From Trypanosoma brucei (Eukaryota), in contig CM000207.1 in assembly GCA_000002445.1 (NCBI GenBank), positions 1,216,001 through 1,280,000 of the forward strand: a DNA stretch of 64,000 nt. The letters are read 5' to 3'. The translations under genes were made by a program, and so were the position numbers. This document shows positions 1 through 64,000 of this stretch, piece by piece. The first letter of the stretch is position 1. The number at the start of each line of letters is the position of its first letter. The notes below the pieces were generated by a model. The model had not been told where the DNA came from. It saw only the letters and a program-made list of their open reading frames with translations, and made no database searches.

Positions 1-2037
1 AGTGCGAGCAGCTATCATTGCGCTTGCAATAGCCACCCGCCCTGCCTGTGCCGTGTCCTTGAACAGTGCCGTTGCCTCGGCTACAGTTGCACGGGCCTCT
101 TCAGCATCATGAAGTTTGAGGTGAGTTTGTGCAATTAACAGATATAAACTCACATGGTCCTGCACGCTAAGAGGTTGTACGAGCCGTCCCTTGGCGGTGA
201 CGTGCGACTTATCCTTAACGACCTTTAGTGCTTCTTGCAGTGCCTCGAGTGCTTCCTTGTGCTTGTTCATCATCCCAAGTACGGAACCGTACAACAAATT
301 GTACAGAGGTTGATCCTTCACCTCGAAATCCAACGTCAGTGCTTGCTCCAGGGCTTGTGAAGCAAGGCTCACATTCCCAACGTATTGGCAAATCTGCGCT
401 GAAAGGAGAAATGCATCGGGAATAGCGTGCTCATGGCGAATATTTGTGGTGATCATTGCCTGTGCCTTGTTCAGGTTCCCAGAGACAAAATATACTTTTG
501 ACAGAAGAAGTTGTCCCTCCAAACAGCCGGGAACGTGACGAAGTAACAATTCAAGATGACGCTTACACTTCTCAGCGATGGGATCCGCCTTACTAACAGT
601 TGGATCTGGGGGCTCCGTGCGGCAGTGATGCATGTACTCTTTTGCCACTTCAAGCATCAGTGGTGGGTTGAGTTTAATGTACAACTCCAACCCCGATGAT
701 CCCGATCCCACTTCTTGCCTTATTGCCTCGGCCGTTTGGTCAAGAAAGTGTAGCGCTTTTGACTCATTTCTGTGCCGCCGCCACTGAAGAATGGCGTTGA
801 GGGCACTGAGCTCTGGATTTCGTTGGTTCGATGCCTGAATCTCGTTCGGAAACTCTATCTGTTTCGCTGCGTCATCAAGGTTTCCTGTGAAAATGAGGCA
901 GCGAATTAAACCGAGCAGTGGAAGGACGCTACTGTCTGCAGAGGCGGAGGCCTTCTTGAAGGTTGCGAGGGCTGTTTTGTACTCACCGCGGAGGAGTTGT
1001 TGGAAGCCAACTTCAGTCAAATACTCACCTCTCTGTGGAGCCATGCGGTGGGCAGCCTCCGCAAACTGCATCGTAACACCCAAAAGAGGCGGATATGACC
1101 CACTAAGGCGCGAGAAGCACTGTGCATACTCAAAAAAGAGGGCCGCATTTTTTGGTTCCTTTTCCTGTAACGCCTCGAATAAGGACGGTAACTGAGCAGC
1201 AGCGGCCTCATATCGGGCATCCTTCACCAGTAAAAACAGGGTGTTCAAAGCAAGTGCCTCCAGATTAGTTTTATCTTTCCCAAGAATGCGCTTCGTCGTT
1301 TCGGTGCACTGCTCCCAGTCCTCTGCCTTCATGAGGTGCCGAGCCTTCACAATAAGGGCAGGAGTGAAACTCGGATGGCTGACAATGAGTTTATTGAGTA
1401 ACTGCTGGGCAGGAAAAAACTGGTACTTGCGCTCAAAGAAAGCGACACGGCCCATGGTAGAGTCAATGTCCATTGGTTCCCCATTTTGACTCTCCATATT
1501 CATCACTTTCTGGAAAAGAGACCCGCATTTCTCGAGGAAGGCCCCACGACCAATGCTGAGGTCCACCCACGCACGTATCGTTGCAAGATTTGTGCATTCA
1601 TCACGATGCGTCTCCTGAACATCCTCATAGCGGAGTAATATGTCCCGGGCACCAGCTGCGTCACCGGACAACCACATCAGCGCTGCTGCCTGCACCCAGC
1701 CATCTATACTGTTTGCTGCTGTATCTCCATCAGCATAAGCTGCCAGAGCCCGCTCCGCCGAAGCGAGTCCCTCTGTATCCTTACTTCTGCGGTAGATAAG
1801 CACAATACCCATCAATGCGGGTATAACCGTTTCGCGGTGTTGCTGCGCTGATTTGTACTCTCTCAACGCCTCGTTAGGCTGACCCTGCTTGTCGTAGCAC
1901 AATGCACGCCACACACGAAACAACCAGCTGTCCGTTGATTTAATTGTGTCGGTGCAAACGAGCTCCGCATGGCGCCACAGCTTCTCCCGCGCGTAAAACA
2001 TCATCAGCGCATAGTTGGTACGTATTAAGGAGGGCAT
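1..2037 (-). CDS. IFT139: Partial CDS of an IFT139/TTC21B-like TPR protein (intraflagellar transport complex A). Only the N-terminal ~680 aa are in the window; the 3' end runs off the left edge.
   Basis: Manual reverse-complement translation from the ATG at 2035-2037 gives an uninterrupted frame to position 1. It is missing from the ORF track because there is no stop in the window. The product starts MPSLIRTNYALMMFYAREKLW...FRVWRALCYDKQGQPNEALREYKSAQQ and includes IVSHPSFTPALIVKARHLMKAEDWEQCTETTKRIL. These segments align with human TTC21B ([62 protein letters not shown]). The protein is TPR-rich throughout. Confidence 0.7.
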   Translation of the reverse strand, partial: MPSLIRTNYALMMFYAREKLWRHAELVCTDTIKSTDSWLFRVWRALCYDKQGQPNEALREYKSAQQHRETVIPALMGIVLIYRRSKDTEGLASAERALAAYADGDTAANSIDGWVQAAALMWLSGDAAGARDILLRYEDVQETHRDECTNLATIRAWVDLSIGRGAFLEKCGSLFQKVMNMESQNGEPMDIDSTMGRVAFFERKYQFFPAQQLLNKLIVSHPSFTPALIVKARHLMKAEDWEQCTETTKRILGKDKTNLEALALNTLFLLVKDARYEAAAAQLPSLFEALQEKEPKNAALFFEYAQCFSRLSGSYPPLLGVTMQFAEAAHRMAPQRGEYLTEVGFQQLLRGEYKTALATFKKASASADSSVLPLLGLIRCLIFTGNLDDAAKQIEFPNEIQASNQRNPELSALNAILQWRRHRNESKALHFLDQTAEAIRQEVGSGSSGLELYIKLNPPLMLEVAKEYMHHCRTEPPDPTVSKADPIAEKCKRHLELLLRHVPGCLEGQLLLSKVYFVSGNLNKAQAMITTNIRHEHAIPDAFLLSAQICQYVGNVSLASQALEQALTLDFEVKDQPLYNLLYGSVLGMMNKHKEALEALQEALKVVKDKSHVTAKGRLVQPLSVQDHVSLYLLIAQTHLKLHDAEEARATVAEATALFKDTAQAGRVAIASAMIAART

Positions 2038-3344
2038 TGCCTCACAACACCGATCAGCTTCGAACCCTTATCTCACTTGTAGTTGTGCTTATCAATATTT
2101 AACTTCCACTTTTTTTCCAATGAGAACACCCTATAGAAGTTATGATGGCAGTAACAGACCACGGTATGGGGGAAAATAACCAAAAGCGAGAAAATATTAC
2201 ACAAAGTTTTTTGAAAAACATCCCTCTCGCATACAAGCTTAACAAGATGTATGTAAAAGGGAATTGCACACATTGGAAGGGCGATAAAAGATATGAGATG
2301 CAGAAAGCCACGCGGATCACAAGCAAGCCTACACTGGGGATAACGAAATATGGAAAGATTAAGAACAGTTGAGCACTTGGGTCTAAAACATTAGTACAAA
2401 TGCCGAAGCGCAGACACAACACATTACCACCGCAAAGGGGGGAAAACGAAGGATCGCACACCTCACCCATCGCTGCCGCATCACTGTGATAGAGAGACGC
2501 TCCCTACTTCCTCTGAAGCGAACACGTCTTATCCAATCCATAACCAACAGCATTTTCAAAATTGCTCTTGTTCAGCAATATGTGACCTCAAAATCTCACT
2601 GCAAATGCATAGCCATATCTAAGAGGTCATGACGAATTAAATGTTTCTGATCGAAAGCAGGAAACCCCTCCTACCGCCCCCCCCCTCCGCTACCTTCAGT
2701 CAACAAGACCGCGATGCAGCGGAGTTCAACTGGGTCTGGAGGATAGAGGATTCGCGCCCCCCTTTGGCTCGCATCGCTGGTCGACATGAAAGGGCATGGG
2801 ACAGTGAGTCCACGCCTTAGATGGCTGTCAAAAGCAATAGCACCAACGAAGAGGCACAGCATCGCGATGTGAAAATTAAAAAAAAAACATGGTCAATGCC
2901 AGCGGCTACAGGTTGACGTGCTGCGGTTCGGAAGCAGCATCTCCCTACGGACAAAGGAGGCAAACCGAGCTACCACTAACGAAAGCGGACAGCTGGGACA
3001 GTAACACAACAGCGCCTCTGCCCACCCTTTCAGGTAGTACAAGGGATAAAAACTATCAAGTGACAAAAGGGAGGGCACAGAGTAGACCACCCTGTGGCGA
3101 AACGTTATGCCAGTGACATGGCCCTCTGTTACACCGACGGGAGACCACAGAGGCATCTTGCATTCGCGTGTCCGTGATTACTCTACTCCGAAAGTCTCTG
3201 TTATTTGCACATGGGGACTCAACAGCATCGGCACCGAAACCACCGCTCCTTGAAAGAGCAGCACGGCAGTCCACAAATACACACGTATACATGCAGCTGC
3301 ATACTCACACACACCAGGCATTTTGACATACTAGAGAACACGCA

Positions 3345-4310
3345 TCACTTCGCACCTCGCCGGCCCTCCTCCGTTTCCTTCTTTGATGTTCCACCCGTAT
3401 CTCTTGACTTAAAGGTACTACCACTGGGCTCCACATGCCCGCCACCTCGACGGGGTATTGGCAACACCGCCGACGCCCTGGGTCTAACCTTCGGTGTTCC
3501 GGCACTCACATGAACTGCAGCAACCTCCTTTCCATTTGGCCGAGCCGCCTCCTCCGCCGGCAATCCCCCCACGTGACTTACATTTGCCGCTGATCCGTCT
3601 GGTGTCGGTTCTTCTTCCGTAGCCTCTGTTATTGTTAACTTCGATGGTGGTGGTGGTGCTGGCGCGGGTACAGTCGGTGACGATAGCTGTGGCGGCGGTG
3701 CGAGCAGACTCCAACCTAACTGTCTTGCCTCTGCTTCCACCAGTTCCTCCTCGGTGTGCACTACCGTTACAACCGGCGTGATACACACCCAATCGGCCAC
3801 ATACGGGGGCGAAATGCGGACAATGGGGCGATATAACTCTACATATTGCATATCCCCCATCCGTACCTTGTCCCCGGCGAAGCTGCGATATTCCTGAAAT
3901 ATAGAAACTAACGACCATCCCTGTAGTAGCCGTAGACACGCCGCAACAGTGCCCGTCCTGTGTTTCCCCTTGTTGCAATGAATAAGAACGGGGTGAAGTC
4001 TCGTGTCGATGAGGGCAGAGAGAATACGATGCATCAGCGGTTCTGAGATATCCATGAAAGGTTCTTTGTTTCCCTCAGTGGCAAATCGACGAATTGTTAT
4101 TCCGCTTTCTTCGCAGAACTTTACATTACTTTCCGCATAGTCCTCGGGGCAGAGATATATGATGGTGCGCAACCCCAGAGCACGGATGAAGCGGTAGTTT
4201 TTGCGTGTCGGGTAACCGGAACGGTACACACCAGGGCACACCATTGCAAAATTGATAGTTGGAACGAGTTGCTCCCTCACCTCCGGAGGTGGTTGCCCCG
4301 GAAGTGTCAT
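3345..4310 (-). CDS. Plant/fungal atypical dual-specificity (PFA-DSP / Siw14-like) protein tyrosine phosphatase with a long Pro/Ala/Gly-rich C-terminal extension.
   Basis: ATG verified at 4308-4310. Catalytic CX5R loop HCNKGKHRTG. The N-terminal INFAMVCPGVYRSGYP matches the Siw14-family start. The C-terminal ~130 aa are low complexity (APPPQLSSPTVPAPAPPPPSK...). Confidence 0.75.
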   Translation of the reverse strand: MTLPGQPPPEVREQLVPTINFAMVCPGVYRSGYPTRKNYRFIRALGLRTIIYLCPEDYAESNVKFCEESGITIRRFATEGNKEPFMDISEPLMHRILSALIDTRLHPVLIHCNKGKHRTGTVAACLRLLQGWSLVSIFQEYRSFAGDKVRMGDMQYVELYRPIVRISPPYVADWVCITPVVTVVHTEEELVEAEARQLGWSLLAPPPQLSSPTVPAPAPPPPSKLTITEATEEEPTPDGSAANVSHVGGLPAEEAARPNGKEVAAVHVSAGTPKVRPRASAVLPIPRRGGGHVEPSGSTFKSRDTGGTSKKETEEGRRGAK

Positions 4311-5699
4311 GGTGTAACTCCAAATATGTCACTACAGTAATCAATAACGTAAATACGCTGGACTTCCCTTCCCTACAGAACAGAAAAGACGCAACACAAA
4401 TAAAGGGCCGACCGTCAAGAAGAGCGTGCGCGCAACAGCCCACGCAACCGCTGCAGCCTTCCGATGGCAGGGGCCCTTGCTAAAAAAAAAAAATAAAGAA
4501 AAAAGCGAGTAACAATGTGGTGAAACCCTGCAGTAGAGGTAACGGACAGCAATGTCGTGGAAGCAGCAACAATGTGGTGCGTAGCGCCTTCGAACCGCAC
4601 GATCAAATATCTGACGCGTTCTGACTGAAGTCAACACTCTCCCCCGCCCGCAGAAATTGTGCAACTCAATATTCATTGTCACTGCAATCGCATTTCTCAG
4701 CACCCCAAAAAGTTATGTGGCACACTTTGCGCGTATGGACAAAAGAAGAAAAGGAAAAAGACACAGACAACGCGCCTGCGAATGTGAAAAGCGTATCACA
4801 CCGTTACTTCCATTTGTTGATAGTGGCGTACAAATCTTTCAAATGAAGCCCCCAAAACCCCAAGCAGCCGAATAGGTTTGTATTCTGCAGAAACTCTATG
4901 AGGACTTCTTTTTCATTCAATTGGTATTGAAGGATTGGTACACCATTTGTTGGTAAAGTTAGGCCTTCTCTCATACCACGATATTCATGCAATAGAGCAA
5001 AATCCCCTTTCGCCCCATTGAGCGTCGAACGCAGCGCGACTATTCAACGGCAGTTTCCCCTTACTCGCCTTCACCTACCACTAAGGAGCATGCGCCCATT
5101 CCTCCCCCAACAAAAAAAAAAAGAGCGACAGGAATGAAAATGAAAATAATAAATAAATAGGTGCTGTCAGGAGCAGGAAGAATCCCCAAGAAAGGAGAGA
5201 GACCAGCCAATGACAACTGTACCGCTGTGCATATTACTACAGTTATTATCGTTATCATTTTGAAGTGCAATTAATATAACATGAGCAAGGACGCAGCAGA
5301 CGTAGAACCAATATATTTTTATATTTTTTGATGTCGGCAAGGACACCCTTGTTGCACGGGGTGTGCTCTTGGACACACAATGATGCGTTGCTTGGCGCAC
5401 CGAAAAGAATATGAAGGGGGAGAAAAAAACAGTCGATGCTGTATACTTCGCATCAAAAGTACAAACTATTTACAAAGAGGAAAACTGTTTTTTTCTTTTT
5501 CTTTGAAGGAGCACCCAGCATAGTGAGCGACAAGTAACTCCGTAGCAACGAGAAACTGATGCAAAGTGAGGGGAACAAGGATGTGTCAACAACGCCTGCC
5601 TGGCAGAGCACCGATATCATCCGTAACCTCGGACCAACTTGGTGAAGCTGCGGGTTAAACCAAATGAAGCAGGCAAAATATGAAAAAAAAAAAGAAGTA

Positions 5700-8471
5700 T
5701 TACTGAAAAGGAGGCGGTAGCTCGGGTGATCCAGTAATCAAATCCATAGAAAACGGAAGCGGCTGGGCCTCGAATGGTACGGCGCAAGGCCCAACACCAC
5801 TATCCATGATCCAAAGATCGGGAGGCGGCTCCGCCCGTTCCTCCGGAGGTTGCTGCTTTGGTGGGTGCCCCTTGGTCAGGAGTTTGCTCCGTTTTGCCTC
5901 CAAGAACAGCCAAATATTTACGTCAGCCGCGAACAACTGCCCTAGTTCCAAAAATATCTCCAACTGATGTGTACACACCTCTTGCGAGGTGTCGACGCGG
6001 TAGCCCGTTGTGTACGCAGTGTCTTTTGTCGGATCCAATAGTCTGTGATACTGACCAAAGTTATGGATAACATCCAAGGGCAGCAGTCTACAGGGCATGG
6101 GAATTCCCGACCCGTCTGCCCCCGTCGCCTCATTCTGAAGCATGCCGGAAGTTTCCGCACCACACGCCGCCCCCGAAAATGACCTGGTTATATCTTCCTC
6201 CGATTCCCCGGTACCCAAAGGAGTAATTGGGCGGGGAATCGATGTTGACCCCAAATCTTGTTCCGGGGGTGTCTTCTGCGTGGTAGGGGGAACGTCCTTT
6301 ATACCTTTACTCGCCTTCAAAATTTTATCAGGATCGCTGTGCTTCGCATCACTTGATAGACTGCTACGTGCCTGAACGAATACGTGTACAGGAATACGCT
6401 GACGGCTAGTTGTGAGGCTGCTTTTAACCGCTTTGGTTGCCTTTGAGAAGAGGCTACGCATCAGCCCCTTGCCACTCTTACTTTTGCTTGCTCCAGTGCC
6501 GCCTTGGTCACGCCCCGCCTTCGCTAACATTGCAGCGCTCAAGCGCGCCACGTCAGCAGCGGGTAAATCCTGGTAGAGATCTGGGAAGCGCCGCGAAGCC
6601 CGAATATAGAAAGAGGAAAGCATTCCTATCATCCGGGGGTGAGAAATGTAGTAGTTCTTCGAAAGCGGATCCCTCTCTCCTCCTCGTAAACTGTGAGAAT
6701 TCTGCTCATACAGCCTATTACTACATGATTGCCGTACGATCGTTCCGTCCAAAAACGATAGCAAACCTAGCGTCTCAACCGAAAGGGTTGCCACTTCCCA
6801 ATTATGGTATAACCGCGTCTTGGAAATGGCAGTTGCAAATTTAGAATTACCACCGAGGTTGTCTGGAAGAAAACGCTGGTAATCCAAAGAGTAGACGATA
6901 CGGTTAGGTTGCCGCCATGTGGTGCTAGAATCATGACCTTCGAAGTAGCTACCACCTGTGTTTCTCATAGGAGAGAGTCCTTTTCTATAATTCCCCAAAA
7001 GGCGAGATGCACTATACTCAACAAATGCATCATGTGCCTCCCCCATCGGGGCAGCTTCCACATGAAATAAAGAGTTCAACGAGCGATCCGTGGACAGAGC
7101 CCCTGACCCAGCAACCGAGCAAACATGAGCCTGCGCGACCACAGCTCCTAGCACCTGTCGGAATGCTTGCCGCTGTTCCTTGGAGACAAGCGATTTAACG
7201 GCGTCCTCCACCTTGTCACTTGATGGCACCAAGTCAGTCGGTGCGAAAAAGAACCGCCGGCTATGATCTGGCGATACACCCACAAATCCTGTGCGTGCGT
7301 CCGCTATCCAAATGTGAGCACGGTCCACTCCTGCAGTGTCACTTCCATACAACATCAAACGCGGGAGGATCTCCGCTGTCGACCCCAACATAAACGAAGA
7401 GCTTGCCCACATTTCCTCCACAACACCAAAACCTTCCGGCGGAAGGTACGGAACAATAGGAAGCGCCCATATAAAGGGAACGAGCATCGACTGCGCACTA
7501 ATAACACACGCGGAAGCATGCTGCGGAGTTACACCAATAAAAACGACTCGCTCCTCCTGCAGCAGCAAGGAATGTATCACGCGGAGAGCGTCGTAAGAAA
7601 AACTTAAGCACAGAGTCCGCAGTGGAACATCAGTAAAAGGATGGTGAAGGTCATTCGGGCGAATAACAGGAACTGACGCACGCTCAAATTGCAAGTAAAA
7701 GTGATTGTTGACGGGAGTTTTGCAAGCGTTACTGCAACCGTCAACTAGGTCCGAAAGCGGCCACATTGCTTTGGTGTAAGCCGAATTGTCAGCTCTCGCC
7801 AGCCCTTCGACGTTCTGACTACCGAAGTGCCCTCTGCCAATCCCATGGGAAATGCAAAGAACATGAGGGACAGTCTCCAGCACGATAGTGCGCATTGTAT
7901 TAAACAATGGGGATGCGGAAAGTATGGTGATTAGTAATCCCTCCGCGGCACACCCTGTGTAAATAAAGTACGTAAAACCGTACAAGTAACCTTCATCATC
8001 TGTTCTCTTCTCGTCTTCACCATAGCTACCACTGTTGTAGCATACCACATCCATGGCTGTTCCAGATCCAGCGGCACGCAAGCACGCAGAACCAAACTGG
8101 CATGACGGGACTTGGATGAAGAGACCTTCCTCCCCAATGGGTGAGACATCCTTCGCACCATACGCACCACCAGCAGGTTGCAAGCCTCCACCATTCATCG
8201 TTTTAAGCAACAGCCTTCCGCAAAACCTCTTCAAAAGTGAACACAGGACGCTGTTCTTTTCAACAACATCCTCAGATGCACAAGCATCGGCAACGCACTC
8301 CCTACTGCCCCTATCATTATTTCCACTTCCTCCATTGTTGAACACAACAATTGGTTCCAACACTGCTGCAGGAACCGACCCTTCGTCACGAGCACCAACG
8401 TTGTCACAGTAAGAATCCTGTACCCAAACGCGATGCAGCGACACAGTATGTGCTAATGGGCAAACCTGCAT
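5700..8471 (-). CDS. Large hypothetical protein (923 aa) with a DENN-like core; putative Rab-GEF-type protein.
   Basis: ATG verified at 8469-8471. The segment LVPFIWALPIVPYLPPEGFGVVEEMWASSSFMLG resembles the cDENN signature (PF.W...YIPVLPP.....P.PYLMG). The rest shows no features I recognise. Confidence 0.5.
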   Translation of the reverse strand: MQVCPLAHTVSLHRVWVQDSYCDNVGARDEGSVPAAVLEPIVVFNNGGSGNNDRGSRECVADACASEDVVEKNSVLCSLLKRFCGRLLLKTMNGGGLQPAGGAYGAKDVSPIGEEGLFIQVPSCQFGSACLRAAGSGTAMDVVCYNSGSYGEDEKRTDDEGYLYGFTYFIYTGCAAEGLLITILSASPLFNTMRTIVLETVPHVLCISHGIGRGHFGSQNVEGLARADNSAYTKAMWPLSDLVDGCSNACKTPVNNHFYLQFERASVPVIRPNDLHHPFTDVPLRTLCLSFSYDALRVIHSLLLQEERVVFIGVTPQHASACVISAQSMLVPFIWALPIVPYLPPEGFGVVEEMWASSSFMLGSTAEILPRLMLYGSDTAGVDRAHIWIADARTGFVGVSPDHSRRFFFAPTDLVPSSDKVEDAVKSLVSKEQRQAFRQVLGAVVAQAHVCSVAGSGALSTDRSLNSLFHVEAAPMGEAHDAFVEYSASRLLGNYRKGLSPMRNTGGSYFEGHDSSTTWRQPNRIVYSLDYQRFLPDNLGGNSKFATAISKTRLYHNWEVATLSVETLGLLSFLDGTIVRQSCSNRLYEQNSHSLRGGERDPLSKNYYISHPRMIGMLSSFYIRASRRFPDLYQDLPAADVARLSAAMLAKAGRDQGGTGASKSKSGKGLMRSLFSKATKAVKSSLTTSRQRIPVHVFVQARSSLSSDAKHSDPDKILKASKGIKDVPPTTQKTPPEQDLGSTSIPRPITPLGTGESEEDITRSFSGAACGAETSGMLQNEATGADGSGIPMPCRLLPLDVIHNFGQYHRLLDPTKDTAYTTGYRVDTSQEVCTHQLEIFLELGQLFAADVNIWLFLEAKRSKLLTKGHPPKQQPPEERAEPPPDLWIMDSGVGPCAVPFEAQPLPFSMDLITGSPELPPPFQ

Positions 8472-8490
8472 ATTTGCTAAACCTCACAAA

Positions 8491-8507
8491 TATATATATA
8501 TATATAC
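8491..8507. repeat. (TA)8 microsatellite immediately upstream (5' UTR side) of the DENN-like gene.
   Basis: tatatatatatatatat read directly at 8491-8507. Confidence 0.9.
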
Positions 8508-8795
8508 TGATGCACGTGAAAGGGAGAAGTTAAATACCCAAACTTCAGCCGTTTTGTGAGGAGGAAGAAGGAGTCTGGCACTAACAAACATCGTGGGATA
8601 GGGACAATCGCCAACAAACCGTGGGAGCAAGGAGACAAAATCACGTACTCAAGGAACATGAAGTAAAAAAAATATGGAAGCAACAGAATGTTCTGACACA
8701 TAATATGTTATCCCCTACAAAATATATATATTTTTAACACTGACAGTTCGTTTACCGCAGAGCTTCCACGAAAAATAAAATGGCAAAAAGAAAAC

Positions 8796-9692
8796 TCAAG
8801 AATAGTTTTGGTTGAGATGGCGGGCAAAGCGTGGTAACACAAATGCCGCCTTATGGACGTCCGAGTCGTAGTACTTCAGTTCACCCGCAAAAGGCATCGA
8901 CTCGACGGGACGCACGGGTTGGGTCACATCCACGCCAGCCACCTTGGAACATATGAGAGAACCAATGCTTCCGCATGGGTACGTAGGGGTGTAAATCATA
9001 GCGTACTTTACGGAGGCAAAACCCACCTTGTTTTTAATAAAGTCGGCCATCCCTTCAATTAGGTTGCGATTCAACCAAACAGACTCTCCTTGATTACAAC
9101 AGATGCCGCGTGGTTTCAGGATGCGCAGCACGTCCCGATAAAACTTCTCCCCAAACAACTCAGCTGCGGGGCCGTCAGGGTCTGTGGTGTCGATAATAAC
9201 CACGTCAAAACTTTCACTTGCCGCCTCCCTCACGAATGCAACGCCGTCCCCTACCCGCACATCAGCCCTTGGGTCAGAGAAACCGCTCGAAATCTGAGGA
9301 AAATATTTCTTGCTTGCCTCAATCACGTCACCATCAATATCAACGAGAACGCACCGCTTGACAGTGCCGTGGCGCAGAACTTCGCGCATGACACCACCAT
9401 CCCCACCCCCAATGATGAGGACATCCACGGGATCGGGATGAGCGCAGAGAGGGGTGTGGCTCAACATTTCGTGGTAAACAAACTCATCGAAGTCTGTAAG
9501 TTGGATGCAACCGTCAAGCGTCATGACGGTGCCCCACGGCCCTTTGGGATCGGTCTCGAAAATCGACAGGTGCTGGAACTTTGTTGGAGTATCGTGTAGA
9601 ACCTCTTCAACCTTAAAGGACATTGCTTGACCGGGCCACTGCCCATTTTCCTCACGAAACCATCCGTCAGCAAGAAGACCGGGTCCAGGCAT
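8796..9692 (-). CDS. SpdSyn: Spermidine synthase (aminopropyltransferase).
   Basis: ATG verified at 9690-9692. 298 aa. Contains VLIIGGGDGGVMREVLRH (SAM/dcSAM-binding GGGDGG), VDIDGDVIEASKKYFP and DVVIIDTTDPDGPA, which are canonical spermidine synthase motifs. Confidence 0.9.
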   Translation of the reverse strand: MPGPGLLADGWFREENGQWPGQAMSFKVEEVLHDTPTKFQHLSIFETDPKGPWGTVMTLDGCIQLTDFDEFVYHEMLSHTPLCAHPDPVDVLIIGGGDGGVMREVLRHGTVKRCVLVDIDGDVIEASKKYFPQISSGFSDPRADVRVGDGVAFVREAASESFDVVIIDTTDPDGPAAELFGEKFYRDVLRILKPRGICCNQGESVWLNRNLIEGMADFIKNKVGFASVKYAMIYTPTYPCGSIGSLICSKVAGVDVTQPVRPVESMPFAGELKYYDSDVHKAAFVLPRFARHLNQNYS

Positions 9693-10110
9693 CGACTCTC
9701 CGACAGGGCAAACACAAGTCGTGTAGATGAGTGTTTGTAAGGGCAGTAAGAAGCGCTATAATAATACCTTCAGATATCCTTGAGCATCGCAAGGTTGAGA
9801 GGCGGACAAAAAAGGTATTGCATAACCCAAACTCCTGGAGTACAGTTCCTTTTGTATGCGGATGCATATTCGTGTACATGCTATAACATCTGTAGACCTA
9901 CTTTCAGCCTTGCATCGGTGTAAAGCATCACTGACGACGAAAAACGTTAAACAAGATAACCCACACACGCTGATTATAACTCTCGACCGAAAGAAACCAT
10001 TTAATCGCTTCGTCCATCCATTTTATCACCCCCCCCCCCCACAAGACTCTTTATCTCCCCTACCGCAACAAAACATCTGCCGTATGCACCGCAAACTAGA
10101 CGACCACACA

Positions 10111-10905
10111 TCACGCTTTCGCAAGAAAATTCGCGTCAAGAACTAAACCAACAAGAACTGTAATGATAACACTCTGATAAGCACTGTAGAATCTCTCTAA
10201 GGCACGTGCACCATTAGGGCGGTCCCCATAATATATGGGAACAACAGATGAAAGTAATACCAGAGAAGGGGCGGCTCCTTGCACCTCACTGGGTGGTTGC
10301 AATATAACACAGGTTGTAATTAGCACGCAGAAAACAAGGGTGGCACCTAATGTAACCTTATACATAATTTCACGGCAGTTTATCAACCTGAAAGGAACTC
10401 CTTTGCCCTTGGAAACTTTGTCGTCGGTCCCTGATTTGATATCAAACGTTCCTTCCCTAAACTCCCGTCGTTCGTCTCCTTCTGCAATTAACCTGGAAAC
10501 CGAGCGCGAGAGTGCAAGGAAGAAGCCGTTGAACGTGAGGACAAACAGAAGAGACAAAACAAGATCAGAATTCAGCCGATGCGGAGGAAGCATGGGTTTG
10601 TTCTCAATGGTGGCCTTCGTGGCAAACATCTCGTACACCCCGCCGGCTGAGTATTCACGCCGCTGCGGCTGCTTTGTCAACCCCAGGGCAAACCAGCGCT
10701 TTCTGGAAGTGAACAGCTCGTCACCAGCGCCAAATATCAGAGTAAACAAACAAACGATGTGGCACAGCAAGTACCATATCATCTCCAAAGTGATTACCCG
10801 AGTGAGAGGAGCCAATAATGGAGGCAGCTTTGCGCTGTGCTTTGTGCCGGCAGCGCTGCTGAGGGTTGCATCTTGCCTCCCAGCTACAGCTTTTTGATTA
10901 CCCAT
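10111..10905 (-). CDS. Hypothetical multi-pass membrane protein (about four predicted TM helices).
   Basis: ATG verified at 10903-10905. Hydrophobic stretches WYLLCHIVCLFTLIFGA, LVLSLLFVLTFNGFFLALS, TLGATLVFCVLITTCVIL and VIITVLVGLVL. No family recognised. Confidence 0.45.
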   Translation of the reverse strand: MGNQKAVAGRQDATLSSAAGTKHSAKLPPLLAPLTRVITLEMIWYLLCHIVCLFTLIFGAGDELFTSRKRWFALGLTKQPQRREYSAGGVYEMFATKATIENKPMLPPHRLNSDLVLSLLFVLTFNGFFLALSRSVSRLIAEGDERREFREGTFDIKSGTDDKVSKGKGVPFRLINCREIMYKVTLGATLVFCVLITTCVILQPPSEVQGAAPSLVLLSSVVPIYYGDRPNGARALERFYSAYQSVIITVLVGLVLDANFLAKA

Positions 10906-11702
10906 GATAATTTGATATATAATATTATGAACTGGTGCCTAACAGTGCAAAAAATAAAAAATAAAAGTGAGGAATAAGGCACTTCGAACACGAAGTGGGA
11001 ACACCACAAATAAGGGGTAACGCGGAGACCAGTCAGATGATACGGACTTGCAACACACACACATATCAAAGTGCTTGTTAAGACAACACCTATACTTAGG
11101 GAAATTATGCCCTCCATAAACGGCGACAACAGCGTAGCCAATCGCGCACAAATAAAAAAAACGTCCGTATGGATCAATACCCAATCACCTGCGGTCACAT
11201 GAGGCCGTCTGACGGTGCTCAAGAAAAGCTGGAGATAAATTTGTCACCCCTGCCTTTCCTCACAAAGATACACAAAAAACAGGCAAAAAAACAGCGGAAA
11301 CGGGGCCCTTCGCGATGGTTTGCAGAGACCCTACAGGATCGAGAGGTGCCGTGAAAACCCACATGGACCATAGTATTCTTTCGCTCTCGATCAGTGCGTT
11401 GAGAAAAGTTACACGTGAGACTGGACGCGAGTTTGGGTCGTAGCGGCATCGTCTAAAAGCAATGAGGGTTCCCCTCATGGAAGTGGTGGCTCACGGGGCC
11501 CACACCCAACGAGAAGGTCCGGTGTCGCCGCCAAGCCCCGATCATCGTCGACGTCGGAGAAGGGAACCTCGCCAGTTCTATACGTCACACCACACGTGTT
11601 AGCAAAAAATCAAATAAAATGTCGGCGGTAAATCCGCGACCGGACCGGTTGGGGGTTCAAAAAAGAGTGTCAGAGTGTCAGAATCCACTACAAGGTGCCC
11701 CA

Positions 11703-12149
11703 CTATGTTTTATTCTCCCCTTCATCCACGCTGTGCTCGCTGCCGCCCAATTCACTCTCTTCATCAGAACCTAGAATGTCTGCGTTCTCAGTTTTGCCTC
11801 CCTCCAACTTGTACCTTGTGCGCCTTGCCTTCCGTTTGCTTGCCTTGGCACGTTTCTTCTGCTGTTTAGAGTTCAACGCCTCAACCTTCGCCCGATGCTC
11901 ACTCTCTCGCTTCGTCTTTTCCATTAGGCGCTCTGCTTCAGCCTGAAGCCGCTGGCGCCTCTCGGCCTCCCGTTCCTCAGCAAGGCGAACATGCTCATTT
12001 GTCTTCCCACCAGCCCCCGCTACAGTGGAACGGAGACGTGGGAGCGAACGCATTGTTTCAATGCTTTTCACATAGCGCTCGTGTTCTGCCTGCAGTCGGC
12101 GCTCCCGAGCGGCTTTCTCCTCTGGAGTTAAGGGTGGGAGATTCGACAT
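11703..12149 (-). CDS. Small, highly charged, coiled-coil hypothetical protein (~148 aa from the first ATG).
   Basis: The track ORF 11703..12164 starts at TTG. The first ATG is at 12147-12149 (MSNLPPLTPEEKAARERRLQAEHERYV...). Lys/Arg/Glu-rich with an acidic Ser-rich tail. Confidence 0.4.
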   Translation of the reverse strand: MSNLPPLTPEEKAARERRLQAEHERYVKSIETMRSLPRLRSTVAGAGGKTNEHVRLAEEREAERRQRLQAEAERLMEKTKRESEHRAKVEALNSKQQKKRAKASKRKARRTRYKLEGGKTENADILGSDEESELGGSEHSVDEGENKT

Positions 12150-12336
12150 CCTCCAGCGGACCAATTGTCCCTCACTATATCCCTACCACCTATATAGCAT
12201 CGGTTAGGCCAACAGTGGAGTGTAAAGGTCGCATGACCTTACCGGAAGAATACCAATGCAGAGAGGAGCATGGAAACAATTGTAATAACACGGAAATGCA
12301 CCCCTTCACCTCTTACTCTTCCATACGTCTCTTTAA

Positions 12337-14652
12337 TCACTCGCTCTTCTCCCTATCTCGTTTACGATTCACCTTTGGCTTCGCTGTGGGCGTAACCTCT
12401 CGTGGTAGGGGGAACTGCTGCGGGGACGTGGTCCGCACAGCGACGTACTTTCTGGTTCCCTTTGCAGTTGCCGCTGTATCAGCCCTTGCTTCTCTTTCCT
12501 GCAGCTTTGCCTTTTTATTTTGAAGTGAAGAAAAGCTTCCAGAAGCTGGCGTACCGATTACTCCTCCGGCTGTTAAGGCGTCCGCACTCACCTGACCACC
12601 ATCCGGCCGTCCTTGGGCCCTCCGCACCAACCCTGCTGAGCGACTGGTCATTGAGACACCTGAAGTGTCACCTTCTTGATATGTATACTTCCGTGCAGGA
12701 GTCCGACTTTTCGGGAGTTTGGGGAGACCAAACTCTCCAGCCTGCGTAGGGGGCGGAGACCAGCTGCTAGATAGCGCCCGATCGGAGCGATGCATTCCCT
12801 GGCGTTTCAATGTTTCGCACGACTCGGTGATCCATTCGCCGTCAGTATAGTTCAGAGCTGTGGGAGCAGAATGCACCTCGTCGTCTCCGTGTTTGACAGG
12901 AAGGGCTCTTCCATCCAATGAATGGCTGAAACCTGTGGCCTCCCTTTCCACATGGCAGGTTGAGGCCGCCAGTTGCACGTTGGTGATGTCATCCTGCAAA
13001 AAATTATTGTTCCCACGACCAGCAGAACCTGATTCCGCGGTTCGTGCGACCGGGAGGGGCTGGCGGCCACACCTAGGTATTTCTGGAAGCGGCGACGGAG
13101 ACAAAGAGGGCACGCGATGCTCCTCTTCCATGGTTGATTGAAGTTCATCACCCTCCTGTGGAGGGAATACCACAGTAGTTGGCGGTGACTGCGGTGTCAT
13201 CTCTTTTAACGCCATCTTCGAATGAATGGAATGACCTGAAGAAGCGGAAGATAGCGATTTTCTAGATGAATTATTTGCGATAACTACAGAAACTGAAGCA
13301 TCGCCACCACACACAGCTTCCTTGACGGCGGCTACTTCCTCTACTGCCGCGTTCGCCGCCGCACGAGATCCACAAAACCATGGTGTTCGATAGCGACGTA
13401 TCTTCTTCTGCTCCGGTTTCTGTGCTGGTACCTCTTCCGCCTCTGTGAAGTACGGGAGATAACTCGAAGAAGAGGGGTTGCCCAGGTCCCCTCCGCCACC
13501 AGAACGGAGGCCTTTCTCATCTAAGAAGCACTCCAGGTGGTCACTTGGAAGAACGGGGAGTGTCTCCACGTTGGGGCAGAAGTCCTCCCTATCCCGGTAG
13601 GCTTTAGTGGCCCGCACACTTGGAGCCGCTTCTTCTGGTTCGTATCCATACCCCTGTTCAACACTGTTAGAAGCTCCTTTGCACATAACGTCCTCCCGAG
13701 TCTGATTCGACGGTAAAACGTCCGACAACGCAACAAAATCGGAAACTTGAGGTTGAGGAGGGCAATCACCCCCAGCAAGAGAGCTTGTCACAGAACATCT
13801 GGCAATGTTATCGTTGCACTCATCAGCCTCGTCTTCACTTAAACTTAGGACCTTACTCCGTTGACTCCCACGCAAATCACCAAGTGACTCGAATATATTT
13901 GAAGGCGGAACGCACTTTCTCGGCTTTTCTAACTCGGTATCCCCTCCGCAAGACTGCACAAACACATCTTCAACTTCGGGTCTGTAAAGCGGATCTGGTG
14001 CCAACAAAACGCATTCCGCATCGCCCTCTGGGCTCACTTTCGGAGAATACAACGAAGTTAAATGTAGAGGTGCCTGGACTGTTGCTGTTGCACAAGAAGA
14101 CGAAGGAGACGCCTCGGGAACTGCTGTTCGATTATCGCGGAACACTTGTGTGGAGCGGCCTCGTTTCTTCTGCTGAGTGCCGGTTGAAGAAGAGACATCC
14201 ACATCCACAAGGCGATTTACTGATTCCATGTTGCATTCCTGCCACTCAACCGACGCACTGCCACTCTCGCTAGTTCGCTTGTGTGACGGTGGTAGTATTC
14301 CGCATGTTGCGAAGATTGCTCCGTGTTTCAAAACATTTGGCCCCTCAACACGCTGCTTAGCTGCCGATAGCTGGCCTCCCAAAGAAGATGCGTCACCGGG
14401 AGGGGACGACGGCCGGAGTAAAGTAGAAACACCACCACTTTTGTGTGGCGACATTGAAGTTTCCTCGTGCTGGCCGTTACACTCCTTCCTCTGTAAAATA
14501 TAAAGTCTCATTTTATCTGGTGTCGGAGACGCTGAAGTTACGCCATACAATCGTTCCCACATGTGAAAAGTGGCAGAAGAAAGAATTGCATCTTCAACGG
14601 TAACCTCTGAACCTATGAAATCTGCTATTGGACTAAGTTCACACAACTTCAT
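12337..14652 (-). CDS. Ser/Pro-rich low-complexity hypothetical protein (~771 aa from the first ATG).
   Basis: The track ORF 12337..14823 starts at TTG. The first ATG is at 14650-14652 (MKLCELSPIADFIGSEV...). Long uninterrupted ORF in the same orientation as its neighbours. No recognisable domain. Confidence 0.45.
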   Translation of the reverse strand: MKLCELSPIADFIGSEVTVEDAILSSATFHMWERLYGVTSASPTPDKMRLYILQRKECNGQHEETSMSPHKSGGVSTLLRPSSPPGDASSLGGQLSAAKQRVEGPNVLKHGAIFATCGILPPSHKRTSESGSASVEWQECNMESVNRLVDVDVSSSTGTQQKKRGRSTQVFRDNRTAVPEASPSSSCATATVQAPLHLTSLYSPKVSPEGDAECVLLAPDPLYRPEVEDVFVQSCGGDTELEKPRKCVPPSNIFESLGDLRGSQRSKVLSLSEDEADECNDNIARCSVTSSLAGGDCPPQPQVSDFVALSDVLPSNQTREDVMCKGASNSVEQGYGYEPEEAAPSVRATKAYRDREDFCPNVETLPVLPSDHLECFLDEKGLRSGGGGDLGNPSSSSYLPYFTEAEEVPAQKPEQKKIRRYRTPWFCGSRAAANAAVEEVAAVKEAVCGGDASVSVVIANNSSRKSLSSASSGHSIHSKMALKEMTPQSPPTTVVFPPQEGDELQSTMEEEHRVPSLSPSPLPEIPRCGRQPLPVARTAESGSAGRGNNNFLQDDITNVQLAASTCHVEREATGFSHSLDGRALPVKHGDDEVHSAPTALNYTDGEWITESCETLKRQGMHRSDRALSSSWSPPPTQAGEFGLPKLPKSRTPARKYTYQEGDTSGVSMTSRSAGLVRRAQGRPDGGQVSADALTAGGVIGTPASGSFSSLQNKKAKLQEREARADTAATAKGTRKYVAVRTTSPQQFPLPREVTPTAKPKVNRKRDREKSE

Positions 14653-17600
14653 TTTCCACTGCTTCTTCGCACGGCAAAGTGCCGCTCTGTATGAGAAACA
14701 ATTTTTTGTTTTAATCCTCAATGGGATAAACAGTACAGTGCACTTAATATGAGTGAAAGGAAAGGGAGTACTTGCAACAGAGAAGGTAAGAAAAAAGAAA
14801 CAGCTACACCAGTGGAAGCACAACGTTCAGCTTGACACCGTTTACGTTAAATAACATACTTACGAATGCGGGACACATAAGTGGTACATGGGGAGGAGGT
14901 GAACAGTATTATAACATAGCCAACAGCACAAACTAACATTTCTAGTATTTCCCTACTTCTCGTTAAAAGTAAAATAATGCCGTTTCAACATGCTTCCACC
15001 ACGTAGTATGTAAAGGGAAAACAACGAGGAGAACCTACAACCACTACGTTTAGGTCAGTCGTGGCGTCTCAACGCGCATTAACGCGCATTGAAAAGTAAT
15101 ATCGACAAAAAATGGTACGATTAGATGCTGCTATATTGTTTATTTTCTTATAGTGTACACCTGGGTCACTTAACTGCGTATGACGGTGGGGGACACAATT
15201 TTGCGACAAGATGTTGTGTGGAACAAATATATGTAATTAAATAAAGTTCACAAAGCGTACTGAATGACGCCACGATGCCCCTCCAACAAGTGGAAAACAA
15301 TAGTAGCAGCTACTGTCACTAATAAATTGTAATGATAGTTTTTCAAGAAAGTTTTTTTCTTTTACACTCTGACAAAAAACAAGCAAATAAGAAACGTGCG
15401 ATCCCCCCCCCCCCAAGGTAAAAACGTTTCTTTCTGGTGCCTCACATCACATTAAAAAAACAGACTAATACAACCACCTGTCGTAAATGATGCTTAAAAC
15501 TCTTGGTTTTTTTTTTAAAGATAGCAACGTGATTAATCGAACTGAACCAGTCAAAGCAATATCCGGATAAATGGTGTCCCTTAAAATGGGGCAAAAAGAA
15601 GGTATGAGAGGTAAAAGTAAAAAATTATAACAAGGCTTCCCCCTAACGTCAAACAAACACCCGCTCAGATTTTAAAACCAGCCTCAACACCAGTTTTGCA
15701 GGTCCTTTTACTCGAAAAAAAATATTGAAAGTTAGTAAATCATCTACATCTAGCGTACATTGGTGAAAATTCGTACCAGACACGTGTATGTTAAGGCACA
15801 AAACTCTCCGATTCAGCTTCTGCATTTGCACATGCGATATTAAGAAAACAGAATATTTTTGCAGCCCGTTAAACAATGTACCTGAACAACAAAAGACCAA
15901 CCTGCTCCTGCAACCCTCGTTGCGTGATTGTGTTGTCAGTGAGTGCCAAAGAAGTTGGTACACTCAGCAAATCTTACGAGTAAAGCACACTCACCTCCTG
16001 TCCATTGCTCGAAGATGATAATACTGATACAATTTTTTTCCTGTCGTAGTTAACCTCCTTCGTACCCCCTACACGCGCAAAATATATACATATTTTCATA
16101 TTAATTCCAGTACACAACTGATTTCTAACAGTCACTGAAAAGTCATTGCAAAAAAAAAAAAATGTGAAGCACATGAAACACTGGGAAGCGGGGATGGCAT
16201 CCACACAGTTTCTTGTAGTGGCATGAGGAAAGGATAGTAGAAACGAAAATAATTATTCTACACTTCACATCTCCGCCCCTGTCTCCTCATCAATAAGTCG
16301 TTAAGTGACGTCATATGGACCGAAAAAAAATAATTAAAGAGGGCCTGTCGTAGTAACAATGAAAATACTAAAAGAATGTATAATGAAACAAATGGCATTA
16401 AAAGTAAAATGATGTTCTCGTGTACCTCGCAGCGTAACTTTTAGAGAACCGACACCACAAACACGCACAGCAGTTCTCTCTACTGCGCACGAACCTGTAG
16501 CAAAAGGGGGACAGACGGCGACCCACGGTTGTGTATTATTATTGTTACTTCCACTCTCCTTATTGTTCTCCATCGAGTATCGCTGATGCCTTATACTGCA
16601 CTGGTGTATGCGACATTACGTCCACACAGAGAGCGTAGAGCATTCAAGAGTCTTTCCATCCATTCCCGGGAAATAATATGGAAAAAGGGAAGAGACAGTG
16701 TGAAGTCCACTCTTTTTTGATCCAATAATCCCCACAGTGGCGTTAGCCTACAAGTGACACGCTTCCGTGTTATGGGTAAATTTGGGGGTTTCGCATACCG
16801 GCGACACCATCACGAGGAAAAAAGTTTACATATAGCGTGACGTCACGTTTTAAAAAAAAAATCTCAAGCGAAAGCGAGGATGAAAAACGCATTAAATAAT
16901 CGAATGTTACAAGCACATTCAACGAAAAGTATCCATAGAAAATTTGCAAAACTGTACCGCAAAAGTGGAGGAATATACGATTTCTCCTCCATTGCACCAC
17001 CCGCTCGCCCCAAAAATATAACGTGTACCATTTAAAAGAGGGTGTCAAAGGCAACCCGCTGTAACTCCAAGTTTAGGGGGAAGGGAATGACAGTGACCTT
17101 CCAATGCAGACACACATATCCATCCAATATGCATTCATAACTGAATTTCAAGAAGGGGGAAAAACGTTCATCTTTATTCAAAGAAATATCTGACGTGGTA
17201 ACCTGCGGTCATCTACTGCTTCAAAAGTGTAACTGACGGTGAAAGTCGCGATTCGCGTTTCGACAGAATACCAGCACACCCCTTTGACGGTAGCAGGTTC
17301 AAGTGAAATGGAATTTCCTCACCTTTTCTTTCCTTTTTTTTTGCACTAAGAGTAAGCCTTTCCAATATTACCCGAGGTTAGTGATGGACACTTGCCTTCT
17401 TTCCACTCATCACCCAAGCCTCTGTAACTCGAAAACCGAGAAACAAAACCAATTACATTAGTATAAGGTGCTGTATTTCCTGCTCGCATTGTTAAATATA
17501 CCACATGCTCGATTCCCACCGTCACGGGTAGGTCGCGGTAAACCCTTACAAAAACTAAAGGCATGCGTACCTAATTGCACGGTAACGAATACGTCAAAAT

Positions 17601-18133
17601 TCTTTACGTCCCAATCCATACGTGCACACTTCCACCTGGACCTCACTGTCGCATATCATTGATCAAAACCGCGGGTACACCGGGGACACAAACCGTAGCA
17701 ACACACCTCTGAAAGATCTCACCTCCCATTTAACAGAGAGCCGGTTCAACGATGCCAAACATCGCGCTAAACGCAGCACTAATAAAATAAGTGAGTGAAG
17801 ACCCGAAATGCTAGTTGCATCAAAATAAACATTTTCACTTTTCCTAATACAATTTTTAGACTAATCCCCAATATCAATAAGTCTCATCGGGGAAACATAA
17901 ATGTAGTATGAAGACAACAGAATGAGCAAGTCCAAGCAAATGATTATAATTACAAGGTTTGATGTTCACCATTACAAAGACAAACATGTTCATGTAACCG
18001 CAACAAAGGAATAAATAAATAATGGAAATTCCTACCAATCATCTGAAGAAAAAATACCTGAGAAAATTCGCACGAAAATTACATGTACTAATAAACTAAA
18101 AACTACGATATATTCCCTACAGTAGTGACCAAC

Positions 18134-18736
18134 TTACTTCATCTCCGCATATTGAGGAGCTTGGCCATATCTGTACCACCAAACCAGGAGGGTGATGACA
18201 AAGGCAAAAAGTGTGCTGGCGAAAGTGGAATACCAAATAATCGCCATAAACTCCTCATCTGTACCGGGTCGAGAATTTTGGTGTGTAGCATTTTCCGTTA
18301 CACCGACGAGGTTAGTCGATTCACATACGAAAAGAACACGGGTCCATAGCTCTTGCATGTGTTTCTTGTAGTCATTACTCATCTTTTTGCTCGTCATGTA
18401 GCTCGTCAGGCGCCGTACTTCATACTCGTCTTTAGGAATAATGCTTCCCATATGATCCAACTCCACAGTATTCGTGATAGTTGCTGCGTAGCAACCCTTC
18501 TTAAAGGTCATCTTATCTTTCATATACGCCTTGACAACATCATTGAAACGAATTTCTGCGGCTGTACGAACCTTCAATCGGAAAACGTGACGACGAAGTG
18601 GGTAGTATACCTTATTGATCTCCTTGTAAACAAATTTCTTCGCAAGAGAGCTGGTGTAATTACATAAGGGGTTCGACTGACCCCCAAAGGTCGCCGTAGC
18701 ACCCCCGAGGGTCATGTTACCAAAGTTCATAGTCAT
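18134..18736 (-). CDS. Hypothetical 200 aa protein with a single C-terminal transmembrane helix (tail-anchored topology).
   Basis: ATG verified at 18734-18736. C-terminal IIWYSTFASTLFAFVITLLVWWY hydrophobic helix followed by the short tail RYGQAPQYAEMK. Confidence 0.45.
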   Translation of the reverse strand: MTMNFGNMTLGGATATFGGQSNPLCNYTSSLAKKFVYKEINKVYYPLRRHVFRLKVRTAAEIRFNDVVKAYMKDKMTFKKGCYAATITNTVELDHMGSIIPKDEYEVRRLTSYMTSKKMSNDYKKHMQELWTRVLFVCESTNLVGVTENATHQNSRPGTDEEFMAIIWYSTFASTLFAFVITLLVWWYRYGQAPQYAEMK

Positions 18737-20763
18737 TATTATTGATTCTAACGAATACTTGGAATATGTTTACAGGTAAATGTGGGATAACTACGATGCA
18801 AAGAAAAGGGAAGTACAAACATGTGCGTCAGCGCCCCTTGTGGGAAAAGGGATTATAAGATTTTCCATCACTTCTATTCAGTTAAAAGAAATATTTATAC
18901 AATCCACAGAACAGGACGAAGGACCTCTCGAAGACAAATTGTAAAAAGGGTGAATAACGGTCCAGTACCCTGTTCAAAGGAAACGACGTAACACTTAAAA
19001 CATTGCAGGTGACGGCTACAAAACTCATAGCATACGTAATGTTGAGTGAAAAAAGAAAAATAAAACTCAGTACTTTTAAACCCCTAGAGGAATATCCAAA
19101 GCCAACGGAAGTTTCGTCTTGTCGTATCGCAACAGGGAAGATTGCACAAAAATTTTAGGAAGAGGCAAGTGTGAAGGGGAAGGAGGCAACCAAATTACAG
19201 GGATACCATCTCCAGCTCTCCACATTCCTTTAAAGAGACCACACACGAAGCGGAGCCATCCAGTACGAAGGGAATTCTATGTGGACAACAAGCCGGAAAC
19301 AGCAGCACCAAGAGACTCCCTCCACAACAAACGCAGAGAGGTTAAAAGCACAAACCTTTCCCGATAGATTTTTAGGGCACATAAATGTCAAGAAGGTACA
19401 AAACCTACATTTTCCTGTTATGCGCCAATGCTGTCACGCAGCTGCCGCTACCTTTTGCTCCCACCGACAAAATAGCAGCATCCAAAATTCTCTGCATACG
19501 CAGCCATCTACAATAAAAAAAAGTTTTGGTATCTTGCAAATACTCATCGTATACACCCTCCGCTCTTGACGTAAAATTGGACGAACCTTCACCACTTGTA
19601 GTGGCGGTAGCTTCGGGCAACTATCACCTCTTCTCCATACATCTACATTCGGCACCCCTTTCCTACAAATAAAAAGTAATCTGCGGAAAGGCGCCAGCAG
19701 TCGTCCCACACTGCCTCGAAGTGCGGCAATCAACTTCTCTGATAGCGCCTCCCAGCAACGCGGCCGCGTGCCAGCAATTGTTTTTCATTACGGTCGATCT
19801 ACTTGAAGGTCAAGGGTATGGTGGTTTTCCTCTTATATCCTGTTTCCAGTCGTTTTTTTTCGCGATCGCACCCCACCAACAAATATATGGGCCATAATAG
19901 CGGGACCCTGCACTATGTGTGGCGCCCCGACGTAGCGAAACTGCAACGGTGCCCCGGCACGGACCAAAACCGCCAAAAGAAAATGGCGTTTTAGGGCATC
20001 ACCGGCACCACCAGTTCCCTGTGACGTCGGAGTAGAAACACAACAGATAACATCTCGCAAGTGCGGGATCGCTCTGGCCCCTGATTTTAGCCGGAGCGGC
20101 GCAGGTTAATGTCAACCGGTGCCTGAAATGGAGAACCTTAATCATCATCAGGCGCTGCGTGGCAAGCCGCGTTCTGCAGCTGGGCTACAAGCCTATATAC
20201 CAAACGTCAGCGTTACAAAGGACCATCTCCCACTGCTCTGGAGAATAAAGTATTTAAAAAAACGAACTGCCGTCCCACTTCGGTTGTCACTAAAACCACT
20301 AAACCGTTAGGGGGGAGCAAGCACGCACCACTCAGCAGATCATCTTCAGTGTGAGAGCGAGGGCTAATTAGCGGTCCCTACAGCGACGCAAACGAAGAGG
20401 CTTTGTGGCTTCCCCAACCCTCTTGTAAAACAAAAAAAATAGCTTGGGTTTCAACACCACCGAACCCGAAACACCGGCAAAACACGGAACAAGAGAGAGC
20501 TGTGCGGTGCCCGACGCCATGCAAGCAAAAGGATGCGTGAGGGAACGGTATGCAGCGGCATACTGGCTTTTTGTGTGGTTGCAGGTGAAGCTCGGATTGT
20601 CCTCTAAAGCAACGAGGCATATGATCCAGAGCGCAAGGGGAAGCCGCAACGTGGATCTCCGAAATTTGGCACTGTTAAAACACAGCAAGCCCATATAGGT
20701 GAAGAACACGAGGCTTGCCGTGGCCTGCGGGAGTGGGCAGCGGAAGGAGTTGAGTAGTTTAAG

Positions 20764-23700
20764 TTGAAGACCCTGGCGATGCCGGCCACCTCAACGTGGT
20801 GCCAGGGTCCAGTACCCCGTATCATCGGGGGGAGCCAAGAGCCAGCAGCGTTCCTTTCATGGGGAACACTGCTGTGCTCCGGCTACGGCATCATACAGCA
20901 CAGGGATCAGCAGCGTCTTGCTGGGACACCGTTTTTCATTTGTCGGTCCGTGGGCACGTCCAAGCGTGCCAGCTGCAGTATCATCCGCACTAAGATGCTG
21001 CTGTCCAGTGATGTGGAAGAGAATCCCCGCCCGTCGTTGCGCGGGATGCAGTGGAACTGCGCCGGGCTATCTCAAGGAAAGAGATTAGCACTCCACAAAA
21101 CCCTTGTTGATGAGCGGATCGCCTTTTGTCTGTTGAGCGAGACAAGGATGACGCCTGGAGAGGCGGCTTGCTTTAGTGTTGCTGGCTACCAACATCACTG
21201 AATAGCTCGTAACTGCAAAGGAGGTGGTGTATCAATACTAGTGAGGGAGGACCTACCAGTCGAGACCGGTATGGCCGTTGTTGGTCGCATTGAACAAGTG
21301 CATGCAACAATTCACCTTGCACGTGGAACGGCGCTGACTGTCACGTCGGCATACATCCCACCAAAACACACCTTCACGGCAACTGACCTAGATACGCTTC
21401 TGACAACTGACGGTGCCCAGCTCATCGGTGCAGACGCTAACGCACACGCGTTGGCATGGGATCGCGCGAGCCCACCAAATACCAGGGGTGAAACCCTCAC
21501 ACAGTGATGCATTGACAACCAGTTTCTGGTCTGCAACACTGGTGAGTGCACAAGGTACGCACGCCACCACGGGGAGTCCACCCCTGATGTGACACTGTCA
21601 AGGAATTGCACAGTGTACACGTGGACATCGCTGTATTCTCCCGATAGCGATCACCATCACATATTTTTCGACGTTATCGTTGGAGACGACACAGATGCAC
21701 TGAGTTGCCCGCGGCTTCGAAAGCCCATGTACGCATGGCTAAGAGCTGACTGGAGGAATTTCCGTCTCAAGGTTGACGAGCTCTGCAGGAAAATTGGTAG
21801 AGAGAAGAACCTCAACAGCCTGGAACAGAAATTGAGCTCCGCCATCCGCATTGCGATGAAGGTCTCCGTCCCCCGTGGCTGCAGAGCAACGCCACCACAT
21901 TGGACACCTACACTCCCGAAACTCGATGAAGAGATCGCTGGATGCGGGCCCTCCCACCGAAGGGAAAAGTTGGTAGCCACCCGTAAGCAGATTCTGGACC
22001 GTACCACAAAGAAGAGATGGAGCACGCTATGCTCCAGACTTGCGGTGTCAGACCGCTGTAGTTGGCACATTGTCAAGAAGGTATATGCGCCACGACCACT
22101 AACCACAGCGGCGGTGCTGGTTGATAAGGCGGCCATCACGGACTACCGTCAAGCTGAGAGGTTCAGTAAACTGTACTCGTCCCGCGCAAGAAGGCACCCC
22201 GACTCACACCCACCGGCACCCATAAAGACGATAGCGAGTGAGTTTAGTCCCATCACGATGGCTGAACTACGGAGATCGATCAAACTGCTACCGAGTGGAT
22301 CCGCAGCCGGACCTGATTGCTTATACAACGAGGCACTGCAACATCTCGGCAGAACAGCGCTGAATGTTGTTCTGAGGCTATTCAATGAGAGGCTACGAAC
22401 GGGAGTCGTGCCGCCTGCATGGAAGACTGGTGTTATCATCCCCATCCTGAAGGCCGGAAAAAAGGCGGAGGACCTCGATTCTTACAGGCCTGTGACGCTC
22501 ACGAGCTGTCTCTGCAAAGTCATGGAGCGCATAATTGCCGCGAGGCTTAGAGACACTGTTGAGTCCCAGCTGACACCGCAGCAATCAGGCTTTCGCCCCG
22601 GATGCTCAACGCTCGAACAACTGCTGCACGTCCGCGCTGCCCTCTGCCGCCCCACGCACCAATATCGTACGGGTGCTGTATTCGTCGACTACGAGAAGGC
22701 ATTCGATACAGTAGACCACGACAAAATTGCGAGGGAAATGCACAGAATGAAGGTATCACCCCACATTGTGAAGTGGTGCGTATCATTTCTGAGTAACCGA
22801 ACTGGCAGAGTGAGATTCAAGGAGAAGCTTTTCAGCAGCAGAACATTTGAGCGAGGAATGCCACAAGGAACTGTCCTTGGCCCAATCATGTTCATTATTG
22901 TCATGAACTCATTGAGCCAACGCCTTGCAGAAGTGCCGTTACTGCAGCACGGATTCTTTGCAGACGACCTGACGCTACATGCGAGGCACACAGAGAGGGA
23001 TGTCATCAACCACACACTACAATGCGGCCTCAACGTGGTGTTACAGTGGTCAAAAGAGTACTTCATGTTTATCAATTGTAGCGAAAACGAAGTGCACACT
23101 CTTCGGGTGTATAGAGCGCCACCCCCTTACATTGCAACTGGATGGCGAAAGAATAGGAGCTGGCAGGACACCGAAGCTTCTAGGAGTAACATTCCAGTGT
23201 CTGCAGGGGATGGCAACACATGCGGCCGAAACGAGACGCAAGATGGACTTCAGACTACTGCAGATAGCAGCCATCTCAGCTTCTACATGGGGGCCAAGAC
23301 GACAAGTGCTGAGAGCTTTTTATCTAGCACTCGTACAGGCACACACCATGTATGGCATTGAGGTATGGTACTGGGACGCTTCGGAACGAAGTCGCGACCT
23401 CCTTGCATCAGCACAACACAAAGCCAGTCGCATCATAGCCGGCATACCGCATGGGACGCGCAAAGAGGACTCTCTGCTGGAAGCAAACCTCCTGCCACTC
23501 AGGACGACCACTCTTGTGCGCAGCATGAAATTCATGCTGATGTGTGAGTCACGAGGCGGATGTTTGTGCCGCAGTGCTGAGGAAGTATACCACAGCAAAC
23601 ACCCAGTCAGAGCCCTACATTCCCGCATCATGCGGTCCTATCCCCACCTCCGCATTGAGCCACGCGAGCACCCACTAGAGACATCGACGCTCCGCCACAG

Positions 23701-25509
23701 CTGCCGACCGCTATTTCACACGCAGATAAAGCCTGTGTGCGCCGATGACCCTGACGATGTCAAAAGGGAGGCTTCCGAAAAGTGGATTGCACGGCATTTT
23801 GCACGGGGGGGAGGAAGGAGCCACCGCGGCGAGAGCACTACGAATTGTGGACTGATGGATCCGTGTCCCTCGGTGAGAAGTCCGGAGCAGCTGCCCTGCT
23901 CTATAGAAACAACACGCTGATTTGCGCACCCAAAACTGGAGCAGGGGAACTTTCATGCAGTTACAGAGCGGAATGCGTAGTATTAGAGATAGGACTGCAA
24001 CGGCTGCTGAAATGGCTTCCGGCATACAGAAGCACACTGAGCAGGTTGTCCATCTTCTCTGACTCTCTGTCAATGTTAACAGCACTGCAGACAGGCCCCC
24101 TAGCCGTAACGGACCCAATTCTAAGACGACTATGGAGGCTTCTGCTTCAAGTTCAGAGAAGGAAGATGCGTATCCGACTGCAATTTGTGTTCGGCCATTG
24201 TGGTGTGAAACGGAATGAGGTTTGCGATGACATGGCGAAAAAGGCCGCAGATTTACCACAGTTGCGAGACACATGGATCCCCGACATCATTGCTTATGCG
24301 AAGCGAGTGCTTAGGTCGGAAGAAGTCCATGAGAACACTCATAGGTTTGGTATCACGGGCAACCACTTTCCAACAAAACATAAAGAAGAACTGACGAGGG
24401 AAGAAGAAACGGCACTGGCACGCTTTCGGGTTGGGTCTTCAAGACACTATGGATGGATGTTGCGAAAGATCAACCCGAGTGTGCCTCCACAGTGCCGATG
24501 GTGTAACCCGCAACATGCAGCGATAGGGCCAACAATACAAACAACCACACCTGTTGCGACACGCACTCTTCAGAGAACCTCCGAACCGACCAAATGTACG
24601 GAATGTGATGCCACATACCAATGCCGCTCGAGTGCTGTAACGCATATGGTAAACAAACATGGCTTTGTGCGAGCTGATGCCCTCCGGAGGATCAAATACG
24701 GCGATGCAACACCTGCAGTGGACATCCCCCCGGAGCCCCCTCCAGTGGTGGCGATCGTTCCTCTACCATCGAGCACACGAGTCCCGATGAGACCGCAGGT
24801 GCTTTATTGTACCCTCTGTGCCTCCAAATTCGCAGTGCCAGGCCGACTATTACACCACCTTAGAACAATACATGGCATAGGCAGCGGTAGTTGCCGCGTG
24901 AAAAGGGGGCGAGAAAACGAGGACTCAGTGCAAGGAGATGGTAGCGCTCCAGCAGCGCCAGCCCCTCAGGATACAAAGAAGCTGCCGTTTCAATGTGACC
25001 TGTGCGAGGCGAGCTTCGATACACGCTATTCCCTGTCACTACACAAGAAATTCAAACATAAGAGCATAGTGACGGAGGACGGTACCGTGGTGGTAGTGCA
25101 ATTCCCTCGTAACCGTGCCCGTGAGGGAAACGTTGACGTCCCGGGGAAGGGCGAGGTGCAGTGTGGTGTGTGCCAAAAAGTGCTCAGTTGCAGGGACTCC
25201 CTCATCCGACACTGTAAGGCTTTCCACAAAGGTGAGGGAGTCGAGCTTAAATGCAGCAAAAGCACAAAATTGTGTGCCACTGATTCCCCGCATACAAACA
25301 CATCCATGTTGGTGTGCCCGACATGCGGAAGGCAGTGTGCTAGCAAAACTGGCCTCACCCTACATCAAAAGAAGATGCACGGTATGAAGTTAGAGCGCGC
25401 TGTTACCAGCCAACGCGGCGACTGCGAAGAAACGTCGCTGCACTTGATGAGCTGCCCCGGTTTGAAGGAGTTACATGTCAGGTTTGCGGTAGAAGGTGTG
25501 TCTGTGTAG
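20764..25509 (+). pseudogene. Disrupted ingi polyprotein (APE - RT - RNase H - C2H2 zinc fingers) with several frameshifts.
   Basis: ORFs 20764..21201, 21241..21507, 21589..23361, 22979..23920 and 23782..25509 are in different frames but collinear with an L1Tc/ingi polyprotein. Includes a degenerate 2A-like motif DVEENPRP in the first ORF. Confidence 0.8.
20771..20850 (+). promoter_or_regulatory. Pr77-like conserved 5' hallmark / internal promoter of ingi/L1Tc-family retroelements.
   Basis: Matches the ~77-80 nt 5' sequence conserved among ingi, RIME, L1Tc and NARTc elements, as I remember it. Function is inferred from that family. Confidence 0.6.
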
Positions 25510-26031
25510 GATTTATGTTTTTCTAAAAGGCTGGCACAGTTTCTCACTGCGGTTGAACGGAGCCGGCCGAAGGTGAAGCCCTCACCTAAGGTAACAGACA
25601 TACAACCCACTCTCCCTTCTGCAACTTCCCCCTTATTGCCGAGTGTGGAGCTAGCAGGAAAAGCACCGGACGCAGGAATAGTCCAGACACCCTCAGAGAC
25701 AGAGGGGGTATGCAGTCAACAAGCAACAAAAACAGAAAGAAAGGAAGAGAATAATAAACGAATAACAAAAATCAAAACAAAAGGATTGCTAATTGACATC
25801 TTTTGGAGAGTCTGGGGTGTGGGGCTTCTCGCCCCATCTGCTGTGTTCCGTTCAACTGCGGAGCTACAACAAAAATTATAGAGCGTGTGTTAGGCTGAAT
25901 AAAAAAGGGAGACTCTGCCACAGTCGCCAGACCGATAGCGTCTCAGGGCTCTACGGTGATGGCTGATGGCCGCGCCAGTGGGAGGAAACTTTCACGAAGG
26001 CACGAAGAAAATTCGAAAAAAAAAATTGGCG
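20771..26031 (+). mobile_element. Degenerate ingi-type (ingi/L1Tc clade) non-LTR retrotransposon, ~5.26 kb. It runs from the conserved 5' hallmark to an A10 tail and is antisense to the surrounding gene cluster.
   Basis: Starts with CCCTGGCGATGCCGGCCACCTCAACGTGGTGCCAGGGTCCAGTACCCCGTATCATCGGGG, which I recall as the conserved 5' 'Pr77' of ingi/RIME. Its ORFs read as an AP-endonuclease N-terminus (MQWNCAGLSQGKRLALHKTLVDERIAFCLLSETRM), reverse transcriptase (21589..23361), RNase H (YELWTDGS) and five C2H2 zinc fingers (23782..25509). The ORFs are broken into at least five frames. A10 at 26021-26030. Confidence 0.85.
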
Positions 26032-27241
26032 TTGCCGCAACGGCTGTGGGAACGCCCTCTCACCCGCGCTGGGCCCGTAGCTTCAAACGAGGGCGAAACC
26101 TGAAAGTGATGGTGGCGTTTTTAAGGTGCAGGGTCGCGGTCAGCAGCGCATGGAAGTACTGGCGCACCTCGGTTGGGCACACAAGTGCTGATAAATGAGC
26201 AGCGCACAGTTTTTACAAGACAGCAGACGTGGCTAGCACGCCACGTATGAGCGGAGGATCAAAGTTACTTCCTAACGAGTGTGGGCACAGATGCGATCCG
26301 TACAGGCGAGGGAGCGTGAGGGACAAACATGAGAAACATGTATTCAGGGACTGTTGGTAATGAAGCGGGAGGGCCCGGAAACAGTGGACAATCACACGGC
26401 TTATCAAAACCAGATGAGCGGGAGTGTGGTAATGATAACCGGAATGTCGGCCACCATCAATGAAGATGCGGGGTCGCCGGTGAATGAGTCATCTGACACC
26501 GTTTCCGCAACAAACAGGCGGTGTCCTGTGAAGGAAAGTTATCGGTGGCAACAAAGGGCGGTGCGCAAGCCGTAGCGGGTGCATGTTGTTGCGGAGTGAA
26601 CACGAAAGGAAGGGTTGCAAAAATGGAAAGTCGCGTTGAACAACACCGCACATCCTTTGGGAACCCGCGTACACGAAAATCATCTTCGATAAGGTAGGGC
26701 CCGTTGCGCATGGTTAGCAATGCCTCGAGGTCGTGAAACCGAACGCTTCTCTTCACCAAACCCAAACAACATTTAAGTAAACACTATCATCTGTATTTTA
26801 AGGAATCCTGTATACCTTGGTCCAGTGGTTAAGTAGAGTACTCGTCGCAGATAATACCGGCATGGATCCCCGCTGGCGTAAAGTATTTAGCTTACACTAA
26901 GGATGGATCTGCCTCAACATGGCGCCAGGATCCAGTAACAGAAGAGAAATCAACTGGGAAACCAAATGTTCCATCCAAACGGCGGCCGCAACACCGGATA
27001 TGGTGCGACCACTCCGTGGGGAGAGAACCATTACTTAGTGTTCCACGGTCCAGTACCCTGCTCAGGTGGGGGAACCAAAATCCCTGATACAACTTCCGTC
27101 CGGGGAGGCGGATGGATATGGTAAACATGGTTCAGACGCAATGTGGGAGGGGTCGAATGGGCGTCAAATGGAGACCACCCTTCTAGATACGCGCACATAT
27201 GCGGTCACCCAGCCGTGGGTATCAATTCTCCAAAAAAAAAA
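26032..27241 (+). repeat. Possible second degenerate RIME/ingi-related remnant ending in an A11 tract.
   Basis: Contains two degenerate copies of the Pr77 core: gcctcaacatggcgccaggatccagtaac (~26909) and gtgttccacggtccagtaccctgctcaggtggggg (~27040). Ends at the a11 run 27231-27241. Confidence 0.3.
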
Positions 27242-28397
27242 ACAGGGGGTTTTATTGGGTAGCAATGTCTGTATCCACCGTTGAGCCCCACACTACCATG
27301 TCCTCACGGCGTGGTGTGCGTAAATGAATTTCCTTCTTATTCTCTGGTGGACCGACTGCATGGCCCTGACAGTTGCGGGAGGAAAAAAGTCCTGTATAAG
27401 AGTAACCAAAAAACGAATCGACCCTCCAGTCTACGTCAGAGAATCGTCCTTACAAGTCAACTGAGGAACCTTTTTCCGTACCCTTAAAACATGCCTGCGA
27501 TAAACCCCTCACCGTCCACCACGCAGCACGTACACATTTGTTACCTGAGGTTGCGGTTGCTGAGCAGTTGTCTGGTGTGTGTTTTGATGCTGTTGTTGCG
27601 GCAACGTTTCATGTGCCAAAGAAAATTATGAAATATATCCAATAAGTGTTTCTGCAACGAATAAGTAAGGTTATGTGAAACTAAAACACATAAAAGGATC
27701 ACTGCTTTCCATAGTTCCTGCATGAGCAGAGAATTGTTGGCACATAACATCTACTAACACTAGCCATACTGACAGCAACTTATTCCTCCTGCCCTCCGCC
27801 CTTGCACACACACCTCACAGTAACCAGTAACACCTCACAACTATTTTAAACATTCGGCTTATTGTCTCAACAAAAGTCAGAGGGTTAGTGACTTTCCTCT
27901 GTCACAAGCGGGGTTATTGCGACGGTAAGTTATTCCATTTTATCCACACATATATCAAATACAAAAAGTAATAATTAAGTGATGTCGCGTAACTGTTTTA
28001 GTCATAATTCAATGTGGAGTGTTGCGACCTTCAATTTCTTTCGAAGTGCGAGTTGGAGGCCATAAGCTTCTTCTCCTTGTTGGTAGTTATGTGGGACATG
28101 TTAGTTGGACTCGGTCACCATAAGTTCTGTCGTCTAACAGATAACAACAACATTATTTCTAAAAATTGTTATATACATTCAAAGAGTGAAATAGAGTGCA
28201 TTTGGATAGAATAAATTAAGTCTCAAAGCAACAAAAAGATACTGTTGAATTTACTGCAAACACATTACACAAACACTTTCAATGAACAAACACATTATAC
28301 CATTAACACAATTAAATTCCAAATACTATAACACATGTATTCTGTTCCAAAAAGTTACAATAAGTATTATGGTAATCACATCATAAGGTTATCACGA

Positions 28398-29366
28398 TTA
28401 AAGAAAAAAGGAAAAAAATGAAATCACAAGTGCAAATAATTTTTCCACCATATCTACATTTCGGTTATAAGCATAAGCACCATCAAAGGGTTTCCTCCTC
28501 ATGTAAGATAACATTGGTAGCAACATTGTATCATCAAGAAGGCATTGCTCCCTCTGTGCTGCAGTAAGATTGAGCCATGAGTTTTCAAGATACATTTTGT
28601 CAAGTTCCGCCTTTACACTGGGAGTGCTGTAACATGTTTCGGCAGAGCAAACGGTGCAACTGCGTTTCTTCATTCCTTCCTCAAACATTTGCGTCATCGA
28701 ATTAAGATGTCTTTTCAGGTTGTAAAGAGAAGCATTTTTCATCCGCAGGATTTCTGTTGTGGAATTAATAATATGTTGGGTAATGCTGTCGTTGCACTGT
28801 TGCTTTGACTTGTCAATTTTTTTAATTTTCTCTTTGTTTGATGTTTGAAGGGTCGCAACTGTTTCAGTTGAATATGTTGCTTTTTTGCTGTTCTCGCTGC
28901 ATATTACTTCTTCTGCCTTTTTAATTATTATTTTTTTTGCTTGTATTTTTTCTTTCCATCGCTGGAGTTCAGCCTTCAAGTTCTTGACCTGTTGTTCATA
29001 GGGTTTTGTTTTTGTGATTACCGGTTTGTTGCACAAACCTCTCCCTTCCACTTCGTCTTGCAACAATTTGTGTTTTTGAACTAATTCGTCAAGGGTTTTC
29101 TCGTTACTGCACTTCCAAAGCTTAGGAACGTTGGAATAATCAATCAAATCACAGAAGACCCAGTTCTTCTCATGGCTGTACGATCCTCGAACTGTCAAAG
29201 AAAGCCTTATCATATGATCCGTGTAATCCTCCTCCATCCATTTTGTATAATCGCAAGAATCAGCGCTTGCCCATTCACTTAAGCGAGACATCAGTAGCAA
29301 AACTCCAAATAGCATTCGCATTTTCCTAACGTCCCTGCGGAAGATAACATGAAACAGAACATTCAT
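28398..29366 (-). CDS. Array unit 1, type B: surface protein paralogue with a C-terminal hydrophobic tail (GPI-anchor or tail-anchor signal). C-terminus CTVCSAETCYSTPSVKAELDKMYLENSW...KPFDGAYAYNRNVDMVEKLFALVISFFSFFL.
   Basis: ATG at 29364-29366. The signal-peptide ATG (MRMLFGVLLLMSRLSEWASA) is at 29319-29321 and is probably the real start. Conserved W[IV]FCD...LWKCSNEKTL motif. Coiled-coil middle. Confidence 0.7.
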   Translation of the reverse strand: MNVLFHVIFRRDVRKMRMLFGVLLLMSRLSEWASADSCDYTKWMEEDYTDHMIRLSLTVRGSYSHEKNWVFCDLIDYSNVPKLWKCSNEKTLDELVQKHKLLQDEVEGRGLCNKPVITKTKPYEQQVKNLKAELQRWKEKIQAKKIIIKKAEEVICSENSKKATYSTETVATLQTSNKEKIKKIDKSKQQCNDSITQHIINSTTEILRMKNASLYNLKRHLNSMTQMFEEGMKKRSCTVCSAETCYSTPSVKAELDKMYLENSWLNLTAAQREQCLLDDTMLLPMLSYMRRKPFDGAYAYNRNVDMVEKLFALVISFFSFFL

Positions 29367-29595
29367 TTATTTTGCCCAAAACACACCTGCATAAGAGGGG
29401 CAATATTTTCATCTAAAGGACAAAACCAACTGTACCGATTCGCAAAATGATAATACCATGATAATTAACTAACATGTATGATATCCATAAAAATTCCATT
29501 ATTATTTCACATGATGGAAAGAAACATCTGCTTAAACTAACAGATTAATAAGTAAGAAAAGATACAAACATAGCATATTTTATTTCCATAGCTGT

Positions 29596-30453
29596 TTACA
29601 TGTTTTCATTATATTTTGAATTATTCCCTTCAGTATCCTCATGTGGCGCCCCGCATTTAACACCTGATTTTGTCCATCCATCTTTTCCATATAATTTATC
29701 CAAATTTTCCTTTATGTGCACATCATCCCAACAAGTCCCAGCGTCACATGCGGGACAATTATTATTTCCAAGTTTTTCCAGCTGTTGTTCCTTCAGTTCT
29801 ATTGCTTTCTTCACACTTTCGATTTCTTTGTCCATTCTTTCTAGTTCAAGGTCGTATTCCACTTGCTTTTGTAGCTTTTTTTTTTTGCACTCTGTTGCCT
29901 CTTTTTCCGAAAGTGTGTCCAGCCGTGCACTTTCGTTCGTGAGGTCCCGTATCTTACCATCCTCTTGTGACATCGTTTTCATTTCCTTTTGGCACTTCTT
30001 CTTTTCTTGAACCTCCCGTGTACTCCCTTCTTGAAGTCTCGCATGCTCCTCCTTCGCCTCCTCAATTTGCTGCTGCAGTTGCGCCACCTGCTCTTTAAGA
30101 AGCCTCACTGAACTATCTACCTTCGCTTTGCAAACAGTTACGTCACCCACTTCACCGCTCCAGTTGAATTTGCTGGTTATGAGGCTTGTCGGATTATTGT
30201 TACTTGAAGTACCACAAAACCACAACAATTCACTTCCACCTTCCCTCCTTCCGCTGTTGTTGCATAACATCCACTTGTAATTTCCGTTCGCAAATTCATC
30301 AGCGTTTACTATCACGGCATGAATATCCTCCTCTCTTCCGTCTACTTCATACCTTCTCAAGGTGCAACCTTCTGCCTTCCCTTCCCCCCTCCCACTAAAA
30401 AGCAATAGCGTCATCCCCGCCCACAAGAACATAGCTTTCCCACGCCCTTTCAT
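29596..30453 (-). CDS. Array unit 1, type A: secreted coiled-coil protein with no C-terminal hydrophobic tail. Ends ...NCPACDAGTCWDDVHIKENLDKLYGKDGWTKSGVKCGAPHEDTEGNNSKYNENM.
   Basis: The track ORF 29596..30468 starts at GTG. The first ATG is at 30451-30453 (MKGRGKAMFLWAGMTLLLFSG, a signal peptide). Conserved KWMLCN, LWFC, NWS motifs and the C-terminal Cys motif. Several N-x-S/T sequons. Confidence 0.7.
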   Translation of the reverse strand: MKGRGKAMFLWAGMTLLLFSGRGEGKAEGCTLRRYEVDGREEDIHAVIVNADEFANGNYKWMLCNNSGRREGGSELLWFCGTSSNNNPTSLITSKFNWSGEVGDVTVCKAKVDSSVRLLKEQVAQLQQQIEEAKEEHARLQEGSTREVQEKKKCQKEMKTMSQEDGKIRDLTNESARLDTLSEKEATECKKKKLQKQVEYDLELERMDKEIESVKKAIELKEQQLEKLGNNNCPACDAGTCWDDVHIKENLDKLYGKDGWTKSGVKCGAPHEDTEGNNSKYNENM

Positions 30454-33016
30454 ATTGTAACTTTGCACTATATGCCTTTCAAAAACCTTGTTGTCCTTGT
30501 TAACAAATGCGTATATAAATCAAATGAAATAATGGCAACAGCGAGTGTTAATTATAGTGACGGCAGCTTCTTTTCTTACTCTGAAGTAGCACTGAATTTA
30601 TTTCTCCATTGACACACGGCACAATGGCAGGACACAAATAAAGCTGAAAGTAAAATTTAACAAAAATAATATGTGATCCAAATACCAAACGGGTGTGGCA
30701 CCATGCATATCCAAGTGCAAACCTTTCACAGAAGATATACACGAAATAAATGAACACACATTTTCTGATCATCACACGCATATGCATATCCTACATTAAT
30801 TTCAGTTAACAGTTTTTCTCCTTAGCGATCCCTACTTCATCCCCGCATGTCTCACATTTATGTTCCTCATAACCTACAACACATATCAGATGCGCTGCCA
30901 CTTCCATCCTACCACCACAAACTCACATCAAATCCCCTCCTTTTTCCCCTCCCTCTGCATAAAGTTGCAATTCAACAAATGCAGCAGCATCACAATTCTG
31001 GAGATTCCGGTAATGCGATCACCCTGAAGAACAATTAATATTAACGGGCTGCATCTCTCACTACAATTCCACATAACGACACACCCCATGAAATATGAGA
31101 ACTTTTGGTGACATTATATCGTTTGGCATTTCCTACCAACATTCAAAAGGATTTGCCACACATCACAATTAGTTGCTGTATATCGTAAAACACCGTGAAA
31201 TAGTGTAGCAGTACGAGAAAAGGGGAGTCTAGTCCCTCTCCCGTAACTTCATCATTTCAATAAATGCTAACAGTATTCACGACCCAATACAAAAGACAAG
31301 GAACAACAACATATGGGAGATTTTACAGAATCCCACTTCTCTGCATCACAGCATCACCCTCGATGGCTCCTACACCTCGAGTTGAAGTAGACATGATAAT
31401 TCATACAGGGGTCGAACGGAAAGATAACATATATATATGTATATACATAACATATGATACGTAATACGTAATACATATTCCAGCACTTTTGTTGCTATCC
31501 ACAGAGATTTGACATGTTGGGAAACAAAATATACAGAATCAACATTACTCCAATTGCATCAGCCTCACAACACATTCGAGCGAGGGAATTGTGTAGAACT
31601 CAAGTACTGGAAATGTGAGATGCCATAAACATGTAACGATTAAACTTGAAAACAAATGCAATCTGGAAGTAAGTGTAACTAATGTATGGAATGACTGGAA
31701 TTGTTGGAAATACAGAATTTAATATAACTAAAAATAATACGTGTATTTTCATGCCACACGGAATAAAAAATGTGATAGAATACAACAACAGTAACCACAG
31801 TGGCTGAAATTCAAATAACACAGTTAAGTCACAGTTGCAGCATAAACACTTCTGGAAAGACTCCATAAAGGGTAAGAAAACTAATCATATTTCAAAGACT
31901 CAATTAGGCGTGGAAGAGAAACGGCAACTGGTACAAAATTAATGTAACTGCAGGAACATAGTGACACCAAGTGGCCATAAACTCAAGCGCCTGATGTGAA
32001 ACCTCATCTCCTGAATCTTATTAGTAATGTGTAAAGAAAAAAGAAAGTAAAGAATCATTACACTCAATGCTTCTATCATTGCATATTTTGAATGTTTGTA
32101 AGTAAGCTAAGCTATTATATTGTGCGTATATTTATATTTTTTCTTCCCCTGGTAAAAGAGTAATGAATAAGAAGAGCTTATTCAAAAGAAAAATACTGAA
32201 GTGTAGTAGTGAAAACAACAATGCTTGCAGCAACTGAAAGAGCAGTGAGTGCACAAATGAATATGCTCATGCAATGCCTTCAACTTCACGCACGTTTAGC
32301 ATAATATGAGTTACAGAGGCATCACTTAGTAGAAAAAAATAATAAAGCGTGGAAAAATAATAATAATAATAATAATAGTGGTAATCGTAATACCAAAGAA
32401 ATAGAGGTTATAGGGGTGGCAATAATAGTAACAAATTTACTATATATGGAAAAGAAAGTGTCGTATTCTCGAAAGTAATAAAGAGAGTAATAAGAAAAGG
32501 AAGAAGTGCAACACTGAATATTTTACTGGTTGAAACTGATTCGAAGAGAACATGATATCAATAGAGTTGTAGGTGCTTCTCAATTCAGTAAAATGGTTGC
32601 GACCACACAAATATGTTTTCCCTCTCATGCACAAACTCTCCTTCCTTTCCTCTCTTTGTTTCTTACTCATATGCCTTCATTTTCTTATATTTTTGTTCTC
32701 ACTTTTCTAAACCTTCAATTCGCTTCGTTATAAAGCCACTCAAATCTCGAACTACCAGTTTTGATAAATGCACCATGTCGAGTAAAACTTCCCCATGAGG
32801 ACAGAAAACATGTTGACAAGAGGAGTGACATAATCATTCACTGGTTAGAGTCCACACTCGCAACAATGGAAAGAAATAAATCAGAAGTAAAACAACAAAG
32901 AGAAAAACAAATTATATGGAAACACCAGCTTTCCCATTCCTCTCTTATCGCCTCAATATATCTTTCTTTCTTTCCTTTCTCCCTACAAACATTTGCCTCT
33001 TTCCTATACTGATAAT

Positions 33017-33310
33017 TTATTGAGTTGGTTGCTGCTCACTTTGACACTGTGTAAAGATTTCCCATGCCCATTTACATGGTGCCGCATTGCCTTCATTTGC
33101 TTCCAAACATTTTGCATAAGTTTGGACATGAGCTGCACAGGCACCGTTACCAACTTGTTGTGCCACCTGTTGCAACTCAGTGGGTTGTGCAGGCGGGGCA
33201 TTGCGGTCGAAGAGCATATGTGAAATGCCGTGGCCAATGACGGAACCGGCTGCAACTGATGCCACATTTCCAAGGAGACCGCTACCCATTCCACCACGCA
33301 GCACGTACAC
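33017..33310 (-). pseudogene. N-terminally truncated CHCH-domain copy in array unit 2.
   Basis: The track start is GTG (33308-33310 reads cac). The conserved helix and twin Cx9C are intact. Confidence 0.6.
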
Positions 33311-34153
33311 ATTTGTTACCTGAGGTTGCGGTTGCTGAGCAGTTGTCTGGTGCGTGTTTTGATGCTGTTGTCGTGTGCCAAAGAAAATTATGAAATATAT
33401 CCAATAAGTGTTTCTGCAACGAATAAGTAAGGTTATGTGAAACTAAAACACATAAAAGGATCACTGCTTTCCATAGTTCCTGCATGAGCAGAGAATTGTT
33501 GGCACATAACATCTACTAACACTAGCCATACTGACAGCAACTTATTCCTCCTGCCCTCCATCCTTGCACACACACCTCACAGTAACCAGTAACACTTCAC
33601 AACTATTTTAAACATCTGGCTTATTGTCTCAACAAAAGTCAGAGGGTTAGTAACTTTCCTCGTGTCGCATGCGAGGTTGCTGCAAAATGCGAAGAGTTCC
33701 ACCTTATCGCACACACATATCAAATACAAAGAGTAATAATTAAGTAATGTCGCGTAACTGTTTTAGTTATAATTCAACGTGAAGTGTTACGGATCCTAAT
33801 TCCTTTCAGATTGGAAACCGCAAACCATACAGTCCTGCTTCTTGTTACAAGTCAAGTGGGACATGCTAATTGGATTCAACTTCAATTAATTCCGTCATTT
33901 GCAGGTAGCAATAACATCTATCCTAAGAATTGTTATTTGCATTTAAAGGGTGAAATTGAGTGCATTCAGATAAAACAAAATAAGACTCATAGCAACAGCA
34001 AAAAGAGACTCTTTAGGGTTTATGGCAAACACAATCAATGAACAAACACACTATACCATTAACACAATTAAATTCCAAATACTATAACACATGTATTCTG
34101 TTCCAAAAAGTTACAATAAGTATTATGGTAATCACATCATAAGATTATTCCGG

Positions 34154-35263
34154 TCAAATTAAAAAGCATAAAAATGAAATTAGAAGTGCAAATAGTTTTT
34201 CCATCATATCTACATTTTGGTTATAAGCATAAGCACCATCAAAGGGTTTCCTCCTCATGTAAGATAACATTGGTAGCAACATTGTATCATCAAGAAGGCA
34301 TTGCTCCCTCTGTGCTGCGGTAAGATTGAGCCATGAGTTTTCAAGATACATTTTGTCAAGTTCCGCCTTTACACTGGGAGTGCTGTAACATGTTTCGGCA
34401 GAGCAAGCGGTGCAACTGCGTTTCTTCATTCCTTCCTCAAAATTTCGTGTCAACGACTTTAACGTTTCCTTTAAGTCCTGGAGGGAAGCAAGTGCTGCAT
34501 TTATCCTTGTCTCTTGAGGACCGGCGATGTATTGCGTAATGTTTTTGTCGCATCGTTTCTTCTCCTTTGTGATGCTGGCTTGTTGTTCGTCAATATCTTC
34601 CTGTAGGCTCTCAATACTTGCACTCATTTCCTTTAATTTTGTAAGTTTATGATGGCATTTTCCGCTTTCCTCTTTCTTTTTGTCTTGTTCTCGTAGCACA
34701 GTGGCCACTTGATCTTCCTTCTTATTAAGTTCGATTTGCAAATCTGTAACTTTTTGTTTGTCCGCCCCCGTTTGGCTAGTTACTGTTATATTGCACAAAC
34801 CTCTTTTTTCTACTTCGTTTTGTAAAGGCTTGTTTTTCTCAACCAATTCATTTAGAGTTTTATCGTTGTCGCAGGTCCAAAGCTTAGGTTCCGTATCATG
34901 TTTCAGAGAATAGCAAAATATCCACGTTTTATCAACTTCAAAAAAATTTTCACTATTTGAAAAAAATCTCCTCCCGTAACCACTGTAATCATCTCCCCTC
35001 CACGTTACGTCACTGCATCGTTCATCACTTGCTCTCACAGTTAAGCAAAATATCAGCAACAATAATCCAAACAGTATTCGCATCTTCCTAATAATCTTAT
35101 AGCAGTTATCACGGAACAAAGCACGCATATATTTTTTCCATAAACACATTTGCATAAGAATAACCAAATTTACCATTAATGGAACAAAACCAACTGTACC
35201 GATTCGCAAAATGATATTATCATGATAATTAACTAACATGTATGATATCCATAAAAATTCCAT
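34154..35263 (-). CDS. Array unit 2, type B: surface protein with a C-terminal hydrophobic tail.
   Basis: ATG at 35261-35263 gives a 60 aa N-terminal extension. The signal-peptide ATG (MRILFGLLLLIFCLTVRA) is at 35081-35083 and is more plausible as the start. The C-terminal 90 aa are near-identical to the other B copies. Confidence 0.7.
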   Translation of the reverse strand: MEFLWISYMLVNYHDNIILRIGTVGFVPLMVNLVILMQMCLWKKYMRALFRDNCYKIIRKMRILFGLLLLIFCLTVRASDERCSDVTWRGDDYSGYGRRFFSNSENFFEVDKTWIFCYSLKHDTEPKLWTCDNDKTLNELVEKNKPLQNEVEKRGLCNITVTSQTGADKQKVTDLQIELNKKEDQVATVLREQDKKKEESGKCHHKLTKLKEMSASIESLQEDIDEQQASITKEKKRCDKNITQYIAGPQETRINAALASLQDLKETLKSLTRNFEEGMKKRSCTACSAETCYSTPSVKAELDKMYLENSWLNLTAAQREQCLLDDTMLLPMLSYMRRKPFDGAYAYNQNVDMMEKLFALLISFLCFLI

Positions 35264-35359
35264 TATTAATTCACATAGTGGAAAGAAATCTCTGCTGATA
35301 CTGACAGATTAATAAGTAAGAAAAGATACGAACCCAACATATTTTATTTCCATAACTGT

Positions 35360-36208
35360 TTACATGTTTTCATTATATTTTGAATTACTCTCCTCATTAC
35401 CCTCATGTGACACCCCGCATTTAACACCTGATTTTTTCCATCCATCTTTTCCATATAATTTATCCAAATTTTCCTTTATGTGCACATCATCCCAACAAGT
35501 CCCAGCGTCACATGCGGGACAATTATTATTTCCAAGTTTTTCCAGCTGTTGTTCCTTCAGCTCTATTGCTCTCTTAACGTATTGAATTTCATCTAAGACT
35601 TTCTCCAATCTCTCTTTGTAATTCCCCTCTGTCCATATTTTCCTGTTTTCACACTCTTTTTCTTCCTGTTTAAAAAGTGCATCCACTCGTTTTTTTTCAT
35701 CCTGAAGGCTCCTTACCTTGCCTTCGGAACCAGCCATTCTCCCAATATCCTCTTCGCACTGTTTCTTTTCTCGATCCACCTGTGTGCACGCTGCCCGAAG
35801 GCGCACAACTTCCTTGTCTTTCCCACCAATTCGCCCCCGTAGCTGTTCGGCTTCACGGTCTAGCTCCATCCGTCTCTCATGCACTTTCCTTTTACAAAAG
35901 GATATATCACCTCCACTACTCCAATTGAATCTGTTTGTAATGAGGTCTGTTGGTTGCTCATCGCTTGAAATATCACAAAGCCATAACATTTCATTTGCTC
36001 CACCTATTCTTTCGCTCCTGTTGCATATCATCCACTTATGATTTTTTACCAAGAGGTCATCATTAGCCTTCATCACAGCCACCTTATCATCAACCTCTCC
36101 ATCCTTTTGGATTCTAACACATTTGACAGCCTCCACCCTTTCTGTAAAAGCCAAAAACAATATCAACCCCGCCAAAGAAAAAAACATAAGTGTCCCATAC
36201 TCTTTCAT
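35360..36208 (-). CDS. Array unit 2, type A: secreted coiled-coil protein, 282 aa.
   Basis: ATG verified at 36206-36208 (MKEYGTLMFFSLAGLILFLAFT, a signal peptide). The C-terminus NCPACDAGTCWDDVHIKENLDKLYGKDGWKKSGVKCGVSHEGNEESNSKYNENM is almost identical to unit 1, but the central region is different. Confidence 0.75.
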   Translation of the reverse strand: MKEYGTLMFFSLAGLILFLAFTERVEAVKCVRIQKDGEVDDKVAVMKANDDLLVKNHKWMICNRSERIGGANEMLWLCDISSDEQPTDLITNRFNWSSGGDISFCKRKVHERRMELDREAEQLRGRIGGKDKEVVRLRAACTQVDREKKQCEEDIGRMAGSEGKVRSLQDEKKRVDALFKQEEKECENRKIWTEGNYKERLEKVLDEIQYVKRAIELKEQQLEKLGNNNCPACDAGTCWDDVHIKENLDKLYGKDGWKKSGVKCGVSHEGNEESNSKYNENM

Positions 36209-36330
36209 ATTGTTAGTTCACACTATATATCCTTCAAACACTTTCTTGTCCTTGTTAACAAATACATATACCCAAACCAAATGAAATAATAGCAACAGTG
36301 AGTGTTAACTATAGTGACAGCAGCTTCTTT

Positions 36331-36351
36331 TCTTACCTTACCTTACCTTAC
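36331..36351. repeat. (CTTAC)4 pentanucleotide microsatellite, present in every array unit just upstream (on the minus strand) of the type A gene.
   Basis: cttaccttaccttaccttacc at 36331-36351. Equivalent tracts occur near 42135, 47880 and 53610. Confidence 0.8.
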
Positions 36352-38804
36352 CGTGGCACTGAATCTGCTTCCTCATTGACACACGGCACAATGGCAAGAC
36401 ACAAATAAACTTAAAACTAAAAATTAACAAAAAATATATATGTGATCCAAATACAAAATAGGTACAACAACATGTGCATTCAAATGCAAACCTAACTCAG
36501 AAAAAATACACGAAATAAATGAACACATGTATTCCGATTAGCACACGCATATATGAATATCCTTTGTCAAAGTCAGTTAACAGTTTTTTCCCTTAGCAAT
36601 CCTTATTCCATCCCCGCATGTCTTAAATTCTATTTCCCACAGCCTACAACACATATCAGATGCGCTACCACTTCTATCCTAGTGCCACAAACTCACATTA
36701 ATCAAATTTCCTTCGTCACACCTCTTTCCTCTGCACGCAGTTAGAGTTCAACAAACGCAGCAGCATCATAACTCTAGAAATGCCGGTAATGCGATTAGTC
36801 TCAAGAACAAACAATTAATACTAACGGGCTGCATCTCTCACTACAATCCACATAACAACACACCCCATGAAATATGAGAACTTTTGGTGACATTATATCG
36901 TTTAGCATTTCCTACCAACATTCAAAAGGATTTGCCACACATCACAATTAGTTACTGTATATTATAAAGCATCGTGAAATGGTGTAGCAGTACGAGAAAA
37001 GGGGAGTCTCTAGTCCCTCTCCCGTAACTTCATCATTTCAATAAATGCTAACAGTATTCACGACCCCATACAAAAAACAAGGAACAACAACATATGGGAT
37101 ATTTTACTGAATCCCACTCTCTACACATCACAGTGTAACCTGAAATGCACTCTTCACTTCGAGCTGCAGTAAACATGATAATTCCCATAATGCTCAATGA
37201 AAAGATAACAGAAATATATAACATATGATAGGTAATACATGATATATATTCCAGCACTTTTGTTGCTATTCCCAGAGATTCAACATTTTAGGAAACAAAA
37301 TATACAGAATCAACATTACTCCAATTGTATCAGCCTAACAAGACACTGAATTGAGGAAATTGTGTGAAACTTAAGTACTGGAAATGCGAGATATCATAAA
37401 CATTCCACGATTGGACTCAATGAAAACAAATGCAATCTTAAAGTTAGTATAACTAATGCATGGAATGACTGGAATTGTTGGAAATGAAGAATTTAATATA
37501 ACTAAAAAAAAATAATAGTATTTTCATCCGATATGGGAGCAAATATGATAGAATACCACAACAGTAATCTCAGTAGTTGAGATGCCAATAACACAGTTAA
37601 GTCACAGTTGCAGCATAAACACTTCTGGAAAGACTCCATAAAGGGAAAGAAAACTAATCATATTTCGAAGACTCAATTAGGCGTGGAAGAGAAACGGCAA
37701 CTGGTACAAAATAAATGTAACTGCAGGAACGCAGTGACTCCAAGTGGACATAAACCTAAGGAACTGATGTGAAACCTCATCTCCTGAATCTTATTAGTAA
37801 TGTGTAAACAAAAAAAGAAAGCAAAGAATCATTACACTCAATGCTTCTGTCACTACATATTTTGAATGTTTGTAAGTAAGCTAAGCTATTATATTGTGCG
37901 TATATTTATATTTTTTCTTTCCTTACCAAAAGAGTAAGGAATAAGGAGAGCGTATTCAAAGGAAAGATACTGAAGTGTAGTAGTGAAAATAACAACTCTT
38001 GCAGCAACTGAAAGAGCAGTGAGGGCACAAATGAATATGCTCATGCAATGCCTTCAACTTCACGCACGTTTAGCATAATATGAGTTACAGAGGCATCACT
38101 TAGTAGAAAAAAATAATAAAGCGTGGAAAAATAAAAATAATAATAATAATAGTAATAGTGGTAATCGTAATACCAAAGAAAGAAAGAGGTTATAGGGGTG
38201 GCAATAATAGTAACAAATTTACTATATATGGAAAAGAAAGTGTCGTATTCTCGAAAGTAATAAAGAGAGTAGTAAGAAAATGAAGAAGTACAACACTGAA
38301 TATTTTACTGGTTGAAACTGATTCGAAGAGAGCATGATATCAATAGAGTTGTAGGTGCTTCTCAATTCAGTAAAATGGTTGCGGCCACACTAATATGTCT
38401 TCCCTCTCATGCACAAACTCTCCTTCCTTTCCTCTTTTTGTTTCTTACTCATATGCCTTCATTTCCATCTGATCTTCTTTATTCTCACATTTCTAAACCT
38501 TCACATCACTTCGTTACAAAATCACTCGAATCTCGAACTACCAGTTCTCATAAATGCACCATGTCGTGTAAAACTTTTCCATGAGACCAGAAAAAATATT
38601 GACAAGAGGAGTGATACAATCATTCACTGGTTAGAGGCCACACTCGCAACAATGGAAAGAAATAAATGAGAAGTAAAAAGAAGGACAAAGCGAAAAACAA
38701 ATTATAGGGAGACAGTAACTCTTCCATTTCTCCTCCATTGCCTCAATATATCTTTTTCTTTCCTTTGTCTCTACAAACATTTGCTCCTTTCCCATACTGA
38801 TAAT

Positions 38805-39182
38805 TTATTGAGTTGGTTGCTGCTCACTTTGACACTGTGTAAAGGTTTCCCATGCCCATTTACATGGTGCCGCATTGCCTTCATTTGCTTCCAAACATTT
38901 TGCATAAGTTTGGACATGAGCTGCACAGGCACCGTTACCAACTTGTTGTGCCACCTGTTGCAACTCAGTGGGTTGTGCTGGCGGGGCATTGCGGTCAAAG
39001 AGCATATGTGAAATGCCGTGGCCAATGACGGAACCGGCTGCAACTGATGCCACATTTCCAAGGAGACCGCTACCCATTCCACCACGCTGCACGTACACAT
39101 TTATTACCTGAGGTTGCGGTTGCTGAGCAGTTGTCTGGTGTGTGTTTTGATGCTGTTGTTGCGGCAACGTTTCATGTGCCAA
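38805..39182 (-). pseudogene. N-terminally truncated CHCH-domain copy in array unit 3 (the track start is TTG).
   Basis: Retains QQHQNTHQTTAQQPQPQV of the ancestral linker. Upstream is junction sequence. Confidence 0.6.
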
Positions 39183-39954
39183 AGAAAATTAGGAAACACA
39201 TCCAATAAGTGCGTCTGCCACGAATATGTAAGGCTATGTGAAACTAAGACACATAAAAGGATCACTGCTTTCCATAGTTCCTGCATGAGCAGAGAATTGT
39301 TGGCACATAACATCTACTAACACTAGCCATACTGACAGCAACTTATTCCTCCTGCCCTCCATCCTTGCACACACACCTCACAGTAACCAGTAACACTTCA
39401 CAACTATTTTAAACATCTGGCTTATTGTCTCAACAAAAGTCAGAGGGTTAGTAACTTTCCTCGTGTCGCATGCGAGGTTGCTGCAAAATGCGAAGAGTTC
39501 CACCTTATCGCACACACATATCAAATACAAAGAGTAATAATTAAGTAATGTCGCGTAACTGTTTTAGTTATAATTCAACGTGAAGTGTTACGGATTCTAA
39601 TTCCTTTCAGATTGGAAACCGCAAACCATACAGTCCTGCTTCTTGTTACAAGTCAATTAGGACATGCTAATTGGATTCAACTTCAATTAATTCCGTCATT
39701 TGCAGGTAGCAATAACATCTATCCTAAGAATTGTTATTTGCATTTAAAGGGTGAAATTGAGTGCATTCAGATAAAACAAAATAAGACTCATAGCAACAGC
39801 AAAAAGAGACTCTTTAGGGTTTATGGCAAACACAATCAATGAACAAACACACTATACCATTAACACAATTAAATTCCAAATACTATAACACATGTATTCT
39901 GTTCCAAAAAGTTACAATAAGTATTATGGTAATCACATCATAAGATTATTCCGG

Positions 39955-40896
39955 TCAAATTAAAAAGCATAAAAATGAAATTAGAAGTGCAAATAGTTTT
40001 TCCATCATATCTACATTTTGGTTATAAGCATAAGCACCATCAAAGGGTTTCCTCCTCATGTAAGATAACATTGGTAGCAACATTGTATCATCAAGAAGGC
40101 ATTGCTCCCTGTGTGCTGCGGTAAGATTGAGCCATGAGTTTTCAAGATACTTGTTGTCAAGTTCCGCCTTTACACTGGGAGTGCTGTAACATGTTTCGGC
40201 AGAGCAAACACTGCAATTGTTTTTCTTTATTGCTTCCTCAAACATTTGTGTCGTCAAATTCAGCTGTTTCTTTAGGTCGTGGAGAGAAGCTTTTTTCTTT
40301 TTCAAGATTACTTTTTTGTGATTAGTGATATGATGTGTAATATTGTGATTGCATTGTTGCTTTACCTTCTCTATTTCATCTCTCTTTTCTCTGTTTGCTG
40401 TTTCGAGAGTTGCATTTGTTTGACTTTTGTCTCTTAACGTTTTTGGATCCTCGATACATGGTGGGTTTTTTTGCTTTGCTCCAGTGCTTTTTTTGTAATT
40501 TTCATTCTCGACCCCTAACTGCCGGAGTTTATCCTTCAATTTTTCAATTTTTTCTTTATGCACTCTTATTTGAGTTGCCACAGTACTGTCGCATAGATTT
40601 CCGCCCTCCACACTCTCTCGCAAAAGTTCGTGATTCTCGATTAAGTCTTTAAATGTTTTATCATTGCTACAACTCCAAACCTTTCCGCTTGTAAAATCAT
40701 TAGACGCATCGCAAAACATCCACTTTTTATCATTTCCAAAAAGTTTCTCCCCACCCTTCAAAACAAAACTCCTCGCATCATCGACGCCCTCCTCTCTGTA
40801 AACATCTTCCCTCTCTTTTATATAATAGCATGGATTATCATCCGCCCATATTGTTACGCAAGATATCAGCAACAACACTCCAAATAGTATTTGCAT
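39955..40896 (-). CDS. Array unit 3, type B: surface protein with a C-terminal hydrophobic tail.
   Basis: The track ORF starts at GTG (40959). The first ATG is at 40894-40896 (MQILFGVLLLISCVTIWADD, a signal peptide). C-terminus NCSVCSAETCYSTPSVKAELDNKYLENSW...LFALLISFLCFLI. Confidence 0.75.
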   Translation of the reverse strand: MQILFGVLLLISCVTIWADDNPCYYIKEREDVYREEGVDDARSFVLKGGEKLFGNDKKWMFCDASNDFTSGKVWSCSNDKTFKDLIENHELLRESVEGGNLCDSTVATQIRVHKEKIEKLKDKLRQLGVENENYKKSTGAKQKNPPCIEDPKTLRDKSQTNATLETANREKRDEIEKVKQQCNHNITHHITNHKKVILKKKKASLHDLKKQLNLTTQMFEEAIKKNNCSVCSAETCYSTPSVKAELDNKYLENSWLNLTAAHREQCLLDDTMLLPMLSYMRRKPFDGAYAYNQNVDMMEKLFALLISFLCFLI

Positions 40897-41172
40897 TTTT
40901 CTAATGCTCCTAGAGTAGATGATATGAAATAAAGCACGCGTATATATTTTCCATAACACATTTGCATAAGAGTTACAGAATTCACGATTAACATGGCGAA
41001 ACCAATTTTACCGATTCATGAAATGATATTATAATGATAATTAACCAAAATGTATGATATCCATAAAAAAATCCATTATTATTTCACATAGTGGTAAGAA
41101 ACAACTGCTTAAACTGACAGATTAATAAGTAAGAAAAGATACAAACCCAACATATTTTATTTCCATAACTGT

Positions 41173-42030
41173 TTACATGTTTTCATTATATTTTGAATGA
41201 TTCCCTTCAGTATCTTCATGTGACACCCCACATTTACCTCCTGATTTTGTCCATCCATCTTTTCCATATAGTTTATCCAACTCTTCCTTTATTTTCACAT
41301 CATCCCAGCAAGCTTCAGCGTCACATGAGGGACACTTATTAATTCCAAGTTCTTCTAGTTGCTGTTCCTTTAGTTCTATTGCTTTCATAACATTTTTGAT
41401 TTCTTCATCAATTTTTTCAAGTTCAATATCGTATTCCTTTTCCATATTTCGCTTAATATTTTCACACTCTGTCATTTCCTTTTCAATAAGAGAGTTCATT
41501 CGAGCACCTTCATTTATGATGTTCTGTATCTTGGTATCAGTATCTGTTATTTTTTCTATCTGATCTTGGCATTCCTGCTTTGTCTCCTGTGCTTTTGCAC
41601 CCAATATCTCCAGGTTTTTATTTATCATATCTTGCTCCACAATTTTACTGCTCAGCTGTATCTCCTCATCCTTAATTCTTTGGATCTCTTCCAGCACCTT
41701 CTTTTTACAGGTAGTTACGCTGCTTACATCATTACTCCAATTGAATTTGTTAACGAGAGTTGTGGGTGTCCCATCAATAGAGGCGTCGCACATCCAAAAC
41801 ACTTTATTTGCTTCTCCCACCCTATTAGTGACGTTGCATATCATCCATTTGTGACGTCTACTCACGAAGTGATCACCATTTTCTATCACAGCCTCCATCA
41901 CTCCTTCCACCTCCTCCCTTCTCACCATACAGGTTTTGGCTTTCGACTCGCCAGTGAAAACCAACAATATCACTCCCGCCAATGATAAAAACATAAGTGT
42001 CCCATACTCTTTCATATTGTCACCTCGCAT
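41173..42030 (-). CDS. Array unit 3, type A: secreted coiled-coil protein.
   Basis: The track ORF starts at GTG (42048). ATGs are at 42028-42030 (MRGDNMKEYG...) and 42013-42015 (MKEYGTLMFLSLAGVILLVFTG). C-terminus KCPSCDAEACWDDVKIKEELDKLYGKDGWTKSGGKCGVSHEDTEGNHSKYNENM. Confidence 0.75.
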   Translation of the reverse strand: MRGDNMKEYGTLMFLSLAGVILLVFTGESKAKTCMVRREEVEGVMEAVIENGDHFVSRRHKWMICNVTNRVGEANKVFWMCDASIDGTPTTLVNKFNWSNDVSSVTTCKKKVLEEIQRIKDEEIQLSSKIVEQDMINKNLEILGAKAQETKQECQDQIEKITDTDTKIQNIINEGARMNSLIEKEMTECENIKRNMEKEYDIELEKIDEEIKNVMKAIELKEQQLEELGINKCPSCDAEACWDDVKIKEELDKLYGKDGWTKSGGKCGVSHEDTEGNHSKYNENM

Positions 42031-44562
42031 TATATATCCTTCAAACACTTTCTTGTCCTTACCATCAGATACACGTAAACAAAATGGAACAATAGCAACA
42101 GCGAGTGTTAATTATAGTGACAGCAGCTTCTTTTCTTACCTTACCTTACCTTACCGTGGCACTGAATCTGCTTCCTTATTAACATACTGCACCATCTCAA
42201 GACAGAAAATTGATACTAAAAATTAACAAAAAGAACATAGATGTGATCCAAATATCAAATAAAGCACCATCCACACACAAGCGCAAGCCTTTCACAGAAT
42301 AGATACACGAAATAAATGAACACACATTTTCTGATCATCACACGCATATGCATATCCTACATTAATTTCAGTTAACAGCTTTTGTCGTTAGCAATCCTTA
42401 TTCCATCCCCGTACGTCTTACACTCTATTTCCCACGGCCTACAACACATATCAGATGCGCTACCACTTCTATCCTACCACCACAAACTCACATTAATCAA
42501 ATCCCCTCCATTTTCTCTTCCCCGCACGCAATTAGGGTTCAGTAAACGCAGTAGCATCACAACTCTGGAGATGAGAAATGCGATCACCCTGAAGAACAAA
42601 CAATAGGTACTAACGGGTTGTATATAAATGGTCACAGCTTCGTACAACAACATCTCATGCAAAATGAAAACTAGTGATGGTACTGCACCTTTCAGCATTT
42701 CTTACCAACATTCAAAAGGATTTGGCGCACATCACAATTAGTTACTGTATATCGTAAAACACCGTCAAATTGTTGTACGAGAAAAAGGGAGTCTCTAGTC
42801 CCTCTCCCGTAACTTCATCATTTCAATAAATGCTAACAGTATTCATGACACCATACAAAAGACAAGGAACAACAACATATGGGAGATTTTACAGAATCCC
42901 ACTTCTACACATCACAGTGTAACCTGAAATGCACTCTTCACTTCGAGCTGCAGTAAACATGATAATTCCCATAATGCTCAATGAAAAGATAACAGAAATA
43001 TATAACATATGATAGTTAATACATGATATACATTCCAGCACTTTTGTTGCTATTCCCAGAGATTCTACATGTTAGGAAACAAAATATACAGAATCAACAT
43101 TACTCCAATTGCATCAGCCTCACAACACATTCGAGCGAGGGAATTGTGTAGAACTCAAGTACTGGAAATGTGAGATGCCATAAACATGTAACGATTAAAC
43201 TTGAAAACAAATGCAACCTGCAAGTAAGTATAACTAATGCATGGAATGACTGGAATTGTTGGAAATGAAGAATTTAATATAACTAAAAAGAATACGAGTA
43301 TTTTCACGCGATAATGAATAATACATGATAGAATAATTCAACAGTAATCTCAGTGGTTGAGATGCCAATAACACAGTTAAGTCACAGTTGCAGCATAAAC
43401 ACTTCTGGAAAGACTCCATAAAGGGTAAGAAAACTAATCATATTTCAAAGACTCAATTAGGCGTGGAAGAGCAACGGCAACTGGTACAAAATTAATGTAA
43501 CTGCAGGAACATAGTGACACCAAGTGGCCATAAACTCAAGGAACTGATGTGAAACCTCATCTCCTGAATCTTATTAGTAATGTGTAAAGAAAAAAGAAAG
43601 TAAAGAATCATTACACTCAATGCTTCTATCATTGCATATTTTGAATGTTTGTAAGCAAGCTAAGCTATTATATTGTGCGTATATTTATATTTTTTTTCCC
43701 CCTGGTAAAAGAGTAAGGAATGAGAAGAGCTTATTCAAAAGAAAAATACTGAAGTGTAGTAGTGAAAACAACAACTCTTGCAGCAACTGAAAGAGCAGTG
43801 AGCGTACAAATGAATATGCTCATGCAATGCCTTCAACTTCACGCACGTTTAGCATAATATGAGTTACAGAGGCATCACTTAGTAGAAAAAAATAATAAAG
43901 CGTGGAAAAATAATAATAATAATAATAGTGGTAATCGTAATACCAAAGAAATAGAGGTTATAGGGGTGGCAATAATAGTAACAAATTTACTATATATGGA
44001 AAAGAAAGTGTCGTATTCTCGAAAGTAACAAAGAGAGTAATAAGAAAAGGAAGAAGTGCAACACTGAATATTTTACTGGTTGAAACTGATTCGAAGAGAA
44101 CATGATATCAATAGAGTTGTAGGTGTTTCTCAATTCAGTAAAATGGTTGCGACCACACAAATATGTTTTCCCTCTCATGCACAAACTCTCCTTCCTTTAC
44201 TCTCTTTGTTTCTTACTCATATGCCTTCATTTTCTTATCTTTTTGTTCTCACTTTTCTAAACCTTCAATTCGCTTCGTTATAAAGCCACTCAAATCTCGA
44301 ACTACCAGTTTTGATAAATGCACCATGTCGAGTAAAACTTCCCCATGAGGACAGAAAACATGTTGACAAGAGGAGTGACATAATCATTCACTGGTTAGAG
44401 TCCACACTCGCAACAATGGAAAGAAATAAATCAGAAGTAAAACAACAAAGCGAAAAACATATTGTAGAGGCAGTAACTCTTCCATTCCTCCTCCATTGCC
44501 TCAATATATCTTTTTCTTTCTTTTGTCTCTACAAACATTTGCCTCTTTCCTATACTGATAAT

Positions 44563-44856
44563 TTATTGAGTTGGTTGCTGCTCACTTTGACACTGTGTAA
44601 AGGTTTCCCATGCCCATTTACATGGTGCCGCATTGCCTTCATTTGCTTCCAAACATTTTGCATAAGTTTGGACATGAGCTGCACAGGCACCGTTACAAAC
44701 TTGTTGTGCCACCTGTTGCAACTCAGTGGGTTGTGCAGGCGGGGCATTGCGGTCGAAGAGCATATGCGTAATGCCGTGTCCAATGACGGAACCGGCTGCA
44801 ACTGATGCCACATTTCCAAGGAGACCGCTACCCATTCCACCACGCAGCACGTACAC
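44563..44856 (-). pseudogene. N-terminally truncated CHCH-domain copy in array unit 4.
   Basis: Same as above. A few substitutions relative to the full copy (ITHMLF, QQVCNGA). Confidence 0.6.
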
Positions 44857-45699
44857 ATTTGTTACCTGAGGTTGCGGTTGCTGAGCAGTTGTCTGGTGTG
44901 TGTTTTGATGCTGTTGTCGTGTGCCAAAGAAAATTATGAAATATATCCAATAAGTGTTTCTGCAACGAATAAGTAAGGTTATGTGAAACTAAAACACATA
45001 AAAGGATCACTGCTTTCCATAGTTCCTGCATGAGCAGAGAATTGTTGGCACATAACATCTACTAACACTAGCCATACTGACAGCAACTTATTCCTCCTGC
45101 CCTCCATCCTTGCACACACACCTCACGGTAACCAGTAACACTTCACAACTATTTTAAACATCTGGCTTATTGTCTCAACAAAAGTCAGAGGGTTAGTAAC
45201 TTTCCTCGTGTCGCATGCGAGGTTGCTGCAAAATGCGAAGAGTTCCACCTTATCGCACACACATATCAAATACAAAGAGTAATAATTAAGTAATGTCGCG
45301 TAACTGTTTTAGTTATAATTCAACGTGAAGTGTTACGGATTCTAATTCCTTTCAGATTGGAAACCGCAAACCATACAGTCCTGCTTCTTGTTACAAGTCA
45401 AGTGGGACATGCTAATTGGATTCAACTTCAATTAATTCCGTCATTTGCAGGTAGCAATAACATCTATCCTAAGAATTGTTATTTGCATTTAAAGGGTGAA
45501 ATTGAGTGCATTCAGATAAAACAAAATAAGACTCATAGCAACAGCAAAAAGAGACTCTTTAGGGTTTATGGCAAACACAATCAATGAACAAACACACTAT
45601 ACCATTAACACAATTAAATTCCAAATACTATAACACATGTATTCTGTTCCAAAAAGTTACAATAAGTATTATGGTAATCACATCATAAGATTATTCCGG

Positions 45700-46641
45700 T
45701 CAAATTAAAAAGCATAAAAATGAAATTAGAAGTGCAAATAGTTTTTCCATCATATCTACATTTTGGTTATAAGCATAAGCACCATCAAAGGGTTTCCTCC
45801 TCATGTAAGATAACATTGGTAGCAACATTGTATCATCAAGAAGGCATTGCTCCCTGTGTGCTGCGGTAAGATTGAGCCATGAGTTTTCAAGATACTTGTT
45901 GTCAAGTTCCGCCTTTACACTGGGAGTGCTGTAACATGTTTCGGCAGAGCAAACACTGCAATTGTTTTTCTTTATTGCTTCCTCAAACATTTGTGTCGTC
46001 AAATTCAGCTGTTTCTTTAGGTCGTGGAGAGAAGCTTTTTTCTTTTTCAAGATTACTTTTTTGTGATTAGTGATATGATGTGTAATATTGTGATTGCATT
46101 GTTGCTTTACCTTCTCTATTTCATCTCTCTTTTCTCTGTTTGCTGTTTCGAGAGTTGCATTTGTTTGACTTTTGTCTCTTAACGTTTTTGGATCCTCGAT
46201 ACATGGTGGGTTTTTTTGCTTTGCTCCAGTGCTTTTTTTGTAATTTTCATTCTCGACCCCTAACTGCCGGAGTTTATCCTTCAATTTTTCAATTTTTTCT
46301 TTATGCACTCTTATTTGAGTTGCCACAGTACTGTCGCATAGATTTCCGCCCTCCACACTCTCTCGCAAAAGTTCGTGATTCTCGATTAAGTCTTTAAATG
46401 TTTTATCATTGCTACAACTCCAAACCTTTCCGCTTGTAAAATCATTAGACGCATCGCAAAACATCCACTTTTTATCATTTCCAAAAAGTTTCTCCCCACC
46501 CTTCAAAACAAAACTCCTCGCATCATCGACGCCCTCCTCTCTGTAAACATCTTCCCTCTCTTTTATATAATAGCATGGATTATCATCCGCCCATATTGTT
46601 ACGCAAGATATCAGCAACAACACTCCAAATAGTATTTGCAT
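45700..46641 (-). CDS. Array unit 4, type B: predicted protein identical to the unit 3 type B.
   Basis: The 334 aa track ORF is identical to 39955..40959, offset by exactly 5745 bp. Confidence 0.75.
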   Translation of the reverse strand: MQILFGVLLLISCVTIWADDNPCYYIKEREDVYREEGVDDARSFVLKGGEKLFGNDKKWMFCDASNDFTSGKVWSCSNDKTFKDLIENHELLRESVEGGNLCDSTVATQIRVHKEKIEKLKDKLRQLGVENENYKKSTGAKQKNPPCIEDPKTLRDKSQTNATLETANREKRDEIEKVKQQCNHNITHHITNHKKVILKKKKASLHDLKKQLNLTTQMFEEAIKKNNCSVCSAETCYSTPSVKAELDNKYLENSWLNLTAAHREQCLLDDTMLLPMLSYMRRKPFDGAYAYNQNVDMMEKLFALLISFLCFLI

Positions 46642-46917
46642 TTTTCTAATGCTCCTAGAGTAGATGATATGAAATAAAGCACGCGTATATATTTTCCATA
46701 ACACATTTGCATAAGAGTTACAGAATTCACGATTAACATGGCGAAACCAATTTTACCGATTCATGAAATGATATTATAATGATAATTAACCAAAATGTAT
46801 GATATCCATAAAAAAATCCATTATTATTTCACATAGTGGTAAGAAACAACTGCTTAAACTGACAGATTAATAAGTAAGAAAAGATACAAACCCAACATAT
46901 TTTATTTCCATAACTGT

Positions 46918-47775
46918 TTACATGTTTTCATTATATTTTGAATGATTCCCTTCAGTATCTTCATGTGACACCCCACATTTACCTCCTGATTTTGTCCATC
47001 CATCTTTTCCATATAGTTTATCCAACTCTTCCTTTATTTTCACATCATCCCAGCAAGCTTCAGCGTCACATGAGGGACACTTATTAATTCCAAGTTCTTC
47101 TAGTTGCTGTTCCTTTAGTTCTATTGCTTTCATAACATTTTTGATTTCTTCATCAATTTTTTCAAGTTCAATATCGTATTCCTTTTCCATATTTCGCTTA
47201 ATATTTTCACACTCTGTCATTTCCTTTTCAATAAGAGAGTTCATTCGAGCACCTTCATTTATGATGTTCTGTATCTTGGTATCAGTATCTGTTATTTTTT
47301 CTATCTGATCTTGGCATTCCTGCTTTGTCTCCTGTGCTTTTGCACCCAATATCTCCAGGTTTTTATTTATCATATCTTGCTCCACAATTTTACTGCTCAG
47401 CTGTATCTCCTCATCCTTAATTCTTTGGATCTCTTCCAGCACCTTCTTTTTACAGGTAGTTACGCTGCTTACATCATTACTCCAATTGAATTTGTTAACG
47501 AGAGTTGTGGGTGTCCCATCAATAGAGGCGTCGCACATCCAAAACACTTTATTTGCTTCTCCCACCCTATTAGTGACGTTGCATATCATCCATTTGTGAC
47601 GTCTACTCACGAAGTGATCACCATTTTCTATCACAGCCTCCATCACTCCTTCCACCTCCTCCCTTCTCACCATACAGGTTTTGGCTTTCGACTCGCCAGT
47701 GAAAACCAACAATATCACTCCCGCCAATGATAAAAACATAAGTGTCCCATACTCTTTCATATTGTCACCTCGCAT
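46918..47775 (-). CDS. Array unit 4, type A: predicted protein identical to the unit 3 type A.
   Basis: The 291 aa track ORF is identical to 41173..42048, offset by exactly 5745 bp. Confidence 0.75.
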   Translation of the reverse strand: MRGDNMKEYGTLMFLSLAGVILLVFTGESKAKTCMVRREEVEGVMEAVIENGDHFVSRRHKWMICNVTNRVGEANKVFWMCDASIDGTPTTLVNKFNWSNDVSSVTTCKKKVLEEIQRIKDEEIQLSSKIVEQDMINKNLEILGAKAQETKQECQDQIEKITDTDTKIQNIINEGARMNSLIEKEMTECENIKRNMEKEYDIELEKIDEEIKNVMKAIELKEQQLEELGINKCPSCDAEACWDDVKIKEELDKLYGKDGWTKSGGKCGVSHEDTEGNHSKYNENM

Positions 47776-50303
47776 TATATATCCTTCAAACACTTTCTTG
47801 TCCTTACCATCAGATACACGTAAACAAAATGGAACAATAGCAACAGCGAGTGTTAATTATAGTGACAGCAGCTTCTTTTCTTACCTTACCTTACCTTACC
47901 GTGGCACTGAATCTGCTTCCTTATTAACATACTGCACCATCTCAAGACAGAAAATTGATACTAAAAATTAACAAAAAGAACATAGATGTGATCCAAATAT
48001 CAAATAAAGCACCATCCACACACAAGCGCAAGCCTTTCACAGAATAGATACACGAAATAAATGAACACACATTTTCTGATCATCACACGCATATGCATAT
48101 CCTACATTAATTTCAGTTAACAGCTTTTGTCGTTAGCAATCCTTATTCCATCCCCGTACGTCTTACACTCTATTTCCCACGGCCTACAACACATATCAGA
48201 TGCGCTACCACTTCTATCCTACCACCACAAACTCACATTAATCAAATCCCCTCCATTTTCTCTTCCCCGCACGCAATTAGGGTTCAGTAAACGCAGTAGC
48301 ATCACAACTCTGGAGATGAGAAATGCGATTAGTCTGAAGAACAAACAATAGGTACTAACGGGTTGTATATAAATGGTCACAGCTTCGTACAACAACATCT
48401 CATGCAAAATGAAAACTAGTGATGGTACTGCACCTTTCAGCATTTCTTACCAACATTCAAAAGGATTTGGCGCACTTCCTAATTAGTTACTGTATATCGT
48501 AAAACACCGTCAAATTGTTGTACGAGAAAAAGGGAGTCTCTAGTCCCTCTCCCGTAACTTCATCATTTCAATAAATGCTAACAGTATTCATGACACCATA
48601 CAAAAGACAAGGAACAACAACATATGGGAGATTTTACAGAATCCCACTTCTACACATCACAGTGTAACCTGAAATGCACTCTTCACTTCGAGCTGCAGTA
48701 AACATGATAATTCCCATAATGCTCAATGAAAAGATAACAGAAATATATAACATATGATAGTTAATACATGATATACATTCCAGCACTTTTGTTGCTATTC
48801 CCAGAGATTCTACATGTTAGGAAACAAAATATACAGAATCAACATTACTCCAATTGCATCAGCCTCACAACACATTCGAGCGAGGGAATTGTGTAGAACT
48901 CAAGCACTGGAAATGTGAGATGCCATAAACATGTAACGATTAAACTTGAAAACAAATGCAACCTGCAAGTAAGTATAACTAATGCATGGAATGACTGGAA
49001 TTGTTGGAAATGAAGAATTTAATATAACTAAAAAGAATACGAGTATTTTCACGCGATAATGAATAATACATGATAGAATAATTCAACAGTAATCTCAGTG
49101 GTTGAGATGCCAATAACACAGTTAAGTCACAGTTGCAGCATAAACACTTCTGGAAAGACTCCATAAAGGGTAAGAAAACTAATCATATTTCAAAGACTCA
49201 ATTAGGCGTGGAAGAGCAACGGCAACTGGTACAAAATTAATGTAACTGCAGGAACATAGTGACACCAAGTGGCCATAAACTCAAGGAACTGATGTGAAAC
49301 CTCATCTCCTGAATCTTATTAGTAATGTGTAAAGAAAAAAGAAAGTAAAGAATCATTACACTCAATGCTTCTATCATTGCATATTTTGAATGTTTGTAAG
49401 CAAGCTAAGCTATTATATTGTGCGTATATTTATATTTTTTTTTCCCCTGGTAAAAGAGTAATGAATGAGAAGAGCGTATTCAAAAGAAAAATACTGAAGT
49501 GTAGTGGTGAAAACAACAACTCTTGCAGCAACTGAAAGAGCAGTGAGTGCACAAATGAATATGCTCATGCATGTCTATCAAAATGTGAGATACAGAGGCA
49601 TCACTTAGTAGAAAAAAATAATAAAGTGTGGAATAATAATAATAATAATAGTGGTAATCGTAATACCAAAGGAAGAAAGAAATAAAGACAGGTAATAATG
49701 GTGTGGCAATAATAGTAATAAATTTACTATATATGGAAAAGAAAGTGTCGTATCCTCGAAAGTAATAAAGAGAGTAATAAGAAAAGGAAGAAGTGCAACA
49801 CTGAATATTTTACTGGTTGAAACTGATTCGAAGAGAACATGGTATCAGTAGAGTTGTAGGTGCTTCTCAATTCAGTAAAATGGTTGTGACCACACAAATA
49901 TGTTTTCCCTCTCATGCACAAACTCTCCTTCCTTTACTCTCTTTGTTTCTTACTCATATGCCTTCATTTTCTTATCTTTTTGTTCTCACTTTTCTAAACC
50001 TTCAATTCGCTTCGTTATAAAGCCACTCAAATCTCGAACTACCAGTTTTGATAAATGCACCATGTCGAGTAAAACTTCCCCATGAGGACAGAAAACATGT
50101 TGACAAGAGGAGTGACATAATCATTCACTGGTTAGAGTCCACACTCGCAACAATGGAAAGAAATAAATCAGAAGTAAAACAACAAAGAGAAAAACAAATT
50201 ATATGGAAACACCAGCTTTCCCATTCCTCTCTTATTGCCTCAATATATCTTTCTTTCTTTCCTTTCTCCCTACAAACATTTGCCTCTTTCCTATACTGAT
50301 AAT

Positions 50304-50591
50304 TTATTGAGTTGGTTGCTGCTCACTTTGACACTGTGTAAAGGTTTCCCATGCCCATTTACATGGTGCCGCATTGCCTTCATTTGCTTCCAAACATTTT
50401 GCATAAGTTTGGACATGAGCTGCACAGGCACCGTTACCAACTTGTTGTGTTACCTGTTGCAACTCAGTGGGTTGTGCAGGCGGGGCATTGCGGTCGAAGA
50501 GCATATGTGAAATGCCGTGTCCAATGACGGAACCGGCTGCAACTGATGCCACATTTCCAAGGAGACCGCTACCCATTCCACCACGCTGCAC
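50304..50591 (-). pseudogene. N-terminally truncated CHCH-domain copy carried in array unit 5 (no ATG at the ORF start; an internal ATG exists at the GGMGSG Met).
   Basis: Identical to the 3' ~280 nt of 56057..56503. The track 'M' is a GTG. Upstream sequence diverges from the ancestral copy at the repeat junction (gttttgatg|...). Confidence 0.6.
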
Positions 50592-51442
50592 GTATACATT
50601 TGTTACCTGAGGTTGCGGTTGCTGAGCAGTTGTCTGGTGTGTGTTTTGATGATGTTAGTGTGTGCCGAAGAAAATTATGAAATATATCCAATAAGTGTTT
50701 CTGCAACGAATAAGTAAGGTTATGTGAAACTAAAACACATAAAAGGATCACTGCTTTCCATAGTTCCTGCATGAGCAGAGAATTGTTGGCACATAACATC
50801 TACTAACACTAGCCATACTGACAGCAACTTATTCCTCCTGCCCTCCATCCTTGCACACACACCTCACAGTAACCAGTAACACCTCACAACTATTTTAAAC
50901 ATCTGGCTTATTGTCTCAACAGGGATCAGAGGGTTGATGACATTCCCTCTGTCACAAGCGGGGTTATCGCGACGGTAAGTTATTTCATTTTATCCACACA
51001 TATATCAAATACAAAAAGTAATAATTAAGTGATGTCGCGTAACTGTTTTAGTCATAATTCACTGTGGAGTTTTGCGACCTTCAATTTCTTTCGAATTGCG
51101 AGTTGGAGGCCATACTGTTCCTGCTTCTTGTTGCAAGTCAATTAGGACATGTTAATTGGATTCATCCTCCATAAGTTCTGGCATTTGCAGGTAACAACAC
51201 CAGCATTATTTCTAAAAATTGTTATTTGCATTCAAAGAGTGAAATAGAGTGCATTTGGATAAAATAAATTAAGTCTCATAGCAACAGCAAAAAGAGACTC
51301 TTTAGGGTTTATTACAAACACATTCAATGAACAAACACACTATACCATTAACACAATTAAATTCCAAATACTATAACACATGTATTCTGTTCCAAAAAGT
51401 TACAATAAGTATTATGGTAATCACATCATAAGGTTATCACGA

Positions 51443-52378
51443 TTAAAGAAAAAAGCATAAAAATGAAATTACAAGTGCAAATAATTTTTCCATCATATCT
51501 ACATTTCGGTTATAAGCATAAGCACCATCAAAGGGTTTCCTCCTCATGTAAGATAACATTGGTAGCAACATTGCATCATCGAGAAGGCATTGCTCTCTCT
51601 GTGCCGCAGTAAGATTGAGCCATGAGTTTTCAAGATACTTGTTGTCGAGTTCCGCCTTTACACTGGGAGTGTTGTAACATGTTTCAGCAGAGCAAGCGGT
51701 GCAGCTGTTTTTGTTCATTTCCTCCTGTAGCTCCTGTGTTACTGTCTTTACTTGTTGTTTTAAATGGTTGAGAAGTGCAGCTTTTTTTTCCAATGCTACC
51801 TCTAGAGGAGCAGTGATTTCCTTAATGTCGCTGTTGCACTGTTGGTTCTTCCTCTTTATTTTGTTTTCTTTTTCGCGATTGTAGGCTTCAAGGGTTGTAA
51901 CGGTTGCATTCGAATTCTTTAATTTTGTGAGCAATTGCTTGCATTCATTACTTGCGTTCGTCTTCGTTGTGTGGTTCAGTTTGAGGAGCTCTGTATCAGC
52001 TTTCTTTTTGTCAAGCTCAGTTTGCAAATCCGTAACATTTTTCACCTGTATCTTCGTTTCGGTAGTTATTGTTTCGTTGCACAAGTCTCCCTTAACCACT
52101 TCATTTCGTAAAGACTCGTGATCCTCAACCAATTCATTTAGAGTTTTTTCGTTGCTGCAGTTCCAATAAAAGGAAACATTCCGCCGTCTTCGTTCCAACT
52201 CATCACAAAATATCCACTTCTTATCACTTTCAAAAAATTCCTCTCCACCCTTGGAAGAGAGAGCTTCCATTGATTTATTTTTTCCTTCCTCCATCCATTT
52301 TGTATAAGCGCAAGAATCAGCGCCTGCCCATTCATTTAAGCGAGAAATGAGCAACAAAACTCCAACTATCGTTCGCAT
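51443..52378 (-). CDS. Array unit 5, type B: surface protein with a C-terminal hydrophobic tail.
   Basis: ATG verified at 52376-52378 (MRTIVGVLLLISRLNEWAGADS). C-terminus SCTACSAETCYNTPSVKAELDNKYLENSW...LFALVISFLCFFL. Confidence 0.75.
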   Translation of the reverse strand: MRTIVGVLLLISRLNEWAGADSCAYTKWMEEGKNKSMEALSSKGGEEFFESDKKWIFCDELERRRRNVSFYWNCSNEKTLNELVEDHESLRNEVVKGDLCNETITTETKIQVKNVTDLQTELDKKKADTELLKLNHTTKTNASNECKQLLTKLKNSNATVTTLEAYNREKENKIKRKNQQCNSDIKEITAPLEVALEKKAALLNHLKQQVKTVTQELQEEMNKNSCTACSAETCYNTPSVKAELDNKYLENSWLNLTAAQREQCLLDDAMLLPMLSYMRRKPFDGAYAYNRNVDMMEKLFALVISFLCFFL

Positions 52379-52635
52379 TTTCTTAATGCCCCTACAGCAG
52401 ATGATATGAAATAAAGCACGCGTATATATTTTCCATAAAACATTTGCATAAGAGCAGCAATATTTCCACCCAAGAACAAAGCCAACTGTACCGATTCACA
52501 AAATGATATTATAATGATAATTAACTAACATGTATGATATTCATAAAAATTCCATTATTATTTCACATGATGGAAAGAAATCTCTGCTGATACTGACAGA
52601 TTAATAAGTAAGAAAAAATACAAACATAACATATT

Positions 52636-53508
52636 TTATTTCCATAACTGTTTACATGCTTCCGTAACATTTTTAATGATTTCCCTAAATACTTTTGGAT
52701 AACACTTCACGTTTGACCCCGCATTCATCCATCCATCTCTTCCATATAGTTTATCCAACTCTTCCTTTATTTTCACATCATCCCAACAGGTCTCACCATC
52801 ACATGCGGGACACTCTTTATTCAACATAAGCATTTTCAATTGCTGCTTCTTTAGCTCCAATGTCTTATTCACATTTCTGATTTCTTCGTCCATTTTTTCA
52901 AGTTTACATTCGTATTCTTCCATCGCTTCATACTTCCCGTTTTCGCACTCTCTTGTCTCTTTTTCCATAAGCGTGTCCAGTCGTGCACTTTCTTTCGTAA
53001 GGTTCCATATCTTACCGTCCTCCTTAGTAACTATTCCAACCTCCTTCCAACATTCCTGTTTTGCTTGATCTGCCTCCTCACTCTCTGCTCGAAGACGCTT
53101 ATGCTCATTTTCTTCGTCGCCAATCATCTTCCGGAGTTCCGCTGCCTCCTTCTCAAGGTTCTCCTTCTTCTCCTGCACTTTTGTTTTGCAAACAGTTATG
53201 TTACTTACCTCACTGCTCCAGCTAAGTTTCTTCATGATGATACTTGTGGGATGTTCATTATTTGAGGCATCACAAAACCACTTAATTTTATTTCTCTCCT
53301 CCTTTGTCCCGCTGCTGTTGCATACCATCCACATCGGCTCAGAGCTCATAAAGTAATGACCGTTATCGATTTCAGCCACAACATCTCCTTCTTTGCCTTT
53401 TAAAGTGCAAATATCCGCGTCCACCCTCCCAGTGAAAACCAACAATATCACTCCCGCCAATGATAAAAACATAAGTGTCCCATACTCTTTCATATTGTCA
53501 CCTCGCAT
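52636..53508 (-). CDS. Array unit 5, type A: secreted coiled-coil protein whose C-terminal tail differs from the other A copies (...DGWMNAGSNVKCYPKVFREIIKNVTEACKQLWK).
   Basis: The track ORF starts at TTG (53565). ATGs are at 53506-53508 and 53491-53493 (MKEYGTLMFLSLAGVILLVFTG). The conserved KECPACDGETCWDDVKIKEELDKLYGRDGW is followed by a divergent tail. This is caused by indels relative to the other units (compare 52636-52760 with 41173-41290). Confidence 0.7.
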   Translation of the reverse strand: MRGDNMKEYGTLMFLSLAGVILLVFTGRVDADICTLKGKEGDVVAEIDNGHYFMSSEPMWMVCNSSGTKEERNKIKWFCDASNNEHPTSIIMKKLSWSSEVSNITVCKTKVQEKKENLEKEAAELRKMIGDEENEHKRLRAESEEADQAKQECWKEVGIVTKEDGKIWNLTKESARLDTLMEKETRECENGKYEAMEEYECKLEKMDEEIRNVNKTLELKKQQLKMLMLNKECPACDGETCWDDVKIKEELDKLYGRDGWMNAGSNVKCYPKVFREIIKNVTEACKQLWK

Positions 53509-56056
53509 TATATATCCTTCAAACACTTTCTTGTCCTTGTTAACAAATACATATACCCAAACCAAATGGAATAATAGAAACAGCGAGTGTTAATTATAGT
53601 GACAGCAGCTTCTTTTCTTACCTTACCTTACCTTACCGTGGCACCGAATCTGCTTCCTTATTAACATACTGCACCATCTCAAGACAGAAAATTGATACTA
53701 AAAATTAACAAAAAGAACATAGATGTGATCCAAATATCAAATAAAGCACCATCCACACACAAGCGCAAGCCTTTCACAGAATAGATACACGAAATAAATG
53801 AACACACATTTTCTGATCATCACACGCATATGCATATCCTACATTAATTTCAGTTAACAGCTTTTGTCGTTAGCAATCCTTATTCCATCCCCGTACGTCT
53901 TACACTCTATTTCCCACGGCCTACAACACATATCAGATGCGCTACCACTTCTATCCTACCACCACAAACTCACATTAATCAAATCCCCTCCATTTTCTCT
54001 TCCCCGCACGCAATTAGGGTTCAGTAAACGCAGTAGCATCACAATTCTGGAGATTCCGGTAATGCGATCACCCTGAAGAACAATTAATATTAACGGGCTG
54101 CATCTCTCACTACAATTCCACATAACGACACACCCCATGAAATATGAGAACTTTTGGTGACATTATATCGTTTGGCATTTCCTACCAACATTCAAAAGGA
54201 TTTGCCACACATCACAATTAGTTACTGTATATCGTAAAACACCGTGAAATAGTGTAGCAGTACGAGAAAAAGGGAGTCTCTAGTCCCTCTCCCGTAACTT
54301 CATCATTTCAATAAATGCTAACAGTGGCTATAACCCCAAACAGAAAAAACAAGGAACAACAACATATGGGATATTCGACTAAATCCCATCTCTCTGCATC
54401 ACAGTGTCACCTGGAATGCATCTTTCACCTCGAGTTGAAGTAAACAAAATAATTCCTACAGTATCGAATGGAAATATAACAGAAATGCATAACATATGAT
54501 AGGTAATACGTAATACATATTCCAGCACTTTTGTCACTATACGCGGAGATCTGACATGTTGGGAAACAAAATATACAACATCAACATTACTCCAATTGCA
54601 TCAGCCTCACAATACACTCAAGTGAAAGAAATGTAGAACTCAAGTACTGGAAATGCGAGATATCATAAACTTGCCACAGTTAAACTCAGTGAAAACAAAT
54701 GCAATCTGGAAGTAAGTGTAACTAATGTATGGAATGACTGGAATTGTTGGAAATACAGAATTTAATATAACTAAAAATAATACGTGTATTTTCATGCCAC
54801 ACGGAATAAAAAATGTGATAGAATACAACAACAGTAACCACAGTGGCTGAAATTCAAATAACACAGTTAAGTCACAGTTGCAGCATAAACACTTCTGGAA
54901 AGACTCCATAAAGGGAAAGAAAACTAATCATATTTCAAAGACTCAATTAGGCGTGGAAGAGAAACGGCAACTGGTACAAAATTAATGTAACTGCAGGAAC
55001 ATAGTGACACCAAGTGGCCATAAACTCAAGCGCCTGATGTGAAACCTCACCTCCTGAATCTTATTAGTAATGTGTAAACAAAAAAAGAAAGCATAGAATC
55101 ATTGCACTCAATGCTTCCATCATTGCATATTTTGAATGTTTGTAAGTAAGCTAAGCTATTATATTGTGCGTATATTTATATATTTTCTTCCCCTGGTAAA
55201 AGAGTAAGGAATGAGAAGAGCTTATTCAAGAAAAATACTGAAGTGTAGTGGTGAAAACAACAACTCTTGCAGCAACTGAAAGAGCAGTGAGCGTACAAAT
55301 GAATATGCTCATGCAATGCCTTCAACTTCACGCACGTTTAGCATAATGTGAGATACAGAGGCATCACTTAGTAGAAAAAAATAATAAAGTGTGGAATAAT
55401 AATAATAATAATAGTGGTAATTGTAATACCAAAGAAATAGAGGTTATAGGGGTGGCAATAATAGTAACAAATTTACTATATATGGAAAAGAAAGTGTCGT
55501 ATTCTCGAAAGTAATAAAGAGAGTAATAAGAAAAGGAAGAAGTGCAACACTGAATATTTTACTGGTTGAAACTGATTCGAAGAGAACATGGTATCAGTAG
55601 AGTTGTAGGTGCTTCTCAATTCAGTAAAATGGTTGTGACCACACAAATATGTTTTCCCTCTCATGCACAAACTCTCCTTCCTTTCCTCTTTTTATTTCTC
55701 ACTCATATGCCTTCATTTCCTTATCTTTTTCTTTGTTCTCACTTTTCTAAACCTTCACATCACTTCGTTACAAAGCCACTCAAATCTCGAACTACCAGTT
55801 TTGATAAATGCACCATGTCGAGTAAAACTTCCCCATGAGGACAGAAAACATGTTGACAAGAGGAGTGACATAATCATTCACTGGTTAGAGTCCACACTCG
55901 CAACAATGGAAAGAAATAAATCAGAAGTAAAACAACAAAGAGAAAAACAAATTATATGGAAACACCAGCTTTCCCATTCCTCTCTTATTGCCTCAATATA
56001 TCTTTCTTTCTTTCCTTTCTCCCTACAAACATTTGCCTCTTTCCTATACTGATAAT

Positions 56057-56503
56057 TTATTGAGTTGGTTGCTGCTCACTTTGACACTGTGTAAAGGTTT
56101 CCCATGCCCATTTACATGGTGCCGCATTGCCTTCATTTGCTTCCAAACATTTTGCATAAGTTTGGACATGAGCTGCACAGGCACCGTTACCAACTTGTTG
56201 TGCCACCTGTTGCAACTCAGTGGGTTGTGCTGGCGGGGCATTGCGGTCGAAGAGCATATGTGAAATGCCGTGGCCAATGACGGAACCGGCTGCAACTGAT
56301 GCCACATTTCCAAGGAGACCGCTACCCATTCCACCACGCTGCACGTACACATTTGTTACCTGAGGTTGCGGTTGCTGAGCAGTTGTCTGGTGTGTGTTTT
56401 GATGATTATGTTGTTGTTGTTGATGTGGTGGTGGTGTTGTGCGTGCGGGTGAAGCCGCAGCGGCGGGGCGCGGAGATGAGGCTGAACGACGAGTGCGAGC
56501 CAT
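56057..56503 (-). CDS. Full-length twin-Cx9C CHCH-domain protein of the CHCHD2/CHCHD10/Mix17 type (mitochondrial intermembrane space).
   Basis: ATG verified at 56501-56503. Arg/Ser/Ala/Pro-rich N-terminus (MARTRRSASSPRPAAAASPARTT), then a Gln/His-rich linker. The conserved hydrophobic helix GMGSGLLGNVASVAAGSVIGHGISHMLF compares with human CHCHD2 AAGVAVGSAVGHTLGHAITGGF. Two Cx9C pairs: CAAHVQTYAKC and CKWAWETFTQC. Confidence 0.75.
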   Translation of the reverse strand: MARTRRSASSPRPAAAASPARTTPPPHQQQQHNHQNTHQTTAQQPQPQVTNVYVQRGGMGSGLLGNVASVAAGSVIGHGISHMLFDRNAPPAQPTELQQVAQQVGNGACAAHVQTYAKCLEANEGNAAPCKWAWETFTQCQSEQQPTQ

Positions 56504-56727
56504 TTTTGCGAATATCTTACGGAAAACCTTTTTTTTTTACCGGTTAGGGATAAATATATCACTTGTGAGCACTTAATTTTCTGCGGAAATGTTTACCCCG
56601 TGTTCCCAATTAATGAAGAAAGCATGGACAACTGTGTGTGAAGTAGTTGTGGGTGGGGAGTGTCGACCAGTGTCGTTTCGCCAAAGCAGTTACGTGCATG
56701 TGCGAAAATTAGTAAATAATTATGTTG

Positions 56728-56732
<5 letters not shown>

Positions 56733-56761
<29 letters not shown>
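56733..56761. repeat. (AT)14 microsatellite between the CHCH gene and the E2 gene.
   Basis: atatatatatatatatatatatatatat read directly. Confidence 0.9.
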
Positions 56762-56763
<2 letters not shown>

Positions 56764-57268
56764 ATGGCCTTGTGGAAGCGGTGTTTAAGGGGCCAGTAGT
56801 AGTTTGGAAGAAATGAAGCAATCGTCCAATAACAATTAAAAAAAACTCACACTTTTTTGTTTTATTTTAAAGGAAGACGAAGGAAACAATAATAATTAAA
56901 AAGGAACTTCCTCAAAATCGGTAATAAGCAACAGAATCCCTCCTCACACTCTAGGCCAACGCATCTAGTCAAGTGAAAAAGGAAGGGAAGGAAAAACTAT
57001 AATGAGCCACGTTAGAGACGTTACCCTGCTTCATTCTCTTCGCTTATTTGCTTCATCAAACCGGTGATCACTCACGTCCCCGTACACCTCTCCTTCTTTT
57101 CCTGTACTTATTTTTTTTTCCTTCTCAAATATCCCATTCTTCCTTTTCCTTTTTTGTTTTTCGTTTAAAATATTGTTGTGTGGCAACCGTGCATTTGATT
57201 AATGGCGAATACCTTACACTTCTCCCCTTTGCTTTTCCCAACTTTCCATACGTGGTGCTGTTGTTGCC

Positions 57269-57721
57269 TCACGCCTTGTTGGCGTATTTCTTTGTCCATT
57301 CCCGTGCAACCTTCATGGCTTCAGCTTCATTACGTTTCCATGCTCCTGCCACTTCATTGTCAAGCGGATCATCGGGGTTTGGACTGGCCATCAATAGTTG
57401 AATGCTGAGGAGTACTTGAGCAATTTGTAGCGCTGGGGACCATTTGTCTTTGATGACGTCGAGGCAAATGCGTCCCAACTTATCCACGTTGGGATGATAA
57501 ATACGTGTAAGAAACCGCACCTTCAATGGTACCATCGGGTACTCTTCCGGGAGGAAAAGTTCAAGTTCAAAAATGCCACCTTCATAACTGCTTTGTGGAG
57601 GGCCACGAATTGTCACATGGAAATGACGCGGGTTCTCAGGGGAGGGCGTTGCGGTAATGCCTTCCGGTGGGTCCTTCCGCATCTTTTCCGTTTCTTTAAT
57701 AATACGAGGTGTCAGCGTCAT
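57269..57721 (-). CDS. UBC13: Ubiquitin-conjugating enzyme E2, UBC13/UBE2N type.
   Basis: ATG verified at 57719-57721. 150 aa. Contains the HPN active-site motif ([27 protein letters not shown]) with the catalytic Cys in RICLD, and the Ubc13-like N-terminus [22 protein letters not shown]. Confidence 0.85.
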
Positions 57722-58655
57722 GTTGTTTGTTTGTTTGTTGTTAATAATAGTATTTGGTGTGCTTTTCCTTCCTTCCTTCCTTTGTTTGTTTCGGTAGAAG
57801 AAGAAAATTGTGACGCGAAGGGATTTTTAAAAAAAAAAATAACATAGAAGTGGTCAACGTAAAGGAGGTTGGATAGTTCTGCCTGCCGCTGCTCGTCACA
57901 TCAAAGGAAAAAAAGGAAAGAGCAGCCCTGTGTAACGATGTAAAGTTGGGGAAAATCGAGAGTGATTTGGTGGTGGATGACAGCAAAATCCCACGCGTGG
58001 GAAAAATCCGGTCCGTAATATTTGAGGGTTCAAAAGCAAACAAATAAACAGAAAAGGGGAACATATCCTCGGAAGAGGAAAAAATAAAATAAAATAAAGA
58101 TGCAAAGGACAAGTGATCAAAAGCAAACAACAATGTTTATTAGCGTCGGAGTGTATAAATGTTTGGGATAGGGGAAGTTCATTTTTGCCTCCGCTTCTGT
58201 GTTTTCAGCGGACGCATCTGCAAAAGTCTAAACAAAATTTCCCCTTGTTTTGTTTCCCGCTTCGTTTTCGTCGTATCTCACCCCTTTACGCAACTCTGTC
58301 AGTGTGTTTTTGTTAGCCCCCACTTTCCTGCTCTCGGGGGTGTGTGTGGGGGGTTGCCACTATTGGCAAATGAATAAATAACTGAACGGATAATCCAATA
58401 ATTAAAAACAATAAAACAAAATAAGTTTCAACAATGAAAGCACGCAGCGGTGAGATGATGAAAACATACAGAAAGAAGTCTGGGAATTGTGGACCCATCC
58501 GAGGTGTGAGGAAGAGGATAAGAAGAAGGTAAGAAAATGGCAAGAAGAGTGAAGGCGCGTATATAACAAACACAATTGAAAAACTAAAATAGGAGAAAAC
58601 ATATAGATAAATTAGGTGAGGTGAGTTTTTCAAACATCAAACGATATCACTCCGT

Positions 58656-60266
58656 TCACTGTGTTGACGGGGGATGGAACACATCCCTCACCAGCACTGC
58701 AGCCATCGCCAACATTTCACGCTGCGCCGTGGTATCTGCTACACGCAGCGGGGTCCGATTACTCCCTGCTGCCGCTGGACCAATGTGAGCAGCCGCCCAC
58801 CCACACGTGATGGCGTTGCTGGCAACCGCGAGTGCCGCACCGAAAAGAGGATGATGTTGAAGCCATTGACACAAGGTTCCTCGCACCTCATGAGGTTGGC
58901 GTACATCTTCGAGAAATATCGGTTCCCTGCGGCATTCCCTCAGACAAGAATCAGTTTCACCCCAAGGGGTGCCAACTGGGTTCTGCGAGTCGTCTCCTTC
59001 AGTTTCGTCCATCAAAAATAGCAAGACACGTTCACTGGATATCAGCAACTGCTGAAGCTTTGTTTCGTAGCATGAATGAACTCCTCTCGCGAAACCGTTG
59101 TCGCGACGGGAGTGACCCACACGCAGAGCCCACTCCTCCTCATCCGCATGCGCGGCTGCCAAAAGTTCAATGGCAACTCGCCACCACCGCGGTGGAGCCA
59201 CGTATAAGCCTGTTGACTTTAGCACAACTGCCTCCAGTCGCAACACTTCGCTAGAACTAAACACGTGTTGATCGAAGAAATGCTTATCCAGTATGGTAAC
59301 GAGATCCTCAACATCCGCGTTGACGTCTGCGTATTTCCAACTTATTAGGAGGCAGGCACTCATAAAAAGGAGGTGGTCTCGCGCCGTCAGGTCACTAATG
59401 GTTTTGCCACTGCCCTGCTCGTTGAGCGCAAACGCGTGATTCGCCAGCAACTGCAATGCCGTTATTGGCACCTCAAGAGCGTTTTTCCAAGACTGGTCGT
59501 ACCGTTGGAGTCCTAGCAGGAAGCTGAAGCCCATCAGCAATGCTGTCGCTGCAACCTCTCGTTGTTGCTGAAGCAACCAAACCAAAGCGGTGCTAGCCGC
59601 AGTTTGCTCCCGCTTGATTTCACCGCTGGCTAGTGAAAGGACGCTATCTGTGGGGAAGAGACGCAATTTTATAAAGTCATATGCTCGAGAACCTTCTTGC
59701 GGCACTGAGGACCCTTCCTCGCAACTTTGTGACGTCATTGCTGCAGCGACCTCATCAGTATACCACCGAAATGCGGAACAAAGGGACGGAGACATGTCTG
59801 TTGCTGTAGTGAATTCGGCTGGTGCATGAAGTGCCCATCGTGTGGGCGCCACTCTGGAACGAAGCAGGAATTGTTCATCTTCCCAATGCGCTCGTTGACT
59901 GTGCTTTCGCACACTTGTTTTTCCGGTGTCATTTGCATGATGATCAGTTGAAACCGCTGTCGTAACGGCTTTGATGCCTTCTGGTGGCATGCAGAGATCG
60001 CCTATCCGCGAATAGTCTGAACCTGCAGTTGCCGCATTCGAAGAATTGTCTGAATCACTAGGAGATAAGTTACTCCTCCCCACTTTCGCGGTAACAATTG
60101 GTGAAGAAAAACGGGGCACCTTTACTGGTGCGGTGCCGCCGACTTTTCTACTCGTTGTCATCCAATCGTCCCTATCAGGGGTATTTGCCACTGCACGACA
60201 ATGAAGCAACTGCTCGCTGAAACCACAAACTCTCTGCCTCTGGTTGGTCATGCCTTTCCTCTTCAT
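58656..60266 (-). CDS. Hypothetical protein (~536 aa) with a possible cyclin-box-like segment.
   Basis: The track ORF starts at GTG (60269). ATG at 60264-60266. The segment LLFMSACLLISWKYADVNADVEDLVTILDKHFFDQHVFSSSEVLRLEAVVLKSTGLYV loosely fits the cyclin-box pattern (L..A.KYEE......D.......T...I...E..IL..L.F.L). This is weak. Confidence 0.4.
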   Translation of the reverse strand: MKRKGMTNQRQRVCGFSEQLLHCRAVANTPDRDDWMTTSRKVGGTAPVKVPRFSSPIVTAKVGRSNLSPSDSDNSSNAATAGSDYSRIGDLCMPPEGIKAVTTAVSTDHHANDTGKTSVRKHSQRAHWEDEQFLLRSRVAPTRWALHAPAEFTTATDMSPSLCSAFRWYTDEVAAAMTSQSCEEGSSVPQEGSRAYDFIKLRLFPTDSVLSLASGEIKREQTAASTALVWLLQQQREVAATALLMGFSFLLGLQRYDQSWKNALEVPITALQLLANHAFALNEQGSGKTISDLTARDHLLFMSACLLISWKYADVNADVEDLVTILDKHFFDQHVFSSSEVLRLEAVVLKSTGLYVAPPRWWRVAIELLAAAHADEEEWALRVGHSRRDNGFARGVHSCYETKLQQLLISSERVLLFLMDETEGDDSQNPVGTPWGETDSCLRECRREPIFLEDVRQPHEVRGTLCQWLQHHPLFGAALAVASNAITCGWAAAHIGPAAAGSNRTPLRVADTTAQREMLAMAAVLVRDVFHPPSTQ

Positions 60267-60768
60267 CACTCCGTGTCTCTGCTATTGCGCGTAGCTTTTG
60301 ACTGATACCTTAAGCAAACGCTCTCTCCTATCCCTGCGGGATGCTCTGCCTAACTGTTGACAATCAATAACAGAAAAATAAAATAAAAACGAAGTAGCCT
60401 TTGACCCACCATCGTATAATGGTGGAGTGGGTAAAGGAGTTGAAGCAAAGTATACCACAGCAAACAGGATTGAGGAAGGGTGATGGAATTGTTAGACATG
60501 AAAAACCCATTCGCCTAACCACAGACGATTGAGTGCCACTTCGGCACAGCACCTCTTGCACGAGTCAATACACCACTCGCTTCATAAGGGACAGATTTAG
60601 CACTTTCCCTCTGTGTCCAAGTGCTTCCAAGACGCAACCCTCGTAGTTCTACTACCGTCACATATCCAGTCCAGTAGGTTAACCTTCAATTTGATCCCAT
60701 AAATCAACGTGAGTTCCAGTAGCAGCATGCACGACCCCAATGGCAATACCACCAGCGGCCGACTCTCT

Positions 60769-63471
60769 TCAATGGCATATGAGAAACGACTCCAACTGCT
60801 GTCGAGTATTGTTCATGAAGAGACTTCCTGTCAGTGGATTCCTGTATGGCGACGGTTGGTTCCCGCAGTAGGATATCCCTAGCTCCCTATCTGAAGTTTC
60901 TTCCAAATGCCGCGCAAGGCGCCGTCCAGCACACGTTAATCCTACCGCTCCCCAGCAGTTAGAGACCCCATCGGATGTAGTAAAAAAATACCGCGGGTGA
61001 CATACAACAAGTAGAGGAATCAGAGCGGGGTCACCGATGTGATCCCGGATAAACACCCGAATATCAATTGGTAGTAGCGTTCGGAGCACTGCGAATGAGA
61101 GGCAAGAGCCGTCGCCGCTACCGTCACCTCTATTGCTTTCGTCTGATTCATCCACATCATCTTCAAAATCCATCCCAATTTCCTCCGCCCGGCGCAACAA
61201 CTCCCGATGGAGGCAACACATGACCTCAAGAACCAACTTTGCTGGAAGCTTTTTCCTACTGGCCAGCGGCGGCTCCCCCGGTGTGGCGCGTGCACGAATA
61301 TACAACACTTGCCTGCCCCCTTCCGTTTTGTAGCAACCGTCAACAAACCTGTTGAACACAATCAACTTATATTTAGTCGCATTATCACCGCACGCCCCAC
61401 AGCCACTGTCCACTTTCGCCCCGATATGTGAGCCGGTCCGTTGGGCACTGCACTCTTCATATGGGAAGAAGAGACATGCAATGTTTTCTTTAATTTCGTT
61501 TTTAACAAGCGGAGACACGCGGCCCTGAACTTCCCCAATAAGCATTGGGTGCAGTGCTTCGTGCTGCCTAGTGGTGAAATATCGCATCAGGTGGCGCACA
61601 AAAGCTATGTTGGCACACGCCCCCATGGGGTACATTGCGCACGAAGGGGCGGCGACAATATCTTCACCCAGCGGCTGTACAAATAGCCTCGCCGATGGAA
61701 GTTGCTCCAGTTTCTCATAAACAGCAGCTTGCAACCCACAAAAAAGACGATCCAACATGTCTACGTTTTCCTCAGGGTCGGGCGCAGTCCCTTGCCAATA
61801 AGAAACAAAGCTCCACCACGGACGTTCGTCGACAACCAACCGACTCACTGGGGCATCTGCGACTTCTCCCTCATCACTCAATTCCCTCAGCACGACACTG
61901 TGAGGCAGTCGCCCTGTTGGGGGCATGTCCCCCTTTGCAGTAACTTGTGCTTCCGGCACTGCACAAAGTCGACGGCGAAGGAAAAGTACACCAATATCGG
62001 ATAGCGCTTCGTTTGATGACTCAAGGTGTGGTGATTGCCTCCCCTGGTGCTGAGTCTTGCGCTGCTGGCACTCAGCCAAAGGCCTCCCCCAGCACCACTC
62101 CACACCTAGAGTGCTGAGCGCTGACAGAAAAGCAACTTCTCGACGACGTCGCACGTCCTCACGATTCAACACGAAAAGAGAGGTGAGTGATGGGTGTGCT
62201 GCCAAAACACGGTTCCGCACCGCGGCAAAGTCAACAAAACCGTGGCCGTCGCTGTCAACTGACATGCCAGTAGAACTCACGGGGATTGTTTGAATGAACT
62301 GCAGCAGCGGCAAAAGACTCTGTGAAAGACGATAGCGTTCCATTGATGAGGGGGCGATGATTCGCTCCCCCATATGCATTACGGTGTGAGCTTCACCAAC
62401 AGGAGGAGAAGGAGCAGAGTTGACGGGTACGTGGTGTGACTGGGTCGGTGAAGCCGCTTCGCTTCTCACAGTAGTCGATTCAGCCCCCCTTGCGCTACCC
62501 ATTCCACAACCATCCCTCACACGCACAACAGAACCGTTGCTAGAAAACGCAAACAGCTCACACTCGTATACCAGCAAAAGCCGTTTGATGTCATTGGACA
62601 ACTCGCGGCGTGTGAAGCTCGTTGCAGCGTGGCTTAGCGACGCACGATGAATGACTTTTAGTGGCACTGGACGCCTCTCACCGCAACCATTCGAAGCTTC
62701 CAACGTGCGCACGAGCGCAGCGATTTCAGTAGCCAACTCCCGCACGCCGGGTCTAACACGGATCACAAGTTTCTCGTCTGCGCCTCTGCTTTCAGGACTG
62801 ATTTTCCCATCAAGTGATGTTCGGGACGAAGACGGCGATAAGGTGAACACGCATGTACTCTGAATTCGACTCGTAAGGAGCTGCTTGTTGTGTTCCACCC
62901 CAACCCCAGCTCCCACTAATCGAACAGGAGATCCGGCGCCAGGAACCAATCGCGAGAGCAATGGCTGAAAATGTTCTTCCATGTATTCCAATGGCACTGG
63001 CGGATAAAAAGGCGCGCTTATCGTCACACCGCCCCACGTGTCAGCAGTTGTGGTTGCAATTGCTTCACCCAAATCCACCCCTTTCCCATTCGCCATTTCA
63101 CGCTGTTCGTTGAGATGCCGTCGATACATCACTAGCACCGCCGCAACCTCGGTGGTTATTTCCCCAGCATCGAGCAAAGGTGTTCCCACGGCGGGAAGTG
63201 GCCCTGACAGAACATTTGGTGGTGATGATGTAACGGGTTTTGTGGTCTGTGGTTGTCGCTGTGGTGGCGGGACCATGTGCTTCACAGATGATGCCACACT
63301 TGCTCTTGGCCCCTTGCTAAATAAAATTGCGCTCTCACTGTTCCTCCCACTGAAACTCGACGAAGCCAACCGTGCTTCCACCATTGGAGAATCAAAAATA
63401 AGCCCTACACACCGATGGACGCACGGGCGGCATCCCGCTAGAGGTTGCCGAAGTTTCAATAAAACCTGCAT
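60769..63471 (-). CDS. Hypothetical protein, 900 aa, no recognised domain.
   Basis: ATG verified at 63469-63471. Long uninterrupted ORF, co-directional with its neighbours. Confidence 0.5.
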   Translation of the reverse strand: MQVLLKLRQPLAGCRPCVHRCVGLIFDSPMVEARLASSSFSGRNSESAILFSKGPRASVASSVKHMVPPPQRQPQTTKPVTSSPPNVLSGPLPAVGTPLLDAGEITTEVAAVLVMYRRHLNEQREMANGKGVDLGEAIATTTADTWGGVTISAPFYPPVPLEYMEEHFQPLLSRLVPGAGSPVRLVGAGVGVEHNKQLLTSRIQSTCVFTLSPSSSRTSLDGKISPESRGADEKLVIRVRPGVRELATEIAALVRTLEASNGCGERRPVPLKVIHRASLSHAATSFTRRELSNDIKRLLLVYECELFAFSSNGSVVRVRDGCGMGSARGAESTTVRSEAASPTQSHHVPVNSAPSPPVGEAHTVMHMGERIIAPSSMERYRLSQSLLPLLQFIQTIPVSSTGMSVDSDGHGFVDFAAVRNRVLAAHPSLTSLFVLNREDVRRRREVAFLSALSTLGVEWCWGRPLAECQQRKTQHQGRQSPHLESSNEALSDIGVLFLRRRLCAVPEAQVTAKGDMPPTGRLPHSVVLRELSDEGEVADAPVSRLVVDERPWWSFVSYWQGTAPDPEENVDMLDRLFCGLQAAVYEKLEQLPSARLFVQPLGEDIVAAPSCAMYPMGACANIAFVRHLMRYFTTRQHEALHPMLIGEVQGRVSPLVKNEIKENIACLFFPYEECSAQRTGSHIGAKVDSGCGACGDNATKYKLIVFNRFVDGCYKTEGGRQVLYIRARATPGEPPLASRKKLPAKLVLEVMCCLHRELLRRAEEIGMDFEDDVDESDESNRGDGSGDGSCLSFAVLRTLLPIDIRVFIRDHIGDPALIPLLVVCHPRYFFTTSDGVSNCWGAVGLTCAGRRLARHLEETSDRELGISYCGNQPSPYRNPLTGSLFMNNTRQQLESFLICH

Positions 63472-64000
63472 TTCCTCCTTTTATTGGTGTCCTCTGAGCC
63501 CACTACCTGGCAACCTGTGAGCGACCAAATGCCAAGGGGTCAGGAAATGTCGGCTTTCCGTAAAGGAGGAACGAGACCAACGGGGAAGAAAGGGAGGAAA
63601 TTGCATCTGTGCTGAAGCCGATGATGAGAAACAAGCGCGCCAGTGCATTCCTCCGTGAGAAGTGTCAGTTAGGTCGCAATTACTTGAAGTAAAGACTTCT
63701 CTTCCCCCCTCATTGGTAAGGGTGATCGAGGGGAGAAGGGGAATCCTCTCAAGGTACAAGCAGACGCACGAAACCAAATAAGTGCGTAATTATGCCAGAC
63801 TTCAGCAAATCTTTGCCAGCGGAATTCAATTCAATTATGCACCTCCTTTTGGTCCACCCTTCTGGTGTACAAAGAATTCACCTCCTCGAGTTAACCAACC
63901 ATCTCGCGGTCCGTGAAGTTGCTTTTTCTTGTGGTGGCACATGTGGAAAAAAAAAATTTGTCCATGCGAGGAGAGAAGGTACCCAAATAAAAAATTAATG

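What the first reader, a model, noticed from the sequence alone, without database searches (positions are those of the whole stretch)
27515..56342. Five-unit tandem array of alternating paralogous secreted (type A) and membrane-anchored (type B) coiled-coil proteins, suggesting a heterodimeric surface receptor
Each ~5.75 kb unit encodes two distantly related proteins with the same architecture. Both have a signal peptide, an N-terminal Cys module (W[IMV][IFL]C[DN] ... LW.C), a long coiled coil, and the shared C-terminal motif C-x-A-C-x-A-x-T-C-[WY]-x(4)-[IV]K-x-E-LDK[LM]Y-x(3)-W. Type A ends in a hydrophilic tail (KYNENM). Type B ends in a ~13-residue hydrophobic tail preceded by small residues (FDGAYAYNQNVDMMEKLFALLISFLCFLI), a typical GPI-signal or tail-anchor shape. 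A co-amplified soluble/anchored pair is the arrangement seen in the trypanosome ESAG6/ESAG7 transferrin receptor, where only one subunit is GPI-anchored. The A and B products may likewise form a heterodimeric receptor or binding protein on the cell surface. I do not recognise the family with certainty. From memory, ESAG9-family genes (variable, secreted, some with a GPI anchor, stumpy-enriched) map near spermidine synthase on T. brucei chromosome 9, which would be consistent. Treat that as unverified recollection.
Basis: partly seen in the sequence, partly recalled or inferred. Interest (0 to 1): 0.85.

Follow-up and report, generated by a model that had tools for sequence, protein, structure and literature searches.

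The report
Trypanosome Family 7 surface-gene array
This is the already catalogued but functionally unknown "Family 7" gene array of Trypanosoma brucei chromosome 9: five repeats, each pairing a secreted-type protein with a lipid-anchored relative. The idea that the two proteins pair up on the parasite surface fits the sequence but has not been shown.

Summary
**Observation:** confirmed. The window is T. brucei TREU927 chromosome 9. Five ~5.75 kb tandem units lie at about 27,610-56,413, with genes on the minus strand. Each unit carries a type A gene (signal peptide, no anchor) followed by a type B gene (signal peptide plus GPI-type tail). A and B are true distant paralogues (hhalign 99%, E 3e-18).

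each unit also carries a copy of a CHCH/Mic17-like gene.

**Already in the literature:** these are genes Tb927.9.7850-7960.
- Cell-surface phylome Family 7, specific to T. brucei.
- Copy number varies between strains.
- Enriched in stumpy forms and repressed by REG9.1 together with ESAG9.

**Not ESAG9, not VSG/ESAG6/7-like:** a profile search of 1.84 billion proteins found only the family itself, and fold searches gave only generic coiled coils.

**New here:**
- The ectodomains are anciently diverged (dS above 1) inside nearly identical flanks.
- Two cysteines sit exactly five heptads apart at coiled-coil core positions in every A and B.
- A and B rods carry opposite net charge in every cognate pair.
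- There is a possible relic of a GPI signal after the type A stop codon.

**Heterodimer idea:** plausible and testable, but unproven. B mRNAs respond far more strongly to REG9.1 loss than A mRNAs. Function remains unknown.

The parts
27610..56413 (-). Whole tandem array: 5 units of about 5.75 kb. In transcription order each unit is a CHCH-like copy, then type A, then type B.
   Evidence: Repeat families with spacing 5,737-5,813 bp. Unit alignment. The right boundary falls inside the CHCH gene at about residue 31. The left boundary is where homology to the other units ends.
28398..29315 (-). B1 = Tb927.9.7850, 305 aa, signal peptide plus GPI-type tail
   Evidence: ORF and exact NCBI protein match XP_827130. 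Labelled family 7 in Rico 2017 S2.
29596..30432 (-). A1 = Tb927.9.7860 (annotated from 30453), signal peptide, no anchor, ends KYNENM
   Evidence: The coordinates match Tb927_09_v4:1245596-1246453.
33020..33373 (-). N-terminally truncated CHCH/Mic17-like copy (residues 31-148)
   Evidence: tblastn with the T. b. gambiense 148-aa protein, 96.6% identity.
34154..35083 (-). B2 = Tb927.9.7870, 309 aa
   Evidence: 100% match to XP_827132. Coordinates.
35360..36208 (-). A2 = Tb927.9.7880, 282 aa
   Evidence: Exact match XP_827133. Coordinates.
35309..35359 (-). In-frame read-through after the A2 stop codon (TVMEIKYVGFVSFLTY, then a stop). Possible relic of a GPI-signal hydrophobic tail. The same sequence follows the stop in A1, A3 and A4.
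   Evidence: Local score 24 against the B tail, p about 0.02-0.03. tblastn carries B2 to residue 307 across the A stop.
38808..39161 (-). Truncated CHCH-like copy
   Evidence: 98.3% identity.
39955..40896 (-). B3 = Tb927.9.7900, 313 aa
41173..42015 (-). A3 = Tb927.9.7910 (annotated from 42030)
   Evidence: The AF2 model was built from this copy.
39660..42584 (.). 2.9 kb block identical base for base to its counterpart in unit 4. It covers B3, the A-B spacer and A3.
   Evidence: All 74 mismatches between unit 3 and unit 4 lie outside this block.
44566..44919 (-). Truncated CHCH-like copy
   Evidence: 95.8% identity.
45700..46641 (-). B4 = Tb927.9.7930, protein identical to B3
46918..47760 (-). 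A4 = Tb927.9.7940, protein identical to A3. Probably the Family 7 exemplar Tb09.v1.0540.
   Evidence: The ID mapping is inferred from the constant offset.
50307..50651 (-). Truncated CHCH-like copy
   Evidence: 98.3% identity.
51443..52378 (-). B5 = Tb927.9.7950, 311 aa. Together with A5 it forms the ancestral unit shared with other subspecies.
   Evidence: 83% identity to the single T. b. gambiense B. Collinear with L001.
52636..53493 (-). A5 = Tb927.9.7960, 285 aa, with the alternative C-terminus ...EACKQLWK
   Evidence: 82% identity to the T. b. gambiense A, which has the same tail. The same tail occurs in T. equiperdum copies.
56060..56503 (-). Full-length CHCH/Mic17-like gene = Tb927.9.7980, the source of the four truncated copies
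   Evidence: tblastn 95.9% over 148 aa. Sub-threshold Pfam CHCH/COX6B hits. Literature.

Best explanation
**Shown.**
- The region is the T. brucei-specific cell-surface-phylome Family 7 array, Tb927.9.7850-7960.
- It arose by tandem duplication of a three-gene segment: part of the CHCH gene Tb927.9.7980, a type A gene and a type B gene. It was seeded from the unit nearest the upstream genes, which is the only unit present in T. b. gambiense.
- A and B are ancient paralogues, about 20% identical, with one architecture:
  - a cleavable signal peptide;
  - a small Cys-containing N-terminal domain (modelled as a four-strand beta domain, low confidence);
  - a coiled-coil-type helix of about 130 residues;
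  - a conserved CxxCxxxxC...C C-terminal module.
- B continues into a GPI-addition signal. A stops before it.

**Inferred mechanism (my best guess).**
- A and B enter the secretory pathway and pair in parallel and in register through the long helix.
- Interchain disulfides at the two conserved core-position cysteines would lock the pair.
- This would give a heterodimer with a single GPI anchor, with the variable heads and rod pointing outward and the conserved C-terminal module next to the membrane.
- Published data place expression in transmission-competent stumpy bloodstream forms, under post-transcriptional repression by REG9.1. That repression probably acts mainly through the B 3'UTR.
- The ligand is unknown. 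Four deeply diverged ectodomain versions kept inside homogenised flanks suggest selection for diversity, either immune-driven or ligand-driven.
For: **Identity.**
- Exact protein matches to TREU927 chromosome 9.
- Coordinates match the published gene coordinates.
- The genes are labelled family 7 (Family 7 definition).
- A 5x repeat in TREU927 versus a single pair in T. evansi and T. b. gambiense. I confirmed the single pair in L001.

**Architecture.**
- A/B homology.
- AF2 of mature A3: beta domain plus helix 68-196 at pLDDT about 90.
- Heptad a/d pattern along residues 69-197, with Cys123 and Cys158 at d positions.
- The Cys-Cys spacing is 35 residues in all nine distinct A and B sequences.

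**Anchor.**
- B tail shape.
- Published BigPI and FragAnchor predictions.
- Possible relic GPI signal after the A stop codon.

**Pairing.**
- A and B are adjacent and intact in TREU927 (5 pairs), DAL972 (1), T. b. equiperdum IVM-t1 (2) and T. equiperdum OVI (1 or more).
- Rod net charges are opposite in all five cognate pairs, including the one pair where both signs are flipped.
- Both genes are under purifying selection, omega 0.2-0.6.

**Diversity.** Ectodomain-coding DNA is 52-63% identical with dS above 1. Non-coding DNA is 83-99% identical, and the C-terminal coding part has dS 0.02-0.2 among units 1-3 (higher, up to about 1.2, for A5).

**Expression.** Stumpy-enriched and derepressed by REG9.1 RNAi.
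Against: - There is no direct evidence of an A-B interaction, and a multimer prediction could not be run.
- Electrostatic scoring of e/g heptad positions does not favour hetero- over homodimers.
- On REG9.1 depletion, B mRNAs rise 7- to 12-fold and A mRNAs only 1.4- to 3-fold. The two are therefore not strictly co-regulated.
- Family 7 proteins were not seen in stumpy proteomes (Rico 2017).
- No Family 7 entry appears in the bloodstream-form surface proteome of Lister 427. The genes are not annotated in that strain.
- The model is only moderately confident: pTM 0.28, head pLDDT about 62.
- The cysteines are also placed symmetrically about the rod centre, which would equally fit an antiparallel hairpin or an antiparallel dimer.
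- One T. equiperdum B protein lacks the first rod cysteine.
Confidence: 0.4

Rival explanations
1. A and B act independently. Each forms its own homo-oligomeric coiled coil. B is a GPI-anchored surface protein and A a freely released factor, as reported for ESAG9. They are amplified together only because they are neighbours inside one duplication unit.
For: - The duplication unit also carries an unrelated CHCH gene fragment, so co-amplification alone says nothing about function.
- A and B respond very differently to REG9.1 loss.
- e/g scoring gives homodimers scores as good as heterodimers.
Against: - A-B adjacency with both ORFs intact is kept in every strain examined, including single-pair genomes.
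- Rod length and Cys register are identical in A and B despite about 20% identity.
- Rod charges are opposite in every cognate pair.
Confidence: 0.35
2. The extra units are dispensable, strain-specific amplification with little function, or are decaying. Only the ancestral pair, if any, matters.
For: - Copy number runs from 1 to 5 between strains.
- Expression is low (AveExpr 3.5-6).
- No protein-level detection has been reported.
Against: - All ten ORFs are intact.
- dN/dS is 0.2-0.6 over very long divergence, with dS above 1.
- Signal peptide, ten cysteines and the C-terminal motif are conserved in every copy.
- Transcripts from all units are regulated.
Confidence: 0.12
3. The genes belong to the ESAG9 family.
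For: - Shared regulation: stumpy-enriched and repressed by REG9.1.
- ESAG9 genes Tb927.9.7340 and Tb927.9.7370 lie on the same chromosome, about 80 kb away by the coordinates.
Against: - The published classification separates them: Family 2 versus Family 7.
- A full HMMER profile search of 1.84 billion representatives returned only the two Family 7 representatives at E 0.001 or better.
- The word-indexed searches returned only Family 7 proteins.
Confidence: 0.03
4. The pair is a diverged VSG-fold receptor homologous to ESAG6/ESAG7 or PAG proteins.
For: - Same gene arrangement, with adjacent GPI-plus and GPI-minus paralogues.
- One T. equiperdum homologue carries the UniRef name 'Trypanosomal VSG domain containing protein'.
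Against: - No Pfam VSG hit.
- No PDB sequence hit.
- The model shows one long helix rather than a three-helix bundle.
- The locus is chromosome-internal, not a VSG expression site.
Confidence: 0.03

Closest known systems
Cell-surface phylome Family 7 (Fam7) of T. brucei. Described in Jackson 2013, Rico 2017, and as 'the Tb927.9.7950/7960 repeat' in Carnes 2015.
   Same: It is this locus. The gene IDs and coordinates match, it is restricted to T. brucei, it has a signal peptide, it is a tandem array, and copy number differs between strains.
   Different: Nothing differs. In the papers I could search, I did not find any of the following stated:
- the family consists of two alternating sub-types, GPI-plus and GPI-minus;
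- the two sub-types respond unequally to REG9.1;
- the ectodomains are anciently diverged inside homogenised flanks.
ESAG6/ESAG7 transferrin receptor of T. brucei
   Same: Adjacent paralogous genes, only one of which carries a GPI signal. Multiple copies with variable ectodomains. Specific to the lineage. The anchorless partner looks like a truncation of an anchored ancestor.
   Different: - No sequence or fold similarity.
- A and B are about 20% identical (ESAG6 and ESAG7 differ by p = 0.114).
- Single long coiled-coil helix rather than a VSG-type bundle.
- Chromosome-internal locus.
- Stumpy-enriched rather than expressed in proliferating bloodstream forms.
- Heterodimer and ligand both unproven.
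ESAG9 (Family 2)
   Same: Specific to T. brucei, secretory, stumpy-enriched, repressed by REG9.1.
   Different: A different sequence family with no detectable homology.
Anopheles LRIM1/APL1C, a disulfide-linked coiled-coil heterodimer of two paralogues that controls the complement-like protein TEP1
   Different: - No leucine-rich repeat domain.
- The PDB profile search does not retrieve it among the 60 best of 62 matches at E 10 or better.

The resemblance is not specific.

Membership tests
Cell-surface phylome Family 7 (T. brucei) | Gene identity: members are Tb927.9.7850-7950 (exemplar Tb09.v1.0540) | tested here: met
   The window ORF coordinates equal the published coordinates of Tb927.9.7860/7870/7880/7900/7910. 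Those IDs are labelled family 7 in Rico 2017 S2.
Cell-surface phylome Family 7 (T. brucei) | Restricted to the T. brucei clade | tested here: met
   The profile search of 1.84 billion representatives found only the family's own two clusters. All word-indexed hits are T. brucei subspecies or T. equiperdum.
Cell-surface phylome Family 7 (T. brucei) | Stumpy-enriched mRNA repressed by REG9.1 | not testable with these tools
   Taken from Rico 2017.
ESAG9 (Family 2) | Sequence similarity to ESAG9 proteins | tested here: not met
   No ESAG9 protein was recovered by the profile or single-sequence searches. The two are separate families in Jackson 2013 Table S1.
ESAG6/ESAG7 transferrin receptor (Family 15) | Homology to a-type VSG and a three-helix-bundle fold | tested here: not met
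ESAG6/ESAG7 transferrin receptor (Family 15) | Adjacent paralogues, one with and one without a GPI signal | tested here: met
ESAG6/ESAG7 transferrin receptor (Family 15) | Physical heterodimer that binds transferrin | not testable with these tools
No experimental data were found.
ESAG6/ESAG7 transferrin receptor (Family 15) | Located in a telomeric VSG expression site | tested here: not met
   The array lies within a chromosome-internal run of minus-strand genes between Tb927.9.7830 and Tb927.9.7980.
GPI-anchored protein (type B only) | N-terminal signal peptide plus a C-terminal signal: small omega and omega+2 residues, a polar spacer, then a terminal hydrophobic stretch with no cytoplasmic tail | tested here: met
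   ...PFD-G-A, then YAYNQNVDMMEK, then LFALLISFLCFLI at the very C-terminus. BigPI and FragAnchor were positive in Savage 2012 (the old-to-new ID mapping is inferred).
GPI-anchored protein (type B only) | Biochemical proof of the anchor | not testable with these tools
   None found.
LRIM1/APL1C-type coiled-coil heterodimer | Leucine-rich repeat domain | tested here: not met
   No LRR or any other Pfam domain.
LRIM1/APL1C-type coiled-coil heterodimer | Specific similarity of the coiled-coil region | tested here: inconclusive

The most novel reading that the evidence does not exclude
Family 7 A/B is a second, independently evolved heterodimer with a single GPI anchor in T. brucei, unrelated to the VSG fold. 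In this reading a disulfide-stapled parallel coiled coil of about 19 nm (129 helical residues) lifts a hypervariable head above the VSG coat of stumpy forms, while the conserved C-terminal module stays hidden at the membrane. It binds a host or tsetse factor at transmission. The target could be a thioester protein of the C3/TEP type, as LRIM1/APL1C binds in mosquitoes.
Probability: 0.15. Interest if true: 0.8.

Novelty: already known. Interest (0 to 1): 0.4.

Why it matters
Stumpy forms are the only bloodstream stage that transmits to tsetse. Family 7, Family 5 and ESAG9 are the T. brucei-only surface or secreted families switched on in that stage, and none has a known function. A defined, testable structural hypothesis for Family 7 would help: one GPI-anchored subunit holding one soluble subunit through a disulfide-locked coiled coil, with the variable end facing outward. 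It would tell experimenters three things:
- tag and express A and B together;
- look for disulfide-linked complexes;
- treat the four ectodomain variants as separate ligand-binding or antigenic types.

The locus itself and its regulation are already published, so the gain is incremental.

Tried and rejected
1. **Pfam scan of A and B.** Only sub-threshold coiled-coil noise.
2. **PDB sequence searches with three profiles.** Generic coiled coils only.
3. **Profile search of 1.84 billion proteins and two word-indexed searches.** No relatives beyond the family. ESAG9 and VSG kinship were therefore dropped.
4. **AF2 of B1 with a 7-sequence alignment.** Too poor to use: pLDDT 54.9, pTM 0.22.
5. **A pseudo-multimer.**
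   - The natural in-frame A2...B2 stretch was rejected for its stop codons.
6. **Disulfide-stapled antiparallel hairpin.**
   - I considered it because the four rod cysteines are symmetric about the rod centre.
   - AF2 drew a continuous helix at pLDDT about 90, and conserved core residues run through the supposed turn.
   - I therefore rank it below the parallel dimer, but it is not excluded.
7. **e/g salt-bridge scoring of hetero- versus homodimers.** Not discriminating.
8. **Whole-gene dN/dS.** Below 1 everywhere. No evidence for positive selection at this resolution, and dS is saturated between units.
9. **afdb50 fold library.** Unavailable.
10. **Rfam and tandem-repeat scans of the array.** Nothing found.
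11. **Surface-proteome supplement (Gadelha 2015).** No Family 7 entry.

Full report
**Source and observation**

The window is Trypanosoma brucei brucei TREU927 chromosome 9.
- The ORF products match NCBI proteins XP_827130-827139 exactly, on a 3,057,547-bp contig.
- The ORF coordinates map one-to-one onto published coordinates. Window position 1 is Tb927_09_v4 position 1,216,001. For example, Tb927.9.7860 at 1245596-1246453 is window 29596-30453.
- Spermidine synthase (window 8796-9692) is Tb927.9.7770.

- Repeat families recur five times with start-to-start spacing of 5,737-5,813 bp.
- Ten intact minus-strand ORFs alternate between two types.
- The repeated block spans about 27,610-56,413.

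**Anatomy**

With eukaryotic ATG starts, the genes are:

| Gene | Coordinates | ID |
|---|---|---|
| B1 | 28398-29315 | Tb927.9.7850 |
| A1 | 29596-30432 | Tb927.9.7860 |
| B2 | 34154-35083 | Tb927.9.7870 |
| A2 | 35360-36208 | Tb927.9.7880 |
| B3 | 39955-40896 | Tb927.9.7900 |
| A3 | 41173-42015 | Tb927.9.7910 |
| B4 | 45700-46641 | Tb927.9.7930 |
| A4 | 46918-47760 | Tb927.9.7940 |
| B5 | 51443-52378 | Tb927.9.7950 |
| A5 | 52636-53493 | Tb927.9.7960 |

- Transcription runs from high to low coordinates, so each A lies upstream of its B, separated by only about 276 nt.
- A and B are about 20% identical but clearly homologous along their whole length: hhalign 99%, E 2.9e-18, 247 columns; BLASTP E 3e-12. 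They share ten aligned cysteines.
- Both begin with a hydrophobic signal-peptide-like segment followed by a small-residue cleavage motif, VEA|V in A2 and VRA|S in B2.
- B ends ...PFDGAYAYNQNVDMMEKLFALLISFLCFLI. That is D-G-A as a plausible omega site, a polar spacer, and a 13-residue hydrophobic end with nothing after it.
- A1-A4 end ...SKYNENM.
- A5 ends ...EACKQLWK because it is read in another frame over the same DNA. That tail is also found in the T. b. gambiense and T. equiperdum A genes, so it is an old allele and not a lesion.

Each unit holds a third same-strand ORF.
- A full 148-codon CHCH/Mic17-like gene sits at 56060-56503. This is Tb927.9.7980, an intermembrane-space-type protein.
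- Four copies lacking the first 30 codons sit at 50307-50651, 44566-44919, 38808-39161 and 33020-33373, at 96-98% identity.
- The duplicated segment is therefore part of the CHCH gene, then A, then B. Co-amplification of A with B is not in itself evidence of a functional link.

**History of the array**

- The syntenic T. b. gambiense DAL972 locus (L001) has one CHCH gene, one A and one B between the same neighbours. It is collinear with window 50,721-63,461 and 14,647-20,766.
- Its A and B are 82-83% identical to A5 and B5 and only 44-56% identical to the other units. Unit 5 is therefore the shared ancestral unit.
- T. b. equiperdum IVM-t1 has two units, both of the unit-5 type, with intact though unannotated A ORFs. 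T. equiperdum OVI has a unit-5-type pair plus a fifth B lineage, P0004.
- Carnes 2015 had already reported "a 5x repeat" in TREU927 against a single pair in T. evansi STIB805 and DAL972.

**Mosaic conservation (new here)**

- In an alignment of the units, non-coding DNA is 83-99% identical. The parts encoding the mature N-terminal domain and the rod of both genes fall to 52-63% identity.
- Between units, synonymous divergence in those parts is saturated, with dS about 1 to above 2.7. In the C-terminal coding part dS is only 0.02-0.2 among units 1-3 and in all B copies; A5, with its different tail, is the exception at about 1.0-1.2.
- dN/dS is 0.2-0.6 throughout. This also holds among the less diverged unit-5-type alleles from four genomes, which have dS 0.15-0.3, apart from near-identical allele pairs (dS below 0.01).
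- Both genes are therefore under purifying selection overall. The ectodomain variants are old, while the flanks, signal peptides and C-terminal modules have been homogenised recently.
- Units 3 and 4 share a 2.9-kb block of perfect identity covering both genes. All 74 differences between them lie outside it. This indicates a very recent conversion or duplication.
- The pattern means one of two things. Either diversity in the outward-facing part is maintained by selection, or divergence there has passed the point at which recombination can erase it.

**Structure**

- No Pfam domain was found, and there is no PDB relative by sequence.
- AF2 of B1 on seven sequences was poor, with pLDDT 54.9.
- AF2 of mature A3 on a 12-sequence A+B alignment gave pLDDT 70.4 and pTM 0.28:
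  - a four-strand beta domain at pLDDT about 62;
  - one continuous helix over residues 68-196 at pLDDT about 90;
  - a low-confidence C-terminal part.
- Column-wise hydrophobicity shows an a/d heptad pattern from residue 69 to 197. The register shifts between about 151 and 173, where most B types carry a proline.
- The two cysteines inside the rod occupy d positions. They are exactly 35 residues (five heptads) apart in all nine distinct sequences.
- Cysteines at core positions of an in-register parallel coiled coil are placed to form interchain disulfides. This is my inference from general coiled-coil knowledge.
- The four rod-flanking cysteines are also symmetric about the rod centre, so an antiparallel arrangement is not excluded.

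**Anchor and origin of type A**

- Savage 2012 predicted GPI anchors with BigPI and FragAnchor for Tb09.v1.0450, 0470, 0500, 0530 and Tb09.211.0010.
- Adding 7400 to the four Tb09.v1 numbers gives 7850, 7870, 7900 and 7930, exactly the B genes. The fifth ID is flagged as conserved in T. b. gambiense, as B5 is. This mapping is my inference.
- Downstream of the A1-A4 stop codon the frame reads TVMEIKYVGFVSFLTY and then a second stop. This aligns with the B tail MMEKLFALLISFLCF (score 24):
  - 3.2% of stop-free peptides from array non-coding DNA reach that score;
  - 1.7% of shuffles reach it.
- tblastn extends B2 to residue 307 of 309 across the A stop.
- The evidence is weak because T-rich DNA encodes hydrophobic residues in any frame. 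It still suggests that A descends from an anchored ancestor that lost its GPI signal to a nonsense codon, the route proposed for ESAG7 from ESAG6.

**What is already published**

- Jackson 2013 made it Family 7. The entry gives ten members, specific to T. brucei, with a signal peptide and about three-fold higher array signal in bloodstream forms than in procyclic forms. ESAG9 is the separate Family 2.
- Rico 2017 reported the following:
  - Family 7 mRNAs are stumpy-enriched on northern blots.
  - They are derepressed, together with ESAG9 and Family 5, when the RNA-binding protein REG9.1 is depleted.
  - The proteins were not seen in stumpy proteomes.
  - There is an HHpred resemblance of the coiled coil to LRIM1/APL1C.
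- Their S2 table shows something the text does not discuss:
  - the five B genes rise by log2FC 2.75-3.58;
  - the four listed A genes rise by only 0.46-1.59.
- A later search found no functional follow-up.

**Interpretation**

The ESAG6/7 comparison is a fair analogy in gene arrangement and probably in origin, but there is no homology to it. The ESAG9 assignment is wrong as a family, though right about stage and regulation.

For the heterodimer:
- A and B are adjacent and intact in every genome examined.
- Rod length and cysteine register are the same in A and B despite about 20% identity.
- A rods carry net charges of -3, +3, -12, -7 and -8. Their B partners carry +9, -1, +8, +3 and +3. The signs are opposite in all five pairs, including the one pair where both are reversed. 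Only about four lineages are independent, so this is weak.

Against it:
- The REG9.1 response of A and B is unequal.
- e/g scoring is non-discriminating.
- There is no interaction data.

I put the heterodimer at about 0.4 and independent action at about 0.35.

**Verdict**

The feature is a known, catalogued and uncharacterised family, so its novelty is low. The heterodimer hypothesis with a single GPI anchor, the mosaic conservation and the A/B regulatory asymmetry are useful and testable additions, but none is demonstrated.

Noticed in passing
window 20400-26000 (+ strand): A degenerate ingi-type retrotransposon. It has reverse transcriptase, RNase H and C2H2 zinc-finger ORFs split over three frames, and it lies in the opposite orientation to all neighbouring genes, just downstream of the array. 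The syntenic T. b. gambiense locus has no matching sequence here.
   Followed up: partly
window 33020-33373, 38808-39161, 44566-44919, 50307-50651 (full copy at 56060-56503): Four N-terminally truncated, 96-98% identical copies of the CHCH/Mic17-like gene Tb927.9.7980 ride along in the repeat units. Whether they are expressed as shortened proteins or are dead fragments is unknown.
   Followed up: partly
window 28000-56000: The array is an AT-rich island, with GC 0.35-0.40 against 0.47-0.54 in the flanking genes. GC skew is strongly negative over the coding parts.
   Followed up: no
window 52636-52720 (A5 C-terminus) and L001, L003, L004: A5 reads the shared 3' DNA in a different frame from A1-A4, giving ...EACKQLWK instead of ...KYNENM. 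The same tail is present in T. b. gambiense and T. equiperdum, so two C-terminal forms of type A coexist.
   Followed up: yes
window 39660-42584 and its counterpart at 45405-48329: Units 3 and 4 are identical base for base over 2.9 kb, covering B, the spacer and A. They differ at 74 sites elsewhere, which indicates a very recent conversion tract.
   Followed up: yes
Rico 2017 S2 table (genes Tb927.9.7850-7950): On REG9.1 knock-down all five B genes rise log2FC 2.75-3.58, but the A genes rise only 0.46-1.59. Tb927.9.7960 (A5) is absent from the family list. The paper's text does not comment on this asymmetry.
   Followed up: partly
window 8796-9692 (spermidine synthase, Tb927.9.7770): Rico 2017's table tags spermidine synthase as 'Family 2' (ESAG9). 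No ESAG9-like ORF was seen in the window.
   Followed up: partly
L002:171-1115 (T. equiperdum OVI protein P0004): This fifth B lineage, 59% identical to B3, has Ile in place of the first rod cysteine. That would leave a partner cysteine unpaired. Its A partner lies off the end of the contig.
   Followed up: no
window 34154-36208 and 39955-42015: In units 2 and 3 (and 4) the A and B coding sequences are in the same reading frame, separated by only two stop codons across the 276-nt spacer. In units 1 and 5 they are out of frame.
   Followed up: no
protein P0005 (T. equiperdum): UniRef names this B-type homologue 'Trypanosomal VSG domain containing protein'. No VSG Pfam domain scored on the window proteins, and no VSG structure was hit.
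   Followed up: partly

What the first reader, a model, noticed from the sequence alone, without database searches (positions are those of the whole stretch)
28398..53565. Mosaic conservation: termini and non-coding flanks are near-identical between units, but the central coiled-coil regions of both A and B are hypervariable
Across the five units the signal peptides, the first ~25 and last ~55 residues, and kilobases of intergenic DNA are almost identical. Spurious intergenic ORFs such as MLRILIPFRLETANH... are letter-for-letter identical at 33784, 39585 and 45330. In contrast the central ~180 residues are largely unalignable between units. Compare the A copies VLEEIQRIKDEEIQLSSKIVEQDMINKNLEILGAKAQETKQECQDQIEK..., VHERRMELDREAEQLRGRIGGKDKEVVRLRAACTQVDREKKQCEEDIGR... 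and VDSSVRLLKEQVAQLQQQIEEAKEEHARLQEGSTREVQEKKKCQKEMK.... Only the cysteines and a few heptad positions are kept. Non-coding DNA is more conserved than coding DNA. That pattern implies gene-conversion homogenisation of the flanks together with strong diversifying selection, or segmental replacement, on the exposed coiled-coil domain. This is the signature of antigenically variable or ligand-specificity-variable surface molecules.
Basis: seen in the sequence. Interest (0 to 1): 0.8.

Follow-up and report, generated by a model that had tools for sequence, protein, structure and literature searches.

The report
Trypanosome Fam7 surface-gene array mosaic
This is a known, uncharacterised five-unit tandem array of paired surface-protein genes in Trypanosoma brucei, whose gene ends and spacers are kept similar by recombination while the ectodomain-coding cores are old, deeply diverged versions, with no sign that they are being driven apart by positive selection.

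Summary
The window is T. brucei TREU927 chromosome 9. The feature is the published "Tb927.9.7950/7960 repeat" (array Tb85 of Jackson 2007; Fam7 of the 2013 cell-surface phylome).

The pattern is real but overstated:
- There are five units but only four distinct cassettes, because U3 and U4 are identical over about 4.5 kb.
- Spacers are 80-99% identical, not near-identical.
- The cores differ at 35-44% of bases, yet align almost without gaps (31-44% amino-acid identity, ten conserved cysteines, preserved heptad hydrophobicity).

- Synonymous sites in the cores are saturated (pS 0.53-0.76; four-fold sites differ 45-57%).
- Omega is 0.2-0.65, significantly below 1 in 10 of 12 pairs.
- Flank sites fall into blocks with incompatible groupings (P<1e-4), as expected from gene conversion or unequal crossing-over.
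- One short patch of another cassette type sits in an N-terminal head.

A and B are paralogues: A has no anchor and B carries a GPI signal. This suggests, but does not show, an ESAG6/7-style heterodimer. No relatives exist outside the T. brucei group. The pattern is largely already published, so interest is modest.

The parts
27515..56404 (-). Full extent of repeated DNA: five ~5.75-kb units, each made of a truncated CHCH remnant, spacer, A gene, B gene and ~0.9 kb of 3' flank
   Evidence: Self-BLAST; unit alignment; junction alignment
52636..53493 (-). U5 A gene (probably Tb927.9.7960, inferred from ID order): signal peptide, no C-terminal anchor signal, type-specific tail ...YPKVFREIIKNVTEACKQLWK. 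Variable core is about 52874-53447.
51443..52378 (-). U5 B gene (probably Tb927.9.7950, inferred from ID order): signal peptide and hydrophobic C-terminal GPI-type signal. Variable core is about 51710-52339; conserved C-terminal part is 51443-51710.
46918..47760 (-). U4 A gene, identical to the U3 A gene. Variable core is about 47138-47714.
45700..46641 (-). U4 B gene, identical to the U3 B gene. Variable core is about 45967-46602.
41173..42015 (-). U3 A gene. Variable core is about 41393-41969.
39955..40896 (-). U3 B gene (100% match to P0001, which carries two GenBank accessions for the two identical copies). Variable core is about 40222-40857.
35360..36208 (-). U2 A gene. Variable core is about 35580-36162.
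34154..35083 (-). U2 B gene. Variable core is about 34421-35044.
29596..30453 (-). U1 A gene. Variable core is about 29816-30410.
28398..29321 (-). U1 B gene. Variable core is about 28665-29282.
56057..56503 (-). Intact single-copy CHCH-domain gene (148 aa) just upstream of the array. Its 3' two-thirds form the start of every repeat unit.
50306..50653 (-). 5'-truncated CHCH remnant in the U5-U4 spacer
44563..44910 (-). 5'-truncated CHCH remnant in the U4-U3 spacer
38805..39182 (-). 5'-truncated CHCH remnant in the U3-U2 spacer. It still reads as a 125-aa ORF with a TTG start.
33017..33364 (-). 5'-truncated CHCH remnant in the U2-U1 spacer
27515..27589 (-). 75-bp stub of a further CHCH remnant, where the array ends downstream of U1
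39220..43708 (-). Segment of U3 that is 100% identical, apart from a few sites, to 44965-49453 in U4. This is either a very recent duplication or a conversion event, or an assembly duplication.
   Evidence: U3 vs U4 column

Best explanation
This is the T. brucei-specific Fam7 locus, the Tb927.9.7950/7960 repeat. It is a tandem array that grew by unequal crossing-over of a unit made of a truncated CHCH gene, spacer, A gene and B gene.

A and B are old paralogues with the same architecture:
- a signal peptide;
- a small cysteine-containing head;
- one or two very long amphipathic helices;
- a small cysteine-rich C-terminal module.
B ends in a GPI-addition signal and A does not.

The mosaic reflects two different coalescence ages within each unit. 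Unit ends (the last ~55-85 codons, the A-B spacer and the 3.7-kb intergenic DNA) are repeatedly exchanged between units by gene conversion or unequal crossing-over, so they stay at roughly 80-99% identity. The ectodomain-coding cores are ancient lineages that are saturated at synonymous sites. They no longer take part in long-tract exchange because they are too diverged to recombine, and possibly also because keeping distinct versions is favoured.

Within the cores, selection is on average purifying on the scaffold: open reading frames are intact, cysteines are kept and the heptad pattern is kept. Surface positions are weakly constrained. New head variants arise mainly from short conversion patches between cassette types, not from a burst of amino-acid-changing point mutations.

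Inferred, not shown: A and B pair through their long helices into a heterodimer tethered by B's single GPI anchor on bloodstream-form cells. The different cassettes would then give alternative binding or antigenic surfaces.
For: Identity of the locus:
- 100% match to TREU927 chromosome 9 proteins.
- Published as a 5x repeat of Tb927.9.7950/7960, as array Tb85 = Tb09.v1.0470 and as Fam7 = Tb09.v1.0540 with 10 members.

A and B are paralogues:
- tblastn gives 19-25% identity over ~255 aa, E 1e-11 to 1e-14.
- The joint alignment has ten invariant or near-invariant cysteines.

The cores are old and constrained:
- pS 0.53-0.76.
- Four-fold degenerate sites differ 45-57% in the cores, against 9% in the B C-terminus.
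- ML omega is 0.20-0.65 and significantly below 1 in 10 of 12 pairs.
- Hydrophobic periodicity of 3.5-3.6 residues, P<=0.001.
- All ten ORFs are intact.

The flanks exchange:
- Incompatible split blocks, P<1e-4.
- The nearest neighbour of a unit changes from segment to segment.
- Identity rises gradually at the core boundaries rather than in a step.

Origin by unequal crossing-over:
- Every spacer has the same 5'-truncated CHCH remnant, and a 75-bp stub follows U1.
- Copy number differs between strains. There is one pair in T. b. gambiense DAL972 and two pairs in T. b. equiperdum. One pair is published for T. evansi.

Patch exchange in the heads:
- The gambiense U5-type A gene has a U3-like run at codons ~45-61, P<2e-4.

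Surface location:
- B genes have published GPI, signal-peptide and N-glycosylation predictions.
- Published transcript data indicate that Fam4-7 are bloodstream-preferential.
Against: - Saturation of synonymous sites means that the omega estimates are averages with wide uncertainty. One pair (B U2 vs U5) gives omega of 0.97. A minority of positively selected sites would not be detected.
- Some close B alleles have omega of about 1 in the coil, though on very few substitutions.
- The flanks are not strongly homogenised. They differ by 2-22%, about ten times the divergence of neighbouring single-copy DNA between subspecies. Exchange is therefore occasional rather than continual.
- Nothing here shows that A and B bind each other, that they reach the surface, or that they bind any ligand.
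- The structure models are of low confidence (pLDDT 50 and 63, pTM about 0.26).
- Only one RT-PCR data point exists for a B gene, and it shows low expression.
Confidence: 0.7

Rival explanations
1. The units are recent duplicates whose exposed coiled-coil domains have been driven apart by strong positive (diversifying) selection on amino-acid changes. The flanks simply retain the original similarity or are homogenised.
For: - Coding cores are far more diverged than non-coding DNA.
- The proteins look like surface molecules.
- Omega of 0.2-0.65 is not low, and one pair reaches 0.97.
- A few close B-allele comparisons in the coil have omega of about 1.
Against: - Synonymous and four-fold degenerate sites in the cores are themselves near saturation. 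Selection on amino acids does not produce this.
- Omega is significantly below 1 in 10 of 12 pairs.
- Omega is also significantly below 1 in most head comparisons among close alleles.
Confidence: 0.1
2. Localised hypermutation. The ectodomain-coding cores experience a raised mutation rate, for example from error-prone repair linked to recombination. This would raise synonymous and non-synonymous divergence together, with no great age and no selection for diversity.
For: - Both dS and dN are high in the cores and fall towards the flanks.
- The whole repeated region, including non-coding DNA, is 7-25% diverged between T. b. brucei and T. b. gambiense, while adjacent single-copy DNA is 98-100% identical.
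Against: - The coiled-coil cores of U5-type alleles are 90-100% identical across four assemblies from different subspecies, so they are stable rather than hypermutating.
- Divergence among those alleles is concentrated in patches that match other cassette types.
- All ORFs stay intact at 2-4.7 substitutions per codon.
Confidence: 0.07
3. Flank similarity is due mainly to purifying selection on functional non-coding elements (UTR regulatory sequences, processing signals) and on the C-terminal anchor and cysteine module. It is not due to exchange between units, and the whole unit is equally old.
For: - The best conserved stretches coincide with the B C-terminus and its 3' flank, and with the CHCH remnant.
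- In trypanosomes, 3' UTRs control mRNA levels (established knowledge).
Against: - A truncated pseudogene remnant is among the best conserved parts.
- Synonymous sites in the B C-terminus are also nearly identical (dS 0.02-0.17).
- Informative sites form long blocks with conflicting groupings, and some segments are 99.4-100% identical between particular units. Constraint alone does not produce either pattern.
Confidence: 0.08
4. Part of the pattern is an assembly artefact. The identical U3/U4 pair, and possibly the unit count, may reflect mis-assembly of a repetitive region in the reference.
For: - U3 and U4 are 100% identical over ~4.5 kb.
- A T. equiperdum contig of this locus is visibly scrambled.
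- Old gene IDs carry the provisional 'v1' tag.
Against: - Outside the identical block, U3 and U4 differ at scattered sites.
- Read-depth analysis in a published study accepted a 5x repeat in TREU927.
- The four distinct cassettes and the mosaic do not depend on U4.
Confidence: 0.05

Closest known systems
Fam7 of the African-trypanosome cell-surface phylome (Jackson et al. 2013, PMC3605285), which is also array Tb85 / Tb09.v1.0470 (Jackson 2007, PMC1855330) and the Tb927.9.7950/7960 repeat (Carnes et al. 2015, PMC4288722)
   Same: It is this locus. The published family has 10 members in T. brucei, none in T. congolense or T. vivax, a signal peptide, a tandem arrangement and bloodstream-preferential transcripts. 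The published mean Ds of 0.557 and Dn of 0.267 give the same ratio (about 0.48) as found here. Copy-number differences between strains are also published.
   Different: The publications treat the ten genes as one family of hypothetical proteins. In the text I could read they do not describe:
- the A (no anchor) / B (GPI) pairing;
- the confinement of saturated divergence to the ectodomain core;
- the CHCH remnants;
- the head mosaics;
- the hyperdivergence of the whole repeat between subspecies.
Concerted evolution with coding regions more variable than non-coding regions in T. brucei tandem arrays (Jackson 2007), e.g. the BARP array
   Same: Same phenomenon. That survey reports that variation was typically greater in coding regions. 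For BARP the CDS distance was 0.335, against 0.073 and 0.038 for the UTRs. It also reports conflicting CDS and UTR phylogenies, and proposes gene conversion acting alongside divergence, with diverged parts escaping conversion.
   Different: The contrast here is more extreme (synonymous saturation in the cores). It affects two adjacent paralogous genes in each unit.
ESAG6/ESAG7 transferrin receptor of T. brucei
   Same: Adjacent paralogous genes. One encodes a GPI-anchored subunit and the other a shorter subunit without an anchor. Multiple variant copies exist, recombination occurs between copies, and expression is in the bloodstream stage (description).
   Different: - There is no detectable sequence or profile similarity to ESAG6/7, PAGs or VSGs.
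- The locus is chromosome-internal, not in a telomeric expression site.
- A and B are only ~20% identical, whereas ESAG6 and ESAG7 are close (p = 0.114 between ESAG6 and 7).
- Heterodimer formation and ligand binding are untested here.
VSG segmental (mosaic) gene conversion
   Same: Short patches copied between diverged family members create new combinations in the exposed N-terminal part, while conserved 3' ends and flanks provide homology (established knowledge of VSG switching; the patch evidence here is).
   Different: There are only four to five donors, all in one array. There is no evidence of expression-linked switching, no 70-bp repeats and no telomeric site. The proteins are not VSG homologues by any test run here.

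Membership tests
Fam7 (T. brucei-specific cell-surface phylome family; Tb927.9.7950/7960 repeat) | Sequence identity to the TREU927 chromosome 9 genes listed for the family | tested here: met
   100% identity and coverage to TREU927 proteins on a 3,057,547-bp contig. Neighbouring genes match published IDs around Tb927.9.7770-.8000.
Fam7 (T. brucei-specific cell-surface phylome family; Tb927.9.7950/7960 repeat) | Ten members in tandem, with a signal peptide | tested here: met
   Five A and five B ORFs, each with an N-terminal hydrophobic leader. Table S1 lists 10 members and a signal peptide.
Fam7 (T. brucei-specific cell-surface phylome family; Tb927.9.7950/7960 repeat) | No homologues outside the T. 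brucei group | tested here: met
   A profile search of 1.84 billion representatives returned only the A and B representatives. Word-indexed searches returned only T. brucei subspecies and T. equiperdum.
ESAG6/7-type heterodimeric GPI-anchored receptor | Adjacent paralogous genes, one with and one without a GPI-addition signal | tested here: met
   A and B are paralogues. B ends in a hydrophobic tail with a published GPI prediction. A ends in a hydrophilic tail.
ESAG6/7-type heterodimeric GPI-anchored receptor | Homology to ESAG6/7, PAG or a-type VSG N-terminal domains | tested here: not met
   No Pfam family reached its threshold. The profile search against PDB sequences gave only generic coiled coils. 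Fold searches were uninformative on low-confidence models.
ESAG6/7-type heterodimeric GPI-anchored receptor | Location in a telomeric bloodstream expression site | tested here: not met
   The array lies between housekeeping genes in a chromosome-internal, same-strand gene run.
ESAG6/7-type heterodimeric GPI-anchored receptor | Physical A-B heterodimer that binds a host ligand | not testable with these tools
   The only indirect hints are long amphipathic helices and strict A-B pairing across strains.
Genes under positive diversifying selection | dN/dS above 1 in the variable region | tested here: not met
   NG86 omega is 0.19-0.59. ML omega is 0.20-0.65 in 11 of 12 pairs and significantly below 1 in 10 of 12. 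Omega is 0.2-0.5 in heads of close alleles. Site-level tests were not possible.
Concerted evolution by gene conversion or unequal crossing-over | Spatially clustered, mutually incompatible phylogenetic signal between repeats | tested here: met
   232 two-by-two informative flank sites gave 198 adjacent-same pairs against 102 +/- 6 expected, with 0 of 10,000 permutations reaching the observed value. Segment distance matrices agree.
Coiled-coil / long amphipathic-helix ectodomain | Heptad-type (about 3.5-residue) hydrophobic periodicity over the central region | tested here: met
   The top period is 3.5 in A and 3.6 in B, permutation P<=0.001. Long helices are predicted at residues 104-222 in A and at 90-140 and 151-225 in B.

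The most novel reading that the evidence does not exclude
Fam7 A/B pairs could form a second, independently evolved ESAG6/7-like system. This would be a heterodimer held by one GPI anchor on bloodstream forms. Its old, recombining head and coil cassettes would give alternative specificities for a host ligand, or alternative antigenic faces. Array size (one pair in T. b. gambiense and T. evansi, two in T. b. equiperdum, five in TREU927) would then tune host range or immune evasion.
Probability: 0.15. Interest if true: 0.7.

Novelty: already known. Interest (0 to 1): 0.3.

Why it matters
The locus is a clean, compact example of how a parasite keeps several very different versions of a surface protein side by side while recombination keeps the gene ends and spacers similar. 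It also shows why coding DNA that is more diverged than its flanks is not in itself evidence for positive selection.

The practical value is as a lead. Fam7 is a T. brucei-specific, bloodstream-preferential family of unknown function. Copy number differs between subspecies, and an anchor-less and a GPI-anchored gene are always paired. If the two proteins form a receptor-like heterodimer, the family would be worth testing for host-ligand binding. The evolutionary pattern itself was already described in general terms, and this array was catalogued with its dN and dS, in 2007.

Tried and rejected
- **Pfam scan of all A, B and CHCH proteins:** nothing reached threshold for A or B. There were only weak coiled-coil-type noise hits. 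CHCH/COX6B-like hits for the spacer ORF identified it as a gene remnant.
- **Structure prediction with a 12-sequence alignment:** low confidence (pLDDT 50 and 63), so the models are used only for secondary structure.
- **Profile search against PDB sequences:** only coiled-coil proteins. No VSG, ESAG6/7, ISG, HpHbR or GARP hits.
- **Profile search of 1.84 billion representatives:** no distant relatives.
- **Exact look-ups of the U2 and U3 B proteins in other assemblies:** not on record. I could not test whether those cassettes are shared by other strains.
- **Rfam and tandem-repeat scans of the spacers:** nothing.
- **Emes and Yang 2008 positive-selection survey:** this family is not identifiable in the text or the held supplement.
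- **Stumpy-form up-regulation of Tb09.v1.0490:** I considered it as expression evidence and rejected it. By ID order that gene is probably the CHCH-remnant ORF at 38805-39182, not an A or B gene.
- **A search for later work on 'Fam7':** nothing relevant.

Full report
**What the locus is**

- The window matches T. brucei brucei TREU927 chromosome 9. The B protein of unit 3 and the A protein of unit 5 are 100% identical to TREU927 entries on a 3,057,547-bp contig.
- The neighbours are ordinary chromosome-internal genes, including a spermidine synthase-like ORF, a ubiquitin-conjugating enzyme, a CHCH-domain protein and an ingi-type retroelement.
- The literature places the array as follows:
  - the "Tb927.9.7950/Tb927.9.7960 repeat", described as a 5x repeat in TREU927 and a single copy in T. 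evansi STIB805 and T. b. gambiense DAL972 (PMC4288722);
  - array Tb85 (Tb09.v1.0470) of Jackson's 2007 survey, with mean Ds 0.5568 and Dn 0.2667 (PMC1855330);
  - Fam7 of the 2013 cell-surface phylome, with 10 members in T. brucei, none in T. congolense or T. vivax, a signal peptide and higher transcript signal in bloodstream than procyclic forms (PMC3605285).
- The B genes were listed as predicted GPI-anchored, signal-peptide-bearing, N-glycosylated proteins. One of them was detected at low level in proventricular and bloodstream parasites (PMC3378594).
- I found no functional study.

**Anatomy**

- All genes are on the minus strand.
- Self-comparison gives five ~5.75-kb units. Repeated DNA extends from 27515 to 56404.
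- Each unit carries an upstream A gene (280-285 aa from the MKEYG/MKGRG start) and a downstream B gene (307-313 aa).
- Each 3.7-kb spacer starts with ~0.9 kb of B 3' flank, joined to a copy of the CHCH gene that lacks its first ~33 codons. The intact CHCH gene sits just upstream of unit 5, and a 75-bp stub of a sixth remnant follows unit 1. This junction is the signature of growth by unequal crossing-over.
- A and B are paralogues of each other:
  - tblastn gives 19-25% identity over ~255 residues, E 1e-11 to 1e-14;
  - the joint alignment has ten invariant or near-invariant cysteines.
- B ends in a conserved 60-residue extension and a hydrophobic tail. A ends in a short hydrophilic tail.
- AlphaFold2 models are of low confidence (pLDDT 50 and 63). 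Both show a signal peptide, short N-terminal strands, one helix (A, residues 104-222) or two helices (B, 90-140 and 151-225) of unusual length, and a small C-terminal module.
- Mean hydrophobicity across variants has a 3.5-3.6-residue period in the central region, permutation P<=0.001.

**Checking the observation**

- I aligned whole units and excluded the duplicate U4. Mean pairwise identity was:
  - 0.80-0.99 across the spacer;
  - 0.49-0.63 from just inside the A signal peptide to about codon 215;
  - 0.80-0.90 over the A C-terminus and the A-B spacer;
  - 0.51-0.69 in B up to about codon 230;
  - 0.93-0.98 over the B C-terminus and 3' flank.
- The pattern is therefore real.
- It is overstated in the five ways listed in the observation check:
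  - U3 and U4 are identical over ~4.5 kb, and GenBank lists two accessions for one B sequence;
  - the spacers are 78-98% identical depending on segment and pair;
  - the signal peptides and the A C-termini are only moderately conserved;
  - the variable region includes the N-terminal head;
  - the cores align colinearly, with few indels and conserved cysteines.
- The quoted plus-strand ORF exists at all three positions. Over the stretch examined, the copies differ at one synonymous base and one amino acid.

**Testing the interpretation**

- In the cores:
  - Nei-Gojobori synonymous differences are 0.53-0.76 per site (dS 0.9 to undefined), dN is 0.41-0.59 and omega is 0.19-0.59;
  - as an alignment-robust check, among codons whose first two bases match, four-fold degenerate third positions differ in 45% (A) and 57% (B) of cases, against 9% in the B C-terminus;
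  - pairwise GY94 (F3x4) maximum likelihood gives 1.9-4.7 substitutions per codon;
  - ML omega is 0.20-0.65 in 11 of 12 pairs and 0.97 in one, and omega = 1 is rejected in 10 of 12.
- The cores are therefore deeply diverged at silent sites as well. Selection on amino acids cannot produce that. On average they are under purifying selection.
- Site-level positive selection cannot be tested with this few sequences and this much saturation.

**Evidence for exchange in the flanks**

- Among 232 two-by-two informative sites outside the cores, the three possible groupings of U1, U2, U3 and U5 occur in long blocks. For example, U1+U5 against U2+U3 dominates the B 3' flank, and U1+U2 against U3+U5 dominates the 500 bp upstream of A.
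- There are 198 adjacent-same pairs against 102 +/- 6 under permutation, and 0 of 10,000 shuffles reached the observed value.
- The closest pair of units changes from segment to segment, with some segments 99.4-100% identical between particular units.
- Identity rises gradually over 100-150 bp at the core boundaries. This is what conversion tracts ending at varied points would give.

**Other strains**

- T. b. gambiense DAL972 has one A-B pair and T. b. equiperdum has two. All are of the U5 type, 82-85% identical in protein to TREU927 U5.
- T. equiperdum OVI has a U5-type B (89%) and a B of a further type (60% to U3).
- Among U5-type alleles the coil is 90-100% identical in nucleotides. The N-terminal head (codons ~21-110) has dS 0.45-0.76 with omega 0.2-0.5, mostly significantly below 1.
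- The gambiense A head contains a run of U3-type sites at codons ~45-61, permutation P<2e-4. Head variation therefore comes at least partly from short patches copied between cassette types.
- Between TREU927 and gambiense, flanking single-copy DNA is 98-100% identical. Identity drops to 75-93% from the repeated part of the CHCH gene onward, and this includes the non-coding DNA.
- The whole repeat is therefore much more diverged between subspecies than the surrounding genome. The copies being compared are effectively paralogous mosaics of old lineages. The flanks are "conserved" only relative to the cores.

**Comparison with what is known**

- Jackson (2007) already reported that in T. brucei tandem arrays "variation was typically ... 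greater in coding regions". That paper also reported that CDS and UTR trees conflict, and that gene conversion can homogenise arrays while diverged parts escape it. This array is in that survey.
- The finding is therefore a detailed instance of a published pattern at a catalogued locus.
- The following appear not to be described in the text I could read:
  - the A (anchor-less) / B (GPI) pairing;
  - the restriction of saturated divergence to the ectodomain;
  - the CHCH remnants;
  - the head patches;
  - the hyperdivergence of the whole repeat between subspecies.
- The A/B arrangement resembles ESAG6/ESAG7, but homology to that family or to VSGs was tested and not found. The locus is also not telomeric.

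**Verdict**

Segmental exchange between old cassettes fits better.
- Confidence in the evolutionary account is about 0.7. The heterodimeric surface-receptor idea is an inference, with a probability of perhaps 0.15-0.35 depending on how specific the claim is.
- Interest is modest (0.3), because the locus and the general pattern are published.

Noticed in passing
window 21589-25509 (+): An ingi-type non-LTR retrotransposon with reverse-transcriptase, RNase H-like and zinc-finger ORFs split into three frames (590, 313 and 575 aa). It lies ~2 kb beyond the end of the array. T. b. gambiense has a much shorter interval between the B gene and the downstream 200-aa gene.
   Followed up: partly
window 38805-39182 (-); also 33017-33364, 44563-44910, 50306-50653 and 27515-27589: Every repeat unit carries a 5'-truncated copy of the upstream CHCH-domain gene (56057-56503). 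One copy is still an open 125-aa frame. By ID order it is probably the annotated Tb09.v1.0490, so microarray signal reported for that ID may be cross-hybridisation from the real CHCH gene.
   Followed up: partly
window 39220-43708 vs 44965-49453: Units 3 and 4 are 100% identical over ~4.5 kb but differ at scattered sites in the rest of the spacer. Over the 3' flank of B, U4 is identical or nearly identical to U2 (distance 0.000-0.005). This points to a very recent conversion or duplication, or to an assembly problem.
   Followed up: partly
window 52636-52700 (-), and L001 and L002 A genes: The U5-type A protein has a different C-terminal tail (...VKCYPKVFREIIKNVTEACKQLWK) from the other A types (...GVSHEDTEGNHSKYNENM). 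This tail is conserved in T. b. gambiense and T. b. equiperdum, so it is a type-specific feature and not a frameshift error.
   Followed up: partly
window 50721-56400 vs L001 7030-12777: Between T. b. brucei and T. b. gambiense, identity falls from 98-100% in the flanking genes to 75-93% throughout the repeated region, non-coding DNA included.
   Followed up: yes
L004 (T. equiperdum OVI contig CZPT02001880.1) 370-2356: This 4.2-kb contig contains overlapping partial A and B fragments in a scrambled order upstream of an intact U5-type B gene. It is probably a mis-assembly of the repeat.
   Followed up: no
window 51443-52378 (-): The U5 B protein has nine N-x-S/T sequons, against three to five in the other B types. 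Several fall in the coil region.
   Followed up: no
P0005 (T. equiperdum TEOVI_000408800): UniRef names this B homologue 'Trypanosomal VSG domain containing protein'. No Pfam VSG family and no solved VSG structure matched in the searches run here.
   Followed up: partly

What the first reader, a model, noticed from the sequence alone, without database searches (positions are those of the whole stretch)
33017..56503. A mitochondrial CHCH-domain (CHCHD2/Mix17-like) gene marks the array origin; its 3' two-thirds has been co-amplified into every unit as N-terminally truncated copies
The full gene (56057..56503) has a presequence-like N-terminus and a Gln/His-rich linker. The repeat-unit breakpoint falls inside this linker. 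Sequence identity with the copies stops at ...gttttgatg (56343 in the ancestral gene, 33355/39148/44922/50645 in the copies). Each array unit therefore carries a copy that retains the conserved helix and both Cx9C pairs but lacks the original N-terminus. None begins with ATG; the track starts are GTG or TTG. An in-frame ATG exists at GGMGSG. Twin-Cx9C proteins are imported by the MIA pathway without a presequence, so truncated copies could still yield functional small intermembrane-space proteins if they are trans-spliced. Alternatively they are passenger pseudogenes that date the array to a single unequal-crossover founder event. A partial copy of only ~7 codons at 27515 marks the left end of the array.
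Basis: partly seen in the sequence, partly recalled or inferred. Interest (0 to 1): 0.6.

Follow-up and report, generated by a model that had tools for sequence, protein, structure and literature searches.

The report
Truncated CHCH gene copies in array
A small mitochondrial CHCH (Mix17/CHCHD2-like) gene of Trypanosoma brucei sits at the head of a published five-unit tandem duplication whose breakpoint cuts through it, so each unit carries a headless copy that is most likely a passenger kept similar by gene conversion; this is real but ordinary and largely already described.

Summary
The window is T. brucei brucei TREU927 chromosome 9 (Tb927_09_v4 1,216,001-1,280,000). Tb927.9.7980 (56057-56503, minus strand, 148 aa) is a Mix17/CHCHD2-like twin-Cx9C gene. 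Four N-terminally truncated copies of its last 348 nt lie in a 5.75-kb tandem array, all with one identical novel junction. Corrections: the junction ends at 56404 in the full gene (not 56343) and at 33364/39152/44910/50651 in the copies. The left-end relic is 75 nt (25 codons), not about 7 codons.

The array is already published as a three-gene, five-repeat segmental duplication (Jackson 2010, Fig. 2). Two truncated copies are already annotated as 90-aa CDS. New here: the same junction occurs in T. equiperdum IVM-t1 and in another sequencing run. DAL972 has one unit with no fragment, and T. vivax has no array.

The copies behave as passengers. They lack the native polypyrimidine tracts, and an out-of-frame AUG lies 23 nt upstream of the usable AUG. 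Their private changes are near neutral (omega about 0.5, against 0.08 for full-length copies). A non-coding 75-nt relic is equally well conserved, and similarity follows the genome rather than copy type, which indicates gene conversion. Expression was not tested. Interest is low.

The parts
56057..56503 (-). Full-length CHCH gene Tb927.9.7980 (EAN76813/XP_827143, 148 aa). It has an Arg-rich N-terminus, a Q/H/P linker, a conserved hydrophobic helix and twin Cx9C pairs.
   Evidence: ORF. Exact match to the TREU927 protein. Gene ID and Mic17 similarity. Orthologue alignment with invariant C109/C119/C130 and near-invariant C140. CHCHD2 profile hit.
50304..50651 (-). Truncated copy T50k: last 348 nt of the CDS. 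The 90-codon ORF from the GGM ATG is 50304-50576. It is not in the NCBI protein set.
44563..44910 (-). Truncated copy T44k. It is annotated as a 90-aa CDS (EAN76807, inferred Tb927.9.7920, 44563-44835). It carries S81T and G105C at genus-invariant positions and Q55L.
38805..39152 (-). Truncated copy T39k. It is annotated as a 90-aa CDS (EAN76804, inferred Tb927.9.7890, 38805-39077). It differs from the full gene at 2 nt.
33017..33364 (-). Truncated copy T33k. It carries Q55L and T136I. It is not in the NCBI protein set.
27515..27589 (-). 75-nt relic of the CHCH linker (codons 34-58) at the left end of the array. It is 74/75 identical to the full gene, cannot encode a protein, and abuts the ingi-mediated insertion.
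27590..56404 (.). Tandem array of five 5.74-5.79 kb units (27590-33364, 33365-39152, 39153-44910, 44911-50651, 50652-56404). In transcription order (minus strand) each unit holds the CHCH 3' part, its downstream region, geneB, geneA and about 0.86 kb.
   Evidence: Published as a 5729-bp, 3-gene, 5-copy segmental duplication.
51443..53508 (-). Unit 5 surface-protein pair: Tb927.9.7950 (geneA, 51443-52378) and Tb927.9.7960 (geneB, 52636-53508), orthologous to the single DAL972 pair. Paralogous pairs lie at 28398-30453, 34154-36208, 39955-42030 and 45700-47775. These are the likely selective drivers of the amplification.
56865..57006 (-). Strong polypyrimidine tracts (20/20 and 18/20 pyrimidines) upstream of the full gene. 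They are presumed to be its trans-splice signals. They lie outside the repeat unit and so are absent from all truncated copies.
   Evidence: sequence scan only; usage not shown
33004..33312 (-). Out-of-frame ORF (102 aa) opened by an ATG 23 nt upstream of the GGM ATG. Equivalents lie at 38771-39100 and 44550-44858. This ATG is the nearest AUG upstream of the GGM AUG in any transcript of a truncated copy. The T. equiperdum annotation calls this frame as the gene (109 aa).
20767..27514 (+). Ingi-mediated insertion directly left of the array. The ingi element spans about 20767-26025 and has RT, RNase H and zinc-finger ORFs broken by frame interruptions. The insertion is absent from DAL972.
   Evidence: Jackson 2010 reports a '7 kb insertion ... 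ingi ... at 1.24 Mb'.

Best explanation
Tb927.9.7980 is the single, conserved trypanosome member of the CHCHD2/CHCHD10/Mix17 family of intermembrane-space proteins. In the T. brucei lineage a pair of surface-protein genes (geneB, geneA) lies directly downstream of it.

One illegitimate recombination joined a point in the CAA/CAG-rich Gln/His linker of the CHCH gene to a point about 0.86 kb downstream of geneA. That made the first tandem duplication of a 5.75-kb segment. Unequal crossing-over then changed the copy number: 5 units in TREU927, at least 2 in T. equiperdum IVM-t1, and 1 in DAL972 and T. evansi STIB805.

Because the breakpoint lies inside the CHCH gene, every extra unit carries a headless copy (codons 34-148). 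Each copy lacks the start codon, the presequence-like N-terminus and the native trans-splicing signals.

These copies are passengers. The amplification was probably driven by the fast-diverging surface-protein pair. The fragments stay nearly identical to the functional gene because of gene conversion or recombination among copies, with the constrained full-length gene in the pool. Selection on a truncated protein is not needed to explain this.

The fragments are most likely transcribed only as part of the polycistronic precursor, or as part of the long 3' region of geneA mRNAs.

Shown: the anatomy, the shared junction, the outgroup states, the concerted evolution and the relaxed substitution pattern. 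Inferred: the order of events, the driver of amplification, and the lack of efficient processing and translation.
For: Shared junction and array:
- All four internal copies and the left relic share one junction.
- The same junction occurs in T. equiperdum IVM-t1 at L003:15896 and in the Logan contig from run ERR7929156.

Outgroups:
- DAL972 has one unit, a full 148-aa gene and no fragment.
- T. vivax has E2, CHCH and the Tb927.9.7830 orthologue (91% identity), with no surface-protein genes and no repeats.
- Read coverage indicates one unit in T. evansi STIB805.

Concerted evolution:
- TREU927 truncated copies differ from the TREU927 full gene at 2-6 sites. They differ from the T. equiperdum truncated copy at 13-15 sites, despite the shared junction.
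- Linker sites 6 and 18 separate all TREU927 copies from the other genomes regardless of copy type, and at site 12 the T. equiperdum full and truncated copies share a state.

Relaxed constraint:
- Changes private to truncated copies are 9 non-synonymous to 5-6 synonymous (omega 0.44-0.52; not different from neutral, p=0.10-0.19).
- Full-length copies show 2:7 (omega 0.08, p=7e-4).
- The private changes hit residues invariant across the genus: G105C, S81T, L64P.

Internal control:
- The non-coding 75-nt relic is 74/75 identical to the full gene.

Expression signals:
- The native 20/20 and 18/20 polypyrimidine tracts lie outside the unit. The copies have only 16/20 tracts in the 860 nt upstream.
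- An out-of-frame ATG at -23 opens an overlapping 102-109 codon ORF.
- No in-frame upstream ATG exists.

Conserved N-terminus:
- The N-terminal M-x-R motif is conserved family-wide (R3 invariant). The Leishmania orthologue is predicted to have a cleavable targeting sequence. The deleted part is therefore probably functional.
Against: - All four copies keep an intact 90-codon ORF with no indel.
- The fragment is the least variable 348-nt window of the whole unit: 13/348 variable columns against 18.8% in non-coding sequence (p=6e-16). Even third codon positions are low at 7/116 (p=1e-4). Some purifying selection on the copies cannot be excluded.
- An omega of about 0.5 is below 1, although not significantly so.
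- Weak pyrimidine-rich stretches followed by AG exist at the junction, and trypanosomes can use weak acceptors.
- The TREU927 annotation treats two copies as genes.
- No RNA or protein data could be examined here.
Confidence: 0.75

Rival explanations
1. The truncated copies are functional genes. They are trans-spliced at weak acceptors near the junction and translated from the GGM AUG into 90-aa presequence-less Mix17-like proteins. These enter the intermembrane space by oxidative trapping and give array-bearing strains extra isoforms.
For: - Intact ORFs with no indels in all copies, including the T. equiperdum copy and the ERR7929156 copy.
- The fragment is the least variable part of the unit.
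- Two copies are annotated as CDS.
- In opisthokonts the CHCH domain can suffice for import of twin-Cx9C proteins (established knowledge, not tested here).
- The Leishmania orthologue is trapped with Erv in a redox interactome.
Against: - Kinetoplastids lack Mia40, and the orthologue is predicted to use a cleavable presequence.
- The N-terminal motif that was removed is conserved across eukaryotes.
- There is no strong polypyrimidine tract upstream.
- An out-of-frame AUG lies 23 nt upstream and opens a long overlapping ORF.
- The N:S ratio is near neutral and substitutions hit invariant residues.
- The non-coding 75-nt relic is equally conserved.
- The copies are absent from DAL972 and T. evansi, so they are dispensable.
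Confidence: 0.1
2. The fragments are retained because they serve in cis. They would act as part of the 3' UTR and polyadenylation region of the upstream geneA mRNA, or as spacing for the processing signals of the downstream geneB. Selection would then act on RNA, not protein.
For: - Low variation extends to synonymous sites.
- No strong acceptor lies between geneA and the fragment, so geneA transcripts plausibly run through it.
- Pyrimidine tracts begin about 100 nt downstream of the CHCH stop codon.
Against: - The leftmost geneA (28398-29366) is followed by only the 75-nt relic.
- DAL972 geneA has no fragment downstream, so the fragment is not required.
- Concerted evolution with the full gene explains the conservation more simply.
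- No transcript ends were examined.
Confidence: 0.1
3. The array, or its truncated copies, is an assembly artefact of the TREU927 reference.
For: Tandem repeats are prone to misassembly, and Jackson 2010 warns that assembled copy numbers can be arbitrary.
Against: - The units differ at 19% of non-coding columns and about 50% of surface-gene columns, so they are distinct sequences.
- The junction is seen independently in a T. equiperdum chromosome-scale assembly and in a Logan contig.
- Read-depth comparison supports multiple copies in TREU927.
Confidence: 0.02

Closest known systems
Human CHCHD2/CHCHD10 and yeast Mix17 (formerly Mic17)
   Same: The three-part architecture matches: a basic N-terminus (M-x-R...), a conserved hydrophobic helix (AAGSxIGHxIxH) and a C-terminal twin Cx9C domain. 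The best PDB profile hit is CHCHD2 (E=4.9e-6), and CHCHD10 is also hit. HHpred similarity to yeast Mic17 was noted in PMC9034290.
   Different: The linker is Gln/His-rich. The organism lacks Mia40. Localisation is unproven: the protein was not detected in the T. brucei mitochondrial importome. The Pfam CHCH score is below the gathering cut-off (21.6 against 27.2 bits).
Leishmania tarentolae LtaP04.0660
   Same: It is the named homologue of Tb927.9.7980. It has a twin Cx9C motif, a predicted cleavable targeting sequence and a hydrophobic segment at residues 56-76.
   Different: It is the only typical twin-Cx9C protein trapped with LtErv. No tandem array or truncated copies were reported for it.
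T. b. brucei subspecies- or strain-specific segmental duplications (Jackson et al. 2010, PLoS NTD, Fig. 2 and Table 1: Tbg972.9.4160-4130, 5729 bp, 3 genes, 5 copies)
   Same: This is the very locus: same unit length, same copy number, same flanking ingi insertion, and the upstream-most unit is orthologous to DAL972.
   Different: The paper calls the first CDS a 'putative secretory protein' whose 'copies are identical'. Here it is shown to be a CHCH/Mix17-like gene. Its array copies are 5'-truncated at one junction and differ from the full gene at 2-6 nt. The array is not private to TREU927.
Partial-gene fragments at the boundaries of tandem segmental duplications (truncated boundary pseudogenes homogenised by gene conversion)
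   Same: There is one novel junction per unit. The fragment lacks its 5' end and expression signals. Evolution is concerted with the intact parent gene.
   Different: In a polycistronic genome the fragment is still transcribed, so lack of a promoter is not the disabling step. The disabling step is loss of the trans-splice signals and the start codon.

Membership tests
CHCHD2/CHCHD10/Mix17 family (full-length gene) | C-terminal twin Cx9C (CHCH) domain | tested here: met
   C109-x9-C119 and C130-x9-C140. C109, C119 and C130 are invariant and C140 is nearly invariant across 15 homologues. Pfam CHCH E=2.4e-4, but below the gathering score. 11 of 15 family members match CHCH.
CHCHD2/CHCHD10/Mix17 family (full-length gene) | Conserved central hydrophobic helix preceding the CHCH domain | tested here: met
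   VASVAAGSVIGHGISHMLF aligns to the CHCHD2 segment TAAGVAVGSAVGHTLGHAI. The profile hit to 9oyr_A has E=4.9e-6. G73, G77, G79, I80 and S81 are invariant.
CHCHD2/CHCHD10/Mix17 family (full-length gene) | Basic presequence-like N-terminus | tested here: met
   The first 30 residues have 5 Arg and no Asp or Glu. M1 is nearly invariant and R3 invariant across homologues. The orthologue is predicted to have a cleavable targeting sequence.
CHCHD2/CHCHD10/Mix17 family (full-length gene) | Intermembrane-space localisation and disulfide-relay-dependent import | not testable with these tools
   The protein was not detected in the T. brucei importome. Kinetoplastids lack Mia40. The Leishmania orthologue was trapped with Erv.
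CHCHD2/CHCHD10/Mix17 family (truncated copies as functional members) | Complete architecture including the N-terminus and its own start codon | tested here: not met
   Codons 1-33 are missing. There is no in-frame ATG before the GGM codon, and in-frame stops lie 2-27 codons upstream of the junction.
Independently processed trypanosome mRNA gene (truncated copies) | Polypyrimidine tract plus AG acceptor upstream of the ORF, and the first AUG in frame | tested here: inconclusive
   Only weak 16/20 pyrimidine tracts are present, against 20/20 and 18/20 for the native gene. An out-of-frame ATG lies at -23. Actual spliced-leader addition sites were not available.
Tandem segmental duplication from a single founder event | Head-to-tail units with one identical novel junction, and a single copy in an outgroup | tested here: met
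   Five units of 5741-5788 bp with the same junction. The junction is shared with T. equiperdum and ERR7929156. There is one unit in DAL972 and none in T. vivax.
Retroposed (processed) pseudogene | Poly(A) tail, target-site duplication and a dispersed location | tested here: not met
   The copies sit in register inside tandem units, with the native 3' flank continuing for kilobases.

The most novel reading that the evidence does not exclude
The truncated copies are trans-spliced at weak acceptors beside the junction and translated from the internal GGM AUG. This would give array-bearing T. brucei strains up to four variant, presequence-less 90-aa Mix17-like proteins. They would reach the intermembrane space by Erv-linked oxidative trapping and modulate, or interfere with, the full-length protein. 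That would be a natural experiment on whether the N-terminus of this family is needed for import in a Mia40-less eukaryote.
Probability: 0.08. Interest if true: 0.45.

Novelty: already known. Interest (0 to 1): 0.18.

Why it matters
It matters little beyond annotation hygiene.

- The locus is a published strain-variable segmental duplication. The CHCH fragments correct that description: they are truncated and non-identical, and the parent is a Mix17/CHCHD2-like gene rather than a 'secretory' one.
- Tb927.9.7890 and Tb927.9.7920 should probably be flagged as gene fragments. Reads and peptides from Tb927.9.7980 can mis-map to them.
- The shared junction is a convenient PCR marker for presence and copy number of the array across Trypanozoon strains. 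It shows that the duplication predates the split of TREU927 and T. equiperdum IVM-t1.
- The parent gene is of some interest as a candidate partner of Erv in a lineage that lacks Mia40.

Tried and rejected
- Exact-sequence look-ups of the GTG/TTG-started ORFs, the 90-aa ORFs of the 33k and 50k copies and the out-of-frame ORFs found nothing. No transcript-derived contigs could therefore be recovered. The one Logan contig found (L002) is genomic and carries no spliced leader.
- Literature look-ups for expression led nowhere. Jensen 2014 ribosome profiling removed Tb927.9.7980 as an 'annotation error' and Tb927.9.7970 as 'opposite strand reads', and does not list 7890 or 7920. The Nilsson 2010 SL-trapping supplements gave nothing usable. 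No paper in the library mentions the truncated-copy IDs.
- I tried to reconstruct the pre-duplication breakpoint from DAL972. The roughly 80 nt next to the junction have no counterpart there; DAL972 has an A15 run and unrelated sequence instead. Microhomology at the distal breakpoint therefore could not be tested.
- Tandem Repeats Finder returned nothing because the period exceeds 500.
- The T. congolense locus could not be fetched because the protein has no contig on record.
- Rejected readings: a retro-copy origin, an assembly artefact, and independent truncations (see the rivals and the membership test).

Full report
**Identity of the window.** Exact protein look-ups place the window on T. 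brucei brucei TREU927 chromosome 9. Spermidine synthase EAN76794 lies at 8796-9692 and the E2 enzyme EAN76814 at 57269-57721. Coordinates in a supplementary table of the T. evansi genome paper fix the offset: window position 1 corresponds to Tb927_09_v4:1,216,001 (Tb927.9.7860 = 29596-30453). All genes around the finding are on the minus strand, so transcription runs from high to low coordinates.

**The observation.** The ORF 56057-56503 (-) encodes 148 aa and is identical to EAN76813/XP_827143. Two papers identify it as Tb927.9.7980. Repeat analysis shows a tandem array with a period of about 5.75 kb. Searching for the junction word gives six occurrences, ending at 27589, 33364, 39152, 44910, 50651 and 56404. 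These define five units of 5741-5788 bp.

An alignment of the boundaries shows that each internal boundary carries the 3' 348 nt of the CHCH coding sequence plus its downstream flank. Identity to the full gene stops at ...GTTTTGATG, after which every copy continues with the same unrelated sequence (CTGTTG...TGTGCCAAAGAAAATT...). The breakpoint lies after codon 33, in the Gln/His linker. Because the linker is a CAA/CAG repeat, the exact base is ambiguous by about 9 nt.

The 'about 7 codon' left-end fragment really starts at 27515, but it is 75 nt (25 codons) long and 74/75 identical to the full gene.

All four copies keep an open frame to the native stop codon and have no indels. None has an in-frame ATG upstream of the junction, and in-frame stops lie 2-27 codons upstream. 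The first in-frame ATG is the Met of GGMGSG, which gives a 90-codon ORF.

**What the gene is.** Orthologues of 140-151 aa exist as single proteins in T. b. gambiense, T. congolense, T. vivax, T. cruzi, T. theileri, T. melophagium, T. conorhini and T. grayi. More distant homologues occur in other eukaryotes, including a fungus. The alignment shows a three-part architecture:
- a basic M-x-R N-terminus (R3 invariant);
- a low-complexity Pro/Ala/Gln linker;
- an almost invariant helix (VASVAAGSVIGHGISHMLF) followed by twin Cx9C pairs.

A profile of this alignment finds human CHCHD2 as the best PDB sequence match (E=4.9e-6, covering the N-terminus and helix). CHCHD10 is also found, and the C-terminal part hits CHCHD5, COA6 and Cox12. 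Pfam CHCH is matched below its gathering score for the T. brucei protein alone, but by 11 of 15 family members.

The literature agrees. [quoted passage not shown] Its L. tarentolae homologue LtaP04.0660 is the only typical twin-Cx9C protein trapped with Erv. That homologue is predicted to have a cleavable targeting sequence and a hydrophobic segment (PMC8557897).

**What was already known.** Jackson et al. 2010 (PMC2854126) describe this very locus in Table 1 and Figure 2. [quoted passage not shown] Carnes et al. [quoted passage not shown] The TREU927 annotation already contains two of the truncated copies as 90-aa 'hypothetical protein, conserved' entries (EAN76804, EAN76807), which UniProt calls 'CHCH domain-containing protein'.

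The published description is inexact in one respect. It calls the first gene a 'putative secretory protein' whose 'copies are identical'. In fact the copies are 5'-truncated and differ from the full gene at 2-6 positions. The 33k and 50k copies are not in the NCBI protein set.

**Ancestral state and founder event.** In DAL972 (L001) the order is E2, CHCH (148 aa), geneB, geneA, then the Tb927.9.7830 orthologue. There is one unit, no CHCH fragment and no ingi element. The DAL972 unit aligns best with unit 5, at 93% in one block that continues into the right flank, against 80-84% for the other units.

In T. vivax (L004) the order is E2, CHCH (140 aa), then directly the Tb927.9.7830 orthologue (91% identity). 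There are no surface-protein genes and no repeats.

The array is not private to TREU927. The T. equiperdum IVM-t1 chromosome (L003) has a truncated copy at 15896-16243 with exactly the same junction. A Logan contig from run ERR7929156 (L002) has it as well. One founder junction, with variable copy number since, is therefore the simplest history.

The 75-nt relic at the left end does not fit a clean array of whole units. It abuts the roughly 6.75-kb ingi-mediated insertion (20767-27514; RT, RNase H and zinc-finger ORFs). The most likely reading is that a further unit was truncated by that rearrangement. This step is an inference.

**Passenger or functional?** Four lines of evidence favour passenger status.

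1. Expression signals. The native gene has strong polypyrimidine tracts (20/20 and 18/20 pyrimidines) 362-503 nt upstream of its ATG. All of them lie outside the repeat unit. In the roughly 860 nt between the geneA stop codon and the GGM ATG, the copies have only 16/20 tracts.
2. Upstream AUG. An out-of-frame ATG sits 23 nt upstream of the GGM ATG and opens a 102-109 codon overlapping ORF. It is the nearest AUG upstream of the GGM AUG in any transcript of a truncated copy. The T. equiperdum annotation even calls that frame as the gene.
3. Substitution pattern. Changes private to truncated copies are 9 non-synonymous to 5-6 synonymous (omega 0.44-0.52), not distinguishable from neutrality (p=0.10-0.19). 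Variation among the three full-length genes is 2:7 (omega 0.08, p=7e-4). The contrast between the two sets is only suggestive (Fisher p about 0.09-0.10). The private changes include G105C, S81T and L64P at positions invariant across the genus.
4. Deleted N-terminus. The removed N-terminal motif is conserved across eukaryotes.

**The counter-signal.** The CHCH fragment is the least variable 348-nt window of the whole unit. It has 13/348 variable columns and no gaps, against 18.8% variable columns in non-coding sequence (p=6e-16). Third codon positions are also low, at 7/116 (p=1e-4).

Two observations explain this without invoking a functional truncated protein. First, TREU927 truncated copies are closer to the TREU927 full gene (2-6 differences) than to the T. 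equiperdum truncated copy (13-15 differences), although they share the founder junction. At linker sites 6 and 18 all TREU927 copies differ from the other genomes regardless of copy type, and at site 12 the T. equiperdum full and truncated copies share a state. That is the signature of concerted evolution by gene conversion or recombination with the constrained parent. Second, the 75-nt relic, which cannot encode anything, is just as conserved (74/75). Weak purifying selection on the copies cannot be formally excluded.

**Mechanism proposed.** One illegitimate recombination joined the CAA-rich linker of Tb927.9.7980 to a site about 0.86 kb downstream of geneA, creating the first duplicate. Unequal crossing-over then expanded or contracted the array. 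The fast-diverging surface-protein pair is the plausible selective driver: 47-53% of its columns vary between units, and Jackson 2010 predicted a transmembrane protein and a GPI-anchored protein.

The CHCH fragments are boundary relics, homogenised against the parent gene. They are probably present only in the polycistronic precursor or in long geneA 3' regions. The anatomy, junction sharing, outgroup states, concerted evolution and relaxed substitution pattern are shown. The order of events, the driver and the lack of processing or translation are inferred. No RNA or protein data could be examined.

**Verdict.** The functional alternative is unlikely (about 10%). The locus and its amplification are already published and partly annotated, so novelty is low. 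The useful residue has three parts:
- a corrected description of the first gene of the repeat;
- a recommendation to flag Tb927.9.7890 and Tb927.9.7920 as fragments;
- a junction marker showing that the duplication is an old, copy-number-polymorphic feature of Trypanozoon rather than a TREU927 peculiarity.

Noticed in passing
window 28398-30453, 34154-36208, 39955-42030, 45700-47775, 51443-53508 (-): The two array genes are distant paralogues of each other (20% identity, E=5e-13). Both have signal-peptide-like N-termini, a coiled-coil middle and a shared C-terminal C-x-x-C-x-x-E-x-C-[WY] motif. Only geneA ends in a hydrophobic, GPI-signal-like tail. Their N-terminal halves are only 55-66% identical between units, while flanking non-coding DNA is 82-96% identical. 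This suggests diversifying selection. An anchored plus non-anchored pair recalls the ESAG6/7 arrangement, but that is a recollection and was not tested.
   Followed up: partly
window 39153-50651: Units 3 and 4 are almost identical over long stretches and encode identical 313-aa geneA proteins (EAN76805 = EAN76808). The other unit pairs are much more diverged. The array therefore grew in steps, and the latest duplication is very recent.
   Followed up: partly
window 20767-27514 (+): An ingi retroelement of about 5.25 kb (20767-26025) carries RT, RNase H and C2H2 zinc-finger ORFs interrupted by frame breaks. It is followed by about 1.5 kb of retroelement-like debris that ends exactly where the CHCH relic begins. 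DAL972 has about 2 kb of mostly unrelated sequence in its place.
   Followed up: partly
window 33004-33312, 38771-39100, 44550-44858, 56044-56352 (-); L003:15948-16277: A 102-109 codon ORF overlaps the CHCH coding sequence in another frame and starts at an ATG 23 nt upstream of the GGM codon. It has no Pfam match. The T. equiperdum IVM-t1 annotation calls it as a gene, probably a mis-call.
   Followed up: partly
window about 55660-56260 (+): Tb927.9.7970 is a plus-strand ORF overlapping the 3' end of the CHCH gene. It is labelled 'hypothetical protein, unlikely' and was removed from a ribosome-profiling analysis for 'opposite strand reads'. In the same table Tb927.9.7980 is marked 'annotation error' without explanation.
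   Followed up: no
window 39153-39180 and 27590-27617, versus 33365-33380, 44911-44926 and 50652-50667: A 13-nt indel (TTGCGGCAACGTT) lies immediately after the junction. It is present in the 39k copy and in the left-end relic. It is absent from the other three copies and from the T. equiperdum and ERR7929156 copies. The relic shares the Q55L variant with the 33k and 44k copies, so the boundary sequences are mosaics.
   Followed up: no
L001 (DAL972) reverse-complement 2631-4610 versus window 20767-27589: Between the Tb927.9.7840 region and the first unit, the two subspecies share almost no alignable sequence; only 162 nt align, at 67% identity. The rest of the locus is 93-96% identical. That is itself far more diverged than the 99.2% coding average reported for these subspecies.
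   Followed up: no

What the first reader, a model, noticed from the sequence alone, without database searches (positions are those of the whole stretch)
39955..51444. Units 3 and 4 are >99.9% identical over the full 5745 bp, indicating a very recent duplication or an unstable copy number
The type A and type B proteins of units 3 and 4 are identical and offset by exactly 5745 bp. Flanking ORFs differ at single residues, for example FFRVIAFLI versus FFRLIAFLI and NAITLKNKQ versus NAISLKNKQ. There are a few short patches of clustered differences, such as atcaccctg versus attagtctg near 42590/48335, which look like gene-conversion tracts. This implies ongoing unequal crossing-over. It also means the real copy number in the genome may differ from this assembly, either because repeats were collapsed or because copy number is polymorphic.
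Basis: seen in the sequence. Interest (0 to 1): 0.5.

Follow-up and report, generated by a model that had tools for sequence, protein, structure and literature searches.

The report
Recent copy within trypanosome surface-gene array
Two neighbouring units of an already published five-unit tandem array of Trypanosoma brucei surface-protein genes share a nearly identical 4.4-kb stretch, the footprint of recent recombination inside the array; this is normal for such arrays and is not new.

Summary
The window is T. brucei brucei TREU927 chromosome 9. The finding lies in a five-unit (~5.75 kb each) tandem array at 27515-56404. All genes are on the minus strand. Each unit has a small CHCH-domain ORF, about 2.5 kb without ORFs, a type B gene and a type A gene. 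The A and B genes are the nine members of 'Family 7' (Tb927.9.7850-7950). The array was published by Jackson et al. 2010 (Fig. 2, Table 1): five copies in TREU927, one in T. b. gambiense, with an ingi element beside it.

The A and B proteins of units 3 and 4 are identical at an offset of exactly 5745 bp, and the quoted differences exist. Near-identity covers only 39250-43697 versus 44995-49442 (4448 bp, 10 mismatches, one perfect 2925-bp run).

A recent intra-array recombination event is clear, and mosaic blocks are significant in all ten unit pairs. Identity does not span a full period, and each unit's remaining ~1.2 kb holds private sequence. One long-tract gene conversion therefore explains it more simply than a new unequal-crossover duplication. 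Assembled copy number differs between subspecies (5, 2, 1). Verdict: real, ordinary, already known.

The parts
27515..56404 (-). Whole tandem array: five units of about 5.75 kb, plus a 75-bp remnant of a sixth unit head at 27515-27589. In my phase the units are U1 27515-33371, U2 33372-39161, U3 39162-44917, U4 44918-50656 and U5 50657-56404.
   Evidence: Self-BLAST, unit alignment, junction alignment. Matches Jackson et al. 2010 Fig. 2 and Table 1.
39250..43697 (-). Near-identical tract, copy in unit 3. It covers 0.7 kb downstream of gene A, gene A3, the A-B spacer, gene B3 and 1.65 kb of upstream ORF-free spacer.
   Evidence: Offset-5745 comparison: 10 mismatches in 4448 bp.
44995..49442 (-). 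Near-identical tract, copy in unit 4.
39660..42584 (-). Longest perfectly identical run (2925 bp). Its partner is 45405-48329.
   Evidence: Mismatch list at offset 5745.
39955..40896 (-). Type A gene of unit 3 (313 aa from the annotated ATG), Tb927.9.7900. It has a signal peptide and a C-terminal hydrophobic, GPI-signal-like tail.
   Evidence: 100% match to EAN76805/EAN76808. Coordinates match Rico et al. 2017 Table S2.
41173..42030 (-). Type B gene of unit 3 (285 aa), Tb927.9.7910. It is a paralogue of A (about 20% identity, 10 shared cysteines) and has no C-terminal hydrophobic tail.
45700..46641 (-). Type A gene of unit 4, Tb927.9.7930. Identical to the unit 3 copy.
46918..47775 (-). Type B gene of unit 4, Tb927.9.7940. 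Identical to the unit 3 copy.
42585..42588 (.). SNP cluster 1 (partner 48330-48333). The unit 3 state is shared with U1 and U5, and the unit 4 state with U2. This is compatible with a short conversion tract.
42731..42735 (.). SNP cluster 2 (partner 48476-48480). The unit 4 state is private, so no donor lies in this array.
39657..39659 (.). SNP cluster 3 (partner 45402-45404). The unit 3 state is shared with U5, and the unit 4 state with U1 and U2.
43698..44917 (-). Divergent 'head' of unit 3, holding the 5'-truncated CHCH-domain ORF 44563-44856 and its downstream spacer. It is a mosaic: 97-99% identical to U1 in places, with a stretch around 44330-44519 that is only 88-91% identical to every other unit.
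49443..50656 (-). Divergent 'head' of unit 4, holding CHCH ORF 50304-50591. It is 99-100% identical to U5 and U1 around 50064-50260. Around 49520-49870 it is 78-90% identical to every unit, with a private deletion of about 24 bp.
56057..56503 (-). Full-length CHCH-domain gene (148 aa) at the upstream end of the array. The repeat boundary (56404) lies about 33 codons into it.
   Evidence: Pfam CHCH and DUF2076 matches, both below Pfam's curated cut-offs. Junction alignment.
20767..26020 (+). ingi retroposon with frameshifted reverse-transcriptase, RNase H and zinc-finger ORFs and an A-rich 3' end. It lies 1.5 kb from the downstream end of the array and is absent from the DAL972 and IVM-t1 loci.
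   Evidence: Jackson et al. 2010.

Best explanation
Units 3 and 4 belong to the known five-unit Family 7 array of T. brucei TREU927 chromosome 9. Their 4.4-kb near-identity is the footprint of one recent homologous-recombination event inside the array. The event was most probably a long-tract, non-reciprocal gene conversion that copied one unit's B+A gene pair, with 1.65 kb of upstream and 0.7 kb of downstream non-coding DNA, over the corresponding part of the adjacent unit. Both end points lie in non-coding blocks that are conserved between all units and so supply the homology. A few later point changes and short conversion patches account for the 10 differences. Shown: the extent of the tract, the private sequence in both unit heads, significant mosaicism between all unit pairs, and differing unit numbers in other assemblies. 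Inferred: that the event was a conversion and not a crossover, and its direction.
For: The tract is 39250-43697 versus 44995-49442, with 10 mismatches in 4448 bp. The remaining ~1.2 kb of each unit is 82-99% identical between U3 and U4, and each holds a stretch unlike any other unit. A single unequal crossover predicts identity of U3's head with the head of U4 or of U2. Observed values are 0.82-0.99 and 0.87-0.97. The tract ends fall where all units are 88-100% alike (columns 1200-1600 and 5800-6000). A Sawyer-type permutation finds significant shared blocks in all 10 unit pairs, with p<0.0005 (0 of 2000 shuffles) for the longest run in each pair, for example 107 polymorphic sites shared by U3/U4 and U5 over about 390 bp. 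Two of the three SNP clusters carry states found in other units. Gene conversion and sequence mosaics in T. brucei tandem arrays, including in UTRs, are documented (PMC1855330; PMC2854126).
Against: The heads clearly undergo frequent short conversions. A whole-unit duplication followed by several patches could therefore give the same picture. No reads were available, so both the arrangement and the number of copies rest on one Sanger-era assembly. The permutation test assumes polymorphic sites are exchangeable along the unit, which rate heterogeneity violates.
Confidence: 0.55

Rival explanations
1. A recent unequal sister-chromatid or homologue crossover added a whole unit. Short gene conversions from other units then overwrote parts of the ~1.2-kb head.
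For: Assembled unit number differs between subspecies at 5, 2 and 1, so unit gain or loss does occur at this locus. Short conversion blocks are abundant in the heads. A 250-bp stretch inside the heads (44191-44440 versus 49928-50177) is still 100% identical.
Against: Identity does not span a full period. Both heads contain sequence that matches no other unit in the array, so conversion from resident units cannot have created them. At least three extra events are needed.
Confidence: 0.3
2. Assembly artefact: one unit, or the two alleles of a heterozygous unit, was placed twice in tandem in the Sanger-era assembly.
For: A 2925-bp perfect repeat is longer than a Sanger read. Jackson et al. [quoted passage not shown] The 0.22% difference is of the order one might expect between alleles. 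That last point is my own estimate and was not tested.
Against: The two copies have different heads, different junction sequences (a 12-bp indel and about 10 SNPs in the last 90 bp) and 10 internal differences. Two distinct sequence contexts therefore exist. The same layout is kept in the later TriTrypDB coordinates used by Rico et al. 2017, where A3 and A4 are also 5745 bp apart.
Confidence: 0.1
3. The identity reflects strong purifying selection on two old copies and not a recent event.
For: None specific.
Against: Non-coding spacer is as identical as coding sequence. All other paralogue pairs have dS of 0.6-1.5.
Confidence: 0.02

Closest known systems
The chromosome 9 segmental duplication of T. 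b. brucei TREU927 described by Jackson et al. 2010 (PLoS Negl Trop Dis 4:e658, Fig. 2 and Table 1; locus Tbg972.9.4160-4130)
   Same: It is the same locus. The paper reports a 5729-bp unit, three genes, five copies in TREU927 against one in T. b. gambiense, highly divergent second and third genes (51% and 59% nucleotide identity) and an adjacent ingi insertion. All of this was reproduced here.
   Different: The text I read does not single out the near-identity of units 3 and 4, although its figure, which is not held, may show it. It calls all copies of the first gene identical, whereas I find them 5'-truncated and of different ORF lengths. It treats the extra units as very recent and fast-diverging, whereas dS of 0.6-1.5 between cassettes suggests they are old.
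Family 7 (Fam7) of the African trypanosome cell-surface phylome (Jackson et al. 2013). It is regulated by REG9.1 and enriched in stumpy forms (Rico et al. 2017, PLoS Pathog 13:e1006279).
   Same: All nine listed Fam7 genes (Tb927.9.7850, 7860, 7870, 7880, 7900, 7910, 7930, 7940, 7950) map onto the A and B ORFs of this array by coordinates and length. The family is restricted to T. brucei.
   Different: Nothing differs. This is membership, not analogy.
Concerted evolution and allelic gene conversion in T. brucei tandem gene arrays (Jackson 2007, BMC Evol Biol 7:54), for example the BARP array
   Same: Coding sequence is more divergent than the UTRs and spacers, units are mosaics, and conversion tracts often lie in non-coding DNA (one search compared).
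   Different: Here one tract is unusually long at 4.4 kb and spans two genes.
Duplicative gene conversion of VSG cassettes
   Same: A variable coding cassette lies between conserved homology blocks and is copied non-reciprocally over a neighbour.
   Different: There are no 70-bp repeat arrays, the locus is chromosome-internal and transcribed by RNA polymerase II, and there is no sequence similarity to VSG. This is an analogy only.

Membership tests
Fam7 surface-protein family / Tb927.9.7850-7950 array | Sequence identity with the annotated TREU927 genes | tested here: met
   100% matches to EAN76800-76811. ORF coordinates equal the Tb927_09 coordinates of the Fam7 genes after a constant offset.
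Fam7 surface-protein family / Tb927.9.7850-7950 array | Restricted to the T. brucei clade | tested here: met
   The only hits are T. b. brucei, T. b. gambiense and T. equiperdum. A profile search of 1.84 billion representative proteins found only family members.
Fam7 surface-protein family / Tb927.9.7850-7950 array | Signal peptide plus a membrane anchor (GPI signal or transmembrane helix) | tested here: inconclusive
   An N-terminal hydrophobic segment is visible in both A and B, and a C-terminal hydrophobic tail in A only. No signal-peptide or GPI predictor was available.
Fam7 surface-protein family / Tb927.9.7850-7950 array | Stumpy-form enrichment and de-repression on REG9.1 knock-down | not testable with these tools
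   From the literature only: logFC 2.75-3.58 for A genes and 0.46-1.59 for B genes.
Tandem array under concerted evolution | Head-to-tail units on one strand with mosaic identity blocks between non-adjacent units | tested here: met
   All 10 unit pairs have p<0.0005 for the longest shared run.
Tandem array under concerted evolution | Unit number varies between strains | tested here: met
   5 units in TREU927, 2 in IVM-t1 and 1 in DAL972. Caveat: DAL972 is a reference-guided Sanger assembly, and IVM-t1 had only 7,508 PacBio reads.
Fresh unequal-crossover duplication | Near-identity across one complete repeat period | tested here: not met
   Only 4448 of 5745 bp are near-identical. The remainder is 77-100% identical in 250-bp bins and contains indels.
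VSG-type cassette conversion | 70-bp repeats upstream and VSG homology | tested here: not met
   Tandem Repeats Finder found no such repeats in the array. There is no VSG or other Pfam match.
ESAG6/7-like heterodimeric receptor | Adjacent paralogues, one with and one without a GPI signal | tested here: met
   A and B align at about 20% identity with 10 shared cysteines. Only A has the C-terminal hydrophobic tail.
ESAG6/7-like heterodimeric receptor | Homology to ESAG6/7, or demonstrated heterodimer formation | tested here: not met
   No sequence relatives outside the family. The AlphaFold model has pLDDT 50 and was unusable. Dimerisation cannot be tested here.

The most novel reading that the evidence does not exclude
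The Fam7 array may not be a very recent T. b. brucei-specific burst followed by fast divergence. It may instead be an old cassette system. Hypervariable ectodomain cassettes (dS 0.6-1.5 between units, and 0.23-0.29 even between the supposed TREU927 and gambiense orthologues) sit in flanks kept similar by conversion. The flanks act as recombination handles that let whole B+A cassette pairs be replaced, duplicated or lost. The unit 3/4 tract would then be one such replacement caught soon after it happened. The single unit in T. b. gambiense would reflect loss. The GPI-signal-bearing A and the tail-less B could form an ESAG6/7-style heterodimer on transmission-stage parasites.
Probability: 0.2. 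Interest if true: 0.45.

Novelty: already known. Interest (0 to 1): 0.15.

Why it matters
The array encodes the whole of Family 7. This T. brucei-restricted set of predicted surface proteins is switched on in the tsetse-transmissible stumpy stage. Gain, loss and replacement of its cassettes could change how different strains interact with host or vector. The near-identical pair matters in practice for anyone mapping short reads, designing RNAi or knock-outs, or counting family members. Tb927.9.7900/7930 and Tb927.9.7910/7940 cannot be told apart from coding sequence. As biology, the observation adds only detail to a published picture.

Tried and rejected
- Rfam at gathering thresholds and ARAGORN on the whole window found nothing. 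The 2.5-kb ORF-free spacer of each unit holds no known RNA family.
- tblastn of all A and B proteins against the window found no decayed extra copies in the spacers. blastn of the ingi region found no retroposon fragments inside the array.
- Pfam gave only sub-threshold coiled-coil noise for A and B. A profile search of PDB sequences gave only generic coiled coils with E >= 0.012.
- AlphaFold2 on a 12-sequence alignment gave pLDDT 50 and pTM 0.26. I ran no fold search, because matches to such a model would be meaningless.
- Exact-sequence look-ups of the TREU927 A3 and B3 proteins found no encoding contig. No independent assembly of this strain could be compared.
- The T. equiperdum OVI contigs break inside the array. 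They show at least two further A types but no unit count.
- Searches for accession numbers and Tb927.9.79xx identifiers in main texts found nothing. The identifiers turned up only in a supplementary table.
- My first guess, that these genes were ESAG9, was dropped. ESAG9 genes are listed as Family 2 at other loci.
Full report
**Identity of the window.** The two ORF types in the finding match Trypanosoma brucei brucei TREU927 proteins at 100%. These are EAN76805/EAN76808 for type A and EAN76806/EAN76809 for type B, on a 3.06-Mb contig. The ORF coordinates, after a constant offset, equal those of Tb927.9.7850-7950 on Tb927_09 as listed in Table S2 of Rico et al. 2017. There, these nine genes are labelled 'family 7'. 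The window is therefore chromosome 9 at about 1.27-1.33 Mb.

**Anatomy.** Self-BLAST and a unit alignment show a head-to-tail array from 27515 to 56404, made of five units of about 5.75 kb.
- In gene orientation (minus strand), each unit carries a small CHCH-domain ORF of about 97 aa, then about 2.5 kb without ORFs, then a type B gene of about 285 aa, then a type A gene of about 305-313 aa.
- A and B are paralogues. They share about 20% identity and 10 cysteines. Only A has a C-terminal hydrophobic tail.
- The repeat boundary lies about 33 codons into the full-length 148-aa CHCH gene at 56057-56503. The internal CHCH copies are therefore 5'-truncated.
- A 75-bp remnant of a sixth head sits at 27515-27589.
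- On the downstream side there is 1.5 kb of unrelated sequence holding a decayed retroposon-like piece, then a 5.2-kb ingi element at 20767-26020.
- The spacers contain no Rfam family, no tRNA, no decayed A or B copy and no retroposon fragment.

**Checking the observation.**
- The identical A and B proteins, the exact 5745-bp offset and every quoted difference are real.
- The claim of >99.9% identity over the whole 5745 bp is not correct.
- Near-identity is confined to 39250-43697 versus 44995-49442. That is 4448 bp with 10 mismatches, including a perfect run of 2925 bp.
- The other ~1.2 kb of each unit (the CHCH ORF and the spacer after it) is 82-99% identical in 200-column windows. It includes a deletion of about 24 bp private to unit 4.
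They are probably not genes.

**Pattern across the array.**
- Apart from units 3 and 4, the A and B coding cores are only 47-60% identical at the nucleotide level and about 50% at the protein level.
- The signal-peptide region, the last ~95 codons of A and the non-coding DNA are 75-100% identical.
- Different unit pairs are 98-100% identical in different short stretches. Examples are U3/U4 with U5 upstream of gene B, U4 with U2 over the 3' end of gene A, and U3 with U1 in the head.
- A Sawyer-type permutation of polymorphic sites gives p<0.0005 for the longest shared run in all ten unit pairs. The units are recombinant mosaics.
- Of the three SNP clusters inside the U3/U4 tract, two carry states present in other units, as expected for short conversion patches. 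One cluster is private to unit 4.

**Mechanism.** A single unequal crossover would leave a complete period duplicated. In that case U3's head would be identical to U4's or to U2's.
- Observed head identities are 0.82-0.99 and 0.87-0.97. Each head also contains a stretch unlike every other unit.
- One non-reciprocal conversion of about 4.4 kb explains the data with a single event. Its end points lie in blocks that are conserved between all units.
- A duplication followed by several patch conversions is possible but needs more events.
- The tract differs at 0.22%. Substitution divergence between TREU927 and T. b. gambiense in the flanking single-copy DNA is 0.96% and 2.9%. The event is therefore younger than that split.
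- An assembly artefact cannot be excluded without reads. However, the two copies have different heads, different junction sequences and ten internal differences.

**Other strains.**
- The T. b. gambiense DAL972 locus has a single unit, closest to U5, and no ingi.
- T. equiperdum IVM-t1 has two units with intact B and A ORFs. That assembly used only 7,508 PacBio reads.
- T. equiperdum OVI contigs break in the array. They encode two further A types, one of them only 59% identical to A3.
- No protein 90% or more identical to A3 or B3 exists elsewhere in the protein collection. No relative exists outside the T. brucei clade among 1.84 billion representatives.

**Literature.**
- Jackson et al. 2010 describe exactly this locus. 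It has a 5729-bp unit with three genes, five copies in T. b. brucei against one in T. b. gambiense, 51% and 59% nucleotide identity among the second and third genes, and an adjacent ingi. They warn that assembled repeat numbers can be arbitrary.
- Jackson 2007 documents conversion mosaics in T. brucei arrays, with coding sequence more divergent than UTRs.
- Rico et al. 2017 show that Family 7 mRNAs are enriched in stumpy forms and de-repressed when REG9.1 is depleted. The A genes respond more strongly than the B genes.

**One point where my data differ from the published reading.** Synonymous divergence between cassettes is 0.6-1.5, with dN/dS of 0.3-0.6. Even A5 against the gambiense 'orthologue' has dS of 0.23 (B5 0.29), ten or more times the flank divergence. 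This fits old cassettes in homogenised flanks better than a very recent burst followed by fast protein divergence. At this level of saturation the estimates are rough.

**Verdict.** The feature is real, but its extent was overstated. The mechanism is ordinary for trypanosome tandem arrays, and the locus is already published. Interest is low.

Noticed in passing
window 33017-33310, 38805-39182, 44563-44856, 50304-50591 versus 56057-56503: The internal CHCH-domain ORFs (97, 125, 97 and 95 aa) lack the first ~33 codons of the full-length 148-aa gene, because the repeat junction lies inside it. They have differing N-termini. Jackson et al. 2010 describe all copies of this gene as identical. Whether the truncated copies are functional is unknown.
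   Followed up: partly
window 27515-27589: There is a 75-bp remnant of a sixth unit head, 98.7% identical to 56330-56404. It ends abruptly at 27515 against unrelated sequence. The downstream end of the array looks truncated.
   Followed up: partly
window 26021-27514; L002 12778-14757: The 1.5 kb between the ingi and the array has no counterpart in DAL972 or IVM-t1. It includes a decayed ingi/RIME-like 5' signature around 26890-27060 and an A-run at 27233-27242. Conversely, about 2 kb of the DAL972 and IVM-t1 loci has no counterpart in the window. The rearrangement here is more than a simple ingi insertion.
   Followed up: partly
window 14647-20766 versus 56540-63461: Substitution divergence from T. 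b. gambiense is three times higher in the flank downstream of the array (2.9%) than in the upstream flank (0.96%).
   Followed up: no
window 51443-53565 (A5, B5) versus L002 10001-12045: The supposed orthologues of the gambiense genes have dS of 0.23-0.29. This is more than ten times the flank divergence, so they may not be strict orthologues.
   Followed up: partly
window, between 36208 and 39955: Window coordinates map to the Tb927_09 coordinates used by Rico et al. 2017 with offset 1,266,960 for units 1-2 and 1,266,956 for units 3-5. This implies a 4-bp difference between sequence versions somewhere in this interval.
   Followed up: no
window 28398-53565 (all A and B genes); literature: In the REG9.1 RNAi data, the five A genes rise by logFC 2.75-3.58, but the four listed B genes rise by only 0.46-1.59, although the two types alternate in one transcription unit. 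The fifth B gene (52636-53565) is not in the Family 7 list.
   Followed up: no
L003 171-1115 (T. equiperdum OVI): The A-type gene next to the downstream flank in OVI is a cassette type not present in TREU927, DAL972 or IVM-t1. Its best match is 59% to A3. The population pool of cassettes is therefore larger than any one genome shows.
   Followed up: partly
window 56729-56760: An (AT)16 microsatellite lies just upstream of the array.
   Followed up: no
window 3345-4310, 5700-8471, 8796-9692, 57269-57721: The neighbouring genes, all on the minus strand, are ordinary housekeeping genes: a tyrosine phosphatase family protein, a DENN-domain protein, spermidine synthase and a ubiquitin-conjugating enzyme.
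   Followed up: yes
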